A stretch of DNA of 29,196 nt from Sporichthyaceae bacterium (GTDB taxonomy: Bacteria; Actinomycetota; Actinomycetes; JACCUZ01): positions 1 through 29,196 of the forward strand of contig JACCUZ010000121.1 in the NCBI GenBank assembly GCA_013698395.1, read 5' to 3'. The translations under genes and the position numbers were made by a program. This document shows, piece after piece, positions 1 to 29,196 of this stretch. Numbering within the stretch: position 1 is the first letter of the stretch; each line of letters opens with the position of its first letter. Under the pieces are notes generated by a model that did not search any database, had not been told where the DNA came from, and was given only the letters and a program-made list of their open reading frames with translations.

Positions 1-2
1 TG

Positions 3-587
3 TTCACCGAATGGCGCCCCTACCACCGCGACGGCGCGCCTGACCTCTGGCCCGAGCCGCTTCGGGATGAGATGACCGAGGTGATGGACGTCGTCTACCA
101 CGACGTCAACAACGGGGTCTACCGGGCCGGTTTCGCGGGGAGCCAGCGTTCCTACGAGGCTGCCTACCGTGCCCTCTTCGACCAACTCGACTGGCTCGAA
201 GACCGGCTACGCGACCGGCGCTACCTGATGGGCGACACGATCACCGAGGCGGACATCCGGCTCTTCACCACGCTGGTGCGCTTCGACGCCGTCTACCACA
301 ACCACTTCAAGTGCAACCGGAACAAGCTGACCGAGATGCCCGTGCTCTGGGCCTACGCGCGCGACCTGTTCCAGACTCCGGGATTCGGCGACACAGTCGA
401 CTTCACGTCCATCAAGCGGCACTACTACCTGGTGCCCACCGACATCAACCCGACGGGGGTGGTGCCGGCCGGCCCCGACCTGAGCGGGTGGGAGAGCGCC
501 CACCATCGCGAGCAGCTCGGCGGCCGGCCGTTCGGTGACGGCACCCCCCCGACGGCGCCGGCGGAGACCGCGGGAATCGCCAGCTAG
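3..587 (+). CDS. Glutathione S-transferase, Xi/omega-like class (YqjG/ECM4 glutathionyl-hydroquinone reductase family); 5' end outside window
   Basis: Frame is open from base 3 (FTEWRPYHRDGAPDLWPEPLRDEM...). Family motifs VNNGVYRAGFA, TEADIRLFTTLVRFDAVY, HFKCN, IKRHYY and INPTGVVPAGP are present. Confidence 0.9.
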   Translation, partial: FTEWRPYHRDGAPDLWPEPLRDEMTEVMDVVYHDVNNGVYRAGFAGSQRSYEAAYRALFDQLDWLEDRLRDRRYLMGDTITEADIRLFTTLVRFDAVYHNHFKCNRNKLTEMPVLWAYARDLFQTPGFGDTVDFTSIKRHYYLVPTDINPTGVVPAGPDLSGWESAHHREQLGGRPFGDGTPPTAPAETAGIAS

Positions 588-614
588 CCATCCTCCTGCC
601 GCCCAGAGACACCG

Positions 615-620
615 TAGGCT
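615..620 (+). promoter_or_regulatory. Probable -10 hexamer (TAGGCT) of a leaderless promoter for the thiolase
   Basis: TANNNT hexamer lies 6 nt before the GTG at 627 and no Shine-Dalgarno is present; typical actinobacterial leaderless geometry. Confidence 0.6.
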
Positions 621-626
621 CGAGCG

Positions 627-1826
627 GTGAGCGAGGCTTTCCTCGTCGACGGCGTCCGCACCCCGATCGGCCGGTACGGCGGCGCGCTGGCGGCCGTACG
701 CCCGGACGACCTGGCGGCGCACGTGCTCTTCTGCCTGCGGGACCGGCAGCCGTCGGTCGACTGGACGGCCGTCGACGACGTGGTTCTCGGCTGCGCGAAC
801 CAGGCTGGTGAGGACAACCGCAACGTCGCCCGGATGGCGCTGCTGCTGGCCGGGCTGCCCGAGACGGTCTCCGGGTCGACGGTCAACCGGCTGTGCGGGT
901 CGGGTGCCGACGCGGTGGCGATCGCGGCCCGCGCGGTGCGCTGCGGAGAGGCCGACCTGGTCGTTGCGGGCGGGGTGGAGAGCATGAGCAGGGCGCCGTT
1001 CGTCATGGCGAAGGCCCAGGCGGCGTACGACCGCAGCGTGGCCGTGCACGACACCACCCTGGGCTGGCGGTTCGTGAACCCGCGGATGGAGGCGGCCTAC
1101 GGGACGGACCAGATGGGCGAGACAGCCGAGAACGTCGCCGATGAGCACGGCGTGGCGCGCGCGGACCAGGACGCGTTCGCACTGCGGTCGCAGGAGCGGA
1201 CCGCCCGCGCGCAGGACTCGGGGCGGCTGGCCCGCGAGATCGTCGCGGTGCCCGTGCCGCAACGGCGCGGCGAGCCGGTGCTGGTCGACAGCGACGAGCA
1301 CCCCCGACGCACCTCAGCTCAGACGCTGGCCGCCCTGACACCCGCGTTCCGGGCGGGGGGAACAGTGACAGCCGGAAACTCCTCGGGCGTCAACGACGGC
1401 GCAGCTGCGCTGCTCGTCGCCTCCCAGCGCGCCGTGAACCGCTACGGGTTGGAACCGCTGGCGCGCATCACCGGCTCCGCGACGGTGGGGGTGCCGCCTC
1501 GGGTGATGGGCATCGGCCCCGCGCCCGCGACGCAGAAGTTGTTGCAACGAGCGGTCCTCGGCATCAGCGACGTCGACCTCGTGGAGGTCAACGAGGCGTT
1601 CGCCGCTCAGGTGCTGGCCGTGCTGCGCATGCTGGGACTGCCCGACGACGCCGAGCACGTCAACCCCAACGGTGGCGCGATCGCCCTGGGTCATCCCCTG
1701 GGCATGAGCGGCGCCCGGCTCGCGCTGACCGCAGCGACCGAGCTCTCCGACCGTGATGCTCGTCGGGCCGTCGTCACCATGTGCATCGGCGTCGGCCAGG
1801 GCATCGCGCTGCTGCTGGAGCGGTGA
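627..1826 (+). CDS. pcaF: Acetyl-CoA C-acyltransferase, 3-oxoadipyl-CoA thiolase (PcaF/PaaJ) type
   Basis: RTPIGRYGG; [16 protein letters not shown]; catalytic Cys in NRLCGSG; NEAFA; GHPLG; MCIGVGQG. Confidence 0.88.
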
Positions 1827-1839
1827 AGATCCCCGATTG

Positions 1840-2847
1840 TCAGGTCACGAGCACCGCACGGGCCTTGATCTCTCCGCGCTTGAGCCGCATCAGTGCTTGG
1901 TTCGCCTCGGCCAGCGGGTAGGGCTCGCAGACCGCCCGCAACTTGCTGGCCGCCGCGAGCTGGAGGACTTCACGCATCTGCTGCCGGCTGCCGAGAATCG
2001 AGCCGACCACCACTTTCTCCTCCGCGAACTGCACCTGACCGATCGTGGCGTGGACTCCGAGGATGATGATGCCTCCGGGCTTCGTCGCCTGGACGGCCTG
2101 GGCGACCACGGCGTCCGAGGGGGCGAAGACGATGGCAGCGTCCACCCCGCCGGACTTGGCCAGTGTCTCACCGGGATCCTCCCGCGACGCGTCGACAGTG
2201 CGCGAGGCGCCCAGCTCCCTCGCCAGTTCGAGATGAGCGGCGCCGCGGCTCACAGCAATGACATCGCCGCCGTATAGCGCGGCGAGCTGGAGAACCACGT
2301 GTCCGACACCACCCACCCCGAACACCGCCACGCTCTTGGTCGGTGAGAGGCTCGCCTTCGCGACGCTTCCGTAGGCAGTGATGCCGGGGCAGAACAATGG
2401 CGCAGCGTCGGCGAAGTCGAGCTCATCAGGCAGCGGGTGAGTGTGACCGGCGGTCGCGAGCATGTACTCGGCATAGCCTCCGTCGACCGTCTCGCCCGTG
2501 ATCTCCTTGGACTGGCAGAGCTGCTCGCGTCCTGACAGGCAGTACTCACATCGACCGCATGTCGACCAGATCGGCTGGACGCCCACCCGGTCGCCGACGT
2601 CGAACCCTGTCACCCCCTCACCGAGGGCTTCCACCGTCCCGACCACCTCGTGCCCGGGGATGATCGGAAAGATGGAGGGAACACCGGCCCAGTGGCCCTC
2701 GACCATGTGCAGGTTCGAGCGGCATACGCCGCACGCCGCGACCTTCACCAAGACCTGGCCGGTGCCAGGCTCGGGGTCGTCCCGCTCGGTGACGAGCAGT
2801 GGTTCGTCCTCGATCTGACCGTAGGCGTCAAGCAGGACAGCCCTCAT
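1840..2847 (-). CDS. Zinc-dependent medium-chain alcohol dehydrogenase (AdhP/CAD-like)
   Basis: Start MRAVLLD at 2847 with GGAGG RBS; the longer ORF start at 3135 overlaps dhaL. Catalytic Zn ligands CGVC, GHE, FCPG; structural Zn CGRCEYCLSGREQLC; GVGGVG. Confidence 0.9.
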   Translation of the reverse strand: MRAVLLDAYGQIEDEPLLVTERDDPEPGTGQVLVKVAACGVCRSNLHMVEGHWAGVPSIFPIIPGHEVVGTVEALGEGVTGFDVGDRVGVQPIWSTCGRCEYCLSGREQLCQSKEITGETVDGGYAEYMLATAGHTHPLPDELDFADAAPLFCPGITAYGSVAKASLSPTKSVAVFGVGGVGHVVLQLAALYGGDVIAVSRGAAHLELARELGASRTVDASREDPGETLAKSGGVDAAIVFAPSDAVVAQAVQATKPGGIIILGVHATIGQVQFAEEKVVVGSILGSRQQMREVLQLAAASKLRAVCEPYPLAEANQALMRLKRGEIKARAVLVT

Positions 2848-2878
2848 GGTGAAGCCTCCAGGGTGTTGTGATGTGAAC

Positions 2879-3508
2879 TCAGGTGTTGGTGCCGCGCGCG
2901 GAAGCGAACAACGCCTCAAGCAGTCGGAGGTATGCGGTTGCCCCGGGATCGGGATGGCCAATGCTGCGCTCGCCGACCCAGGCCGCCCGGCCACGTCTCG
3001 ACTGCAGCGCCGAAGTCTCCTCCACGGCCGTCCGCGCGTCGGCGACCATCCGGGCCAGCATGTCCTCATCGGGAATGTCCGAAGACTCGGCGATGTCAAC
3101 CGTTGGCGCCATGGCGTCGAGGATCGTCTTGTCACCCAGCTGGGCCTTGCCCCGCGTCATGATGCTGTCGAAGGCAGCCCGAAGCATCGCGGCGGCACCC
3201 TGCCTGTCGAGCTCGCCGGAGTCACCGACAGTCTTAGCACCAGCGAGCAAGGCTCCACCCACGAGCGCCGCCATGGTCGAGGGGTTGCCGCCCGCGAAGG
3301 AAGCACCCGACGTCCGGAGCACCTGACCCGGAGTGGGATCCGCATCCAGCGCGGCAAGCTTGGTGCGCACAGCTGCACACCCCTTGCTGACGGTGATGCC
3401 GAGGTCGCCATCGCCTACGGCCGCATCGAGGTCGCGCAGTTCGTCCCGACTCGCCTCCAGAACGCCCAGCGCCTGGTCGACCAGCTGGCGCAGCTCGGTC
3501 CCGTTCAC
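2879..3508 (-). CDS. dhaL: Dihydroxyacetone kinase L subunit (DAK2 domain)
   Basis: DAAVGDGDLG, GKAQLGDKTILDA, GRAAWVGERSIGHPDPGA; 4-nt GTGA overlap with the dhaK stop. Confidence 0.9.
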   Translation of the reverse strand: MNGTELRQLVDQALGVLEASRDELRDLDAAVGDGDLGITVSKGCAAVRTKLAALDADPTPGQVLRTSGASFAGGNPSTMAALVGGALLAGAKTVGDSGELDRQGAAAMLRAAFDSIMTRGKAQLGDKTILDAMAPTVDIAESSDIPDEDMLARMVADARTAVEETSALQSRRGRAAWVGERSIGHPDPGATAYLRLLEALFASARGTNT

Positions 3509-4503
3509 TGCTGGAAGAAGGGTGACCGAGCGGGCGCGTCGAGCAGCTGCGTCAGCTCGTTGTCGAGCCGGATCACCGAGACGGAGGCTCCGGCCATCTC
3601 CAGGCTGGTCGCGAACTCGCCGACGTACGGTCGGTGAATCTCCACACCGATGTCGTCGAGCAGCGCATGCGCGCGGCGGTACAGGACGTAAAGCTCCTCG
3701 AGGGGGGTAGCCCCCAAGCCGTTGACGAGCACGGCAACTCGGTCGCCGGAGACCAGCTCGAGGTCGTCGGTGATAGCGCCGACGAGTCGGTCGGTCACGG
3801 CGTCCGCCGTCTCCAGTGCCCCACGGTGTATGCCAGGTTCGCCGTGAATGCCGATGCCGATCTCCATCTCACCTGCAGCGAGCTCGAACGTCGGCTTTCC
3901 TGCTGCCGGCAGGATGGTTGGCGACAGGCCGACACCCATGGTGCGGGTGTTCGCCACGGCGGCAGCCGCGATCTCGGCGACCCCCTCGAGATCGGCTCCA
4001 CGCTCGGCGGCCGCACCCGCGCACTTATAGGCGAAGAAGATGCCAGCGATGCCGCGCCGCTCCGCGGCTCGGTCGGGAGGCGCCGAGGCAACGTCGTCGG
4101 CCGCTAGAACGGTGCGCGTGGGTATCCCTTCGGCGTCCGCGAGGTCTCCGGCGAGGTCGAAGTTGAGGACATCGCCTCCGTAGTTTCCGTAGAGATAGAG
4201 CACTCCGGCGCCGCCACTGGACGCCTGTGTCGCCGACAGCATCTGCTCGGCGGACGGCGAGGAGAACACGTTGCCGATCGCCACTCCGGTACACAGTCCC
4301 GATCCGACGTAGCCCAGGAAGAGCGGCAGATGCCCCGAGCCGCCCCCGGTCACGATGCCCACCTTGCCGTCTAGGGGTGCATCCGCCCTGACAAGCGCCC
4401 GGTTGTCCGGTGCGGCTGACCTCAGCAGGTGATGATGCGCCAGCAGCAACCCGTCGAGCACCTCGTCGACGAACGCGTCTGGGTCGTTGATGAGCTTCTT
4501 CAC
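3505..4503 (-). CDS. dhaK: Dihydroxyacetone kinase K subunit (DAK1 domain), variant subfamily
   Basis: GTG start (KKLINDP) behind AAGGAG RBS; GGGSGHLP, GNVFSSPS, NYGGD, EIGIGIHGEPG, NGLGATPLEEL, TSLEMAGAS. Confidence 0.88.
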   Translation of the reverse strand: MKKLINDPDAFVDEVLDGLLLAHHHLLRSAAPDNRALVRADAPLDGKVGIVTGGGSGHLPLFLGYVGSGLCTGVAIGNVFSSPSAEQMLSATQASSGGAGVLYLYGNYGGDVLNFDLAGDLADAEGIPTRTVLAADDVASAPPDRAAERRGIAGIFFAYKCAGAAAERGADLEGVAEIAAAAVANTRTMGVGLSPTILPAAGKPTFELAAGEMEIGIGIHGEPGIHRGALETADAVTDRLVGAITDDLELVSGDRVAVLVNGLGATPLEELYVLYRRAHALLDDIGVEIHRPYVGEFATSLEMAGASVSVIRLDNELTQLLDAPARSPFFQQ

Positions 4504-4534
4504 CGGGTCTCCTTCGTCTCGGACGTCTCCTGCC

Positions 4535-5668
4535 TTACTGTTCATGCTCCCGCTCACGCGGTGGGACGGGCGGCCCCAGTGCTGCCGGCAACTGCTCTGA
4601 CGGAGCCCCGTCGACATCTCGACCGCTCCGCATCCGTAGTGCCGAGCGGAGGTCGTATCGCTGTGTGATGGTGCTCAGGCCCAGGACGCCGATGAGAATG
4701 ACCCCCTGCGCGATCTGGTAGAGGAACGAGTTGAAACCCACCATGTTGAACCCGCTCGCGACCATCTGGAGGACGAAGGCCGACAGCACGACACCGGTCA
4801 CCGTGCCGGAGCCGCCCATGGGGTTCACGCCACCAAGAACCACGATCACGATGGCGAGCAGGACGTAGGACGCTCCGTAGTCTGCGTTGGCGCTCGCGGA
4901 ACGAGCGGCGATGAGGATGCCCGCGAGCGACGACAAGAAGGCACTCATGAGATAGGTCCGCATCAAGACGCGGTCGTTGTTCAGGCCGCTGTACCTGGCG
5001 GCCGTCGGGTTGGCACCGACGAGCTTGATCCGCAGCCCCATGCCGGTCCGGTTCACGAAGACCGCCGTACCGACCGCCGCTAACAGCAGGACAACCACCG
5101 GCGCTGGCACGCCAGCGACGAAGCCCGTGCCAATGTTCAGGAAGCTCTCGGGCATGCCATAGATCGCCCGACCACCGGTCCAGACGATCGCCACCCCGTT
5201 CAGCAGCTGGAGCGTGCCGAGCGTCGCCAGGATGGGGGTTATGCGCAACCGCGTGATCAACAGCCCGTTGAGCGCCCCGCAAGCCGTGCCGGCAGCCACC
5301 CCGACGGCTATGAACCCCACCGTCATCACCACCGAGCTGCTCCCGGACGCCGTGCCCGACCCAGCGGACATGAACAGCTGGGCGGTGACGATCGCGGCGA
5401 TGTTCGCGATCGAGACGATGGACAGATCGATCCCGCCGGTCAGCATGGTCAGCGCGATGGCGAGGCTAAGCAGGCCGATCTCGGCGACCTGGAATCCCAT
5501 CGACTGAAAATTGATGATCGAGAAGAAGTTCCCGCTCGCCAGCGAAAAGATGACAAGCACCACCAACGCGATCGAAGCCAGGCGCACCACGCCGCGCTCG
5601 ACCAACATGCGCTGCACGAGCCGCGCAGTGGGATCGCTGACACCGGTGCGACCGGCTCCGTCGCTCAC
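4535..5668 (-). CDS. Sugar ABC transporter permease (CUT2/RbsC family)
   Basis: GGIDLSI, TPILATLGT, GANPTAARYSGL, VVLGGVNPMGGSG; multiple hydrophobic segments. Confidence 0.92.
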   Translation of the reverse strand: MSDGAGRTGVSDPTARLVQRMLVERGVVRLASIALVVLVIFSLASGNFFSIINFQSMGFQVAEIGLLSLAIALTMLTGGIDLSIVSIANIAAIVTAQLFMSAGSGTASGSSSVVMTVGFIAVGVAAGTACGALNGLLITRLRITPILATLGTLQLLNGVAIVWTGGRAIYGMPESFLNIGTGFVAGVPAPVVVLLLAAVGTAVFVNRTGMGLRIKLVGANPTAARYSGLNNDRVLMRTYLMSAFLSSLAGILIAARSASANADYGASYVLLAIVIVVLGGVNPMGGSGTVTGVVLSAFVLQMVASGFNMVGFNSFLYQIAQGVILIGVLGLSTITQRYDLRSALRMRSGRDVDGAPSEQLPAALGPPVPPREREHEQ

Positions 5669-6711
5669 GCCGGTGCCCCCTCTGCGACGAGGTCCGCCGA
5701 CGTGCGTCGAGACCGAGCGCTGAGAGCCTGCGCCCCGACTCCGACGATCAGCAGCAACCCGACCGCAGCGCGCTGCCAGGATCCCGGCACGCCCAGGAGG
5801 ATCAGCGAGTTGCGGATCAGGGAGATCAGCACGACGCCCAGCACGGTGCCGCTCACGGACCCCTTGCCACCGAAGATGGACGCACCACCTAGGACGACCG
5901 CCGCGATCACGTCGAGCTCGCCACCAACGAGTTCGTAGGGATTAGCCAGGCGTACGCGGGTGACGTGTATCAACCCGGCCACGCCGGCGAGCAGGCCGGC
6001 GAACAGGTAGATGAAGAACTGGATGCCGACCACCGGAAAGCCCGCCCGCCGCGCGGACTCGGCGTCCCCGCCCACGGCGTAGATACCTCTCCCGACCATC
6101 GTGTACCGCAACAACAGGCTCACGAGCACGCAGATGAGGACAGCTGGGACGATGAGCACGCTCAGTCGCGTGGAGGACGTCCCGGTCGCGGTCACGAGAT
6201 AGTTGGTCGACAGCTTGTCGAGCCCCTCTGGATAGTCGGGGATCACCTTGGAGCCGACATAGGCCAGCATCGCGCCACGGATGATTCCTTGAGTCCCGAG
6301 CGTGACGATGAGAGTCGGAAGGTGCAGGCCGGCGATCGCCGCGGCGTTGAGGACGCCGAGGGCCACGCCGATCACAGCGGCGAGCACGAAGCCCACTGGT
6401 GCGCTCGACGCCCCGAAGCCGGTCTCGTTGGTCAGGACGATCACCGAATAGCCGCAAAAAATTCCGATCGCCATGAAGGAGACGTCGATCCCGCCAGAGA
6501 TGATCACGATGAGAACGCCCATCGCGAAGATCACATTGGTCATGGAGTTCGAGGCCACGTTGAGCATGGTCCGAACACTCCAGAACGACGGCTCGACCAC
6601 GCCCACGCCTACGCACAGCACCAGGATGGTCAGCGCGAGGATGCCCTCGTTATTGCTACCGCGCAGCCGGGACAGCCACGGGCGCTGCCCGGCGTCAGAG
6701 GCTGTCGTCAT
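5665..6711 (-). CDS. Sugar ABC transporter permease (CUT2/RbsC family)
   Basis: SGGIDVSF, LPTLIVTLGT, GRGIYAVGGDAESARRAG, ELDVIAAVVLGGASIFGGKG. Confidence 0.92.
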   Translation of the reverse strand: MTTASDAGQRPWLSRLRGSNNEGILALTILVLCVGVGVVEPSFWSVRTMLNVASNSMTNVIFAMGVLIVIISGGIDVSFMAIGIFCGYSVIVLTNETGFGASSAPVGFVLAAVIGVALGVLNAAAIAGLHLPTLIVTLGTQGIIRGAMLAYVGSKVIPDYPEGLDKLSTNYLVTATGTSSTRLSVLIVPAVLICVLVSLLLRYTMVGRGIYAVGGDAESARRAGFPVVGIQFFIYLFAGLLAGVAGLIHVTRVRLANPYELVGGELDVIAAVVLGGASIFGGKGSVSGTVLGVVLISLIRNSLILLGVPGSWQRAAVGLLLIVGVGAQALSARSRRTSADLVAEGAPA

Positions 6712-8204
6712 GCTGCGAGCTCCCTTAGCACAGTCTCTTCGGTGAGCTGTTCACCACTCAGCTCTCCGACAAGACGGCCCTGCCGCACGACCAGGACACG
6801 GTGACAGATGGCTACGAGCTCCGGCACGTCGTCAGAGATGATGACGATTCCCATGCCGTCACGGCTCTTGGCCTGGAGCAGTTCGAGTATCTCGTGCTTG
6901 GAGCCGATGTCGACGCCGACGGTGGGGCTATTGAGGATGAGGACGTGCGGGTCACGGGCAAGCCACTTGCCCAGCGCCACCCGTTGCTGGTTGCCGCCGG
7001 ACAGGCTCCGGACCGGAGCGTCGGCTGAGGACATCTTGATCCGCAGGCCCGTCGCGGTCTCGTCCACCGTCCGCTGCGCAAGCCCAGGGCGCACCAGGTC
7101 GAGCTTGCCGACCAACCGGTCCAGGCTGCCGGCGATGATGTTCCGGCCGATGGACTGGTCGAGGAAGACTCCCTGGGTGAGGCGGTCCCCCGGGACATAG
7201 CCGATGCCTGCCTTGATCGCGTCCTGCGGTGAGCGCAGGCGCACCGGCCGCCCGTCGACACTAACGGATCCGGCGTCCGCCGGAGTCACCCCGAAGAGTG
7301 CCTCGGCTATCTCGCTGCGCCCCGATCCGAGCAGCCCGGTGACGCCGACGACCTCACCTGGTTGCACGCTGAAAGTCACGTCCTTGAACCGACCTTGCAG
7401 GCCGAGTCCCTCGACCTCGAGGAGAGGTTGCTCACTCGAGCGCACGGACTCCGCCGGTCTGGCGTCGGTGACTGCTCGTCCCGTCATCGCCTTGACGATG
7501 GCTGCCCTGTCGAACCGCGTGACGTCACCGGTTACCGCCACGACACCGTTGCGGAGGACGGTGATCCGCTCGGAGATGCGCAGCACCTCCTCGAGCTTGT
7601 GGCTCACGAACACCAGACCGACTCCGCGTTCCTTGAGCGACTCGACAACCCTGAACAGGGCCTCCACCTCCCGCCAGGTGAGGGCTGTCGTCGGCTCGTC
7701 CATGAAGATGATCTGCGCATCACGGGCGAGTGCCCGGCTGATCGCGATGAGCTGCCGGTCGGCGACGGGGAGGTCCTCGACCCGGGCATCAAGGTCGATG
7801 CGAACGCCGATTCGCTCAAGCGCCTCGGCCGCGATACGGCGCACCACGCGCGGCCGCACAACCTTGCGCCGGTCCGCCACCTGAGCAGCGAGCCCGATGT
7901 TCTCGGCCACCGTGAGGTTGGGAAAGAGCGAGAAGTCCTGGAAGATCACCTCGATGCCCAGGCCGATCGCTTGGCGCGGAGTCAGGTGGTGGAACAACTC
8001 GCCGCCGATGCCGATCGTGCCGGCGTCGGGGGCTACGACACCGGCGATGACCTTGATGAGCGTCGACTTGCCAGACCCGTTCTCACCGGCCAAGCAGTGA
8101 ACTTCGCCCGGTCGGACGTCGAAGGAGACGTCAGCGAGCGCGACGACCCCCCCGAAGTGCTTCGAGATGCCGGTCGCCGCGAGCAGAGGCTCAGCTGGAG
8201 CCAT
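6708..8204 (-). CDS. Sugar ABC transporter ATP-binding protein (two-domain RbsA/MglA type)
   Basis: Walker A GENGSGKST; IFMDEPT; LSGGNQQRV; degenerate second Walker B (LILNSPT); AGGAGAGG RBS. Confidence 0.95.
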   Translation of the reverse strand: MAPAEPLLAATGISKHFGGVVALADVSFDVRPGEVHCLAGENGSGKSTLIKVIAGVVAPDAGTIGIGGELFHHLTPRQAIGLGIEVIFQDFSLFPNLTVAENIGLAAQVADRRKVVRPRVVRRIAAEALERIGVRIDLDARVEDLPVADRQLIAISRALARDAQIIFMDEPTTALTWREVEALFRVVESLKERGVGLVFVSHKLEEVLRISERITVLRNGVVAVTGDVTRFDRAAIVKAMTGRAVTDARPAESVRSSEQPLLEVEGLGLQGRFKDVTFSVQPGEVVGVTGLLGSGRSEIAEALFGVTPADAGSVSVDGRPVRLRSPQDAIKAGIGYVPGDRLTQGVFLDQSIGRNIIAGSLDRLVGKLDLVRPGLAQRTVDETATGLRIKMSSADAPVRSLSGGNQQRVALGKWLARDPHVLILNSPTVGVDIGSKHEILELLQAKSRDGMGIVIISDDVPELVAICHRVLVVRQGRLVGELSGEQLTEETVLRELAA

Positions 8205-8225
8205 TCCGGCGCCCCTCTCCTAGGT

Positions 8226-8263
8226 GACCGGGGTGGGCCGCTGCGCGCCCGCCCACCCCGGTC
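8226..8263. terminator. GC-rich stem-loop between the SBP and ATPase genes (mRNA stabiliser or partial terminator)
   Basis: Perfect 13-bp inverted repeat GACCGGGGTGGGC / GCCCACCCCGGTC with a 12-nt loop, directly after the SBP stop; no U-tract. Confidence 0.7.
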
Positions 8264-8287
8264 GGGTCGCCCCGGTGAGACTACGAA

Positions 8288-9322
8288 TCAGAAGGGGTAG
8301 TCCTTGGCGTTGGACTTGTCCACGTCGATCCACGCGTTTCCCGCGTAGGCCGCCGGAGTTCCCTTGATCCGCTTGAGGTCCTCGTAACCCGTCAACTCCA
8401 GATCCAGACCCTCCTTGATCTTCTCGCCCTGTGCCAGCATGACAGCAAGTTTCTGCTGCGCTTTGCCCGCGAGCGCTGGGTCCCAGAAGAAGATCTTGTC
8501 GATCGAGCCATCGTCGAGGAACTTGCCCGCGATCGACGGAATGCTGGTGCCCATCACGCAGGTCTTGTCCTGCAGGCCGGCCTCCTGGATGGCGCGCCCA
8601 ATTCCCGCAACATCTGTTGCGGCGCTGCCCTCGAACCCCTTGATGTCGGGGTACTTGGCGAGCAGCTCCTTGGTCTTCTGGTAGGCCACGTTCGCGTCCT
8701 CCAGCCCTTCGATCGGGTCGCCGATCCGCTCGATGTCCGCGTACTTGGACTCTGCCTGGTTGAACGCTCCTTCGACCCACTCCATGTGGCTCTTCGCGGT
8801 CAGGTGTCCGACGAACGCGACGTACTTGCCCTCACCGCCCATGCACTCGGAGAGGTTGTCCATGATGTGCGCGCCGTAGGCGTCGTTGTCGAACGCCTCG
8901 ATATCGACATCAGTGTTCTTCTGGTTGCTCGCCTCATGGGTGACGACGAAGATGCCTGCGTTGCGGGCCTGCTTCAGCACACCCTCAAGCGCCTCGGGTG
9001 CGTTCGGCACGACGGTGATCGCCGTTGGCTTTTGCGCAATCAGATCCTGGATGATCTTGACCTGCTTCTCGGGGCTGGCGTCGTCAGCTCCCGTCATCGA
9101 GGACTGGGTGCCCTCCTCCTGGCCGAACTCGTCGATGCCGGTCTCCATGCGGTCGAACCACCCGACACCGAGCAGCTTGACGACCGTGACGATCTTCATG
9201 TCCTCGGGCTTGAGGTCCTTGGAGCCCGCTGTGGTGCTGCTACCGCCGTCCCCGGACGAGCATGCGGCCAGCACGAGCGAGAGCACCAGTGCGGCTGCGC
9301 CCGCCATCCGTCCTTTGATCAT
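8288..9322 (-). CDS. Sugar ABC transporter substrate-binding lipoprotein (periplasmic binding protein type 1, LsrB/RhaS-like)
   Basis: Lipobox LAAC; VVKLLGVGWFDRMETG; QVKIIQDLIAQ; WDPALAG; GGGGAG RBS. Confidence 0.9.
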   Translation of the reverse strand: MIKGRMAGAAALVLSLVLAACSSGDGGSSTTAGSKDLKPEDMKIVTVVKLLGVGWFDRMETGIDEFGQEEGTQSSMTGADDASPEKQVKIIQDLIAQKPTAITVVPNAPEALEGVLKQARNAGIFVVTHEASNQKNTDVDIEAFDNDAYGAHIMDNLSECMGGEGKYVAFVGHLTAKSHMEWVEGAFNQAESKYADIERIGDPIEGLEDANVAYQKTKELLAKYPDIKGFEGSAATDVAGIGRAIQEAGLQDKTCVMGTSIPSIAGKFLDDGSIDKIFFWDPALAGKAQQKLAVMLAQGEKIKEGLDLELTGYEDLKRIKGTPAAYAGNAWIDVDKSNAKDYPF

Positions 9323-9442
9323 TGCAATCTCCCCTCGCCACTACACGGTCTCCGTTCGGAGCAGAACTTGCCTAGCGGTGTGGCCGGGTTACCAGTCCCG
9401 ACTCCGCCACCTCCTCCGGCTCAAAGCGGCTGACTTGACACT

Positions 9443-10276
9443 TCATGCTGCCGCCTTCGTCGGCTTCCACAGGCCGGTGGCCGCGGCCGCGGCGACCAGT
9501 CGCTCGACGCGGGCCGGGTCCACCTCGTTCCAGGTGTCACCGGCGCGCTTGAGCGACGTACCCACGACACAACCGTCAGCCACACTCAGCATCTCCTCGA
9601 CGGTGTCCGGTCGCACCCCGGTGTTCGCGATAACCGCTGTCTGAGTACCCAGCGCTTGCTTCGCCTCGCGCAGCTGTGCCACGTCAACACCGGTGCCGGT
9701 GACGGAACCAGAGATGCAGACGGCGTCGGCCAGCGAGCTGAACACAGCAGAGCGCGCGGTGAGCGCGATGCCCCTGGGCGCCAGTGGCGCCGCGAACTCG
9801 GCGGTCACGTTGTAGAAGAGCTTGAGACGGTCCGCCCCGATCTGGCGCCGGTAGGCCAACGTGGACGCCGGGTCGGTGTTCCAGACCCCGAAGTCACCGG
9901 CGTATGCGCCGCTGAACACCTCGCGCACGAAGGACGCCCCCACGGCATGCGCAAGGCCGATCGCCGCTCGCGGATCCCACAAGATGTCGACGCCGAAGGG
10001 GATGGCGAGCTGCCGTTTGACTTCAGTGATCACAGCCGCCATGACGGCGACGACTTCGGGGCCGGTGGTCGTTCGGTACGGCCTGTCGCCCTCGTTGCAG
10101 AACATAACTGCGTCGATGCCGCTGCGCGCGAGGACCGCCACATCCCTGCCCACCCACTCGAGAAGTGCGTCGACCCCCCCGCTGGCGTCGTACAGCGGCT
10201 GACCCGGCATCGGCGGGAAGTGTGCCATCGCGATGATTGCCTTCGGCTTGCCGAAGATCTCATCGATGGCCGTCAT
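9443..10276 (-). CDS. sgcQ: BtpA/SgcQ family phosphate-binding TIM-barrel protein
   Basis: KAIIAMAH, DAVMFCNE, PFGVDILWDP, FVREVFSGAYAGDFGVWNT, ANTGV and DGCVVGTSLK closely match the E. coli SgcQ sequence as I recall it. Confidence 0.85.
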   Translation of the reverse strand: MTAIDEIFGKPKAIIAMAHFPPMPGQPLYDASGGVDALLEWVGRDVAVLARSGIDAVMFCNEGDRPYRTTTGPEVVAVMAAVITEVKRQLAIPFGVDILWDPRAAIGLAHAVGASFVREVFSGAYAGDFGVWNTDPASTLAYRRQIGADRLKLFYNVTAEFAAPLAPRGIALTARSAVFSSLADAVCISGSVTGTGVDVAQLREAKQALGTQTAVIANTGVRPDTVEEMLSVADGCVVGTSLKRAGDTWNEVDPARVERLVAAAAATGLWKPTKAAA

Positions 10277-11409
10277 GCCAGTCCTCCACTCGTGATCTGC
10301 ACGGCGCCGCGCGCCAGGTCGACACTGGGCATCCGCGGGACAAGGCTCGCGAGGAGCTCGACCGACGCCGCGACGTCGGAGAGCTGCGCAGTCTCCACCG
10401 GGGAATGTGTGTAGCGCACCGGGATACCGAGTCCCACGGCGGCAATTCCCTGCGCGGTCGCCATGGTGACGAAGGCGGCGTCCGTGATGACACCGACCAT
10501 CGCGTCGTGCTGCACGGGCATCGATGCAGCGTCCGCAGCTGCCTCTACGGCACGCACCAGACCCGGGTGCGGGATCAACCCGCCGAGCGTGCCCCGGCCG
10601 TGGAAGCTGAGCCGCGACAGCGTTGGGCCACCGCCTAGACGGACCGAACCCTGGCCGACAAGGTCAGGAGTGTCAGTGGCGGGGGCGACGTCGAGGTTGA
10701 CGACCATGTCAGGCTGGAACTTCGCAGCGAGTGTCAGGGTCCCGCGGACATTGAACTCCTCCTGGGTCGTGAACGCGACGACCACGGGACTCGAGGGCGG
10801 TTCAGCGACGAGCCGATCGACGTATGCCAGCAAGGCCGCCACCCCGACGCGATCGTCGAGCGACTTCCCGGCGAACCGTCCGCCACCGAGGTCGTCCCAG
10901 GTGGGCTGATAGGTGACGGGGTCGCCGACCCGGATGCCGGCCGTGTGAGCCTCGTGATCGCTGGCGGCGCCGATGTCGAGATACAGGTCGGTCGCGGGGC
11001 GTGCGACGTACTTTTCCTCCGACGGGGTCAAGTGGTGGCTCTTGACACCGACGACCGCAGGGACGTCCGCGCGGGAGGTGTGGACGAGAAGTCGCAGGCC
11101 GGGCAGCACCCGCTCTGGCATTCCGCCGAGGCGGTGCACGCGCAACATCCCGTCCGAATCGACCCCCCGGACCACCAGCCCCAGCTCATCGAGGTGGGCG
11201 GTGACCATCACCGCGGCACCATCGGAGGGTCCGAATCCCACCGCGATCTGTCCGAGCCGGTCCACGAACGGCTCCAGGCCGCCGCAGCGCAGATGGTCGA
11301 CCACGGCGGCAGTCAGGCGGTCCTCGTTCCCCGCAGGCGCCGCTACGCCGGACAGTCGGCGGCACAACCCCAGAAGATCGGCTGTCGCATCGCCAAGCTG
11401 GGAATGCAC
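10273..11409 (-). CDS. sgcX: M42-family dinuclear metallohydrolase of the SgcX subfamily
   Basis: All metal/catalytic motifs present: AHLDE, LDDRVG, QEEFNVRG, LDV, RYTHSP. SgcX-type signatures DTPDL, HGRGTLGGLI and GVITD. Confidence 0.82.
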   Translation of the reverse strand: MHSQLGDATADLLGLCRRLSGVAAPAGNEDRLTAAVVDHLRCGGLEPFVDRLGQIAVGFGPSDGAAVMVTAHLDELGLVVRGVDSDGMLRVHRLGGMPERVLPGLRLLVHTSRADVPAVVGVKSHHLTPSEEKYVARPATDLYLDIGAASDHEAHTAGIRVGDPVTYQPTWDDLGGGRFAGKSLDDRVGVAALLAYVDRLVAEPPSSPVVVAFTTQEEFNVRGTLTLAAKFQPDMVVNLDVAPATDTPDLVGQGSVRLGGGPTLSRLSFHGRGTLGGLIPHPGLVRAVEAAADAASMPVQHDAMVGVITDAAFVTMATAQGIAAVGLGIPVRYTHSPVETAQLSDVAASVELLASLVPRMPSVDLARGAVQITSGGLA

Positions 11410-11432
11410 CGGTCCGCCTCATCTCCTCGCCC

Positions 11433-11448
11433 TGCGCGATATCGCGCA
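11433..11448. promoter_or_regulatory. Perfect 16-bp palindrome, candidate operator for the leftward sgcX operon
   Basis: TGCGCGATATCGCGCA, 24 nt upstream of the sgcX start and just downstream of the candidate promoter. Confidence 0.5.
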
Positions 11449-11463
11449 CCTGTTCGGCACCGC

Positions 11464-11493
11464 ACTCTGGTCCTAGTGCGAACGTGAGGTCAA
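11464..11493 (-). promoter_or_regulatory. Candidate housekeeping-sigma promoter of the sgcX-sgcQ-ABC-dhaKL-adh operon
   Basis: Minus strand TTGACC-N18-CAGAGT. Confidence 0.4.
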
Positions 11494-11550
11494 GGCGCCG
11501 TTACCGGTCCGTTAACAATCTTCCCTGATGCACGAATCCGCGCACCTGGC

Positions 11551-11556
11551 TAGCAT
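11551..11556 (+). promoter_or_regulatory. Candidate -10 (TAGCAT) of the DeoR-FGGY operon
   Basis: TANNNT 21 nt before the ATG at 11578, followed by an AGGAAGGGG RBS; no clear -35. Confidence 0.45.
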
Positions 11557-11577
11557 CGCGCGGCAGGAAGGGGTTGG

Positions 11578-12396
11578 ATGCGCACTGGGCAACGGCGGCG
11601 CGAAATTCTTCGCCGGCTGCTGTTCACCGGCTACGTGGAGGCAAAGGCTCTCGCCGACAGCCTCGACGTCGACTCGTCCACGATCCGGCGCGACCTGGAC
11701 GCCCTCGCCCGGGACGGTCAGCTGCAGCGCACGCACGGCGGCGCCCGTCTGCTCGACGGAGCGGTCGACGTCCCCTATGCGCTCAAGCAGCAGCAGCGGA
11801 CCGAGGCGAAGAAGGCGATCGCTGCCGCCGCGGGCGAGGCTGTCGTCGACGGAGACAGCATCCTCATCGACAGCGGCTCTACCACGTACCATCTCGCAGT
11901 TGCACTCCGGGGCCGCCGTGACCTGACCGTCGTCACCAACGACCTCCGCATCGCCCTGCTTGTTGCGGATTACCCCGCGATCCGTCTCCTGGTGACTGGC
12001 GGCGAACTGCTGAACTCGACGTACACGCTGGTCGGCGACCGGGCGGTCGCCTTCGTCTCGGATCTCCGGGTCGACTGGACATTCCTCGGCGCCGACGCCA
12101 TCGCCCTCGACACCGGCATCACCAACACGAATGCGGCGGAGATCCCGCTGAAGCGCTCGATGATCGCGGCCGGCCGCACGCCCGTGGTGCTGGCGGACAG
12201 CACCAAGCTCGGTCGGCACGCCCTGGTTCGGGTCGCACAGCTGGAGGAGGTCGACCAGATCATCACCGACGACGAGCTGAACGACGAGGACGCGGCGGCG
12301 TACGGCTCCCGATTGCGTCGCGTCGTGTCGGCACATCTGGAAGACCAGCGAGCCGCACCGGACAACACTGATGCCCGAGTGCGGGAACGGGTCTGA
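11578..12396 (+). CDS. DeoR/GlpR-family transcriptional regulator
   Basis: HTH VDSSTIRRDLDAL, RTHGGA, DSGSTT, TVVTNDL, FLGADAI, LADSTKLG. Confidence 0.95.
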   Translation: MRTGQRRREILRRLLFTGYVEAKALADSLDVDSSTIRRDLDALARDGQLQRTHGGARLLDGAVDVPYALKQQQRTEAKKAIAAAAGEAVVDGDSILIDSGSTTYHLAVALRGRRDLTVVTNDLRIALLVADYPAIRLLVTGGELLNSTYTLVGDRAVAFVSDLRVDWTFLGADAIALDTGITNTNAAEIPLKRSMIAAGRTPVVLADSTKLGRHALVRVAQLEEVDQIITDDELNDEDAAAYGSRLRRVVSAHLEDQRAAPDNTDARVRERV

Positions 12397-13898
12397 TGTT
12401 CCTGGGAGTGGACATCGGCACCGCGAGCAGCAAGGCCGTGGCCGTCGCCGCCGATGGGACCCTCGTCGCATCCGCGATTCGTCCACATCTGACCACCACG
12501 CCGCATCCGGGATGGTTCGAGCACGACGCCGAGGATGTCTGGTGGTCCGACTTCCGAGAACTGACCCACGAGGTGCTCTCGACGGTTCCCGGTCACGAGG
12601 TCACGTGCGTGGGGGTCAGCGGCATCGGTCCCAGCACGCTGCTCACCGACGTCGGCGGCCAGCCGCTGCGGGCCGCCATCCTCTATGGGATCGACACCCG
12701 TGCTGAGCGCGAAATCGAGGAGCTGACCGAGACTCTCGGCGCGGGTCGGTTGCTCGAGGTCAATGGGAACCGGCTCACCTCGCAGGCGGTGGGACCAAAG
12801 TTCCTGTGGGTCGCCCGGCATGAACCCGAGGTGTGGGAGCGGGCGCGGCGGTGGTACGGCGCGTCCAGCTGGCTCGTGCAGCGCCTGACCGGCGAGTACG
12901 TGCTCGACCACTACTCGGCGAGCACGTCCGATCCGCTCTACGATCTCGGCAGGAGCGACTGGTGGGCGGACGGGTGGGCGGCGTCCGCCCCTGGCATCGA
13001 GCGCCCCCGCCTCGCCTGGCCCGGTGACGTCGTGGGTGAGGTGCATACGGCCGCGGCCGAAGCGTGCGGCATCGCCGCCGGCACACCCGTCGTCGCCGGG
13101 ACCATCGACGCGCTCGCCGAGGCGCACAGCGTCGGGTCCGACGGGATCGGTGACACGATGGTCATGTACGGCTCGACTCTGTTCCTCATCCAGACAGTGG
13201 CACGGCCAGCAGTCCACGGCGGCTTGTGGGCAGCCAGCGGGCGAACCCCCAACACCAACTCCGTCGCCGCCGGCATGGCCACCTCCGGCCTCGTCACAAC
13301 GTGGTTCGCAGAGGTCACCGGTCAATCCCTCGGCGATCTCACCGCACAGGCGGCAGAGGTGCCGGCCGGCAGCGATGGACTGGTCCTGCTGCCGTACTTC
13401 GCAGGTGAGCGCACGCCTCTGTTCGACCCGAGAGCCCGTGGATGCTGGCTGGGTCTCACGCTCGGGCACACCAGGGCACACCTTTACCGGTCGGCACTCG
13501 AGGGCGTGGCCTACGGCGTGCGCCACAATCTCGATGCGATGGCCGAGGCCGGCGCGCCCCCACGACGGCTCGTTGCGGTCGGTGGAGGCACGCGGGGGAA
13601 CCTCTGGACGCACATCGTCAGCGATGTGACGCAGTTGCCACAGGATCTCCCCACCACCACGATCGGCGCATCGTACGGCGACGCACGCCTAGCCGCCGAG
13701 GCGGTCGGCGTCGATACGCGGGCGTGGAACCCCGTCGCGCAACGCATCGAACCGGACCCGTCCCCTGCCGGTCTGTACGACGAGCTGTACGCCGTATTTC
13801 GTCACACGTATCCGGCGATTCGCGACGAGATGCACCGGCTCGCGGCGGCAGTCACGATGCGAGGGTCAGCACCGCGCAAGCGGTCTCCTCATCCGTGA
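12396..13898 (+). CDS. FGGY-family carbohydrate kinase (xylulokinase-like subgroup)
   Basis: LGVDIGTASSK, PGWFEHD, AILYGIDTRA, GTIDA, LPYFAGERTP, RSALEGVAYG, VGGG; TGATG coupling to the DeoR gene. Confidence 0.92.
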   Translation: MFLGVDIGTASSKAVAVAADGTLVASAIRPHLTTTPHPGWFEHDAEDVWWSDFRELTHEVLSTVPGHEVTCVGVSGIGPSTLLTDVGGQPLRAAILYGIDTRAEREIEELTETLGAGRLLEVNGNRLTSQAVGPKFLWVARHEPEVWERARRWYGASSWLVQRLTGEYVLDHYSASTSDPLYDLGRSDWWADGWAASAPGIERPRLAWPGDVVGEVHTAAAEACGIAAGTPVVAGTIDALAEAHSVGSDGIGDTMVMYGSTLFLIQTVARPAVHGGLWAASGRTPNTNSVAAGMATSGLVTTWFAEVTGQSLGDLTAQAAEVPAGSDGLVLLPYFAGERTPLFDPRARGCWLGLTLGHTRAHLYRSALEGVAYGVRHNLDAMAEAGAPPRRLVAVGGGTRGNLWTHIVSDVTQLPQDLPTTTIGASYGDARLAAEAVGVDTRAWNPVAQRIEPDPSPAGLYDELYAVFRHTYPAIRDEMHRLAAAVTMRGSAPRKRSPHP

Positions 13899-14838
13899 CC
13901 AGCACGTTCACCAAGCGACAACGCAGGGCCCCAAGGACGGCCTCCGCCTTGCGCCGACCGGCCGCAACCCCGATCACTCGGGGGATCCGGCTTAGCGGTG
14001 CAGCGGCGATGGCGATGACCCGTCGCTGGAACTCCGACTCGACAAGCCGGCCTTCCGCGGTGAACAGATGTCCGCACACGTCCCCGACGGCCCCGGTACG
14101 CCGGATGTCGGCGAGCCCCCTTCGGCTCAGATACCCGGCCCGCAGCAGAGACGACACCTCGGGTATCAGTGCGCCGATGCCCACAAGCGCCACGTCGGCT
14201 TGGCCGGCCGCCGCCAGCGTGTCCCGGACACCTCGCTGCCGCAACAGTGCGCTCGCCACCTCCTCGCTGTCGACAACGAGCGGCGCGTTCAGGTAGCGGC
14301 ATCGGCCGCCCAGCAGGTCGGCCAGCCGGCGGGCTAGCTCGGTGCCATCGACCTGTGGGTCGCGACTGCACGCTCCACCGAGCATCTGGACCACTTCAAC
14401 GGTTCGGGGGATCCGAGGTTCCAGGGCATCGGTGACAGCCCGCAAGCTCGTGCCCCACGAGATGGCGAGCACATCATCATCTGTCAGGACTCCGTCGACG
14501 TACCGCGCAGCCAAGGCGCCCACGCGACCCAGTAGCGCCTCCGCGGGACCGTGAGCCGCGAGAACGAGCGCATCGCGCAGCCCGAACGTCGAGACGAGCG
14601 CCCGCTGAACGTCCTCCGCGAGCGCCAACGGGCGACGGATCCGGATTTCGACGATCCCAGTGTCGAGTGCCTCGCTAAGCATCCGGGAGACGGTCGACCG
14701 GGAGACTTTCATCCGCCTGGCGATCTCCTGCTGGTCGAGCCTGGACTGGTAGTACAACGCCGCGGCATCGGCGACCAGGTCCTCGCGGCGGCCCTCCGCG
14801 CTGCCCACGGACCGCGGGGCGGCCCGGGCCTCTGCCAC
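13852..14838 (-). CDS. SorC/LsrR/CggR-family sugar-binding transcriptional regulator
   Basis: AALYYQSRLDQQEIARRMKVSRSTVSRML HTH; ISWGTSL; VALVGIG; GAVGDVCGH; IGVAAGRRKAEA; LVTDE. GTG start 2 nt after the lipoyl gene stop; the ORF-track start at 15027 overlaps the lipoyl gene. Confidence 0.92.
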   Translation of the reverse strand: MAEARAAPRSVGSAEGRREDLVADAAALYYQSRLDQQEIARRMKVSRSTVSRMLSEALDTGIVEIRIRRPLALAEDVQRALVSTFGLRDALVLAAHGPAEALLGRVGALAARYVDGVLTDDDVLAISWGTSLRAVTDALEPRIPRTVEVVQMLGGACSRDPQVDGTELARRLADLLGGRCRYLNAPLVVDSEEVASALLRQRGVRDTLAAAGQADVALVGIGALIPEVSSLLRAGYLSRRGLADIRRTGAVGDVCGHLFTAEGRLVESEFQRRVIAIAAAPLSRIPRVIGVAAGRRKAEAVLGALRCRLVNVLVTDEETACAVLTLAS

Positions 14839-14840
14839 TG

Positions 14841-15089
14841 CTAGGCCTGCCCGCTCTCGTCGATGTAGGCGATGGTTTCGCCCTCGACGGCCGATTGACC
14901 TTCCGCGCAGACGGTCCTGGTAAGGGTGCCGGTGTACAGCGACTCGACAGACATGTCGACCTTGTCCGTCGCTACGTCGAACAGCGGCTCGCCCTTCACG
15001 ACGCGGTCGCCGGGCGCCTTGTGCCAAAGGGCCAGCACAAGGTCGCCCGCCGCGTCCCCCATCGGGGGCATCACCACGGCAACTTCCAT
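14841..15089 (-). CDS. Stand-alone lipoyl (biotin/lipoyl attachment) domain protein, 82 aa
   Basis: VVMPPMG...WHKAPGDRVVKGEPLFDVATDKVDMSVES...G...V..G..IAYI. Lipoyl-Lys in TDKV; GAGGAAGG RBS; stops with no peripheral-subunit-binding or acyltransferase domain. Confidence 0.9.
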   Translation of the reverse strand: MEVAVVMPPMGDAAGDLVLALWHKAPGDRVVKGEPLFDVATDKVDMSVESLYTGTLTRTVCAEGQSAVEGETIAYIDESGQA

Positions 15090-15098
15090 TGGCCTTCC

Positions 15099-16097
15099 TC
15101 AGCTGCTCAGCAGGTCACGCACGGCCAGGACCACGTCTTCGACGTCCGGGATCAGTGTTCGCTCCAGCTCGGTGTGAGCCGGCAGAACGACGTCTGGGGC
15201 AGTGAGTCGCCGGACGGGAGCAGCCAACTCGCCGAAGAGCTGCTCGCCGACGGTGGCGGCGATCTCGGCACCGAGGCCGCCCGTGCGGCAGGCCTCGTGC
15301 AGCACCAGCACGCGTCGGGTCGAGCCGGCGGAGTCGAGCACTGTCGTCATGTCCAGTGGCGCGAGGCAGCGCATGTCCACGACCTCGACGGACACGCCGT
15401 CCGCAGACAGCCGCTCTGCGGCTTCGAGCGCAATGTGAACGTGGTTGGACCAGGTAACGATGGTCACGTCCGTGCCCGTCCGCTTGACGTCCGCGACACC
15501 GAGCGGCACCACATGGTCGACTTCTGCTGCCGCTCCTTTGCGCGGGTAGAGGCCCTTGTGCTCGATGAACAGGACCGGATCGTTGTCCCGGATAGCGGCC
15601 TTCAGGAGTCCCTTGGCATCGGCAGGCGTGCTGGGAGCCACCACCTTGAGGCCCGGGACATGGGCAAACCATCCCTCAAGGCTCTGGGAATGCTGCGAGC
15701 CCGCGCCCCGACCGGTGCCCTGTTGGACTCGCACGACGAGAGGTGCATTGAACTGCCCGCCGAACATGTAATGGACCTTCGCCGCCTGGTTCACCAGGTT
15801 GTCCATGGCCAGAGTGACGAAGTCCATGTACATGATCTCCGCCACTGGTCGGGCACCGACCATGGCGGCACCGAGGGCAGCTCCAACGATGAGCGCTTCC
15901 GACATCGGCGTGTCGATGACCCGGCGCTCGCCGAACCTCTCCAGCAGGCCTCGGGACACGGCGTAGGCACCACCGTAACGGCCAACATCCTCGCCGAGAA
16001 GGATCACGCTCTCGTCCGCCTCCATCTCCTCGTGCAACGCTTCCCGTAGCGCGTCACGAAAGGACACCGTCCGGGCGGAGCTGAGGGTGCCAGTCAC
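15099..16097 (-). CDS. TPP-dependent dehydrogenase E1 beta subunit (AcoB/PdhB-like)
   Basis: LGEDVG, RVIDTPMSE, AEIMYMDF, QHSQSLEGWF, PGLKVV, DPVLFIEHK, EVVDMRCLAPLD. Confidence 0.92.
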   Translation of the reverse strand: MTGTLSSARTVSFRDALREALHEEMEADESVILLGEDVGRYGGAYAVSRGLLERFGERRVIDTPMSEALIVGAALGAAMVGARPVAEIMYMDFVTLAMDNLVNQAAKVHYMFGGQFNAPLVVRVQQGTGRGAGSQHSQSLEGWFAHVPGLKVVAPSTPADAKGLLKAAIRDNDPVLFIEHKGLYPRKGAAAEVDHVVPLGVADVKRTGTDVTIVTWSNHVHIALEAAERLSADGVSVEVVDMRCLAPLDMTTVLDSAGSTRRVLVLHEACRTGGLGAEIAATVGEQLFGELAAPVRRLTAPDVVLPAHTELERTLIPDVEDVVLAVRDLLSS

Positions 16098-17098
16098 TGG
16101 TCGCCTCCCAACGGAGTGGCGTAGATGTCGGAGAAGACCTCATCCACGGAGGCGATCGGTCCTGCCTCCGCGAACTCCATGGCGGCGACGATCTCGGCCT
16201 CGATCTCTCGCTCCAGTGACTCGGTGACATCGCCCGCGACGCCGGCGGCGGAAAGCCGAATTTTCTCCAGCAGGAGCGGATCCCGCGCATGCCAGCGCTG
16301 CTCCTCCTCGCGGTCGCGGTAGGTACTCGGGTCGCCCCGGGAGTGGCCCAGGAAACGGTATGTCTCGACACCGAGCAACGTGGGCCCTTCTCCTCGGCGA
16401 GCCCGTGACACTGCCTGGTCGGCCGCCTCGCGAACCGCAAGCACGTCCTGGCCGTCGACGTCGACACCGATGATGCCGTAGCCCTCGGCCTTGCGTGCGA
16501 CACTCGGCTGAGCCGTGGCTCGCTCCCATGGCAACGACATGGCGTAGTGATTGTTCTCAATGACGAAGACCACCGGCAATCCGCGAACGGCGGCGAAGTT
16601 CACCGCCTCGTGGAAGATGCCTTCCGTTGTGGCGCCATCCCCGAAGAAGGACACCGCCACCCTGGACTGCCCCGTCAGTGAGCTCCAGAGGGCCGCGCCG
16701 GTCGCGATCGGGATATGCCCACCGACGATCGCATTCGAACCCAGGTGACCGATGGATGCATCGACCAAGTGCATCGAGCTGCCACGACCGCGGCAGGCGC
16801 CGGTCTCGCGACCCATGAGCTCCGCCATGAGGGCACTCATGGCACCTCCTCGGGCCAGGAAATGTCCGTGCCCCCGGTGAGTACTGGTGACGTAGTCCTC
16901 CGGACGGAGCACATCGCATACCCCAACCGCGACCGCCTCCTGGCCGATGCTGACGTGGCACATCGTGCTGGACAAGCGGTTCTGAAGGAGCAGTTCCAAG
17001 ATCCGCTCCTCAGCTCGGCGGATCCTCACCATCCCGCGGTAGAGCCGCACCAGCGTTGAAACGTCGACGATTCTGGTGTCCTGATCAAAGACGGACAT
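16094..17098 (-). CDS. TPP-dependent dehydrogenase E1 alpha subunit (AcoA/PdhA-like)
   Basis: SIGQEAVAVG, STHRGHGH, GRGSSMH, TPP motif GDGATTEG...ENN, TYRFLGH. Confidence 0.92.
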   Translation of the reverse strand: MSVFDQDTRIVDVSTLVRLYRGMVRIRRAEERILELLLQNRLSSTMCHVSIGQEAVAVGVCDVLRPEDYVTSTHRGHGHFLARGGAMSALMAELMGRETGACRGRGSSMHLVDASIGHLGSNAIVGGHIPIATGAALWSSLTGQSRVAVSFFGDGATTEGIFHEAVNFAAVRGLPVVFVIENNHYAMSLPWERATAQPSVARKAEGYGIIGVDVDGQDVLAVREAADQAVSRARRGEGPTLLGVETYRFLGHSRGDPSTYRDREEEQRWHARDPLLLEKIRLSAAGVAGDVTESLEREIEAEIVAAMEFAEAGPIASVDEVFSDIYATPLGGDQ

Positions 17099-18635
17099 GC
17101 TCGACCACCTCGTGCATCAATTGCCGCATCGCATCGAACGACGCGACGTACCTGTCGAAGTAGAACTGGTAGGCGGCGTGGTTCACGGCGTCCGGATGGA
17201 TCTCGCGCTCGACGTGAACCATCGCCCGAGCCGCCGTCGCCACGTCTGGGTAGATGTCGCCGGCGACTGAGGCGAGGATGCCGGCACCTAGGCTGACGGC
17301 CTCCGGTACCGCCGTGATCGTGATGGGAAGGTTCGACACGTCGGCGTGGATCTGCATCCACAGATCGCTCTTGATCGCGCCTCCGCAGGCGACGACGTCG
17401 TCGATCTGATGCCCGCAGGAGGCGAACGTGCGGAAGATGTTTTCGGTCCCGAAGCAGACGGCTTCGATCAGCGCGCGATAGATGTGTGCCGGCGTATGCC
17501 CGAGGCTGAGCCCCCAGATCATGCCGCGGGCGTCGGCATCGACGTAGGGCGTCCGATTTCCCTGCCAGAAGTCCAGTGCGAGGACACCGTCGCACCCTGG
17601 CGGGATGCGCTTCGCCTGCTCCTGCAGCACGCGGAAGACCCGGTCGGGCGGGATCGCACCGGTCGAGAAGTGTTCACCGCTGCAGAGGTTCCGGAACCAG
17701 CTGATCACGGAGCCCGTGGAGACCTGGCCCCCCTCGATCGTGTAGTGCCCGGGAACGACCGCGTCTGTGTATGCGCCGAACATGCCAGGCGCGTAGCTCG
17801 GCGTCTCCGTCTGCGCCAGGTGCAGGTGCGAGGAGCCGGTGATCAGTGCGGCCCGCCCCGGGGAGATGACGTTGAGACCCACCATCCCGACGAAGGCATC
17901 GGCCCCGCCTTCGGCGACCGGCGTCCCAGGCAGCAGGCCGAGCTCGTCAGCCGCCTGGGAGGTCAGCGTTCCCAGCGGGCCGCCCATGTCGACCACCCGG
18001 GCCGGCAGCTTCTCGACGAGGTCAGGCAGTCCCACTGCGGAGAACAACGTGGCCGGCCAGCCACCGGCCGCACGGTCGTAGTAGCCCCGGATGGAAGCGG
18101 TGTTGATGCTCACCGCCCACTCCCCGGTCAGCCGGTAGCCCAGCCAGTCGGTGAATTCCAGGATGTGGGCAGCGCGCTCGTAGGTACCGGGCTCGTGGTC
18201 GGCCAGCCACAGCACCTTGCTCAGCAGCCACTCGGCCGAGATCTTGGTGTACCCGCTGTACTTCAGTGCGGGATCACCCGTTTGCGCAATGCGACCCGCC
18301 TCTTGGGAGGCACGGACGTCCATCCAGATAAGCGCGGGCCGCAGTGGTTCCCCTGCGGCATCGGTGGTCACCACCGTGCAACTGGTGCATGCAACCGCGA
18401 TGCCACGGATGTCGGCCACGTCGACCCGGCTCAGGCTCACCGCCTCACGAGTCGCCGCCACAGCAGCCGCCCACCAGTCCTGCGGATCCTGCTCGGCCCA
18501 ACCCGGACGCGCATGAACCGTCCGGTAAGGCGCCCGTGCGAAAGCGACCTGCCGACCAGCGGTGTCGAAAACGGCCGCGCGCATGGCCTCAGTGCCGCCG
18601 TCGAGGCCGAGGACATACCGCCCTCTGTCCTGCAT
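17085..18635 (-). CDS. FGGY-family carbohydrate kinase (ribulokinase/pentulose kinase-like)
   Basis: YVLGLDGGTE, PGWAEQDP, IWMDVRA, GGADA, EGGQVSTG, LDFWQGNRTPY, IYRALIEAVCFG, CGG. Start taken as ATG 18635 (MQDRGR). Confidence 0.92.
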   Translation of the reverse strand: MQDRGRYVLGLDGGTEAMRAAVFDTAGRQVAFARAPYRTVHARPGWAEQDPQDWWAAAVAATREAVSLSRVDVADIRGIAVACTSCTVVTTDAAGEPLRPALIWMDVRASQEAGRIAQTGDPALKYSGYTKISAEWLLSKVLWLADHEPGTYERAAHILEFTDWLGYRLTGEWAVSINTASIRGYYDRAAGGWPATLFSAVGLPDLVEKLPARVVDMGGPLGTLTSQAADELGLLPGTPVAEGGADAFVGMVGLNVISPGRAALITGSSHLHLAQTETPSYAPGMFGAYTDAVVPGHYTIEGGQVSTGSVISWFRNLCSGEHFSTGAIPPDRVFRVLQEQAKRIPPGCDGVLALDFWQGNRTPYVDADARGMIWGLSLGHTPAHIYRALIEAVCFGTENIFRTFASCGHQIDDVVACGGAIKSDLWMQIHADVSNLPITITAVPEAVSLGAGILASVAGDIYPDVATAARAMVHVEREIHPDAVNHAAYQFYFDRYVASFDAMRQLMHEVVEHVRL

Positions 18636-18660
18636 GCTGGGCTTGACTAGGTCAGTAGAT

Positions 18661-18699
18661 CTTGCACACTTGTGCAAGGCACCGGGAATCTGTGCACAG
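18661..18699. promoter_or_regulatory. Paired TGCACA/TGTGCA dyads, candidate operator for the SorC-family regulator
   Basis: CTTGCACA-CT-TGTGCAAG (18661-18678) and CTGTGCACAG (18690-18699); both perfect dyads, between the promoter and the kinase start. Confidence 0.65.
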
Positions 18700-18703
18700 T
18701 TCC

Positions 18704-18732
18704 ACACTGGCATTCCCCGGGAGGGCAGTCAA
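18704..18732 (-). promoter_or_regulatory. Candidate promoter of the FGGY-E1a-E1b-lipoyl-SorC operon
   Basis: Minus strand TTGACT-N17-CAGTGT with an extended -10 TG. Confidence 0.55.
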
Positions 18733-18757
18733 CAGGGGTCGGTCGGCCTCCTCGACC

Positions 18758-20305
18758 TCAGACGGGGAACTCGACGCCCTGGGCGAGAGGCAGCTCCCCG
18801 CTGTAGTTGACGGTGTTCGTGGCCCGGCGCATGTAGGCCTTCCACGAGTCCGAGCCGGACTCGCGACCGCCGCCGGTCTCCTTCTGGCCGCCGAACGCTC
18901 CACCGATCTCCGCACCCGACGTGCCGATGTTCACGTTGACGATGCCGCAGTCCGAGCCGTCCGCCGCCAGGAAGCGCTCGGCCTCGGCCTGGTCGCCGGT
19001 GAAGATGCTCGAGGCGAGCCCCTGCGGCACGGCGTTGTGCAGGCTGATCGCCTCGCGTAGGTCGCGGTAGGTCAGGACGTGCAGGAGAGGCGCGAACGTC
19101 TCCCGGCGTACGACGTCGGCCTGCCGGGGCAGCCGCACGACGGCGGGGGTGACGTAGAACGCGTCCGGGCCCTCCTCGGCGAGCCGCCGCTCCCCGCCCA
19201 CGAGGACCTCGCCCCCGCTGGAGCGCACGTCCTCGAGAGCGGTGACCAACGAGTCGTACGCGGCCCGGTTGACCAGCGGGCCGACCAGCGTCGAGGGGTC
19301 GAAGGGGTTGCCGACCGGGAGCCGGCGGTATGCCTCGACCACGCGCCCGACGAGGTCGTCCACCACGTCCTCGTGGGCGATGAGCCGGCGCATCGTCGTG
19401 CACCGCTGCCCCGCGGTCCCTGCCGCCCCGAAGACGATCCCGCGGGTGGCGAGGCCGAGGTTCGCCGTCGGTGTCACCACAGCCCCGTTGTTGCCGCCGA
19501 GCTCGAGCAGGGTCTGGCCCAGCCGACCGGCGACGCGCTGAGCGACGTCCCGCCCCATCCGCACCGACCCGGTCGCGCTCACCAAGGCGACATCGGGGTG
19601 CTCGACCAGCGGGCGGGCCGTCGTCGCGTCCCCGACCAGCACCTGGTTCAGGTGTGCGGGTGCGCCCGTCTCGGCCGCCGCCCGGTCGAGCAGCGCGCTG
19701 CAGGCCAGAGCCGTGAGAGGCGTGAGCTCCGACGGCTTCCATACGACGGGGTCACCGCAGACGAGGGCGATCGCAGCGTTCCACGACCAGACGGCCACGG
19801 GGAAGTTGAAAGCGGTCACGACCCCGACGACCCCGAGGGGGTGCCAGGTCTCCATCAGGCGGTGGCCCGGACGCTCAGAAGGCATGGTCCGCCCGTAGAG
19901 CTGCCGGGAGAGGCCGACGGCGAAGTCGCAGACGTCGACCATCTCCTGCACCTCGCCGCGCGCCTCCGAGCGGATCTTGCCGACCTCGATCGTCACCAGG
20001 TCCGCCAGCGCGTCCTGATGTTCACCCAGCAGCTCACCGAGCCGCTTCACCAGCGCTCCTCGAGCAGGGGCCGGTGTTGTGCGCCAGGCCAGGAACGCCG
20101 CGTGCGCGCGTTCCACCGCGCGTTCGACGTCTCCGTCGGCGGCCCAGGAGACCGGGAGGAGGTCGTCGCCGGTGATCGGGGATCGCGACCACTGGTCGCC
20201 AGAGAGGAGGGACTCGTCGACACCGCATGCGTGCAGCGATCGTCGGGCCAGGTCGCTCAGCTCCGCGGTCTTGGGAAGGGCAGGCCGGCTGATGGCAGCA
20301 GTCAC
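18758..20305 (-). CDS. pcd: L-piperideine-6-carboxylate / alpha-aminoadipate semialdehyde dehydrogenase (ALDH7 family)
   Basis: GEVQEMVDVCDFAVGLSRQLYG, MPSERPGHR, AFNFPVAVWSWN, WKPS, LELGGNN, GTAGQRCT, ETFAP, GTSGAEIGGAFGG. GTG start overlaps the hglS stop. Confidence 0.9.
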   Translation of the reverse strand: MTAAISRPALPKTAELSDLARRSLHACGVDESLLSGDQWSRSPITGDDLLPVSWAADGDVERAVERAHAAFLAWRTTPAPARGALVKRLGELLGEHQDALADLVTIEVGKIRSEARGEVQEMVDVCDFAVGLSRQLYGRTMPSERPGHRLMETWHPLGVVGVVTAFNFPVAVWSWNAAIALVCGDPVVWKPSELTPLTALACSALLDRAAAETGAPAHLNQVLVGDATTARPLVEHPDVALVSATGSVRMGRDVAQRVAGRLGQTLLELGGNNGAVVTPTANLGLATRGIVFGAAGTAGQRCTTMRRLIAHEDVVDDLVGRVVEAYRRLPVGNPFDPSTLVGPLVNRAAYDSLVTALEDVRSSGGEVLVGGERRLAEEGPDAFYVTPAVVRLPRQADVVRRETFAPLLHVLTYRDLREAISLHNAVPQGLASSIFTGDQAEAERFLAADGSDCGIVNVNIGTSGAEIGGAFGGQKETGGGRESGSDSWKAYMRRATNTVNYSGELPLAQGVEFPV

Positions 20306-21612
20306 GCCGAGAGCGTACGCAGCGCGACGTCCCACGACGCCTGTCGTTGGGCGGCGTAGAGCTCGAACAGGTCATGCACCGGCCGCTGCAGCACGCCGGC
20401 CAGCCATCCCGCATCACGCTGCGACCCGGGTTGCGACCGGTCGCTGTCGTCGTCACGCCCGAGGTTGGAGCGGAAGATCCCGGCGGCCGAGCGAGGCAGG
20501 AAGTCCTCGTACACGACCGGATGCAGGATCACCCAGCCGCCGTCGACGAGGGCGGCGAGGTCGCCGAGCGGCGGCCTCTGCCGCGGTCGCTGCGGGCGCG
20601 CGGTGACCGTGTAGAAGGCCAGGTCGTTCACCGCCAGGTCCCGCTCGGTGCGGGGAAGGTCGGCCACGCCCGTCGCGTCGAACCGTTGCCGCCCGGCCGA
20701 GGTCAGCGCGACTCCCCGCGCCTCGACCTCGCCGAAGCGGACCCGGAGGGCGCCCCGCTCGACCCTGCCGTCCGGACCGCGGAACCACCGCGGCTCGGCC
20801 AGCGCCCGGAACGAGGTCTGGCGCAGCAGGACCGCCGGACCATCGACCCGCGGCGGTCCCTGGATCTCGTCGATCATCTCCACGCCGGCGGCCTGCATCC
20901 GCTCGTACAGCAGGTCGATGTCGAGGACCCGGGGGGTCAGATGGTTGATGTGGGTGGTGGTCACACCGGCGATGTCGGCCGCGACGCCGGAGACCTGCTC
21001 GAGTCGCTCATACCACGCACGGTCGATCGGCTCGGCCGACAACGAGAACGCGTCGACGGCCAGGTCGAGAAACCGGTCGGCCTCGGCTTCCGGGAGAGCC
21101 CCGTCGGCCTCGGCTCGCTCGGCCAAGGAGAGCAGCTCTGGCGAGAAGAGCTGCCGCCGGCCGAGGAAGCGCTCCACATCGTGCTGCAGGTCGGCAGGGA
21201 AGAACCGGCGGTCGTCGGTCGTGAGCACCGAGACGAATACCCGGAACGGGTTCGCCGCCAGCTCGGTTGCATCGAGCGGGCGAAACGCCGTGGACACCAC
21301 CGGCACCGAGGCGGCGCCGGCATCACGCAGGTCGTAGAAGCCGACCGGGTGCATGCCCATCGCGGCGAAGAGCTGCCCGACCTCGCGCAGCTCCGCGACC
21401 GTGCCCACCCGGATCGCGCCGTGCCGCTCGGCGGTGACCCGCTCCAGGCTGCCGAGCCGCTCGGCGTCCGGATCACCGGCAACCACGTCGTAGTTCACCT
21501 GCGCCGCGACGTCGACGAGGGTGCGGTAGGCGGGCACCTCACCGCCGTACATCGTGGAGAGCCGTGCCGCGAACGCCGCCCGCAGCTGCGTCGAGCTCAG
21601 TTCCTGCGGCAT
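20302..21612 (-). CDS. hglS: 2-oxoadipate dioxygenase/decarboxylase (DUF1338, D-2-hydroxyglutarate synthase)
   Basis: MYGGEVPAY, AERHGAIRVG, VGFYDL, STAFRP, NPFRVF, HINHLTPR, QTSFRAL, RFGEVEARG, YEDFLPRSAAGIF. Confidence 0.88.
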   Translation of the reverse strand: MPQELSSTQLRAAFAARLSTMYGGEVPAYRTLVDVAAQVNYDVVAGDPDAERLGSLERVTAERHGAIRVGTVAELREVGQLFAAMGMHPVGFYDLRDAGAASVPVVSTAFRPLDATELAANPFRVFVSVLTTDDRRFFPADLQHDVERFLGRRQLFSPELLSLAERAEADGALPEAEADRFLDLAVDAFSLSAEPIDRAWYERLEQVSGVAADIAGVTTTHINHLTPRVLDIDLLYERMQAAGVEMIDEIQGPPRVDGPAVLLRQTSFRALAEPRWFRGPDGRVERGALRVRFGEVEARGVALTSAGRQRFDATGVADLPRTERDLAVNDLAFYTVTARPQRPRQRPPLGDLAALVDGGWVILHPVVYEDFLPRSAAGIFRSNLGRDDDSDRSQPGSQRDAGWLAGVLQRPVHDLFELYAAQRQASWDVALRTLSA

Positions 21613-22361
21613 GAGCTCATTCTCGCCTCAGTCACCTGCCTGGGCCGGTCGTGGACCGCGGCGAGGACGAGCAGCACCCCCAACGGTGCGACGCATGCTG
21701 CGCGCGCGGCGATCGCCAACCCACCGAGGTAGCGGGTCGCCCGCCGTGACCGCGGGCTCAGCTCGGACGTCCGGAGACTGGCGGTGAAGCCGCCGCGCAC
21801 GGCGAGGTAGGTCTGCCAGGCGCTGACGGCTACGACCAGGACCCCGATGACGACCAGCACCCATCGACCGGCCGGAGCCGCCAGCAGGCGTGCCGTCATC
21901 GAGTCCTGCTGCTTCTGAGAACCCGCACTGCGGTCACCGAGCAAGAACCTCGTCGTCACGGCCGCCATGCCGAGATAGAAGCCGCCCTGGCCAGCGGTCG
22001 TGAGCCTGCAGGCTCGCGACACGGAGCGGTCGCCGAGGGCGCCGGCGAACCGGGCGAGCGCGAAGGCCACGAACCCGGCGACTGCCGCCACCAGTGCAAG
22101 AGCGCCCAGTGGCGTGCCCGCCACGGCGCGCAGCGCGCCGTTGGCGTTGGCCTGACCGACTCCGGCCGGCTGACCCGCCGCGACTCGGAAGGAGAGGTAG
22201 GAAAGGACCAGGTAGAAGACGGCTCGGGCCACCAGCCCAAGACGGGCTGCCCACCGCAGGCCGAGGCTGCGACGTACGCGCTGCAACCAGGACGAGGCCC
22301 TGTCTCCGCGGTCGGAGACAGGACCTCGTCGGATGCGGGGCCTATCGGCCCGATCGGTCAC
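21597..22361 (-). pseudogene. DUF1206-domain membrane protein, apparently C-terminally truncated
   Basis: ARLGLVARAVFYL, GALRAVAGTPLG and TARLLAAPAGRW repeats. After HDRPRQ the frame reads VTEARMSSCRRN into hglS instead of the expected GLD-type third repeat. Confidence 0.55.
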
Positions 22362-23122
22362 CGGGTCGTGCGGGACCTGTCATCGGTCACGTCGACGCCC
22401 TCGGCGTCGCCGCGCTCCTTGCGGACATCCTCGGTCACCTGGTGGTCCTCGGTCTCCACGTCCTTGGTGACGCGGACCCGCTCGACCGGCACCGTCTCCT
22501 TCGCCACGACCGGACGCTCCTCGGTCAGCGTGACCTCGTGCTCCTCCTCGGAGAGGTCAGGCCCCGACATCCCGTCGCCCCGGTTGGCGTCGGTGATCGG
22601 CTCAGTCTCGAGCCGGGCCTTCTCCTTCTTCACCGGCACGGTGACCTGCTGCTTCTCGGTCTCCACCCACTTGCGCAGGCGGGCCTTGCCAGCCGTGACC
22701 GTCTCCGTGCCTGCATGCAGGCGCTCCTCGGAGCGGGTCATCGCGTCATCGGTGTTCGGACCGGAGACGTCCTTGCCGGCAGGGCCGGAGTCGGACCGGG
22801 ACTCGGAGTAGTCCAGCCCGTAGTAGCGGTAGAGCTCGACCTCCTCGGCCTGGTCGAGGTGGCCGCCATCGGCGGAGACGTTCGGGGCGTCCTTGATCTT
22901 GTCCCTGTCGTAGGGCACCCGGATCTCACCGCCGGTCGTCTCGGCCTGCGCCAGGGGGACGAAGCTCTCGCTCGACCCGAAGAGACCGGTGTTCACGGTC
23001 GCCCACTCGGGCTGGCCGGTCTGGTCGTCCAGATAGATCTGGCCGACCTTGCCGATCTTGCTCCCGGCGGGGTCGATGAGCTGCGAGCCCATCAGGTCAC
23101 GTACCTGGTCCTGCGTGATCAT
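22358..23122 (-). CDS. PRC-barrel + DUF2382 (YsnF/AvaK) domain protein
   Basis: KIGKVGQIYLDDQTGQPEWATVNTGLFG, FVPL, ELYRYYG, DAMTRSEERL, EEEHEVTLTEERPVVAKETVPVERVR; GGAG RBS before ATG 23122. Confidence 0.9.
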   Translation of the reverse strand: MITQDQVRDLMGSQLIDPAGSKIGKVGQIYLDDQTGQPEWATVNTGLFGSSESFVPLAQAETTGGEIRVPYDRDKIKDAPNVSADGGHLDQAEEVELYRYYGLDYSESRSDSGPAGKDVSGPNTDDAMTRSEERLHAGTETVTAGKARLRKWVETEKQQVTVPVKKEKARLETEPITDANRGDGMSGPDLSEEEHEVTLTEERPVVAKETVPVERVRVTKDVETEDHQVTEDVRKERGDAEGVDVTDDRSRTTR

Positions 23123-23220
23123 TTGCTGTCTCCATCTCGGTGTCTGCTGTGGTTGTGTGCGGGTGTCCGTCCGTCTTGGCCGGTGGGCCACGGCGGAAAC
23201 GTGTCCAGCGAATTGGCTTG

Positions 23221-23508
23221 TCAGCTCGTCCGTTGCTTTTCGGCGCGCATCCTCAGCAGCTGCTCGCAGCGGCGGCAGTCAGCGGCATTGCTGCCCCGGA
23301 ACTCCAGGCTGAGGAACATGAACCAGCCGGTGACCGGCTCGCCGCACAGCGCCGTCCGCATCTGCACCGACTCGTCCCTGCCCGACGGTACGGCGTGGCG
23401 CACCCCGAGCGGGACGTAGCCGCCGGAGCGCTCCCTGCGCGCATCGACGCCCATCGGGCTGGGACCTGGTCGACGGGACGCTGCGGCGACGACGTAGGGC
23501 GGGAACAC
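23221..23508 (-). CDS. Small putative zinc-finger protein (H-x16-C-x22-C-x2-C), 95 aa
   Basis: GAGGAGG RBS 6 nt before the GTG; RHAV...ALCG...W...F...CRRC pattern; fills the gap between neighbouring genes. Confidence 0.7.
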   Translation of the reverse strand: MFPPYVVAAASRRPGPSPMGVDARRERSGGYVPLGVRHAVPSGRDESVQMRTALCGEPVTGWFMFLSLEFRGSNAADCRRCEQLLRMRAEKQRTS

Positions 23509-23520
23509 GCCTGCCTCCTC

Positions 23521-23543
23521 GAGGACGAACTTCGGTTGTCCTC
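23521..23543. other. Hairpin with a cUUCGg tetraloop in the divergent intergenic region
   Basis: GAGGAC-G-AAC-TTCG-GTT-GTCCTC: 9-bp stem with one bulge. Confidence 0.45.
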
Positions 23544-23607
23544 AGGTAGACGTCTTCGGCCCACCGGCATGACGCATGTTTCTCGGCTGGTTGGCAAGAT
23601 GGTCCAC

Positions 23608-24804
23608 GTGCAGGCAGCCGAGTCGTCGCCGCACGCCGCGAGCGCCCCTGAGCTGACCGAGCTGGTCGAGCCGCTGCGCCGGTTCGTGCGTTCGCTGGCG
23701 ACCGATCCGCACGACGTCGACGACATCGTCCAGGAGACCGTGGCGACGGTGCTGGCGGTGCGCCACCGGCTAGACGACCAGGCCGCCACCGGCTACGCGT
23801 TTGCAGTGGCCCGCAACCTCGTGCACGACGAACAGCGGGCGGTGGCGAGGCGACGTCGCAACCTGCCGCGCCTGCTCGACCGCAGCGAGCCGGACCAGCC
23901 CGAGGCCACGGTGGTCGCCCTGGAGGAACGACGCGCCTTGCGCTCGGCACTCGAACGCCTGCCCGACGACCAACGGGACCTGATGCTCGCCCACGACGTC
24001 GAGGGACGCCCGCTGTCCGAGGCAGCCGGCGGACGCTCGGCGGGCGCTGCGGCCGCCCAGCTCGGCCGGGCTCGCGCCCGTCTCCGCCTCGACTACGTGC
24101 TCGGGCTACGTCGGGTTGAGCTGCCCACCGATCGCTGTCGACCGGTCCTGCTCGCGTTGTCCACCTCCGATAGGCGGCGTCAGGCCGCCCTGCGTGCGGG
24201 TCGCCACGTGGTCCACTGCGCCACCTGTGCTGAGCTTGCCCCGGTGCTGGTCCGGCGTGAGCGCGCGCTCGCGGGTGTGCTCCCATGGCTGACCGGCGGC
24301 GCTGCTCTTGGTTGGCTGGCACAGCTGGCCCGGCGCCGGTCGGTGCAGGTCGGCTCTGCTGCTACCGCCGCGGGTGTGGTGGCCGTTGCCGCGGTGGCAC
24401 TTGCCCAACCGGCGCCCCAGCCGAACGAGCCACCCAACGGGGCAGCGGTGCGGGCGCCGCTCCTCGTCCAGGATCGTGACCTGCTTTCCCTCGCGGACCG
24501 CGAGCTCCCGCGCTTCACCGGTGACCCCGTGCGGGCTCGGGAGGTACCCGTGCTCGCCGTGCCCGCCGACGAGGGCTTCTGGGTGGGTGAGCCGGGGGCC
24601 CGCATGTGGGTGAAGCTGCGGGTGGGCGGCGAGTCAGGCGTACGTGTGCGAGCCGGCGACGTGGTGTCCTTCCGGGGCATGCTGGTGCGGCATGGTCCTG
24701 AGTTCGCCGACCGGGTCGGCGTCTCGCGACCCGAGGGCGCGGGAGAGCTGAACCGGACCGGTCACCACGTCGATGTGCGGGGCAAGTCCCTCATCGTGCG
24801 CTGA
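23608..24804 (+). CDS. ECF sigma-70 factor with C-terminal ZAS zinc domain, transmembrane helix and extracytoplasmic domain
   Basis: Sigma2 (VDDIVQET...YAFAVARN); sigma4 (LERLPDDQR...EG...QLGRARARLR); C-x22-HxxxCxxC; hydrophobic AAGVVAVAAVALA; Pro-rich linker; beta-rich tail. Start uncertain: 23569 or 23599 ATG, or 23608 GTG, which follows TGnCAAGAT at leaderless spacing. Confidence 0.8.
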   Translation: MQAAESSPHAASAPELTELVEPLRRFVRSLATDPHDVDDIVQETVATVLAVRHRLDDQAATGYAFAVARNLVHDEQRAVARRRRNLPRLLDRSEPDQPEATVVALEERRALRSALERLPDDQRDLMLAHDVEGRPLSEAAGGRSAGAAAAQLGRARARLRLDYVLGLRRVELPTDRCRPVLLALSTSDRRRQAALRAGRHVVHCATCAELAPVLVRRERALAGVLPWLTGGAALGWLAQLARRRSVQVGSAATAAGVVAVAAVALAQPAPQPNEPPNGAAVRAPLLVQDRDLLSLADRELPRFTGDPVRAREVPVLAVPADEGFWVGEPGARMWVKLRVGGESGVRVRAGDVVSFRGMLVRHGPEFADRVGVSRPEGAGELNRTGHHVDVRGKSLIVR

Positions 24805-24873
24805 AGGAGCGCCTGCGCTGAACCGACATGCGCGGGCCTGCAGGCTGTATCCCGATCGACCGAGGGAGCAGAC

Positions 24874-25497
24874 ATGACCAGACTCTCCACCGAGCGCTGG
24901 GCTGCGCTCGCCGGGCTGGGGTTCGTCGCCGCCTACGTGACCGCTTTCTCCATGGGCATCGAGGTGGGGCCCAGCGACCGCGAGATCCTCGACTACTACG
25001 CCGACTCGGGGCACCGCGCACGAGAGGTGGTTGCGTTCTTCCTCATCGCCGCGGCCGCTCTGCTCCTCCTGCTCTTCTCGCATGGTGTGCGAACCGTCAT
25101 CGACCGCGCCGGACCAGGGGGCTCGTCGGCCGCGCGGATCGCCTTCGCCGGAGGACTGGCCGGGTCGATGCTGATCCTCGCCGGGAACGCGCTCTCCCGC
25201 GCGACGGCATTCTCGGCCAGCGATGCCGACTTCGAGCTCGAGCCGAACACGCGCCGGCTGTTCGAGAATGCCGGATTCCTGCTCTTCGTCTGCGGTGCGC
25301 TCGCGGCGATCCTGCTGGCGGCGGGGGTTGCCGTGGCGGCACTGCGACACCGTGTGCTGCCCCCGTGGCTCGGTTGGGCGAGCATCGTCACCGCGATGCC
25401 TCTTCCCCTGGCCATCGGCTTTGTCGGCTTCCTGGTCTTCCTGTTATGGGTCCTGCTCGTCAGCGGGGTGTTGGCGTTTCGACAGTCACCAGGCTGA
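24874..25497 (+). CDS. Integral membrane protein (DUF4386-like)
   Basis: AGGGAG RBS; about 6 hydrophobic segments; VLPPWLGWAS motif. Confidence 0.75.
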   Translation: MTRLSTERWAALAGLGFVAAYVTAFSMGIEVGPSDREILDYYADSGHRAREVVAFFLIAAAALLLLLFSHGVRTVIDRAGPGGSSAARIAFAGGLAGSMLILAGNALSRATAFSASDADFELEPNTRRLFENAGFLLFVCGALAAILLAAGVAVAALRHRVLPPWLGWASIVTAMPLPLAIGFVGFLVFLLWVLLVSGVLAFRQSPG

Positions 25498-25542
25498 GCT
25501 GTACGTAATCACGCGGCCGGTTGCGCGATCGCGCACGCGACC

Positions 25543-26306
25543 TCATCGGGCCGGCCCCCCTGGGGGCCGCAGCGCAGTCATGCCGCCATCCACCGCAAGC
25601 AGCGTTCCGGTGGTGGAGGCGGCGTGTGGACTGGCGAGGTAGGCGATGGCGTGGGCGACTTCCTCGGGGTGATGAGGCGCCCCATCAGTTGACGGGCGCG
25701 GAGCGCGGCCTGCGCGCCGGCGGGGTCTTCTGCCGCCTGCAGGAGCCGCGTGACCCACGGCGTGTCCGTGGTGCCCGGCAGCACCGCGTTCACTCGTATG
25801 CCGTGGGCGAGATGGTCAGCCGCCATGGCGAGCGTGAGAGCTGCGACTGCTCCCTTGCTGGCCGAGTACACGGCGCGTTGGGACACGCCAACAACACCCA
25901 GGACTGAACACACGTTGACGATGGCGGCGTGCCGTGAGGCGGTCAAGTGCGGCAGCGATGCACGCGAAACGCGGACGATGCCCAACAGGTTAATGTTGAG
26001 CACTCGCAGCCATTCGTCGTCGTTGTTGTCGGCGACGGTACCGGTGGCGCCGATGCCCGCGCTGTTCACCACGATGTCTATGCGGCCGAGGCGGTCCGCC
26101 GCGGCGCCGATCGACGCCTCCACGGATTCGGTATCGCCGACATCGCAGGGCATCATCAATTCGGCGGGCGCATCTGGCTTGTGGGAGAGGTAGAAGACGG
26201 CAACCGCGGCGCCGCGGCTGCGGAGCACTCTCACGGTGGCTGCGCCGATGCCGCTCGCTCCGCCGGTCACCACGGCGACCAAGCCCTCGAAGTCCGTCAT
26301 GCCCAT
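25543..26306 (-). pseudogene. Short-chain dehydrogenase (sugar-acid/BDH2-like SDR) with a -1 frameshift
   Basis: TGGASGIG, NSAG, YSASK and PGTTDTPWV are in one frame. The conserved end (PEEVAHAIAYLAS...VDGG) is in another frame; the switch is at the G4 run 25666-25669. Span of 764 nt is one base short of 255 codons. Confidence 0.85.
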
Positions 26307-26468
26307 ATCCCACCGTTCTTGCCTCGAAGCATCACCCTGCGCAGCGCGGGGCGCGTACGCACCCGCCGGCGGGCCAGGCTGGCTGCGGGACACATCCGGG
26401 GCTGGAGACGCCCCGTGTGGCGCCAACCGCGCCACTTCCGTCCCTGCTGCCCCGCTTGTGTCCCGGGG

Positions 26469-28508
26469 TCAGCGCCGGACCAGGGTGAACCCTCCAGGCG
26501 CCACCCTCACCGGCACGGTCCGCGCCGCGGTAGTCGAGGTGCTGAGCAGCCGCGCTTCCCCGTCGTACACCTCGACCACGGCGGGACCGCTGCCCGGCAT
26601 CCGCACAACGGTGTGTGCGACCTTGCTGGCCGCGCTGCGCAGCAGCGCCGTCGCATGACCGCCACCGGCGAGGACATAGCGGGACACCAGCGGCTCGAGC
26701 ATCACGGCATCGATCCTGGCTTCGTCCACCCCATCGGAGGTTGTCTGCACCTCTAGTGCCGTGGCATCGCGTGGAAGCTCGCGACCCAATGTCACTGGCA
26801 GGAGCGCACCCGGTGCCGGTGAGGCACCCTGCGCACCGATCTCGCCCGACCGGACACTGCCGAGCACAGTGTCCTCGGCCGACCAGGTAGTGACCGCGGT
26901 GCTGCCGGGCATCAGGTCCACCACCGGCATCACAAGGCGCTTGGTACTCCCCACGGGAACCGTGAGGGTTGCGGTCGACCCGTCGCCCAGCGCGAGGTAG
27001 CCGACCCCGCCGAAGAGCGATTCACCGGTCCACATCGAGGCCGGTGTCACGACGTGGGCGTCACCCGTCGTCGTGGCGTCCTCCGCCTGCACGGTGGTGG
27101 TCCCGACCCGCTCGACGATGCTCGCTACTAGGGCGTCATGCGCGACGTCTGGGTTGGCGTCGAGCGCGAGCATGGTGAGCAACCCGTGGATCGTGGACTC
27201 GGCGCCGGAGTTGGTGTTGACGACGCCGTCGCCGGAGATGCCGTCGATGGTGCGTCCGGTGTCCGGGTCGTACGCGGGGACGCCGGCCGCGTTTGCTCCG
27301 AAGAACCACGCCGCCTGCATCCCGGCCAGTCGTCGAAGGCCGGTCTTTCCGGTCGCCTCGGCGGTCGCGAGCAGCGACTGGACGCGCGAGTCGGCGCCGT
27401 AGGCGATCTGGGACTGGTCCAGCCGCGTCGGCAGCCGGCCATTGTCCGGGCCGCCCGAGGTGAGCATCCACGGCGTGAACACCGCGGAGTCCTTGACAGC
27501 CGCGGCCACGTACGTGTTCGCGCCCAAGGCCTGGAACGCGCGAGCGAGGGCTGCTGGCATCTGCGAACCCCATGCATGCCATACCGACCGGGACAACGCC
27601 CACGGGTACACCGCGCCGAACGGCCAGTTGCGTGCGTCACCGTCGGAGAGCCTGGCGATGCCTTCGGCGAGTTGGGCGAGCGCGGTCCGTCCCGAGTCAC
27701 TGCCACCGGCCTCGACGTAGGCGGCGAGGCCGAGCACGGCCTCCGCGCTGGCGTCGGCACCGTTCGCGATGAGCCAGGACGGTGTGGGCCGACCGTCGAC
27801 CGACATCAGCTGGGGATAGGTGTCGAGCACCTGACGGTCGACCGCGTCGATGGACAGCTCGAGGCGGTCGCGCAGGAAGGCGGCGAACGCGGCGTCAGCG
27901 GGCTCGTCGGTGGCCGCGAAGGCGGCGTAGCCCTCGCCGAGGGCCCAGATGGTGCGGGCCACCCAGTAGGACGCGTCGCTGTCAGACGGGTCGGGCAGCT
28001 CCACCGGTTCGGCGCTGGGGTTCAAAGTGCCGTCGGGCTGCATCCACAGCACGACGTTGCCGGCATTCTTGCCGCTGGCCGTCTGCAGGTAGGTCAGGCC
28101 GCGCAGCATCTGGTATGCCTTGTCACGGCTGCTCGCCGAGCCGGTGGCGACCCAGTGCCTGATGTAGACGACCGCGGCCCGCGAGACGTCATCGGCGTTG
28201 AACGCACCCTGGCCGTAGGTGTCGGTCGTGGGGTCATACGTCCCTCCGCCAACCCGGGTCAGCACTCCGTCGCGTGGCTCGGCGTAAGTCCAGAGCACGC
28301 CGATCTCGGGCTCCTCGGCGAGCCGGTAGGTCGTGTGCCCTTCCTGGTCCGGAGGGTCGACGGTGTCGCCCAGCCAGTCGAGGTGCGCCAGGTTGGTGAG
28401 GGCCGGTGGGTTCTCCTCCGCGAGGGACGGGCTCGATGGTCCGGCGGGGATGACGGCCAGGGCGATGACGAGGCCGGCCAGCGCGACGAGGGTGCGGCGT
28501 AGGTTCAT
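26469..28508 (-). CDS. Secreted six-hairpin (alpha/alpha toroid) glycosidase-like protein with C-terminal beta-sandwich (CBM-like) region
   Basis: Signal peptide MNLRRTLVALAGLVIALAV...SLA; AAAGGA RBS; motifs NADDVSRA, RTIWALG, AWFFGAN, YDPDTGRTIDG, NTNSGAEST; C-terminal VQAEDA...GYL. Confidence 0.65.
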   Translation of the reverse strand: MNLRRTLVALAGLVIALAVIPAGPSSPSLAEENPPALTNLAHLDWLGDTVDPPDQEGHTTYRLAEEPEIGVLWTYAEPRDGVLTRVGGGTYDPTTDTYGQGAFNADDVSRAAVVYIRHWVATGSASSRDKAYQMLRGLTYLQTASGKNAGNVVLWMQPDGTLNPSAEPVELPDPSDSDASYWVARTIWALGEGYAAFAATDEPADAAFAAFLRDRLELSIDAVDRQVLDTYPQLMSVDGRPTPSWLIANGADASAEAVLGLAAYVEAGGSDSGRTALAQLAEGIARLSDGDARNWPFGAVYPWALSRSVWHAWGSQMPAALARAFQALGANTYVAAAVKDSAVFTPWMLTSGGPDNGRLPTRLDQSQIAYGADSRVQSLLATAEATGKTGLRRLAGMQAAWFFGANAAGVPAYDPDTGRTIDGISGDGVVNTNSGAESTIHGLLTMLALDANPDVAHDALVASIVERVGTTTVQAEDATTTGDAHVVTPASMWTGESLFGGVGYLALGDGSTATLTVPVGSTKRLVMPVVDLMPGSTAVTTWSAEDTVLGSVRSGEIGAQGASPAPGALLPVTLGRELPRDATALEVQTTSDGVDEARIDAVMLEPLVSRYVLAGGGHATALLRSAASKVAHTVVRMPGSGPAVVEVYDGEARLLSTSTTAARTVPVRVAPGGFTLVRR

Positions 28509-28561
28509 GATCGTTTCCTTTGTTGTGGATGGCGCGTCATGGTGGTGGCCGAGGCTGGGCA

Positions 28562-29196
28562 TCACGGCGTCCGGTCGAGCCGCGCGACACCGATCTTCGC
28601 GTCAGCCATGCCGTAGAACACGTAACGGACCCCGTCCACCTCCTCGATCGCAGTCGGGAAGACGACGTTGGGCACGGTGCCCTGGCGCTCGTCCGCGGTT
28701 TCCGGCGTCAGGATCGGCTGGTCGGTCCGCGCCAGCACCCGGGACGGGTCGGCGGCGTCGAGGACCATCGCCCCGGCGGCGTACTCCACGGTCTGGGTGG
28801 TGGGGTCCCAGGCGTCGGGGACCTCGCCCGTCACGCCGTGGTGGATGAGCAGCCAGCCTTCGTCGATACGCACCGGGGGCGGCCCGGCCCCGATCTTCAG
28901 TTCTTCGTACGGGTACATGGGGAGCGCGACACAAGTGTGGTCCTGCGGTCGCGCGAGAGCCCGGATGTCGGCCTCGACAAGCTCGACGGGGACATAGGAG
29001 ATCCAGATCCCCGGCCGCTCGTCGGTGATGCCGGCGGGGAGGTGCGCGATCTCGCCCTCGCGGATCCAGCCGAGGTCCCACATCGGCCGGTGCAGCATCG
29101 CGTAGGACGGTCGCCCGTCGGGCCCGGGCACCGGTTCAGGGAAGAAGACAGCGTCCTTGTTGGGGAACATGCACAGGTCGGTGCCGAGGCCAGGCT
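28562..29196 (-). CDS. GH130-family (PH1107/DUF377-like) glycosidase or mannoside phosphorylase; 5' end outside window
   Basis: Frame open to the window edge (PGLGTDLCMFPNKD); NKDAVFFP, MLHRP, KIGAGPPP, GWLLIHHGV, PNVVFP, YGMAD. Confidence 0.85.
   Translation of the reverse strand, partial: PGLGTDLCMFPNKDAVFFPEPVPGPDGRPSYAMLHRPMWDLGWIREGEIAHLPAGITDERPGIWISYVPVELVEADIRALARPQDHTCVALPMYPYEELKIGAGPPPVRIDEGWLLIHHGVTGEVPDAWDPTTQTVEYAAGAMVLDAADPSRVLARTDQPILTPETADERQGTVPNVVFPTAIEEVDGVRYVFYGMADAKIGVARLDRTP

What the first reader, a model, noticed from the sequence alone, without database searches (positions are those of the whole stretch)
1840..18740. Candidate undescribed sugar-catabolic system: ABC import, two FGGY kinases, SgcX/SgcQ, lipoyl-dependent TPP cleavage, DhaKL/ADH salvage
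Seen: 15 genes in three units under two sugar-phosphate-sensing regulators (DeoR, SorC), each co-transcribed with its own FGGY kinase, and served by one ABC importer. The set matches no pathway I know. There is no aldolase, classic isomerase/epimerase, transketolase or polyol dehydrogenase, yet two orphan proteins (SgcX, SgcQ) and an incomplete 2-oxoacid dehydrogenase are present. Inference: an unusual ketose, branched sugar or sugar conjugate is imported, phosphorylated and processed by SgcX/SgcQ. It would then be cleaved by E1ab onto the lipoyl carrier, with the C3/C4 fragment salvaged by DhaKL and an aldehyde by-product reduced by the ADH.
Basis: partly seen in the sequence, partly recalled or inferred. 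Interest (0 to 1): 0.88.

Follow-up and report, generated by a model that had tools for sequence, protein, structure and literature searches.

The report
Composite ketose-uptake and cleavage gene island
This is a real, conserved gene island in an uncultured actinobacterium, built from three swappable modules (an importer with its own dihydroxyacetone-kinase-like enzyme, the unexplained "sgc" enzymes, and a sugar kinase joined to a thiamine/lipoic-acid cleavage enzyme); it probably consumes a small ribulose-like keto-sugar by a route not yet described.

Summary
The genes are there as described. I count 16, not 15, in three transcription units. The literature I searched describes no pathway for this set.

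Neighbourhood analysis changes the emphasis. The importer's tightest partner is a special DhaK/DhaL pair (45-47 of 58 related loci), not the sgc or E1 genes. This pair has an altered substrate loop, and the genome keeps a canonical GlpF-DhaKLM set elsewhere.

- **Sgc-like module:** M42 or M29 hydrolase, BtpA/SgcQ and an FGGY kinase. It also occurs without the other modules.
- **E1 cassette:** FGGY2-E1alpha-E1beta-lipoyl-SorC. It also occurs alone.
- **Co-occurrence:** all three modules sit together in at least eight other loci, but these belong to one lineage. One unrelated low-GC locus independently joins the same importer type, DhaL and the E1 cassette.
- **Swaps in sister loci:** the E1 set is replaced by a ribulose-phosphate-epimerase-type gene or a split transketolase.
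- **Binding protein:** it keeps five of six D-ribulose contacts of E. coli AauA.

The best reading is a ribulose-like ketose that is imported, phosphorylated and cut in a transketolase-like way onto a lipoyl carrier.

The substrate and every reaction remain inferred. This scan had already noted both the E1 cassette and the sgc-like module on other genomes. What is new here is their union around the importer-DhaKL core.

The parts
1840..2847 (-). Zn-dependent alcohol dehydrogenase / aldehyde reductase, last gene of unit 1 (start ATG 2847)
   Evidence: It carries ADH_N and ADH_zinc_N domains and is closest to adh_fam_2, Ahr and AdhP, below their cut-offs. Start codon. Orthologues of 59-68% identity follow DhaL in type A loci.
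2879..3508 (-). DhaL (Dak2, nucleotide-binding subunit)
   Evidence: Dak2 E 6e-38. The best NCBIfam model is PRK14479, fused DAK family. Found in 47 of 58 SBP-seeded loci.
3505..4503 (-). DhaK-like subunit of a distinct subfamily (GGGSGHLPLFLGY loop)
   Evidence: Dak1 E 9e-116. The catalytic His, Asp and His align with E. coli DhaK, but the loop differs from GGGSGHEPMHCGY. All 45 importer-linked DhaKs share GHLP[LVT]F[KL]GY. A canonical DhaK lies on contig C175.
4535..6711 (-). Two CUT2-type ABC permeases (4535-5668, 5665-6711)
   Evidence: BPD_transp_2 in both.
6708..8204 (-). Double ABC ATPase
   Evidence: Two ABC_tran stretches.
8288..9322 (-). Lipoprotein solute-binding protein (Peripla_BP_4), ribulose-binder-like
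   Evidence: PDB hits are 5BRA at 263 bits and AauA 9I1M at 187 bits. K49, W55, E130, H179 and E208 align with the AauA D-ribulose contacts. A lipobox LAAC is present.
9443..10276 (-). BtpA/SgcQ-family TIM barrel, function unknown, phosphate-binding
   Evidence: BtpA E 7e-73. The model has pLDDT 94.6. It is 43% identical to E. coli SgcQ with TM 0.93. The C-terminal part matches the phosphate-binding motif of GGGPS and TrpA.
10273..11409 (-). M42 (SgcX-like) metallohydrolase, first gene of unit 1, overlapping BtpA by 4 nt
   Evidence: Peptidase_M42 E 2e-68. Replaced by M29 in other loci.
11410..11577 (.). Divergent promoter region with two direct ATCxCGCGCACCTG repeats
   Evidence: The repeats are not above chance on their own.
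11578..12396 (+). DeoR-family regulator
   Evidence: HTH_DeoR and DeoRC. A DeoR gene is present in 51 of 58 SBP-seeded loci.
12396..13898 (+). FGGY1 kinase, xylulokinase-like, coupled to DeoR
   Evidence: It is the kinase of the DeoR-BtpA-FGGY triad; in the BtpA-seeded set DeoR genes occur in 48 and FGGY kinases in 51 of about 80 loci.
13852..14838 (-). SorC-family regulator, last gene of unit 3
   Evidence: Sugar-bind E 1e-66. Start.
14841..15089 (-). Free 82-aa lipoyl carrier (lipoyl Lys43 in TDKV)
   Evidence: Biotin_lipoyl. Sequence.
15099..17098 (-). E1beta (15099-16097) and E1alpha (16094-17098) of an acetoin/pyruvate-dehydrogenase-type TPP enzyme
   Evidence: Orthologues of 58-77% identity always lie in FGGY-E1a-E1b-Lip order.
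17085..18635 (-). FGGY2 kinase, ribulokinase-like, overlapping E1alpha by 14 nt
   Evidence: Start ATG 18635.
18636..18757 (-). Promoter/operator region of unit 3 with GTGCACA ... TTGCACAAGTGTGCAA half sites
   Evidence: The same half-site pattern lies upstream of FGGY2 in L012, L014, L087, L089 and L090.

Best explanation
The stretch is one functionally linked but modular catabolic island for a small, furanose-forming ketose. The ketose resembles D-ribulose: a pentulose, perhaps a hexulose or a conjugate of one.

**Module 1, the core.** A DeoR regulator, a CUT2 ABC importer and a special DhaK/DhaL pair, followed by an aldehyde reductase. The DhaKL pair phosphorylates either the imported ketose itself or the unphosphorylated triose-size fragment left after cleavage.

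**Module 2, the ABC-and-kinase form of the E. coli sgc set.** An aminopeptidase-type metallohydrolase (M42 here, M29 elsewhere), the FGGY1 kinase and the BtpA/SgcQ barrel, which binds a phosphorylated substrate.

**Module 3, a self-regulated cassette.** FGGY2 makes a ketose phosphate. The E1alpha/beta TPP enzyme cuts it between C2 and C3 as transketolase does. The two-carbon unit is passed oxidatively to the free lipoyl protein. A housekeeping E2/E3 would then release it as acyl-CoA, and the remaining aldose (phosphate) would enter glycolysis.

**Shown:** gene content, operon structure, conservation and recombination of the modules, and similarity of the binding site.

**Inferred:** the substrate, every reaction, and the order of steps.
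For: **Importer and DhaKL**
- Among 58 loci of at least 6 kb seeded with the SBP, DhaL is present in 47 and DhaK in 45, usually directly after the permease genes. BtpA is present in only 13, and the E1 genes in only four or five.
- All linked DhaKs share a changed loop next to the catalytic His.
- The genome has a canonical GlpF-DhaK-DhaL-DhaM/EI set on another contig.

**All modules together**
- They are syntenic in L012, L014, L089, L090, L103, L104, L105 and L109.
- L093, from a low-GC organism, independently joins an SBP 47% identical to this one, a DeoR regulator, DhaL, an aldo-keto reductase and FGGY2-E1a-E1b-Lip, with no sgc genes.
- Spongiactinospora and a Ktedonobacterium have the importer plus the sgc module without E1 or Dha genes.

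**Conservation and swaps of the E1 cassette**
- The order FGGY2-E1a-E1b-Lip is kept in Actinomycetota, Chloroflexota and L093. In Chloroflexota the cassette has its own ABC importer, a separate E2 catalytic domain and two SDRs.
- In L007 and L009 a 47%-identical kinase is followed by an RPE-family epimerase instead of E1ab-Lip-SorC.
- In type B loci a split transketolase sits in the DhaKL operon.
- The experimentally validated E. coli apiose cluster has the same architecture, with a split transketolase in place of E1/E2.

**Binding protein and kinase**
- The SBP keeps K, W, E, H and E of the six AauA contacts to D-ribulose.
- FGGY2 scores best against ribulokinase models.

**Other**
- The C-terminal part of BtpA matches the phosphate-binding motif of GGGPS and TrpA.
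Against: - No experiment bears on any step.
- The full three-module arrangement is confined to one lineage (SBP at least 75% identical). It may reflect a single evolutionary event plus L093.
- The two regulators have different operator-like repeats, and no shared motif was found.
- In Chloroflexota the E1 cassette uses an unrelated SBP, so it does not need this importer.
- If FGGY2 made ordinary ribulose 5-phosphate, no dedicated downstream enzyme would be needed.
- The window has no E2 catalytic domain or E3, so release of the acyl group is unexplained.
- Glycolyl-CoA, the product expected from a hydroxymethyl ketose, is not a common metabolite.
- The roles of two extra kinases beside DhaKL are not accounted for in detail.
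Confidence: 0.5

Rival explanations
1. The units are neighbours, not partners. The importer-DhaKL-(sgc) unit and the SorC-FGGY2-E1-lipoyl cassette serve different substrates. The cassette is fed by a transporter elsewhere, and the synteny reflects inheritance within one lineage.
For: - Regulators and operator-like repeats are separate.
- Each module occurs alone.
- The Chloroflexota cassette has its own, unrelated SBP.
- All fully syntenic loci have SBPs 75-81% identical, so they form one clade.
Against: - L093 joins the same importer type and DhaL to the cassette in an unrelated genome.
- There is no second importer in the window.
- In actinobacterial loci the cassette has lost the ABC genes it carries in Chloroflexota.
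- TPP cleavage enzymes (split transketolase) recur beside this DhaKL in type B loci.
Confidence: 0.25
2. The E1 cassette cleaves a methyl-ketone sugar phosphate, not a hydroxymethyl ketose. The substrate would be 1-deoxy-pentulose 5-phosphate or phospho-DPD (phosphorylated autoinducer-2). The products would be acetyl-CoA plus glyceraldehyde 3-phosphate or 3-phosphoglycerate. This is an Lsr-like logic with different chemistry.
For: - The E1 belongs to the acetoin/pyruvate dehydrogenase type.
- A SorC regulator, an FGGY kinase and a CUT2 importer are also the parts of the Lsr system (established knowledge).
- PGAP names 48%-identical SBPs 'autoinducer 2 ABC transporter substrate-binding protein'.
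- Acetyl-CoA is a more natural product than glycolyl-CoA.
- Earlier notes of this scan proposed the same.
Against: - The SBP scores 187 bits against the D-ribulose binder AauA but 54-66 bits against LsrB structures.
- FGGY2 scores 337 bits against ribulokinase and 236 bits against AI-2 kinase.
- The PGAP-named SBPs in fact sit in deoK-deoC deoxyribose loci.
- The swaps with RPE-type epimerase and transketolase point to ordinary ketose phosphates.
Confidence: 0.15
3. The core is simply a high-affinity uptake and phosphorylation system for dihydroxyacetone or glyceraldehyde. The other genes are unrelated additions.
For: - About 20 loci hold only DeoR, the importer and DhaKL, so the kinase product should be a central metabolite.
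- The DhaK catalytic His, Asp and His are conserved.
Against: - The genome already has a canonical GlpF-DhaKLM set.
- The importer-linked DhaKs all carry an altered loop.
- The SBP keeps residues that hold a furanose ketose in AauA.
- Accessory kinases, hydrolases and C-C cleaving enzymes recur in the same operons.
Confidence: 0.1

Closest known systems
E. coli K-12 sgcXBCQAER operon (orphan, substrate unknown)
   Same: An M42 SgcX-like protein is translationally coupled to a BtpA/SgcQ protein (43% identical, TM 0.93) under a DeoR regulator. Sister loci L007 and L009 also carry an RPE-type (SgcE-like) gene.
   Different: Uptake is by an ABC importer plus FGGY kinase instead of a galactitol-type PTS. 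There is no SgcE in the window. DhaKL and an E1/lipoyl cassette are attached.
Acetoin dehydrogenase enzyme system (AcoA/AcoB/AcoC/AcoL)
   Same: A heterotetramer-type E1alpha/E1beta with TPP motifs and a lipoyl acceptor. This E1 type is known to cleave a ketol rather than decarboxylate an acid.
   Different: The lipoyl domain is a free 82-aa protein. There is no E2 core or E3 in the locus. The E1 is translationally coupled to a sugar kinase and governed by a SorC sugar-phosphate regulator. The substrate is not shown to be acetoin.
D-apiose transketolase pathway cluster (aplK, aptA/aptB; E. coli ST131/SE15, Pectobacterium)
   Same: The architecture is CUT2 importer + FGGY kinase + SorC regulator + a TPP enzyme cleaving a ketose phosphate, with two SDRs in the Chloroflexota form of the cassette.
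   Different: The TPP enzyme is a split transketolase, not E1/lipoyl. The kinase is only 22-24% identical and the SBP is not detectably orthologous.
Aau and Rbl D-ribulose uptake systems of EHEC and Citrobacter rodentium (PMC12307932)
   Same: A CUT2 importer whose SBP (AauA, 9I1M) aligns at 187 bits with five of six ligand contacts conserved. A ribulokinase-type FGGY kinase acts downstream.
   Different: Those systems feed ribulose 5-phosphate straight into the pentose phosphate pathway. They have no DhaKL, sgc or E1 genes.
Dihydroxyacetone kinases (PTS-dependent DhaKLM; ATP-dependent DAK)
   Same: Dak1 and Dak2 domains, with the catalytic His, Asp and His conserved.
   Different: The subunits are split, with no DhaM in the locus. 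The loop is changed to GHLPxFxGY. The genes are embedded in an ABC importer operon. A canonical DhaKLM is present elsewhere.
Lsr autoinducer-2 uptake and processing system
   Same: A CUT2 importer, an FGGY kinase, a SorC-family repressor, and cleavage to an acyl-CoA.
   Different: There is no LsrF or LsrG. The SBP and kinase score well below the LsrB and LsrK cut-offs.

Membership tests
sgc-type system (E. coli sgcXBCQAER) | BtpA/SgcQ-family protein | tested here: met
   Scores 243 bits against TIGR00259, above the 153-bit cut-off. It is 43% identical to P39364 with TM 0.93.
sgc-type system (E. coli sgcXBCQAER) | M42 SgcX-like protein adjacent to SgcQ | tested here: met
   Peptidase_M42 E 2e-68, with a 4-nt overlap with BtpA.
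sgc-type system (E. coli sgcXBCQAER) | Galactitol-family PTS components SgcA/B/C | tested here: not met
   No PTS domains appear in the interval. An ABC importer and an FGGY kinase take their place.
sgc-type system (E. coli sgcXBCQAER) | RPE-like SgcE | tested here: not met
   Absent from the window. Present in sister loci L007 and L009.
Acetoin / 2-oxoacid dehydrogenase complex | E1alpha and E1beta with TPP and pyrimidine-binding domains | tested here: met
   E1_dh matches profile positions 2-297 of 300. Transket_pyr and Transketolase_C are present.
Acetoin / 2-oxoacid dehydrogenase complex | E2 with lipoyl domain fused to a catalytic core | tested here: not met
   Only a free 82-aa lipoyl protein is present. 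A separate catalytic domain occurs in the Chloroflexota cassettes. E2-type domains lie elsewhere in the genome.
Acetoin / 2-oxoacid dehydrogenase complex | E3 dihydrolipoamide dehydrogenase in the operon | tested here: not met
   None in the window. The rest of the genome was not searched for E3.
Acetoin / 2-oxoacid dehydrogenase complex | Activity on acetoin or a 2-oxoacid | not testable with these tools
   Needs an enzyme assay.
PTS-dependent dihydroxyacetone kinase DhaKLM | DhaK and DhaL above the equivalog cut-offs | tested here: not met
   DhaK scores 371 bits against a 406-bit cut-off, and DhaL 137.0 against 138.3. Both match the fused-DAK model PRK14479 best.
PTS-dependent dihydroxyacetone kinase DhaKLM | DhaM in the operon | tested here: not met
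   The only EIIA-man match in the genome is on C175, beside the canonical DhaK.
D-ribulose importer (AauA type) | Six ligand-contact residues of 9I1M | tested here: inconclusive
   Five of six are conserved: K49, W55, E130, H179 and E208. Ser223 is replaced by Ala235. Overall similarity is 187 bits.
Lsr system | LsrB, LsrK, LsrF and LsrG orthologues | tested here: not met
   The SBP scores 86 bits against a 384-bit cut-off, and FGGY2 236 against 528. There is no LsrF/LsrG-type gene in the window.
D-apiose transketolase pathway | AplK and AptA/AptB orthologues | tested here: not met
   FGGY2 is 24% identical to E. coli SE15 AplK. There is no transketolase in the window.

The most novel reading that the evidence does not exclude
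A lipoyl-dependent, acetoin-dehydrogenase-type E1 acts as an 'oxidative transketolase'. It cuts a kinase-made ketose phosphate into an aldose phosphate and a two-carbon acyl group, carried on a free lipoyl protein and released as glycolyl- or acetyl-CoA. This would be a new exit from sugar catabolism, interchangeable in evolution with transketolase and RPE-type epimerase. In the same island, the orphan sgc enzymes (M42/M29 hydrolase and BtpA barrel) and a new DhaK subfamily work on the same imported ribulose-like ketose or on its amide-linked conjugate.
Probability: 0.3. Interest if true: 0.8.

Novelty: new variant of a known kind. Interest (0 to 1): 0.6.

Why it matters
The E. coli sgc genes have had no known substrate or reaction since that genome was sequenced. 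Lipoyl-dependent E1 enzymes are known to act on 2-oxoacids and acetoin, not on sugar phosphates.

This island ties both puzzles to one importer. That importer's binding protein can be expressed and screened, and its sister loci offer natural swaps that narrow the chemistry:
- E1/lipoyl swapped with transketolase or an RPE-type epimerase;
- BtpA swapped with a DhnA-type aldolase;
- M42 swapped with M29.

The analysis also defines a DhaK subfamily that travels with an ABC importer, which suggests dihydroxyacetone-kinase-type enzymes act on larger ketoses. If the reading is right, annotation pipelines now mislabel these genes as pyruvate dehydrogenase, dihydroxyacetone kinase, aminopeptidase and AI-2 binding protein.

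Tried and rejected
- **Literature.** Searches for SgcQ/BtpA, PF03437/COG0434/sgcX, and FGGY + acetoin dehydrogenase + lipoyl + SorC found no functional study. The M. smegmatis tetritol paper could not be fetched. What I recall of erythrulose kinases is therefore not used as evidence.
- **Apiose.** The E. coli SE15 cluster was fetched and compared. The architecture is parallel, but the kinase is 22-24% identical and there is no SBP match. Apiose is therefore not supported as the substrate.
- **AI-2.** Scores against the LsrB and LsrK models are far below the cut-offs.
- **Deoxyribose.** Proteobacterial SBPs 48% identical sit in deoK-deoC loci, but they differ at contact position 179 (Q instead of H) and in the 233-237 loop.
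- **Shared operator.** The palindrome TTGCACAnnTGTGCAA occurs once, upstream of FGGY2. It is not upstream of the other units and is not conserved as an exact word in other loci. Only the half-site pattern is conserved.
- **Upstream ALDH and HglS genes.** They are not conserved next to the cassette and were set aside.
- **BtpA fold search.** It gave only generic phosphate-binding TIM barrels (GGGPS, TrpA, KDPGal aldolase, RPE, OMPDC), so no reaction can be read from it.
- **BtpA versus DhnA/LacD-type aldolase.** Their mutual exclusion in SBP-seeded loci (13 loci against 9, no overlap) is suggestive.

Full report
**1. What is in the sequence**

The window is contig C63 of an 80%-complete, 473-contig, high-GC MAG. 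Its closest loci come from uncultured Actinomycetota.

After refining start codons, the interval holds 16 genes in three units.

- **Unit 1 (minus strand, nine genes).** M42/SgcX, BtpA/SgcQ, a lipoprotein solute-binding protein (SBP), a double ABC ATPase, two permeases, DhaK, DhaL and a Zn-ADH of the Ahr/AdhP type.
- **Unit 2 (plus strand, divergent).** DeoR and FGGY1, whose stop and start codons share a base.
- **Unit 3 (minus strand).** FGGY2, E1alpha (14-nt overlap with FGGY2), E1beta, an 82-aa lipoyl protein with the lipoyl-lysine motif TDK43V, and SorC.

The interval has no aldolase, classic isomerase, transketolase, E2 core or E3. E2-type domains lie on other contigs. The aldehyde dehydrogenase and HglS genes just upstream are not found there in related loci.

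**2. Neighbourhoods seeded with BtpA**

I took eighty genome loci encoding BtpA relatives and compared them by tblastn and by ORF clustering.

- DeoR genes recur in 48 and FGGY kinases in 51 of about 80 loci across Actinomycetota, Chloroflexota, Thermotogota and Bacillota. In the loci examined the kinase beside BtpA is FGGY1-like, giving a tight DeoR-BtpA-FGGY triad.
- The triad is served by three kinds of ABC importer: CUT2 as here, Bmp-type with a TRZ/ATZ-type amidohydrolase in Microbacteriaceae, and CUT1 in Chloroflexota and Thermotogota.
- An M42 gene accompanies BtpA in 15 loci, and an M29 aminopeptidase-family gene replaces it in others.

The BtpA model is confident (pLDDT 94.6). It matches E. 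coli SgcQ at 43% identity and TM 0.93. It has no solved relative by sequence. Its C-terminal part matches the phosphate-binding motif of GGGPS and TrpA. The structure search returns only generic phosphate-binding TIM barrels.

This module is therefore the ABC-and-kinase counterpart of the orphan sgc operon, and its reactions remain unknown. Earlier notes of this scan reached the same view on other genomes. I checked it independently here.

**3. Neighbourhoods seeded with E1alpha**

Orthologues of 58-77% identity always lie in the order FGGY kinase, E1alpha, E1beta, small lipoyl protein.

- In two Chloroflexota loci the cassette is complete in itself: SBP, ATPase, permease, FGGY, E1a, E1b, Lip, a separate 240-aa E2 catalytic domain, SorC and two SDRs. 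Their SBP is not related to the window's.
- In actinobacterial loci the cassette has no transporter or E2 core. It sits next to the FGGY1/DeoR/M42/BtpA/ABC set.
- More distant E1 genes on plasmids are also embedded in sugar or polyol loci. In Rubrobacter they lie with a free lipoyl protein, an ABC importer, GlpD-like and GlpK-like genes and an aldolase. In Pseudoroseomonas they lie among PTS genes with a SorC-type regulator.

Earlier notes of this scan describe the same cassette on at least six other genomes.

**4. Neighbourhoods seeded with the SBP**

This was the most informative test. I took eighty metagenome loci with SBPs 54-81% identical and kept the 58 of at least 6 kb.

| Gene | Loci with it (of 58) |
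|---|---|
| ATPase | 57 |
| DeoR | 51 |
| Permeases | 50 |
| DhaL | 47 |
| DhaK | 45 |
| FGGY kinase | 26 |
| ADH | 20 |
| M42 | 17 |
| BtpA | 13 |
| E1 genes | 4-5 |

Four architectures appear.

- **Type A (window type).** All three modules.
- **Type B.** DhaK-DhaL-split transketolase in one operon; importer-M42-FGGY; a DhnA/LacD-type class I aldolase; a Zn polyol-dehydrogenase-type ADH; and a beta-hydroxyacid dehydrogenase. There is no BtpA.
- **Type C.** M29, BtpA and FGGY.
- **Type D.** Only DeoR, importer and DhaKL (about 20 loci, mostly one lineage).

The importer's constant enzymatic partner is therefore DhaKL. All 45 linked DhaKs carry GGGSGHLP[LVT]F[KL]GY where E. coli DhaK has GGGSGHEPMHCGY. 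The catalytic His, Asp and His are kept.

The same genome has a canonical aquaporin-like facilitator, a DhaK with the GHEPLHGGF loop, DhaL and a DhaM/EI fusion on contig C175. The window's pair is thus a specialised paralogue, not the cell's dihydroxyacetone kinase.

**5. Are the modules linked?**

That criterion is not met.

- Both units are syntenic in L012, L014, L089, L090, L103, L104, L105 and L109, and probably in the MAG whose contigs gave L087 and L008. All of these have SBPs of 75% identity or more, so they count as roughly one evolutionary event.
- Independent support comes from L093, a low-GC contig. There, DhaL, an aldo-keto reductase, an importer with an SBP 47% identical to this one and a DeoR regulator flank FGGY2-E1a-E1b-Lip, with no sgc genes.
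- Conversely, Spongiactinospora and a Ktedonobacterium carry the importer with the sgc module and no E1 or Dha genes.

The same importer type thus serves either accessory module. This argues that both act on its ligand or on close derivatives.

Regulation looks local. Conserved GTGCAC/TGTGCA half sites lie upstream of FGGY2 in type A loci. Different direct repeats lie in the M42/DeoR intergenic region. No motif is shared.

**6. What is the substrate?**

The SBP's best solved relatives are 5BRA (263 bits, ligand not known to me) and AauA (9I1M, 187 bits). AauA was crystallised with alpha-D-ribulose and has more than 200-fold preference for it over L-arabinose (PMC12307932).

- Five of its six contact residues align with identical residues here (K49, W55, E130, H179, E208). 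Ser223 is replaced by Ala235. The pattern holds across types A-D.
- Proteobacterial SBPs 48% identical lie in deoxyribokinase/DeoC loci and differ at position 179 and in the 233-237 loop.
- FGGY2 scores best against ribulokinase models, below their cut-off.
- In sister loci L007 and L009, a kinase 47% identical to FGGY2 is followed by an RPE-family epimerase in place of E1ab-Lip-SorC.
- In type B a split transketolase accompanies DhaKL.
- The experimentally validated E. coli apiose cluster is two SDRs, a CUT2 importer, an FGGY kinase, SorC and a split transketolase (PMC13001218). It has the same architecture as the Chloroflexota cassette, with transketolase in place of E1/E2. The proteins themselves are not orthologous.

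Together these point to a ketose phosphate with a transketolase-type head group as the E1 substrate, and to a ribulose-like ketose as the imported compound. This is inference, not proof.

**7. Mechanism proposed**

1. The ketose is imported.
2. FGGY2 phosphorylates its distal end.
3. E1alpha/beta adds TPP at C2 and releases the aldose phosphate.
4. The two-carbon unit reductively acylates the free lipoyl protein. A housekeeping E2/E3 would complete the cycle.
5. DhaKL phosphorylates either the ketose at the carbon next to the carbonyl, or an unphosphorylated triose fragment.
6. The aldehyde reductase (an aldo-keto reductase or beta-hydroxyacid dehydrogenase in other loci) disposes of an aldehyde by-product.
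7. The recurring aminopeptidase-type hydrolase (M42, M29, or an amidohydrolase in the Bmp-type loci) suggests the sgc-like branch handles an amide-linked derivative. BtpA would then act on the FGGY1 product.

The roles of three kinases, the fate of the acyl group and the order of steps are open. A methyl-ketone substrate (1-deoxy-pentulose phosphate or phospho-DPD), proposed in earlier notes, is kept as a rival.

**8. Verdict**

The finding is real and conserved, and I found no description of it in the literature searched. It is less a single linear pathway than a modular island around an importer-DhaKL core. Both accessory modules were already noted by this scan on other genomes. The new points here are:
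- the core itself;
- the specialised DhaK subfamily;
- the natural swaps: E1/lipoyl with transketolase or an RPE-type epimerase, M42 with M29, and BtpA with a DhnA-type aldolase;
- the ribulose-like binding site.

Noticed in passing
own genome, contig C175:18247-23365: A canonical dihydroxyacetone set: an aquaporin-like facilitator ORF, a DhaK with the GGGSGHEPLHGGF loop, DhaL, and an 847-aa DhaM (EIIA-man) fused to an EI-like part. The window's DhaKL is therefore a second, divergent copy.
   Followed up: partly
window 18758-21612 (minus strand): An aldehyde dehydrogenase and an HglS/DUF1338 (2-oxoadipate dioxygenase/decarboxylase family) gene overlap by 34 nt. They probably form a lysine/2-oxoadipate catabolic pair. 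They are not conserved next to the E1 cassette in related loci.
   Followed up: partly
L166:9680-20722 and L179:9935-20733: In the minimal DeoR-importer-DhaKL loci, a second, paralogous SBP-ATPase-permease set follows DhaL directly. This is a tandem duplication of the importer.
   Followed up: no
L100 (Rubrobacter indicoceani plasmid NZ_CP031117.1:1427-13018): A Zn dehydrogenase, E1alpha, E1beta, an 80-aa lipoyl protein, a sugar ABC importer, a GlpD-like dehydrogenase, a GlpK-like FGGY kinase and a class II aldolase lie in one string. This is another polyol-type locus with a free lipoyl carrier.
   Followed up: no
L099 (Pseudoroseomonas cervicalis plasmid NZ_CP115854.1:129446-143894): E1alpha, E1beta and an acetoin-type E2 sit between a glucitol-type PTS and a second PTS, with a SorC-type regulator nearby. 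This is an E1/E2 set fed by PTS transporters instead of an ABC importer plus kinase.
   Followed up: no
L019, L024, L059 and other Microbacteriaceae/Demequina loci: The DeoR-BtpA-FGGY triad is joined to a Bmp (PnrA-like, nucleoside-type) ABC importer and a TRZ/ATZ/MtaD-type amidohydrolase. This hints that this form handles a nucleoside-like compound.
   Followed up: partly
L183 and L184 (Paracoccus and Caballeronia plasmids): SBPs that PGAP names 'autoinducer 2 ABC transporter substrate-binding protein' lie in loci with ribokinase-type kinase, DeoC and a large aldehyde dehydrogenase. These look like 2-deoxyribose utilisation loci, so the automatic name is probably wrong.
   Followed up: partly
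window 13852-13898: The 3' ends of the convergent FGGY1 and SorC genes overlap by 47 nt.
   Followed up: no
window 21597-29196: The rest of the window was only scanned by Pfam and lies outside this finding. It holds DUF1206, PRC-barrel/DUF2382, an ECF sigma-like fusion, an SDR and a 698-aa ORF without a Pfam match.
   Followed up: no

What the first reader, a model, noticed from the sequence alone, without database searches (positions are those of the whole stretch)
9443..11409. Orphan SgcX-SgcQ pair transplanted from a PTS operon to an ABC + kinase locus
Seen: adjacent, translationally coupled sgcX-like and sgcQ-like genes with SgcX-subfamily signatures (QEEFNVRG, DTPDL, HGRGTLGGLI). Established: in E. 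coli these genes lie in sgcXBCQAER with a galactitol-family PTS, an epimerase-like SgcE and the DeoR regulator SgcR, and their reactions are unknown. Here the PTS is replaced by an ABC importer plus a divergently encoded FGGY kinase, while a DeoR regulator is retained. Inference: the conserved core acts on a phosphorylated sugar derivative, so SgcX is not a general aminopeptidase or cellulase. It more likely hydrolyses an amide/ester on a sugar conjugate, and the phosphate-binding SgcQ barrel is an isomerase, epimerase or lyase.
Basis: partly seen in the sequence, partly recalled or inferred. Interest (0 to 1): 0.8.

Follow-up and report, generated by a model that had tools for sequence, protein, structure and literature searches.

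The report
Kinase-linked SgcX–SgcQ sugar module
Two overlapping genes, one for a peptidase-like metal enzyme (SgcX) and one for a phosphate-binding barrel protein (SgcQ), head a sugar-breakdown gene set that is shared across several bacterial phyla, so this is not a stray transplant, though its chemistry is still unknown.

Summary
At 10273-11409(-) lies an M42-family gene and at 9443-10276(-) a BtpA/SgcQ-family gene, joined by an ATGA overlap. They are 35% and 44% identical to E. coli SgcX and SgcQ. They head an operon with a CUT2 sugar ABC importer, DhaK/DhaL and a Zn-ADH, divergent from a DeoR-regulator/FGGY-kinase pair.

The "orphan, transplanted" reading is not supported. The same gene content recurs with shuffled order in Actinomycetota, Bacillota and Alphaproteobacteria.

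- All 36 BtpA-linked M42 proteins form one clade with E. coli SgcX, apart from FrvX and YpdE. An invariant FHGRGTL insert marks the clade.
- In 401 Bacillota genomes, all 9 with an SgcX-clade gene also carry BtpA.
- The reverse does not hold. Most SgcQ genes sit with an FGGY kinase and a DeoR regulator but no M42. SgcQ plus kinase is the core, and SgcX is an accessory.
- In four loci an unrelated M29 "aminopeptidase" is present instead of SgcX, in two of them in the same slot beside the same kinase orthogroup. This favours a real aminopeptidase-type hydrolysis.
- The binding protein keeps four of the six D-ribulose contacts of AauA, pointing to a small ketose-like substrate.

The chemistry remains unproven. 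This scan has noted the module before in at least 9 other genomes.

The parts
10273..11409 (-). SgcX-clade M42 dinuclear metallohydrolase (378 aa, GTG start)
   Evidence: PF05343 at E 1.8e-68. 35% identity to E. coli SgcX. Falls inside the BtpA-linked M42 clade, support 99/98. Metal and catalytic residues H72, D185, E217, E218 and H335 are kept, and the clade-specific insert F269-L275 is present.
9443..10276 (-). SgcQ (BtpA-family phosphate-binding TIM barrel, 277 aa). Its start overlaps the sgcX stop (ATGA).
   Evidence: PF03437 at E 7.1e-73 and TIGR00259 at 243 bits. 44% identity to E. coli SgcQ. AF2 model has pLDDT 97 and TM 0.94 to the E. coli SgcQ model.
8288..9322 (-). CUT2 sugar-binding protein of the ABC importer
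   Evidence: Peripla_BP_4 at E 2.2e-56. Nearest solved structures are 5BRA (44% identity) and the D-ribulose binder AauA, 9I1M (33%). K49, W55, E130 and H179 align with AauA sugar contacts and are invariant in the orthogroup.
6708..8204 (-). Double-domain sugar ABC ATPase
   Evidence: Two ABC_tran domains. Below the cut-off for every named NCBIfam equivalog.
5665..6711 (-). ABC permease 1
   Evidence: BPD_transp_2.
4535..5668 (-). ABC permease 2
   Evidence: BPD_transp_2.
3505..4617 (-). DhaK subunit. This is the longest ORF; the family match begins near residue 39, so the true start is probably near 4503.
   Evidence: Dak1 at E 8.6e-116. DhaK was found only in peptidase-type SgcQ modules: 7 of 33 against 0 of 64.
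2879..3508 (-). DhaL subunit
   Evidence: Dak2 at E 6.1e-38.
1840..3135 (-). Zn-dependent alcohol/polyol dehydrogenase. This is the longest ORF; the domain begins at residue 125, so the real start is probably near the dhaL stop.
   Evidence: ADH_N + ADH_zinc_N. Also follows DhaL in L012.
11578..12396 (+). DeoR-family repressor, divergent from sgcX
   Evidence: DeoRC at E 2.5e-46 plus HTH_DeoR. 29% identity to E. coli SgcR. A DeoR gene lies next to SgcQ in roughly half of the loci examined.
12396..13898 (+). FGGY sugar kinase (xylulokinase-like, not XylB). Its start overlaps the deoR stop by 1 nt.
   Evidence: FGGY_N/C. TIGR01312 at 267 bits, below the cut-off of 380. Same orthogroup as kinases beside M42 or M29 in other phyla (328-675 bits, against 89-305 bits for SDR-type modules).
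11433..11448 (.). Perfect 16-bp palindrome in the divergent promoter region; candidate DeoR operator
   Evidence: the repeat finder I5. A related copy lies at 11529-11544.
11529..11544 (.). Second, degenerate copy of the palindrome, with the same CCTG tail
   Evidence: the repeat finder D1/I1.

Best explanation
The two genes are the SgcX/SgcQ enzyme pair of a conserved, biochemically unsolved sugar-catabolic module. This is the ABC-importer-plus-kinase counterpart of the cryptic E. coli sgc operon.

Shown by comparison:
- SgcQ travels with a sugar kinase (or a PTS), often with a DeoR repressor, and is the core enzyme of the module.
- SgcX is a specialised M42 clade that occurs only together with SgcQ.
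- An unrelated M29 aminopeptidase-family protein can replace SgcX in the same slot.

Inferred working model:
1. A small ketose-like sugar (D-ribulose-like in shape), or a simple derivative of it, is imported by the CUT2 ABC system.
2. The FGGY kinase phosphorylates it. The product probably also releases the DeoR repressor from the palindromes between the two operons.
3. SgcX performs an aminopeptidase-type metal-dependent hydrolysis, removing an amide- or ester-linked group from the sugar or its phosphate.
4. SgcQ, a phosphate-binding (beta/alpha)8 barrel, isomerises, epimerises or cleaves the sugar phosphate.
5. DhaKL and the Zn-ADH deal with an unphosphorylated triose-level or aldehyde product.
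For: Identity of the pair.

Conserved module: the same gene content (DeoR, Q, X, FGGY, CUT2 ABC, with or without DhaKL) recurs in different orders.
- Actinomycetota: L004, L006-L008, L011, L012, L103.
- Bacillota: L139, L142, L143, L145, L150.
- Alphaproteobacteria: L035, L059, L078.

SgcX clade:
- All 36 BtpA-linked M42 proteins form one clade, support 99/98, and all 13 unlinked ones fall outside.
- The FHGRGTL insert is invariant in 36 of 36 and absent in 13 of 13, while the metal ligands are kept.

Dependence of SgcX on SgcQ: 9 of 9 Bacillota genomes with an SgcX-clade gene carry BtpA, against a background of 30 of 401. In 8 of the 9 the two genes lie on the same contig.

SgcQ as core:
- An FGGY gene lies next to BtpA in about three quarters of the 80 loci. 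M42 is present in 22 of them and a PTS in none.
- M42 linkage is scattered over the SgcQ tree, needing at least 6 changes.

M29 in the SgcX slot:
- L056 has the same gene order as L139, with M29 where L139 has M42. L065 has M29-FGGY-Q, and L013 and L058 carry M29 nearby.
- These loci share the kinase orthogroup of the M42 loci.

SgcQ fold: the model has pLDDT 97 and a Gly-rich beta7/beta8 phosphate-binding pattern. The nearest solved folds are phosphate-binding barrels.

Substrate size: four of the six D-ribulose contacts of AauA are invariant in the binding-protein orthogroup.

DhaK is restricted to peptidase-type modules.
Against: - No biochemical data exist for any SgcX or SgcQ protein.
- The E. 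coli sgc deletion has no phenotype on 190 carbon sources (PMC13343008).
- A binding protein of the monosaccharide type, with D-ribulose-like contacts, fits poorly with a bulky aminoacyl conjugate.
- The order of the kinase, SgcX and SgcQ steps is unknown.
- SgcQ has no close solved relative, so its reaction class is a guess.
- Neighbour calls rest on tblastn with a limited query set and on draft genomes. Related genomes are not independent.
- The split DhaK/DhaL has no DhaM partner in the window.
Confidence: 0.6

Rival explanations
1. SgcX is not a hydrolase here. It uses its two-metal centre to isomerise or epimerise a sugar or sugar phosphate. It would fill the missing isomerase step of an isomerase-kinase-aldolase/epimerase route like the rhamnose, fucose or L-xylulose pathways, with SgcQ as the aldolase or epimerase.
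For: - The binding protein is of the monosaccharide type and keeps D-ribulose contacts.
- The module has a kinase but no recognisable isomerase or aldolase.
- M42/M29 and SDR genes tend to exclude each other (SDR in 6 of 33 against 34 of 64), as if each prepares the kinase substrate from a different precursor.
- Clade-specific basic residues (R93, H125, K133, H270, R272) could hold a phosphate.
Against: - Two unrelated aminopeptidase families (M42 and M29) fill the same slot. What they share is exopeptidase-type hydrolysis.
- The hydrolytic general-base Glu (E217) is kept.
- No M42 or M29 protein is known to be an isomerase (my knowledge of the families).
Confidence: 0.15
2. SgcX acts as a phosphoesterase on a phosphorylated intermediate. 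It would be the counterpart of the IMPase-family or calcineurin-type metallophosphoesterase genes found in the M42-less SgcQ modules.
For: - IMPase or Metallophos genes occur in 22 of 64 peptidase-less modules but only 1 of 33 peptidase-type modules. This suggests one interchangeable metal-hydrolase slot.
- The SgcX clade carries extra basic residues.
Against: - The two module types differ in kinase orthogroup and transporter type, so their slots need not be equivalent.
- A kinase and a phosphatase acting on one route wastes ATP.
- Neither M42 nor M29 proteins are known phosphatases.
Confidence: 0.08
3. One reading: an orphan SgcX-SgcQ pair recently moved out of a PTS operon into an unrelated ABC + kinase locus.
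For: In the M42 tree the three PTS-linked SgcX proteins branch below a single FGGY-linked clade. One old switch from PTS to kinase context is therefore possible.
Against: - The window's arrangement is shared with close relatives gene for gene.
- The same gene content occurs in three phyla.
- Among even samples of 401 genomes per phylum, SgcX-linked loci are ABC/FGGY in 8 cases and PTS in 2.
- SgcQ with FGGY and DeoR is widespread without any PTS.
- Only 3 PTS-type sequences were sampled and the root is not inferred.
Confidence: 0.07
4. SgcX is an ordinary housekeeping TET-like aminopeptidase that merely lies next to sugar genes.
For: The M42 fold and all metal ligands are intact. It is the only M42 gene found in this 81%-complete genome.
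Against: - It lies in a separate clade with an invariant insert.
- It always co-occurs with BtpA in the sample tested.
- The linkage survives three different gene orders and includes an ATGA overlap.
- Complete genomes with the module have no other M42 (G001, G004).
- No NCBIfam equivalog model reaches its cut-off.
Confidence: 0.04

Closest known systems
E. coli K-12 sgcXBCQAER operon (KpLE2 island; function unknown)
   Same: - An SgcX-clade M42 protein: 35% identity, same clade, same FHGRGTL insert.
- A SgcQ protein: 44% identity, model TM 0.94.
- A DeoR-family regulator.
- A step that phosphorylates the substrate.
   Different: - E. coli uses a galactitol-type PTS (SgcA/B/C) and has the Rpe-like SgcE. 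Neither is in the window.
- Here a CUT2 ABC importer, an FGGY kinase, DhaK/DhaL and a Zn-ADH are present instead.
- sgcX and sgcQ overlap here, whereas sgcB and sgcC separate them in E. coli.
- The regulators share only 29% identity.
Lsr autoinducer-2 uptake and processing system (lsrRK / lsrACDBFG)
   Same: - The layout is the same: a repressor and an FGGY kinase transcribed divergently from a CUT2 ABC importer plus two processing enzymes that act on the kinase product.
- The binding protein is a distant LsrB relative.
   Different: - The regulator of this pair is DeoR-type, not SorC-type LsrR.
- LsrF and LsrG are unrelated to SgcQ and SgcX.
- LsrB, LsrK and LsrR models score far below their cut-offs (86 against 384, 126 against 528, 163 against 486).
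- This is a resemblance in how it works, not membership.
D-ribulose systems Aau (EHEC) and Rbl (Citrobacter rodentium), Nat Commun 2025, PMC12307932
   Same: - The binding protein is 33% identical to AauA and keeps four of its six D-ribulose contacts.
- Rbl also couples a CUT2 ABC importer to an FGGY kinase.
   Different: - Those loci have no SgcQ or SgcX.
- RblK belongs to another FGGY subfamily.
- D-ribulose itself would need no enzyme after the kinase, so the substrate here is probably a related but different ketose.
M42 aminopeptidases outside the SgcX clade (E. coli FrvX and YpdE; TET-type entries such as MJ0555 and PhTET)
   Same: Same family (PF05343), same dinuclear metal ligands and same catalytic Glu-Glu pair. 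Sequence similarity to solved M42 structures reaches E 3e-51.
   Different: - A separate clade: at least 210 bits within the clade against at most 161 bits outside it.
- A 7-residue invariant insert and about ten clade-specific residues.
- Obligate genomic company of SgcQ.
- Peptidase activity and dodecamer formation were not tested.

Membership tests
Peptidase M42 (PF05343) | Profile match above the gathering score | tested here: met
   231 bits against a cut-off of 23.2.
Peptidase M42 (PF05343) | Dinuclear metal ligands (His, Asp, Glu, Asp/Glu, His) and the catalytic Glu | tested here: met
   H72, D185, E217, E218 and H335 are conserved in all 49 aligned M42 proteins. The Asp of NLDVAP aligns with the fourth ligand.
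SgcX subfamily of M42 (as defined here by E. coli SgcX) | Groups with E. coli SgcX to the exclusion of FrvX, YpdE and other M42 proteins | tested here: met
   Clade of 36, support 99/98. Bit-score gap of 210 against 161.
SgcX subfamily of M42 (as defined here by E. coli SgcX) | FHGRGTL insert after the GGP strand | tested here: met
   Residues 269-275. Invariant in 36 of 36 clade members and absent in 13 of 13 others.
SgcX subfamily of M42 (as defined here by E. coli SgcX) | A BtpA/SgcQ gene in the same locus | tested here: met
   ATGA overlap in the window. 9 of 9 sampled Bacillota genomes with an SgcX-clade gene carry BtpA.
Named M42 equivalogs (YpdE NF007421, FrvX NF007367, PepA TIGR03107, archaeal lysyl aminopeptidase NF040822) | Score above the curated equivalog cut-off | tested here: not met
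   148.6 against 412, 107.8 against 569, 102 against 470 and 127 against 700. E. coli SgcX fails them too, while YpdE and FrvX pass their own models.
TET aminopeptidase | Tetrahedral dodecamer with broad N-terminal exopeptidase activity | not testable with these tools
   Needs purified protein. Sequence places the gene outside the clade holding FrvX-like proteins.
BtpA/SgcQ family (PF03437 / TIGR00259) | Profile match above the cut-off over the full length | tested here: met
   245.6 bits against 30, and 243.2 against 153.4.
BtpA/SgcQ family (PF03437 / TIGR00259) | Same predicted fold as E. coli SgcQ | tested here: met
   Model with pLDDT 97. TM 0.94 and rmsd 1.0 to the E. coli SgcQ model.
Photosystem I biogenesis protein BtpA (NF045918) | Equivalog score | tested here: not met
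   148.7 bits against a cut-off of 400.
E. coli-type sgc operon | Galactitol-family PTS EIIA/B/C genes in the operon | tested here: not met
   No tblastn hit of SgcA, SgcB or SgcC in the window.
E. coli-type sgc operon | Rpe-like SgcE | tested here: not met
   No tblastn hit in the window.
E. coli-type sgc operon | DeoR-family regulator beside the genes | tested here: met
   11578-12396(+), DeoRC + HTH_DeoR.
Xylulokinase XylB (TIGR01312) | Equivalog score for the FGGY kinase | tested here: not met
   267 bits against a cut-off of 380.
Lsr system | LsrB, LsrK and LsrR equivalog scores; LsrF/LsrG present | tested here: not met
   All are far below their cut-offs. No LsrF or LsrG family was seen among the window's genes.

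The most novel reading that the evidence does not exclude
SgcQ would be the first BtpA-family protein with an assigned enzymatic role. The family spans all three domains of life, including the cyanobacterial photosystem I factor BtpA and a C. elegans mitochondrial protein. In this reading SgcQ is a new kind of sugar-phosphate lyase or isomerase acting on a D-ribulose-like ketose phosphate. The SgcX (or M29) slot would be an aminopeptidase-type hydrolase that removes an aminoacyl or similar group from that sugar. Together they would reveal a so far unrecognised class of natural aminoacyl- or amide-substituted ketoses used as nutrients by soil and gut bacteria.
Probability: 0.22. Interest if true: 0.85.

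Novelty: new variant of a known kind. Interest (0 to 1): 0.6.

Why it matters
SgcX and SgcQ have been unexplained since the E. coli genome was sequenced. A 2026 transcriptome atlas still lists the operon's substrate as unknown, and the deletion has no phenotype on 190 carbon sources. The BtpA family has no solved structure and no known reaction.

The comparative picture here makes the question testable:
- The PTS-free module exists in cultured, tractable bacteria: Pseudonocardia acaciae, Spongiactinospora, Rhizobium albus and Stappia stellulata.
- It contains a soluble binding protein and a kinase that can be screened against ketose libraries.
- The relation between the two genes is now defined: SgcQ is the core and SgcX is accessory.
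- A sequence signature identifies SgcX proteins.
- Swaps between M42 and M29 constrain the chemistry.

Tried and rejected
- The first genome scan, with a 60-sequence SgcQ alignment, failed because the alignment was too diverse. A 14-sequence alignment worked.
- A sequence search of the PDB with SgcQ found nothing even at E 1.
- Foldseek and VIA-align gave only generic phosphate-binding barrels (HisF, HPS, GGGPS, KDPGal aldolase, ThiE, Rpe; Z about 18, TM 0.5-0.6) with no nearest family. No reaction class could be drawn from the fold.
- Literature searches for SgcQ, SgcX, BtpA+M42 and BtpA+FGGY found no functional study.
- The Thermotoga sugar-regulon paper does not mention BtpA.
- The 324-aa ORF at 11512-12486(-) has no family match. 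It is the antisense shadow of the DeoR gene and was rejected as a gene.
- I first took the SorC-family gene at 13852-15027 for the 'retained DeoR regulator'. It is a different family and belongs to the neighbouring operon.
- My own idea that SgcX is a sugar isomerase was weakened when M29 proteins turned up in its slot.
- The title of PDB entry 5BRA, the nearest binding-protein structure, came back truncated, so its ligand could not be read.
- No model coordinates are available to scripts, so I could not test whether the FHGRGTL insert lines the active site.
- Complex prediction was not run. I make no claim that SgcX and SgcQ bind each other, and the M29 replacement argues against a conserved interface.
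Full report
**Observation.** The window is contig C63 of a 2.78-Mb, 81%-complete, roughly 68% G+C metagenome-assembled genome of the Actinomycetota. ORF 10273-11409(-) encodes a 378-aa M42-family protein (PF05343, E 1.8e-68). ORF 9443-10276(-) encodes a 277-aa BtpA/SgcQ-family protein (PF03437, E 7.1e-73; TIGR00259 at 243 bits against a cut-off of 153). The sgcX stop and the sgcQ start share ATGA. The proteins are 35% (E 4e-69) and 44% (E 4e-79) identical to E. coli SgcX and SgcQ. The E. coli gene order sgcX-B-C-Q-A-E-R was verified in NC_000913.

**Gene map.** Downstream on the minus strand lie:
- a CUT2 sugar-binding protein (8288-9322);
- a double ABC ATPase (6708-8204);
- two permeases (5665-6711 and 4535-5668);
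- DhaK (3505-4617), DhaL (2879-3508) and a Zn-ADH (1840-3135).

Divergently, a true DeoR-family regulator (11578-12396, +) overlaps an FGGY kinase gene (12396-13898, +) by one base. The 324-aa minus-strand ORF over the regulator has no family match and is its antisense shadow. A second unit follows on the minus strand: FGGY kinase 2, E1 alpha, E1 beta, a small ORF that another first-reader note (e1-5330004) reads as a lipoyl domain, and a SorC regulator (13852-18713). It belongs to other first-reader notes. No PTS or SgcE homologue is in the window.

**Is the pair an orphan?** No.
- Close homologues in Pseudonocardia acaciae and Spongiactinospora have exactly the layout [FGGY, DeoR] divergent from [M42, BtpA, binding protein, ATPase, two permeases].
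- I fetched 80 genome loci of SgcQ relatives (43-71% identity) from Actinomycetota, Chloroflexota, Bacillota, Thermotogota, Pseudomonadota, Acidobacteriota, Bathyarchaeia and others. An FGGY kinase lies beside BtpA in about three quarters of them. A DeoR gene is present in at least 41, an M42 gene in 22, and a PTS in none.
- I also drew even samples of 401 genomes per phylum. BtpA is rare: 21 of 401 Actinomycetota, 14 of 401 Pseudomonadota and 30 of 401 Bacillota.
- In the regions around those hits (census), SgcX-clade genes accompany BtpA in one further Actinomycetota locus (L103), two Pseudomonadota loci (L113, L116) and seven Bacillota loci (L138, L139, L142-L145, L150).
- L103 comes from genome G125, which is unpublished. 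This count and its row in the trees rest on that genome.
- Of these ten loci, two are of the PTS type (L113 is the E. coli type; L144) and eight are of the ABC/FGGY type.
- The full gene content of the window (DeoR, Q, X, FGGY, CUT2 ABC, DhaK, DhaL) recurs in different orders in Bacillota (L145, L150, L142/L143), Alphaproteobacteria (L035, L078) and Actinomycetota (L012, L011, L103).

**SgcX is a distinct, SgcQ-dependent clade.**
- A maximum-likelihood tree of 49 M42 proteins puts all 36 BtpA-linked ones, including E. coli SgcX, in one clade (99/98). All 13 unlinked ones, including E. coli FrvX and YpdE, fall outside.
- The 33 FGGY-linked members form a clade (99/93), with the three PTS-linked ones branching below it.
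- Universal M42 residues, including H72, D185, E217, E218 and H335, are kept.
- The clade is marked by a seven-residue insert, F269-H-G-R-G-T-L275, invariant in 36 of 36 and absent in 13 of 13. It also has R93, H125, T128, K133, Y134, Y167, F219 and D249.
- No NCBIfam equivalog covers the clade. The YpdE and FrvX models recognise their own proteins but neither E. coli SgcX nor the window's protein.
- As a reverse test I searched the window's SgcX against the 401 Bacillota genomes. This gave nine hits of at least 254 bits, with the next hit at 182 bits. All nine genomes carry BtpA, and in eight the two genes lie on the same contig within about 11 kb.
- Complete genomes with the module have no other M42 gene.

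**SgcQ is the core and SgcX the accessory.**
- In a tree of 152 BtpA proteins, a large SgcQ-like clade of 125 is mostly kinase-linked. M42 linkage is scattered over it, needing at least six changes even on well-supported branches.
- A second group of 27 pairs instead with PfkB kinases or has no recognised partner.
- BtpA proteins therefore keep company with a sugar kinase or a PTS, which supports action on a phosphorylated sugar (inference).

**A second peptidase family in the same slot.**
- A lead from an earlier scan note (e1-3162625) was tested here.
- In L056 (Anaerolineales) the gene between the second permease and the FGGY kinase is an M29-family protein (PF02073, E 8.5e-58). The order DeoR, binding protein, ATPase, permease, permease, M29, FGGY, Q is identical to that of L139 (Bacillota), which has M42 there.
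- L065 has M29-FGGY-Q, and L013 and L058 carry M29 nearby.
- Kinases beside M42 or M29 belong to one orthogroup (328-675 bits to the window's kinase). Kinases of M42-less, SDR-containing modules score 89-305 bits.
- The binding proteins of these loci are also orthologous, at 44-79% identity.
- Two unrelated dinuclear aminopeptidase families filling one slot argues that the step really is an aminopeptidase-type hydrolysis.

**Other correlations among kinase- or PTS-linked loci.**

| Neighbour gene | With M42 or M29 | Without |
|---|---|---|
| DhaK | 7 of 33 | 0 of 64 |
| IMPase or metallophosphoesterase | 1 of 33 | 22 of 64 |
| SDR | 6 of 33 | 34 of 64 |
| CUT2 ATPase | 15 of 33 | 4 of 64 |

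There are thus at least two module types around SgcQ. In L142 and L143 a single sgcQ gene is flanked by both.

**SgcQ structure.**
- The AlphaFold model (pLDDT 97) is a (beta/alpha)8 barrel.
- Nearly invariant residues include H19 (end of strand 1), N61 (after strand 2), R118 (strand 4), G190, G220 and G239, which follow strands 6-8, and K243 in the segment after strand 8. The last three are the usual phosphate-binding pattern.
- No solved structure matches by sequence.
- Fold searches give only generic phosphate-binding barrels, with no nearest family.
- In Swiss-Prot models the relatives are E. coli SgcQ, Synechocystis BtpA, uncharacterised archaeal proteins and a C. elegans mitochondrial protein.
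- There is no strand-borne invariant Lys, so a class I aldolase mechanism is unlikely (inference).

**Substrate clue.**
- The binding protein is 44% identical to PDB 5BRA (Ochrobactrum anthropi, ligand not readable) and 33% identical to AauA (9I1M).
- AauA binds D-ribulose with a Kd of 2 uM through K37, W43, E118, H167, E196 and S223 (PMC12307932).
- The first four correspond to window K49, W55, E130 and H179, which are invariant in the binding-protein orthogroup. E196 aligns with a Glu, and S223 is Ala.
- The next relatives are rhamnose and AI-2 binders. The imported compound is therefore probably a small, furanose-forming ketose or a close derivative.

**Literature.**
- No functional study of SgcQ or SgcX was found.
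- A 2026 atlas reports that sgcABCEQX is induced 16-25-fold on nitrogen-containing slow substrates and in starvation. The deletion has no defect on 190 carbon sources, and the substrate remains unknown (PMC13343008).

**Working model.** Only the gene associations are shown. Every step below is inferred.
1. The ABC system imports the substrate.
2. The FGGY kinase phosphorylates it.
3. The kinase product relieves DeoR repression at the palindrome TGCGCGAT|ATCGCGCA (11433-11448) and its degenerate copy (11529-11544).
4. SgcX hydrolyses an amide- or ester-linked substituent.
5. SgcQ isomerises, epimerises or cleaves the sugar phosphate.
6. DhaKL and the Zn-ADH handle a free triose or aldehyde, much as triokinase follows aldolase B in fructose breakdown.

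Rival readings are that SgcX is an isomerase, a phosphoesterase or a bystander peptidase. They are weighed in the rival section.

**Caveats.**
- Neighbour calls used tblastn with a limited query set, and Pfam only on cluster representatives.
- The 80-locus set is biased towards the window's SgcQ.
- Related genomes are not independent.
- Only three PTS-type SgcX sequences were sampled, and the trees are unrooted.
- The genome is an incomplete MAG.

**Novelty.** This scan has noted the module in at least nine other genomes, and one follow-up called it the ABC-and-kinase version of the sgc operon. In the published literature the module, the SgcX clade signature and the M42/M29 swap are, as far as I could find, undescribed. 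I class it as a new variant of a known but unsolved kind.

Noticed in passing
window 11433-11448 and 11529-11544: A perfect 16-bp palindrome (TGCGCGAT|ATCGCGCA) and a degenerate second copy lie 96 bp apart, both followed by CCTG, in the 168-bp divergent region between sgcX and deoR. They are candidate DeoR operators.
   Followed up: partly
L056:6938-8005, L013:15896-16978, L065:985-2049, L058:12818-13885: M29-family (PF02073) 'aminopeptidase' genes lie in SgcQ/FGGY modules in place of SgcX. In L056 the gene order is otherwise identical to that of the M42-bearing L139.
   Followed up: yes
L114, L117, L119, L120, L123, L102, L156, L157: A more distant BtpA subfamily (about 30% identity to the window's SgcQ) pairs with a PfkB-family kinase and a CUT2 ABC importer instead of an FGGY kinase.
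   Followed up: partly
L142:500-15700 and L143:1200-15300: A single sgcQ gene is flanked on one side by the M42/FGGY/DhaKL/CUT2 gene set and on the other by an FGGY/SDR/CUT1/IMPase gene set. Each side has its own kinase and DeoR gene, as if one SgcQ serves two routes.
   Followed up: no
L028, L036, L083 (two BtpA genes about 5 kb apart): Acidobacteriota and Dormibacterota loci carry two BtpA paralogues with an FGGY kinase, a calcineurin-type metallophosphoesterase and an AP_endonuc_2 TIM-barrel gene between them.
   Followed up: no
window 13852-18713 and L012:1613-6353: The neighbouring unit (second FGGY kinase, E1 alpha, E1 beta, SorC regulator) is also adjacent to the SgcX/SgcQ module in an uncultured Actinomycetota genome (L012). 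The two units may therefore work together. Earlier scan notes report split transketolases beside the pair in other genomes.
   Followed up: partly
window 11512-12486 (-): This 324-aa ORF with no family match lies antisense to the DeoR gene. It is one of many long shadow ORFs in this 68% G+C DNA and is not a gene.
   Followed up: yes
Alphaproteobacterial loci L047, L062, L064, L068, L069, L075, L084, L116: These loci have a second SgcX-containing layout: Q-X-FGGY with an aldo/keto reductase, an Amidohydro_2 protein and a CUT1 ABC importer, often also PfkB and AP_endonuc_2 genes, but no DhaKL.
   Followed up: partly
Swiss-Prot model hits of the SgcQ model: The BtpA fold family includes a C. elegans mitochondrial protein (F13E9.13) and uncharacterised proteins of Pyrococcus, Thermococcus, Methanocaldococcus and Archaeoglobus. 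None has an assigned reaction.
   Followed up: no

Follow-up and report, generated by a model that had tools for sequence, protein, structure and literature searches.

A sugar-kinase operon with a free-standing lipoyl carrier, conserved across two bacterial phyla, and its probable role in cleaving a phosphorylated keto-sugar

The genome of a soil actinobacterium of the Sporichthyaceae encodes a conserved system for which we found no published description: a sugar-kinase operon on the minus strand in which an FGGY kinase is followed by the alpha and beta subunits of a ThDP-dependent E1, a lipoyl protein of 82 aa and, last, a regulator of the SorC type. The reading we lean towards from sequence is that this operon encodes the first part of a ThDP/lipoyl system of the acetoin dehydrogenase type, dedicated to what the operon's kinase produces, and that it probably cleaves a phosphorylated keto-sugar to yield triose phosphate plus an acyl group of two carbons. 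The operon lies in a window of 29,196 nt, the whole stretch of DNA that was analysed, and has the following features.

18662–18677 (no strand): TTGCACAcTTGTGCAA, a perfect palindrome within the 122-nt intergenic region ahead of the kinase, its single occurrence in the window
17085–18635 (minus): FGGY1, pentulose-type sugar kinase, 516 aa; Pfam FGGY_N and FGGY_C, found in the frame 17085–18713 (minus)
16094–17098 (minus): ThDP-dependent E1 alpha (E1a), 334 aa; E1_dh PF00676, 1.1e-77
15099–16097 (minus): E1 beta (E1b), 332 aa; Transket_pyr PF02779 and Transketolase_C PF02780
14841–15089 (minus): free-standing lipoyl carrier (Lip), 82 aa, with the lipoyl-lysine (Lys43) in ATDKVD; Biotin_lipoyl PF00364, 1.7e-11
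13852–14838 (minus): SorC/DeoR(Bsu)/LsrR-type, sugar-phosphate-sensing regulator, 328 aa; HTH and Sugar-bind PF04198, 1e-66

The gene order given in a preliminary description of this DNA is borne out by the Pfam domains and by the gene junctions: kinase and E1a overlap by 14 nt and E1a and E1b by 4 nt, a gap of 9 nt separates E1b from Lip, whose ATG is preceded by a GGAAGG ribosome-binding site, and the GTG start of the regulator lies 2 nt past the TAG stop of Lip. The kinase start at 18635 was also correctly placed, as a frame opening at 18713 would cross the 122-nt intergenic region that holds the palindrome. The genes upstream of the kinase are a separate unit, because they are lysine-catabolism equivalogs (HglS and P6C dehydrogenase). 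As judged from this layout, the five genes make up a single compact operon that has a palindromic operator to itself. The palindrome is likely the operator of the SorC regulator; the motif TGCACA-N2-TGTGCA, with two mismatches or fewer, precedes the first gene of the operon in 12 related SorC-bearing loci and in L107, and was not found there in the SorC-less loci L024, L031, L036 and L038. The operator-like motif also lies upstream of M42 in L019 and L027.

All the expected catalytic residues of the predicted E1, as well as the lipoyl-lysine, are intact. E1a (261 bits to E1_dh, with Transketolase_N under the Pfam cut-off) carries the GDG...NN ThDP motif and the GHS histidine, and E1b retains the DTPMSE glutamate and the HSQ histidine. 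Against NCBIfam, the kinase scores 337 bits to ribulokinase, 268 to pentulose kinase and 236 to LsrK, each under its cut-off, and the regulator 217 bits to DeoR and 164 bits to LsrR, again under cut-off; kinase, regulator and the binding protein of the neighboring importer all fall under every curated equivalog cut-off.

About 20 loci from Actinomycetota and Chloroflexota MAGs, all of them from uncultured genomes, fall in one E1 clade (T1; SH-aLRT 100%), so that in our phylogeny the kinase–E1–lipoyl arrangement defines a monophyletic E1 clade across two phyla. The kinase directly precedes E1a in every clade locus with upstream sequence, and a free lipoyl gene of 80–88 aa is present in 19 of the 20, the contig of the twentieth stopping short of that point. 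Identical gene order, at 70–77% protein identity, is found in another family of the same class; this recurrence, together with that in about 20 loci of two phyla, indicates that the operon order is more than chance. The clade has conserved substitutions of its own (a one-residue insertion at C47, H118, H128, W138 and W191), some of them near, in sequence, the conserved histidine and the GIVG stretch that binds ThDP. Several orthologues bear the JGI label acetoin:DCPIP oxidoreductase alpha. The sister clade carries a full E2 and often a Zn-ADH, like acetoin/butanediol clusters, which suggests an acyloin-type ancestry for the kinase-linked E1. No E3 is linked to any locus of the kinase-linked clade, and such linkage is rare in the sister clade too.

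The lipoyl gene does not appear to be decaying, since the lipoyl-lysine is invariant among 22 aligned orthologues and dN/dS is 0.26–0.55. Free relatives in public data (59–96% identity) are called as genes of 80–91 aa, and such separately called genes are found throughout the clade, in agreement with the earlier view that this is not a broken gene. Directly after the lipoyl gene, 7 of the roughly 20 clade loci have a separate gene of 239–258 aa for an E2 catalytic domain with the DHRVIDG motif intact. Taken with the full E2 of the sister clade, this argues that the carrier is the lipoyl half of a split E2, the core half of which is absent here. The preliminary description had worried that homologous loci might normally carry a full E2 and that the lipoyl gene might be its truncated remnant; this concern is half right, given the sister clade and the seven core genes, whereas Lip itself is no remnant. 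It had also reported the operon to lack an E2 core and an E3, and profile searches agree, finding neither PF00198 nor an E3 anywhere in the window. In the genome, which is 80.6% complete, the only PF00198 hits are a 489-aa frame and a 1133-aa frame, both on other contigs, and four related genomes, including one at 97% completeness, contain no stand-alone E2 core. Components that could act in trans are encoded in the genome: a full E2, genes resembling E3 and a gene of the LplA/LipB family.

Beyond the operon, the window holds an importer, further kinases and a dehydrogenase.

12396–13898 (plus): second kinase of the FGGY family, XylB-like and transcribed convergently to the operon
11578–12396 (plus): DeoR/GlpR-type regulator, preceding the second kinase
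9443–11409 (minus): M42 (SgcX-like) and BtpA/SgcQ-like genes, at the head of the transporter operon
4535–9322 (minus): CUT2 sugar ABC importer; binding protein 8288–9322, ATPase 6708–8204, permeases 5665–6711 and 4535–5668
2879–4617 (minus): DhaK (3505–4617) and DhaL (2879–3508), the two subunits of a dihydroxyacetone-kinase-type enzyme, last in the transporter operon
1840–3135 (minus): Zn-dependent alcohol/polyol dehydrogenase; the coordinates are those of the listed ORF, and the true start is probably just past the DhaL stop at 2879

The second FGGY kinase is conserved beside the operon in an actinobacterial/Limnocylindria subclade, and the M42 and BtpA/SgcQ-like genes are also kept in L019, L020, L026 and L027. 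Orthologues of DhaK and DhaL are linked to the E1–Lip module in L036, L037, L038, G041 and G042 (in L024 only DhaL, at the locus edge), and are joined to the same transporter in L109. The ThDP/lipoyl scheme leaves these recurrent genes unexplained.

What the system might act on can be approached through the importer and the kinase. The binding protein scores 263 bits against PDB 5BRA and 186.6 bits against 9I1M (AauA with D-ribulose), and retains five of the six D-ribulose contacts of EHEC AauA. The kinase has LsrK as its closest E. coli match (29.5%), and its orthogroup elsewhere adjoins genes for ribulose-phosphate 3-epimerase, RuBisCO-like and LsrF-like proteins. The AauA contacts and the orthogroup neighbors point to a ribulose-like pentulose phosphate, or a deoxy or dioxo analogue, as the substrate. 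The earlier proposal of a phosphorylated keto-sugar fits the kinase/E1a overlap, the SorC-type regulator, the AauA-like binding protein and the epimerase-coupled kinase orthogroup. A normal transketolase is present in 5 of 5 genomes checked, which speaks mildly against a plain pentose-phosphate-pathway intermediate; a kinase that simply made D-ribulose 5-phosphate would leave the system redundant with the transketolase pathway already present.

In the pathway that we envisage, the AauA-like importer would bring in a pentulose resembling ribulose, or else a sugar or polyol turned into one by the linked dehydrogenase, and the FGGY kinase would phosphorylate its terminal hydroxyl, the resulting phosphate ester being the likely SorC inducer too. 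The ThDP of E1 would attack the C2 carbonyl and break the C2–C3 bond, releasing triose phosphate much as acetoin dehydrogenase E1 cleaves acetoin, and the two-carbon unit would pass to the free lipoyl protein with reduction of its dithiolane. From a 1-deoxy or 2,3-dioxo pentulose phosphate the acyl group would be acetyl, whereas an ordinary ketose phosphate would give glycolyl. The E2 catalytic domain with intact DHRVIDG after Lip in seven loci suggests a link to acyl-CoA formation, and in those relatives this separately encoded domain would transfer the acyl group to CoA. The locus studied here encodes no enzyme to discharge the acyl-lipoyl group; we assume transfer in trans, most simply via the 489-aa housekeeping E2, with carrier reoxidation by a housekeeping E3.

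An unlikely alternative brings in DhaK/DhaL through a redox-neutral, phosphoketolase-like route. Here, DhaK/DhaL would phosphorylate the C1 hydroxymethyl beside the ketone and the FGGY kinase C5, E1 would cleave the 1-phospho or 1,5-bisphospho pentulose, and the C2–ThDP adduct would lose phosphate to give acetyl-ThDP and then acylate a dihydrolipoyl carrier, with no need for E3 turnover. DhaK/DhaL orthologues directly follow Lip in L037 and L038 and come last in the transporter operon both in the window and in L036, G041 and G042 (with DhaL at the edge of L024), and in L109 the same transporter, DhaKL and the kinase lie ahead of a RuBisCO-like protein, a family whose substrates bear a 1-phospho-2-keto group. 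The lack of a linked E3 at every clade locus would also fit, but its rarity in the sister clade means that this absence says little. Moreover, loci with an E2 catalytic domain have no DhaKL nearby, the entire scheme is chemical inference, and we know of no precedent for an E1_dh enzyme in such a route.

It is quite improbable that E1 acts instead as a transketolase or carboligase, with Lip dispensable or regulatory and an aldehyde accepting the C2 unit, by analogy with the split transketolase AptA/AptB of the D-apiose pathway. An apiose cluster of the same architecture in E. coli SE15, comprising two SDRs, an ABC importer, an FGGY kinase and a SorC-type regulator, does have a split transketolase in place of E1ab–Lip. 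However, 19 of 20 loci keep Lip, purifying selection acts on it and its lysine does not vary, seven loci have the E2 catalytic domain after it, and E1b keeps the histidine placed against bound substrate in the G. stearothermophilus E1p structure, a histidine that also serves the lipoyl step.

That the enzyme is an ordinary E1 for acetoin, pyruvate or branched-chain 2-oxoacids served by a housekeeping E2, with a chance kinase linkage and a lipoyl gene left over from a truncated E2, is similarly improbable. E1b scores above the NCBIfam PDH E1-beta subfamily cut-off, the structures closest to E1a are PDH and 2-oxoacid E1s, and the sister clade has a full E2; yet E1a does not reach the PDH equivalog cut-off, selection acts on Lip, the clade has its own conserved substitutions, and the kinase–E1 linkage holds at every locus of a well-supported two-phylum clade, with overlapping genes and a shared operator. 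Highly improbable, finally, is a 2-oxo sugar acid phosphate as substrate, oxidatively decarboxylated in the manner of the classical 2-oxoacid dehydrogenases: although 2-oxoacids are the usual substrates of E1_dh enzymes and some FGGY kinases phosphorylate acid sugars, dehydratase, lactonase and sugar-acid genes are absent from all loci examined, the binding protein resembles neutral pentulose/pentose binders, and the product would be an unusual polyhydroxy-acyl-CoA whose downstream enzymes are not encoded.

The ThDP/lipoyl cleavage that we favour has a close counterpart in acetoin dehydrogenase (AcoA/AcoB/AcoC/AcoL), which likewise has a heteromeric alpha/beta E1 of the E1_dh type and cleaves an acyloin C–C bond without decarboxylation before reductive acylation of a lipoyl group; clusters of E1 with full E2, often with Zn-ADH, also form the nearest sister clade. 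In contrast, the operon described here has a free 82-aa lipoyl protein without E2 core or E3, its E1 genes overlap that of a sugar kinase under SorC-type control, its E1 has clade-specific substitutions, and its substrate is presumably phosphorylated. In operon logic, the D-apiose cluster with AplK and AptA/AptB (Pectobacterium, E. coli ST131) is comparable: alongside two SDRs, an ABC importer of the CUT2 type, an FGGY kinase and a regulator of the SorC type, it encodes a two-subunit ThDP enzyme cutting the kinase product between C2 and C3. However, our kinase is only 24% identical to AplK, and the apiose enzyme is a split transketolase whose transfer of C2 to an aldose involves neither a lipoyl group nor oxidation.

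The Lsr autoinducer-2 system (LsrACDB, LsrK, LsrR, LsrF, LsrG) shares importer, kinase and regulator families, with LsrR matching our regulator at 32%, and ends in a C3 phosphate and acetyl-CoA; in a Pseudarthrobacter relative, an LsrF-like protein (33% identity) accompanies the same kinase and regulator. Our scores nevertheless lie far under the Lsr equivalog cut-offs, LsrF and LsrG are absent, and the cleavage would be ThDP/lipoyl-dependent, whereas that of Lsr is thiolytic. D-ribulose uptake by Aau (EHEC) or Rbl (Citrobacter rodentium) also leads to an FGGY pentulose kinase, and our binding protein keeps residues matching AauA K37, W43, E118, H167 and E196, with S223 replaced by alanine; downstream of Aau/Rbl lies the pentose phosphate pathway, in place of an E1/lipoyl module.

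Finally, QncN/QncL/QncM and NapB/NapD of tetrahydroisoquinoline antibiotics and SclQ1-4 of scleric acid carry out ThDP-dependent C2 transfer from a ketose phosphate to a lipoyl group, giving a glycolyl thioester (PMC6335953, PMC7570522). The analogy drawn in the preliminary description holds for the chemistry and probably not for homology, since QncN/QncL and NapB/NapD are described as transketolase-type, with the lipoyl domain fused to an acyltransferase and delivery to an ACP in NRPS clusters (PMC6335953, PMC7570522), whereas E1a is of the E1_dh type. Going by those descriptions, our system is also set apart by its free carrier, the lack of ACP and NRPS genes, and a catabolic context with importer and kinase, while QncN/QncL provide a precedent for C2 transfer from ketose phosphates to a lipoyl group.

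The five genes under study run consecutively on the minus strand, and Pfam matches together with the sequence of the window confirm the order proposed in the preliminary description, with a free lipoyl protein and neither an E2 core nor an E3 nearby; a domain scan of the window (G+C about 68%) found no E2 catalytic domain and no E3. The genes of the operon and the two upstream of it are as follows.

17085-18635, minus strand: FGGY kinase (Pfam), first of five consecutive genes
16094-17098, minus strand: E1_dh alpha subunit, E1a (Pfam, E = 1.1e-77)
15099-16097, minus strand: Transket_pyr/Transketolase_C beta subunit, E1b (Pfam)
14841-15089, minus strand: 82-aa Biotin_lipoyl protein, Lip (Pfam)
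13852-14838, minus strand: HTH plus Sugar-bind (SorC-type) regulator (Pfam)
18758-21612: L-piperidine-6-carboxylate (P6C) dehydrogenase and mycobacterial-type HglS (2-oxoadipate dioxygenase/decarboxylase), the two genes directly upstream of the kinase

E1a shares 14 nt with the kinase gene and 4 nt with E1b, the 9-nt gap between E1b and Lip (lipoyl motif ATDKVD) contains a GGAAGG ribosome-binding site, and the GTG of the SorC regulator lies 2 nt past the Lip stop. The kinase start at 18635 is also upheld: a longer ORF from 18713 would take in a 122-nt non-coding stretch 5′ of the kinase, which holds a perfect palindrome, TTGCACAcTTGTGCAA, at 18662-18677, as well as a TTGACT hexamer. Both P6C dehydrogenase and HglS exceed their NCBIfam equivalog cut-offs, and the pair is a lysine-catabolism unit of its own, with the operator region in between.

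Searching for the motif TGCACA-N2-TGTGCA with at most 2 mismatches (background 0.86 per 20 kb) located it within the intergenic stretch 5′ of the operon, both in the window and in 12 related SorC-containing loci; where the importer leads the operon, the motif precedes the binding-protein gene. It was not found in the 5′ region of four SorC-less loci (L024, L031, L036, and L038), and L037 gave a weak match only. In two loci it also stands 5′ of the M42 gene heading the importer operon (L019:15647 and L027:15601), which ties the importer operon to the same SorC regulator, and in Pseudarthrobacter sp. NPDC058329 (locus L107) it lies between an SDR gene and the kinase gene. The genes are thus bound together by their regulation.

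Among 41 related genomes, a single one, belonging to a different family of the class, has a close E1a orthologue (77%), and all others reached at most 49%; the unpublished genome G030 figures in this tally alone, and no conclusion draws on it. The locus of the close relative repeats the kinase, E1a, E1b, an 81-aa Lip, SorC, and a convergent second kinase at 70-77% identity. A wider survey, combining public protein hits and their contigs, a one-genome-per-species scan, and BLAST annotation of 80 loci, brought together about 20 distinct loci with an E1a at least 58% identical to that of the window, so that the architecture of FGGY kinase, E1a, E1b, and free lipoyl protein singled out in the preliminary description does recur. 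These come from metagenome-assembled genomes (MAGs) of Actinomycetota, Limnocylindria, Ardenticatenia, Anaerolineae, and Roseilinea, and form one clade of the E1a tree, here called T1, with 100% SH-aLRT support, a long branch lying between it and its sister set, T2 (43-54% identity). The FGGY kinase is immediately 5′ of E1a in all T1 loci with upstream sequence, and a free 80-88-aa lipoyl gene follows E1b in 19 of 20, the contig of the 20th ending too early; the window shares all of these features. T2 loci carry an E1, often as an alpha-beta fusion, with a normal 400-530-aa E2. In many of them Zn-ADH and SorC genes are present as well, and the overall look is that of acetoin/butanediol clusters. 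Nearly identical copies of the window stretch occur in soil, terrestrial, and sediment metagenomes from at least 8 studies; none was found in RNA runs. A free lipoyl protein also figures in a second cluster of different make-up within the window's genus (L016:4721-11344, genome G001). There, E1a (44% identical to that of the window), E1b, and a lipoyl gene of 79 aa adjoin genes for an HbpS-like protein and for an NCS1-family permease, and two divergently transcribed genes encode an SDR and a radical SAM protein resembling lipoyl synthase.

The origin of Lip becomes apparent from seven T1 loci (Ardenticatenia and one Anaerolineae subclade), in which the gene directly after Lip encodes 239-258 aa of the 2-oxoacid_dh catalytic domain alone, with DHRVIDG intact and no subunit-binding domain. 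This separate core gene makes Lip, historically, the lipoyl half of an E2 split into two genes. E2 splitting is not confined to T1, since a T2 locus from a Thermotogota MAG (L073:9926-13750) has E1a-E1b, an 87-aa lipoyl gene, a 215-aa catalytic-domain gene, and SorC. On the E1a tree, presence and absence of the core gene requires at least 3 changes; the earliest-branching T1 lines are without it, and it is missing from all 8 members of the window's subclade. The Lip lysine is nonetheless invariant in 22 aligned sequences, within (T/S)(D/E)K, and the clade-specific N-terminal motif VVMPPLGD is kept in the same alignment. Pairwise dN/dS of Lip within the core-less subclade is 0.26-0.55, and public gene calls include more than 15 clusters of 80-91-aa Lip proteins (59-96% identity), some of which occur on dozens of contigs. 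No stand-alone E2 core was found in four core-less genomes (G034, G041, G042, and G043; one is 97% complete), where PF00198 occurs only in frames of at least 426 aa, that is, ordinary E2s or OdhA-type fusions. Taken together, these findings make Lip a maintained free carrier. The earlier view that Lip does not look like a broken E2 stands in that the protein is maintained, with the correction that it derives from an E2. In the window's own genome, PF00198 is confined to 489-aa and 1133-aa frames on other contigs; the 489-aa E2 has an adjoining E3-like gene, and there are further lipoyl and E3-like genes and one LplA/LipB-family gene. Discharge of Lip in trans would thus be possible in this genome.

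The E1 itself looks catalytically complete: E1a keeps both its ThDP motif (GDG...NN) and the histidine of GHS, and E1b the DTPMSE glutamate and HSQ histidine. E1a scores 336.1 bits against TIGR03182, the PDH E1 alpha equivalog, below its cut-off of 393.85, and 261.5 bits against E1_dh versus 21.2 bits against Transketolase_N (below the cut-off of 22); E1b exceeds the PRK09212 subfamily model (384 versus a cut-off of 321). Substitutions specific to T1 are found in E1a (S44, a one-residue insertion at C47, R83, H118, H128, W138, and W191), some of them near the ThDP-binding stretch and the conserved histidine in sequence, and in E1b (R14, H109, and Q115), and these are candidate specificity determinants. 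The substrate-carboxylate contacts described for Geobacillus stearothermophilus E1p gave no usable discriminator of 2-oxoacid versus acyloin, and a search of plasmid proteins for a named AcoA or PdhA to calibrate against returned generic names only. Prediction of an E1a, E1b, and Lip complex scored 0.00 with Lip as partner, which speaks neither for nor against binding.

Clues to the substrate come from the importer, the kinase, and the genes linked to them. The binding protein of the window (8288-9322) scores 263 bits against PDB 5BRA, titled a putative binding protein with substrate ribose, and less, 186.6 bits, against 9I1M, the EHEC AauA protein crystallised with alpha-D-ribulose, which it prefers more than 200-fold over L-arabinose (PMC12307932). 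In the HMMER alignment of this lower match, K37, W43, E118, H167, and E196 of AauA are identical in the window's protein, and S223 is an alanine. The kinase has its top scores to ribulokinase and pentulose-kinase models, all below cut-offs, and its best E. coli match is LsrK (29.5%). Members of its tight orthogroup (53-59% identity), which the tree intermixes with the E1-linked kinases, also occur in different surroundings: immediately 5′ of a ribulose-phosphate 3-epimerase in L108; with SorC (45%) and upstream of a Zn-ADH and of a DeoC-family protein with 33% identity to LsrF in L107:4769-14638, where the kinase is 59% identical and there is no E1; and in L109 within an operon of DhaK, DhaL, importer (40-53% identity), kinase, and a RuBisCO-like protein, close to MtnK-like and MtnA-like genes. 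The Pseudarthrobacter strain of L107 is cultured and possibly offers a culturable handle on the sugar. As a further observation, the L109 locus (L109:1-17727) has importer, DhaK/DhaL, and FGGY kinase at 40-60% identity and the 383-aa RuBisCO-like protein in place of E1ab-Lip, with the MtnA-like (IF-2B) and MtnK-like (APH) genes upstream and SorC, Zn-ADH, and a ribulose-phosphate 3-epimerase downstream. Importer, kinase, and the other kinase contexts together point to a ribulose-like pentulose phosphorylated at the terminal carbon. Linked oxidoreductases vary: the window has a Zn-ADH, several loci have AKRs, and those that possess an E2 core have two SDRs. This pattern would agree with an aldose or polyol being turned into the ketose. 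An SgcX-like M42 gene and a SgcQ/BtpA-like gene (window 9443-11409) head the importer operon; the E. coli sgc operon also contains a ribulose-phosphate-epimerase paralogue, and this orphan operon may handle a related pentulose.

Operon, intact motifs, T1 clade, carrier conservation, and shared operator are observations, and around them we infer the following chemistry, leaning slightly towards its being right. The sugar would be imported and phosphorylated by the FGGY kinase; E1 would cut between C2 and C3 in a ThDP-dependent manner, as acetoin dehydrogenase does, freeing a triose phosphate, and the C2 unit would go reductively onto free Lip. The acyl group of Lip would then pass to CoA via the split E2 core where present and via a housekeeping E2 in the window's genome, with E3 reoxidising Lip.

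This scheme gives no explanation of DhaK/DhaL (2879-4617 in the window), which lie directly 3′ of Lip in 2 loci and at the end of the importer operon in 4 others, including the window; in a seventh locus, L024, DhaL sits at the locus edge. The linked DhaK orthologues (window 3505-4617) are a conserved group with 57-77% identity across Actinomycetota and Chloroflexota. A strict alternation of DhaKL with the stand-alone E2 core gene was considered and not upheld, as genome G045, of the E2-core type, has a 57% DhaK elsewhere and G043 has a DhaK orthologue on another contig, the groups being few and related. DhaK/DhaL would find a role if they and the FGGY kinase made a pentulose 1,5-bisphosphate or 1-phosphate that E1 cleaves, the ThDP-bound fragment expelling phosphate to give acetyl-ThDP, from which the acetyl group would pass to dihydrolipoyl-Lip and then to CoA. 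Lip would then ferry acyl groups without redox chemistry, and the system would be a lipoyl-dependent counterpart of phosphoketolase that can do without E3, paralleling the RuBisCO-like-protein route joined elsewhere to the same importer, DhaKL, and kinase. No E3-like ORF was seen in any T1 locus; because E3 is linked in only 3 T2 loci, its absence is a weak and uninformative criterion, and we reject it as a special feature of T1. Overall, we consider this non-redox alternative improbable. The idea that the module bypasses a missing transketolase is ruled out by a normal, full transketolase in all five genomes tested, including that of the window (418-506 bits).

Returning to reductive transfer onto Lip, the same transketolases mean that plain D-ribulose 5-phosphate would not need the module, and a related compound barred from the pentose phosphate pathway seems at least as likely a substrate. 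Candidates would be a 1-deoxy-pentulose 5-phosphate or phospho-4,5-dihydroxy-2,3-pentanedione, either of which would yield acetyl rather than glycolyl. Acetyl would be the tentative preference: acetyl-CoA requires no further enzymes, and none are encoded for glycolyl-CoA.

In textbooks, multienzyme systems built on ThDP and lipoyl groups process 2-oxoacids and acetoin. A conserved version wired to a sugar importer and kinase, in which the lipoyl arm is a free protein and the E2 core is split off or absent, would add a new route from a sugar phosphate to acyl-CoA and triose phosphate, and would show that a lipoyl domain can diffuse as a carrier from an E1 to a core whose gene lies elsewhere. 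As the uptake and kinase module has, in other bacteria, an epimerase, an LsrF-like enzyme, or a RuBisCO-like protein as its partner, naming the sugar would annotate several orphan pathways, among them perhaps the sgc operon of E. coli, in which the SgcX/SgcQ pair also occurs.

Our literature searches found no described system of FGGY kinase, E1, and free lipoyl protein. The Lsr, apiose transketolase, and Aau/Rbl D-ribulose systems have families or logic in common with the operon, with no equivalog-level match. Against the Lsr models the proteins of the window reach 236 bits for LsrK (cut-off 528), 164 for LsrR (486), and 86 for LsrB (384), and no LsrF or LsrG homologue was found in the window. 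The kinase is 23.6% identical to AplK of the D-apiose system, and E1a and E1b are only remotely similar to AptA/AptB; apulose as the substrate of an AplK-orthologous kinase was accordingly rejected (24% identity), though the cluster architecture is parallel. The ST131-type D-apiose cluster of E. coli has the same kind of arrangement, with oxidoreductases that would supply the ketose, around a split transketolase. In E. coli SE15 (L106:10042-20989), one of the two SDRs of the D-apiose cluster shares 42% identity with the first SDR in the Anaerolineae loci with E1, Lip, and an E2 core, the kinases being unrelated beyond family level. The closest precedent by chemistry is, by analogy, QncN/QncL/QncM, which is described as comprising a transketolase-type ThDP subunit, a lipoyl-acyltransferase fusion, and an ACP partner in an NRPS context (PMC6335953, PMC7570522); these descriptions set it apart in protein type, lipoyl fusion, ACP partner, and context, and the scan of ORFs across the window revealed neither an ACP nor an NRPS. 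The nearest system by homology is acetoin dehydrogenase. Unlike AcoABCL, the operon has no AcoC-type E2 fusing lipoyl and acyltransferase domains, only the 82-aa Lip, and no AcoL-type E3 is in the cluster; shared with it are E1 alpha (PF00676), E1 beta (PF02779 and PF02780), and the intact ThDP motif and catalytic residues.
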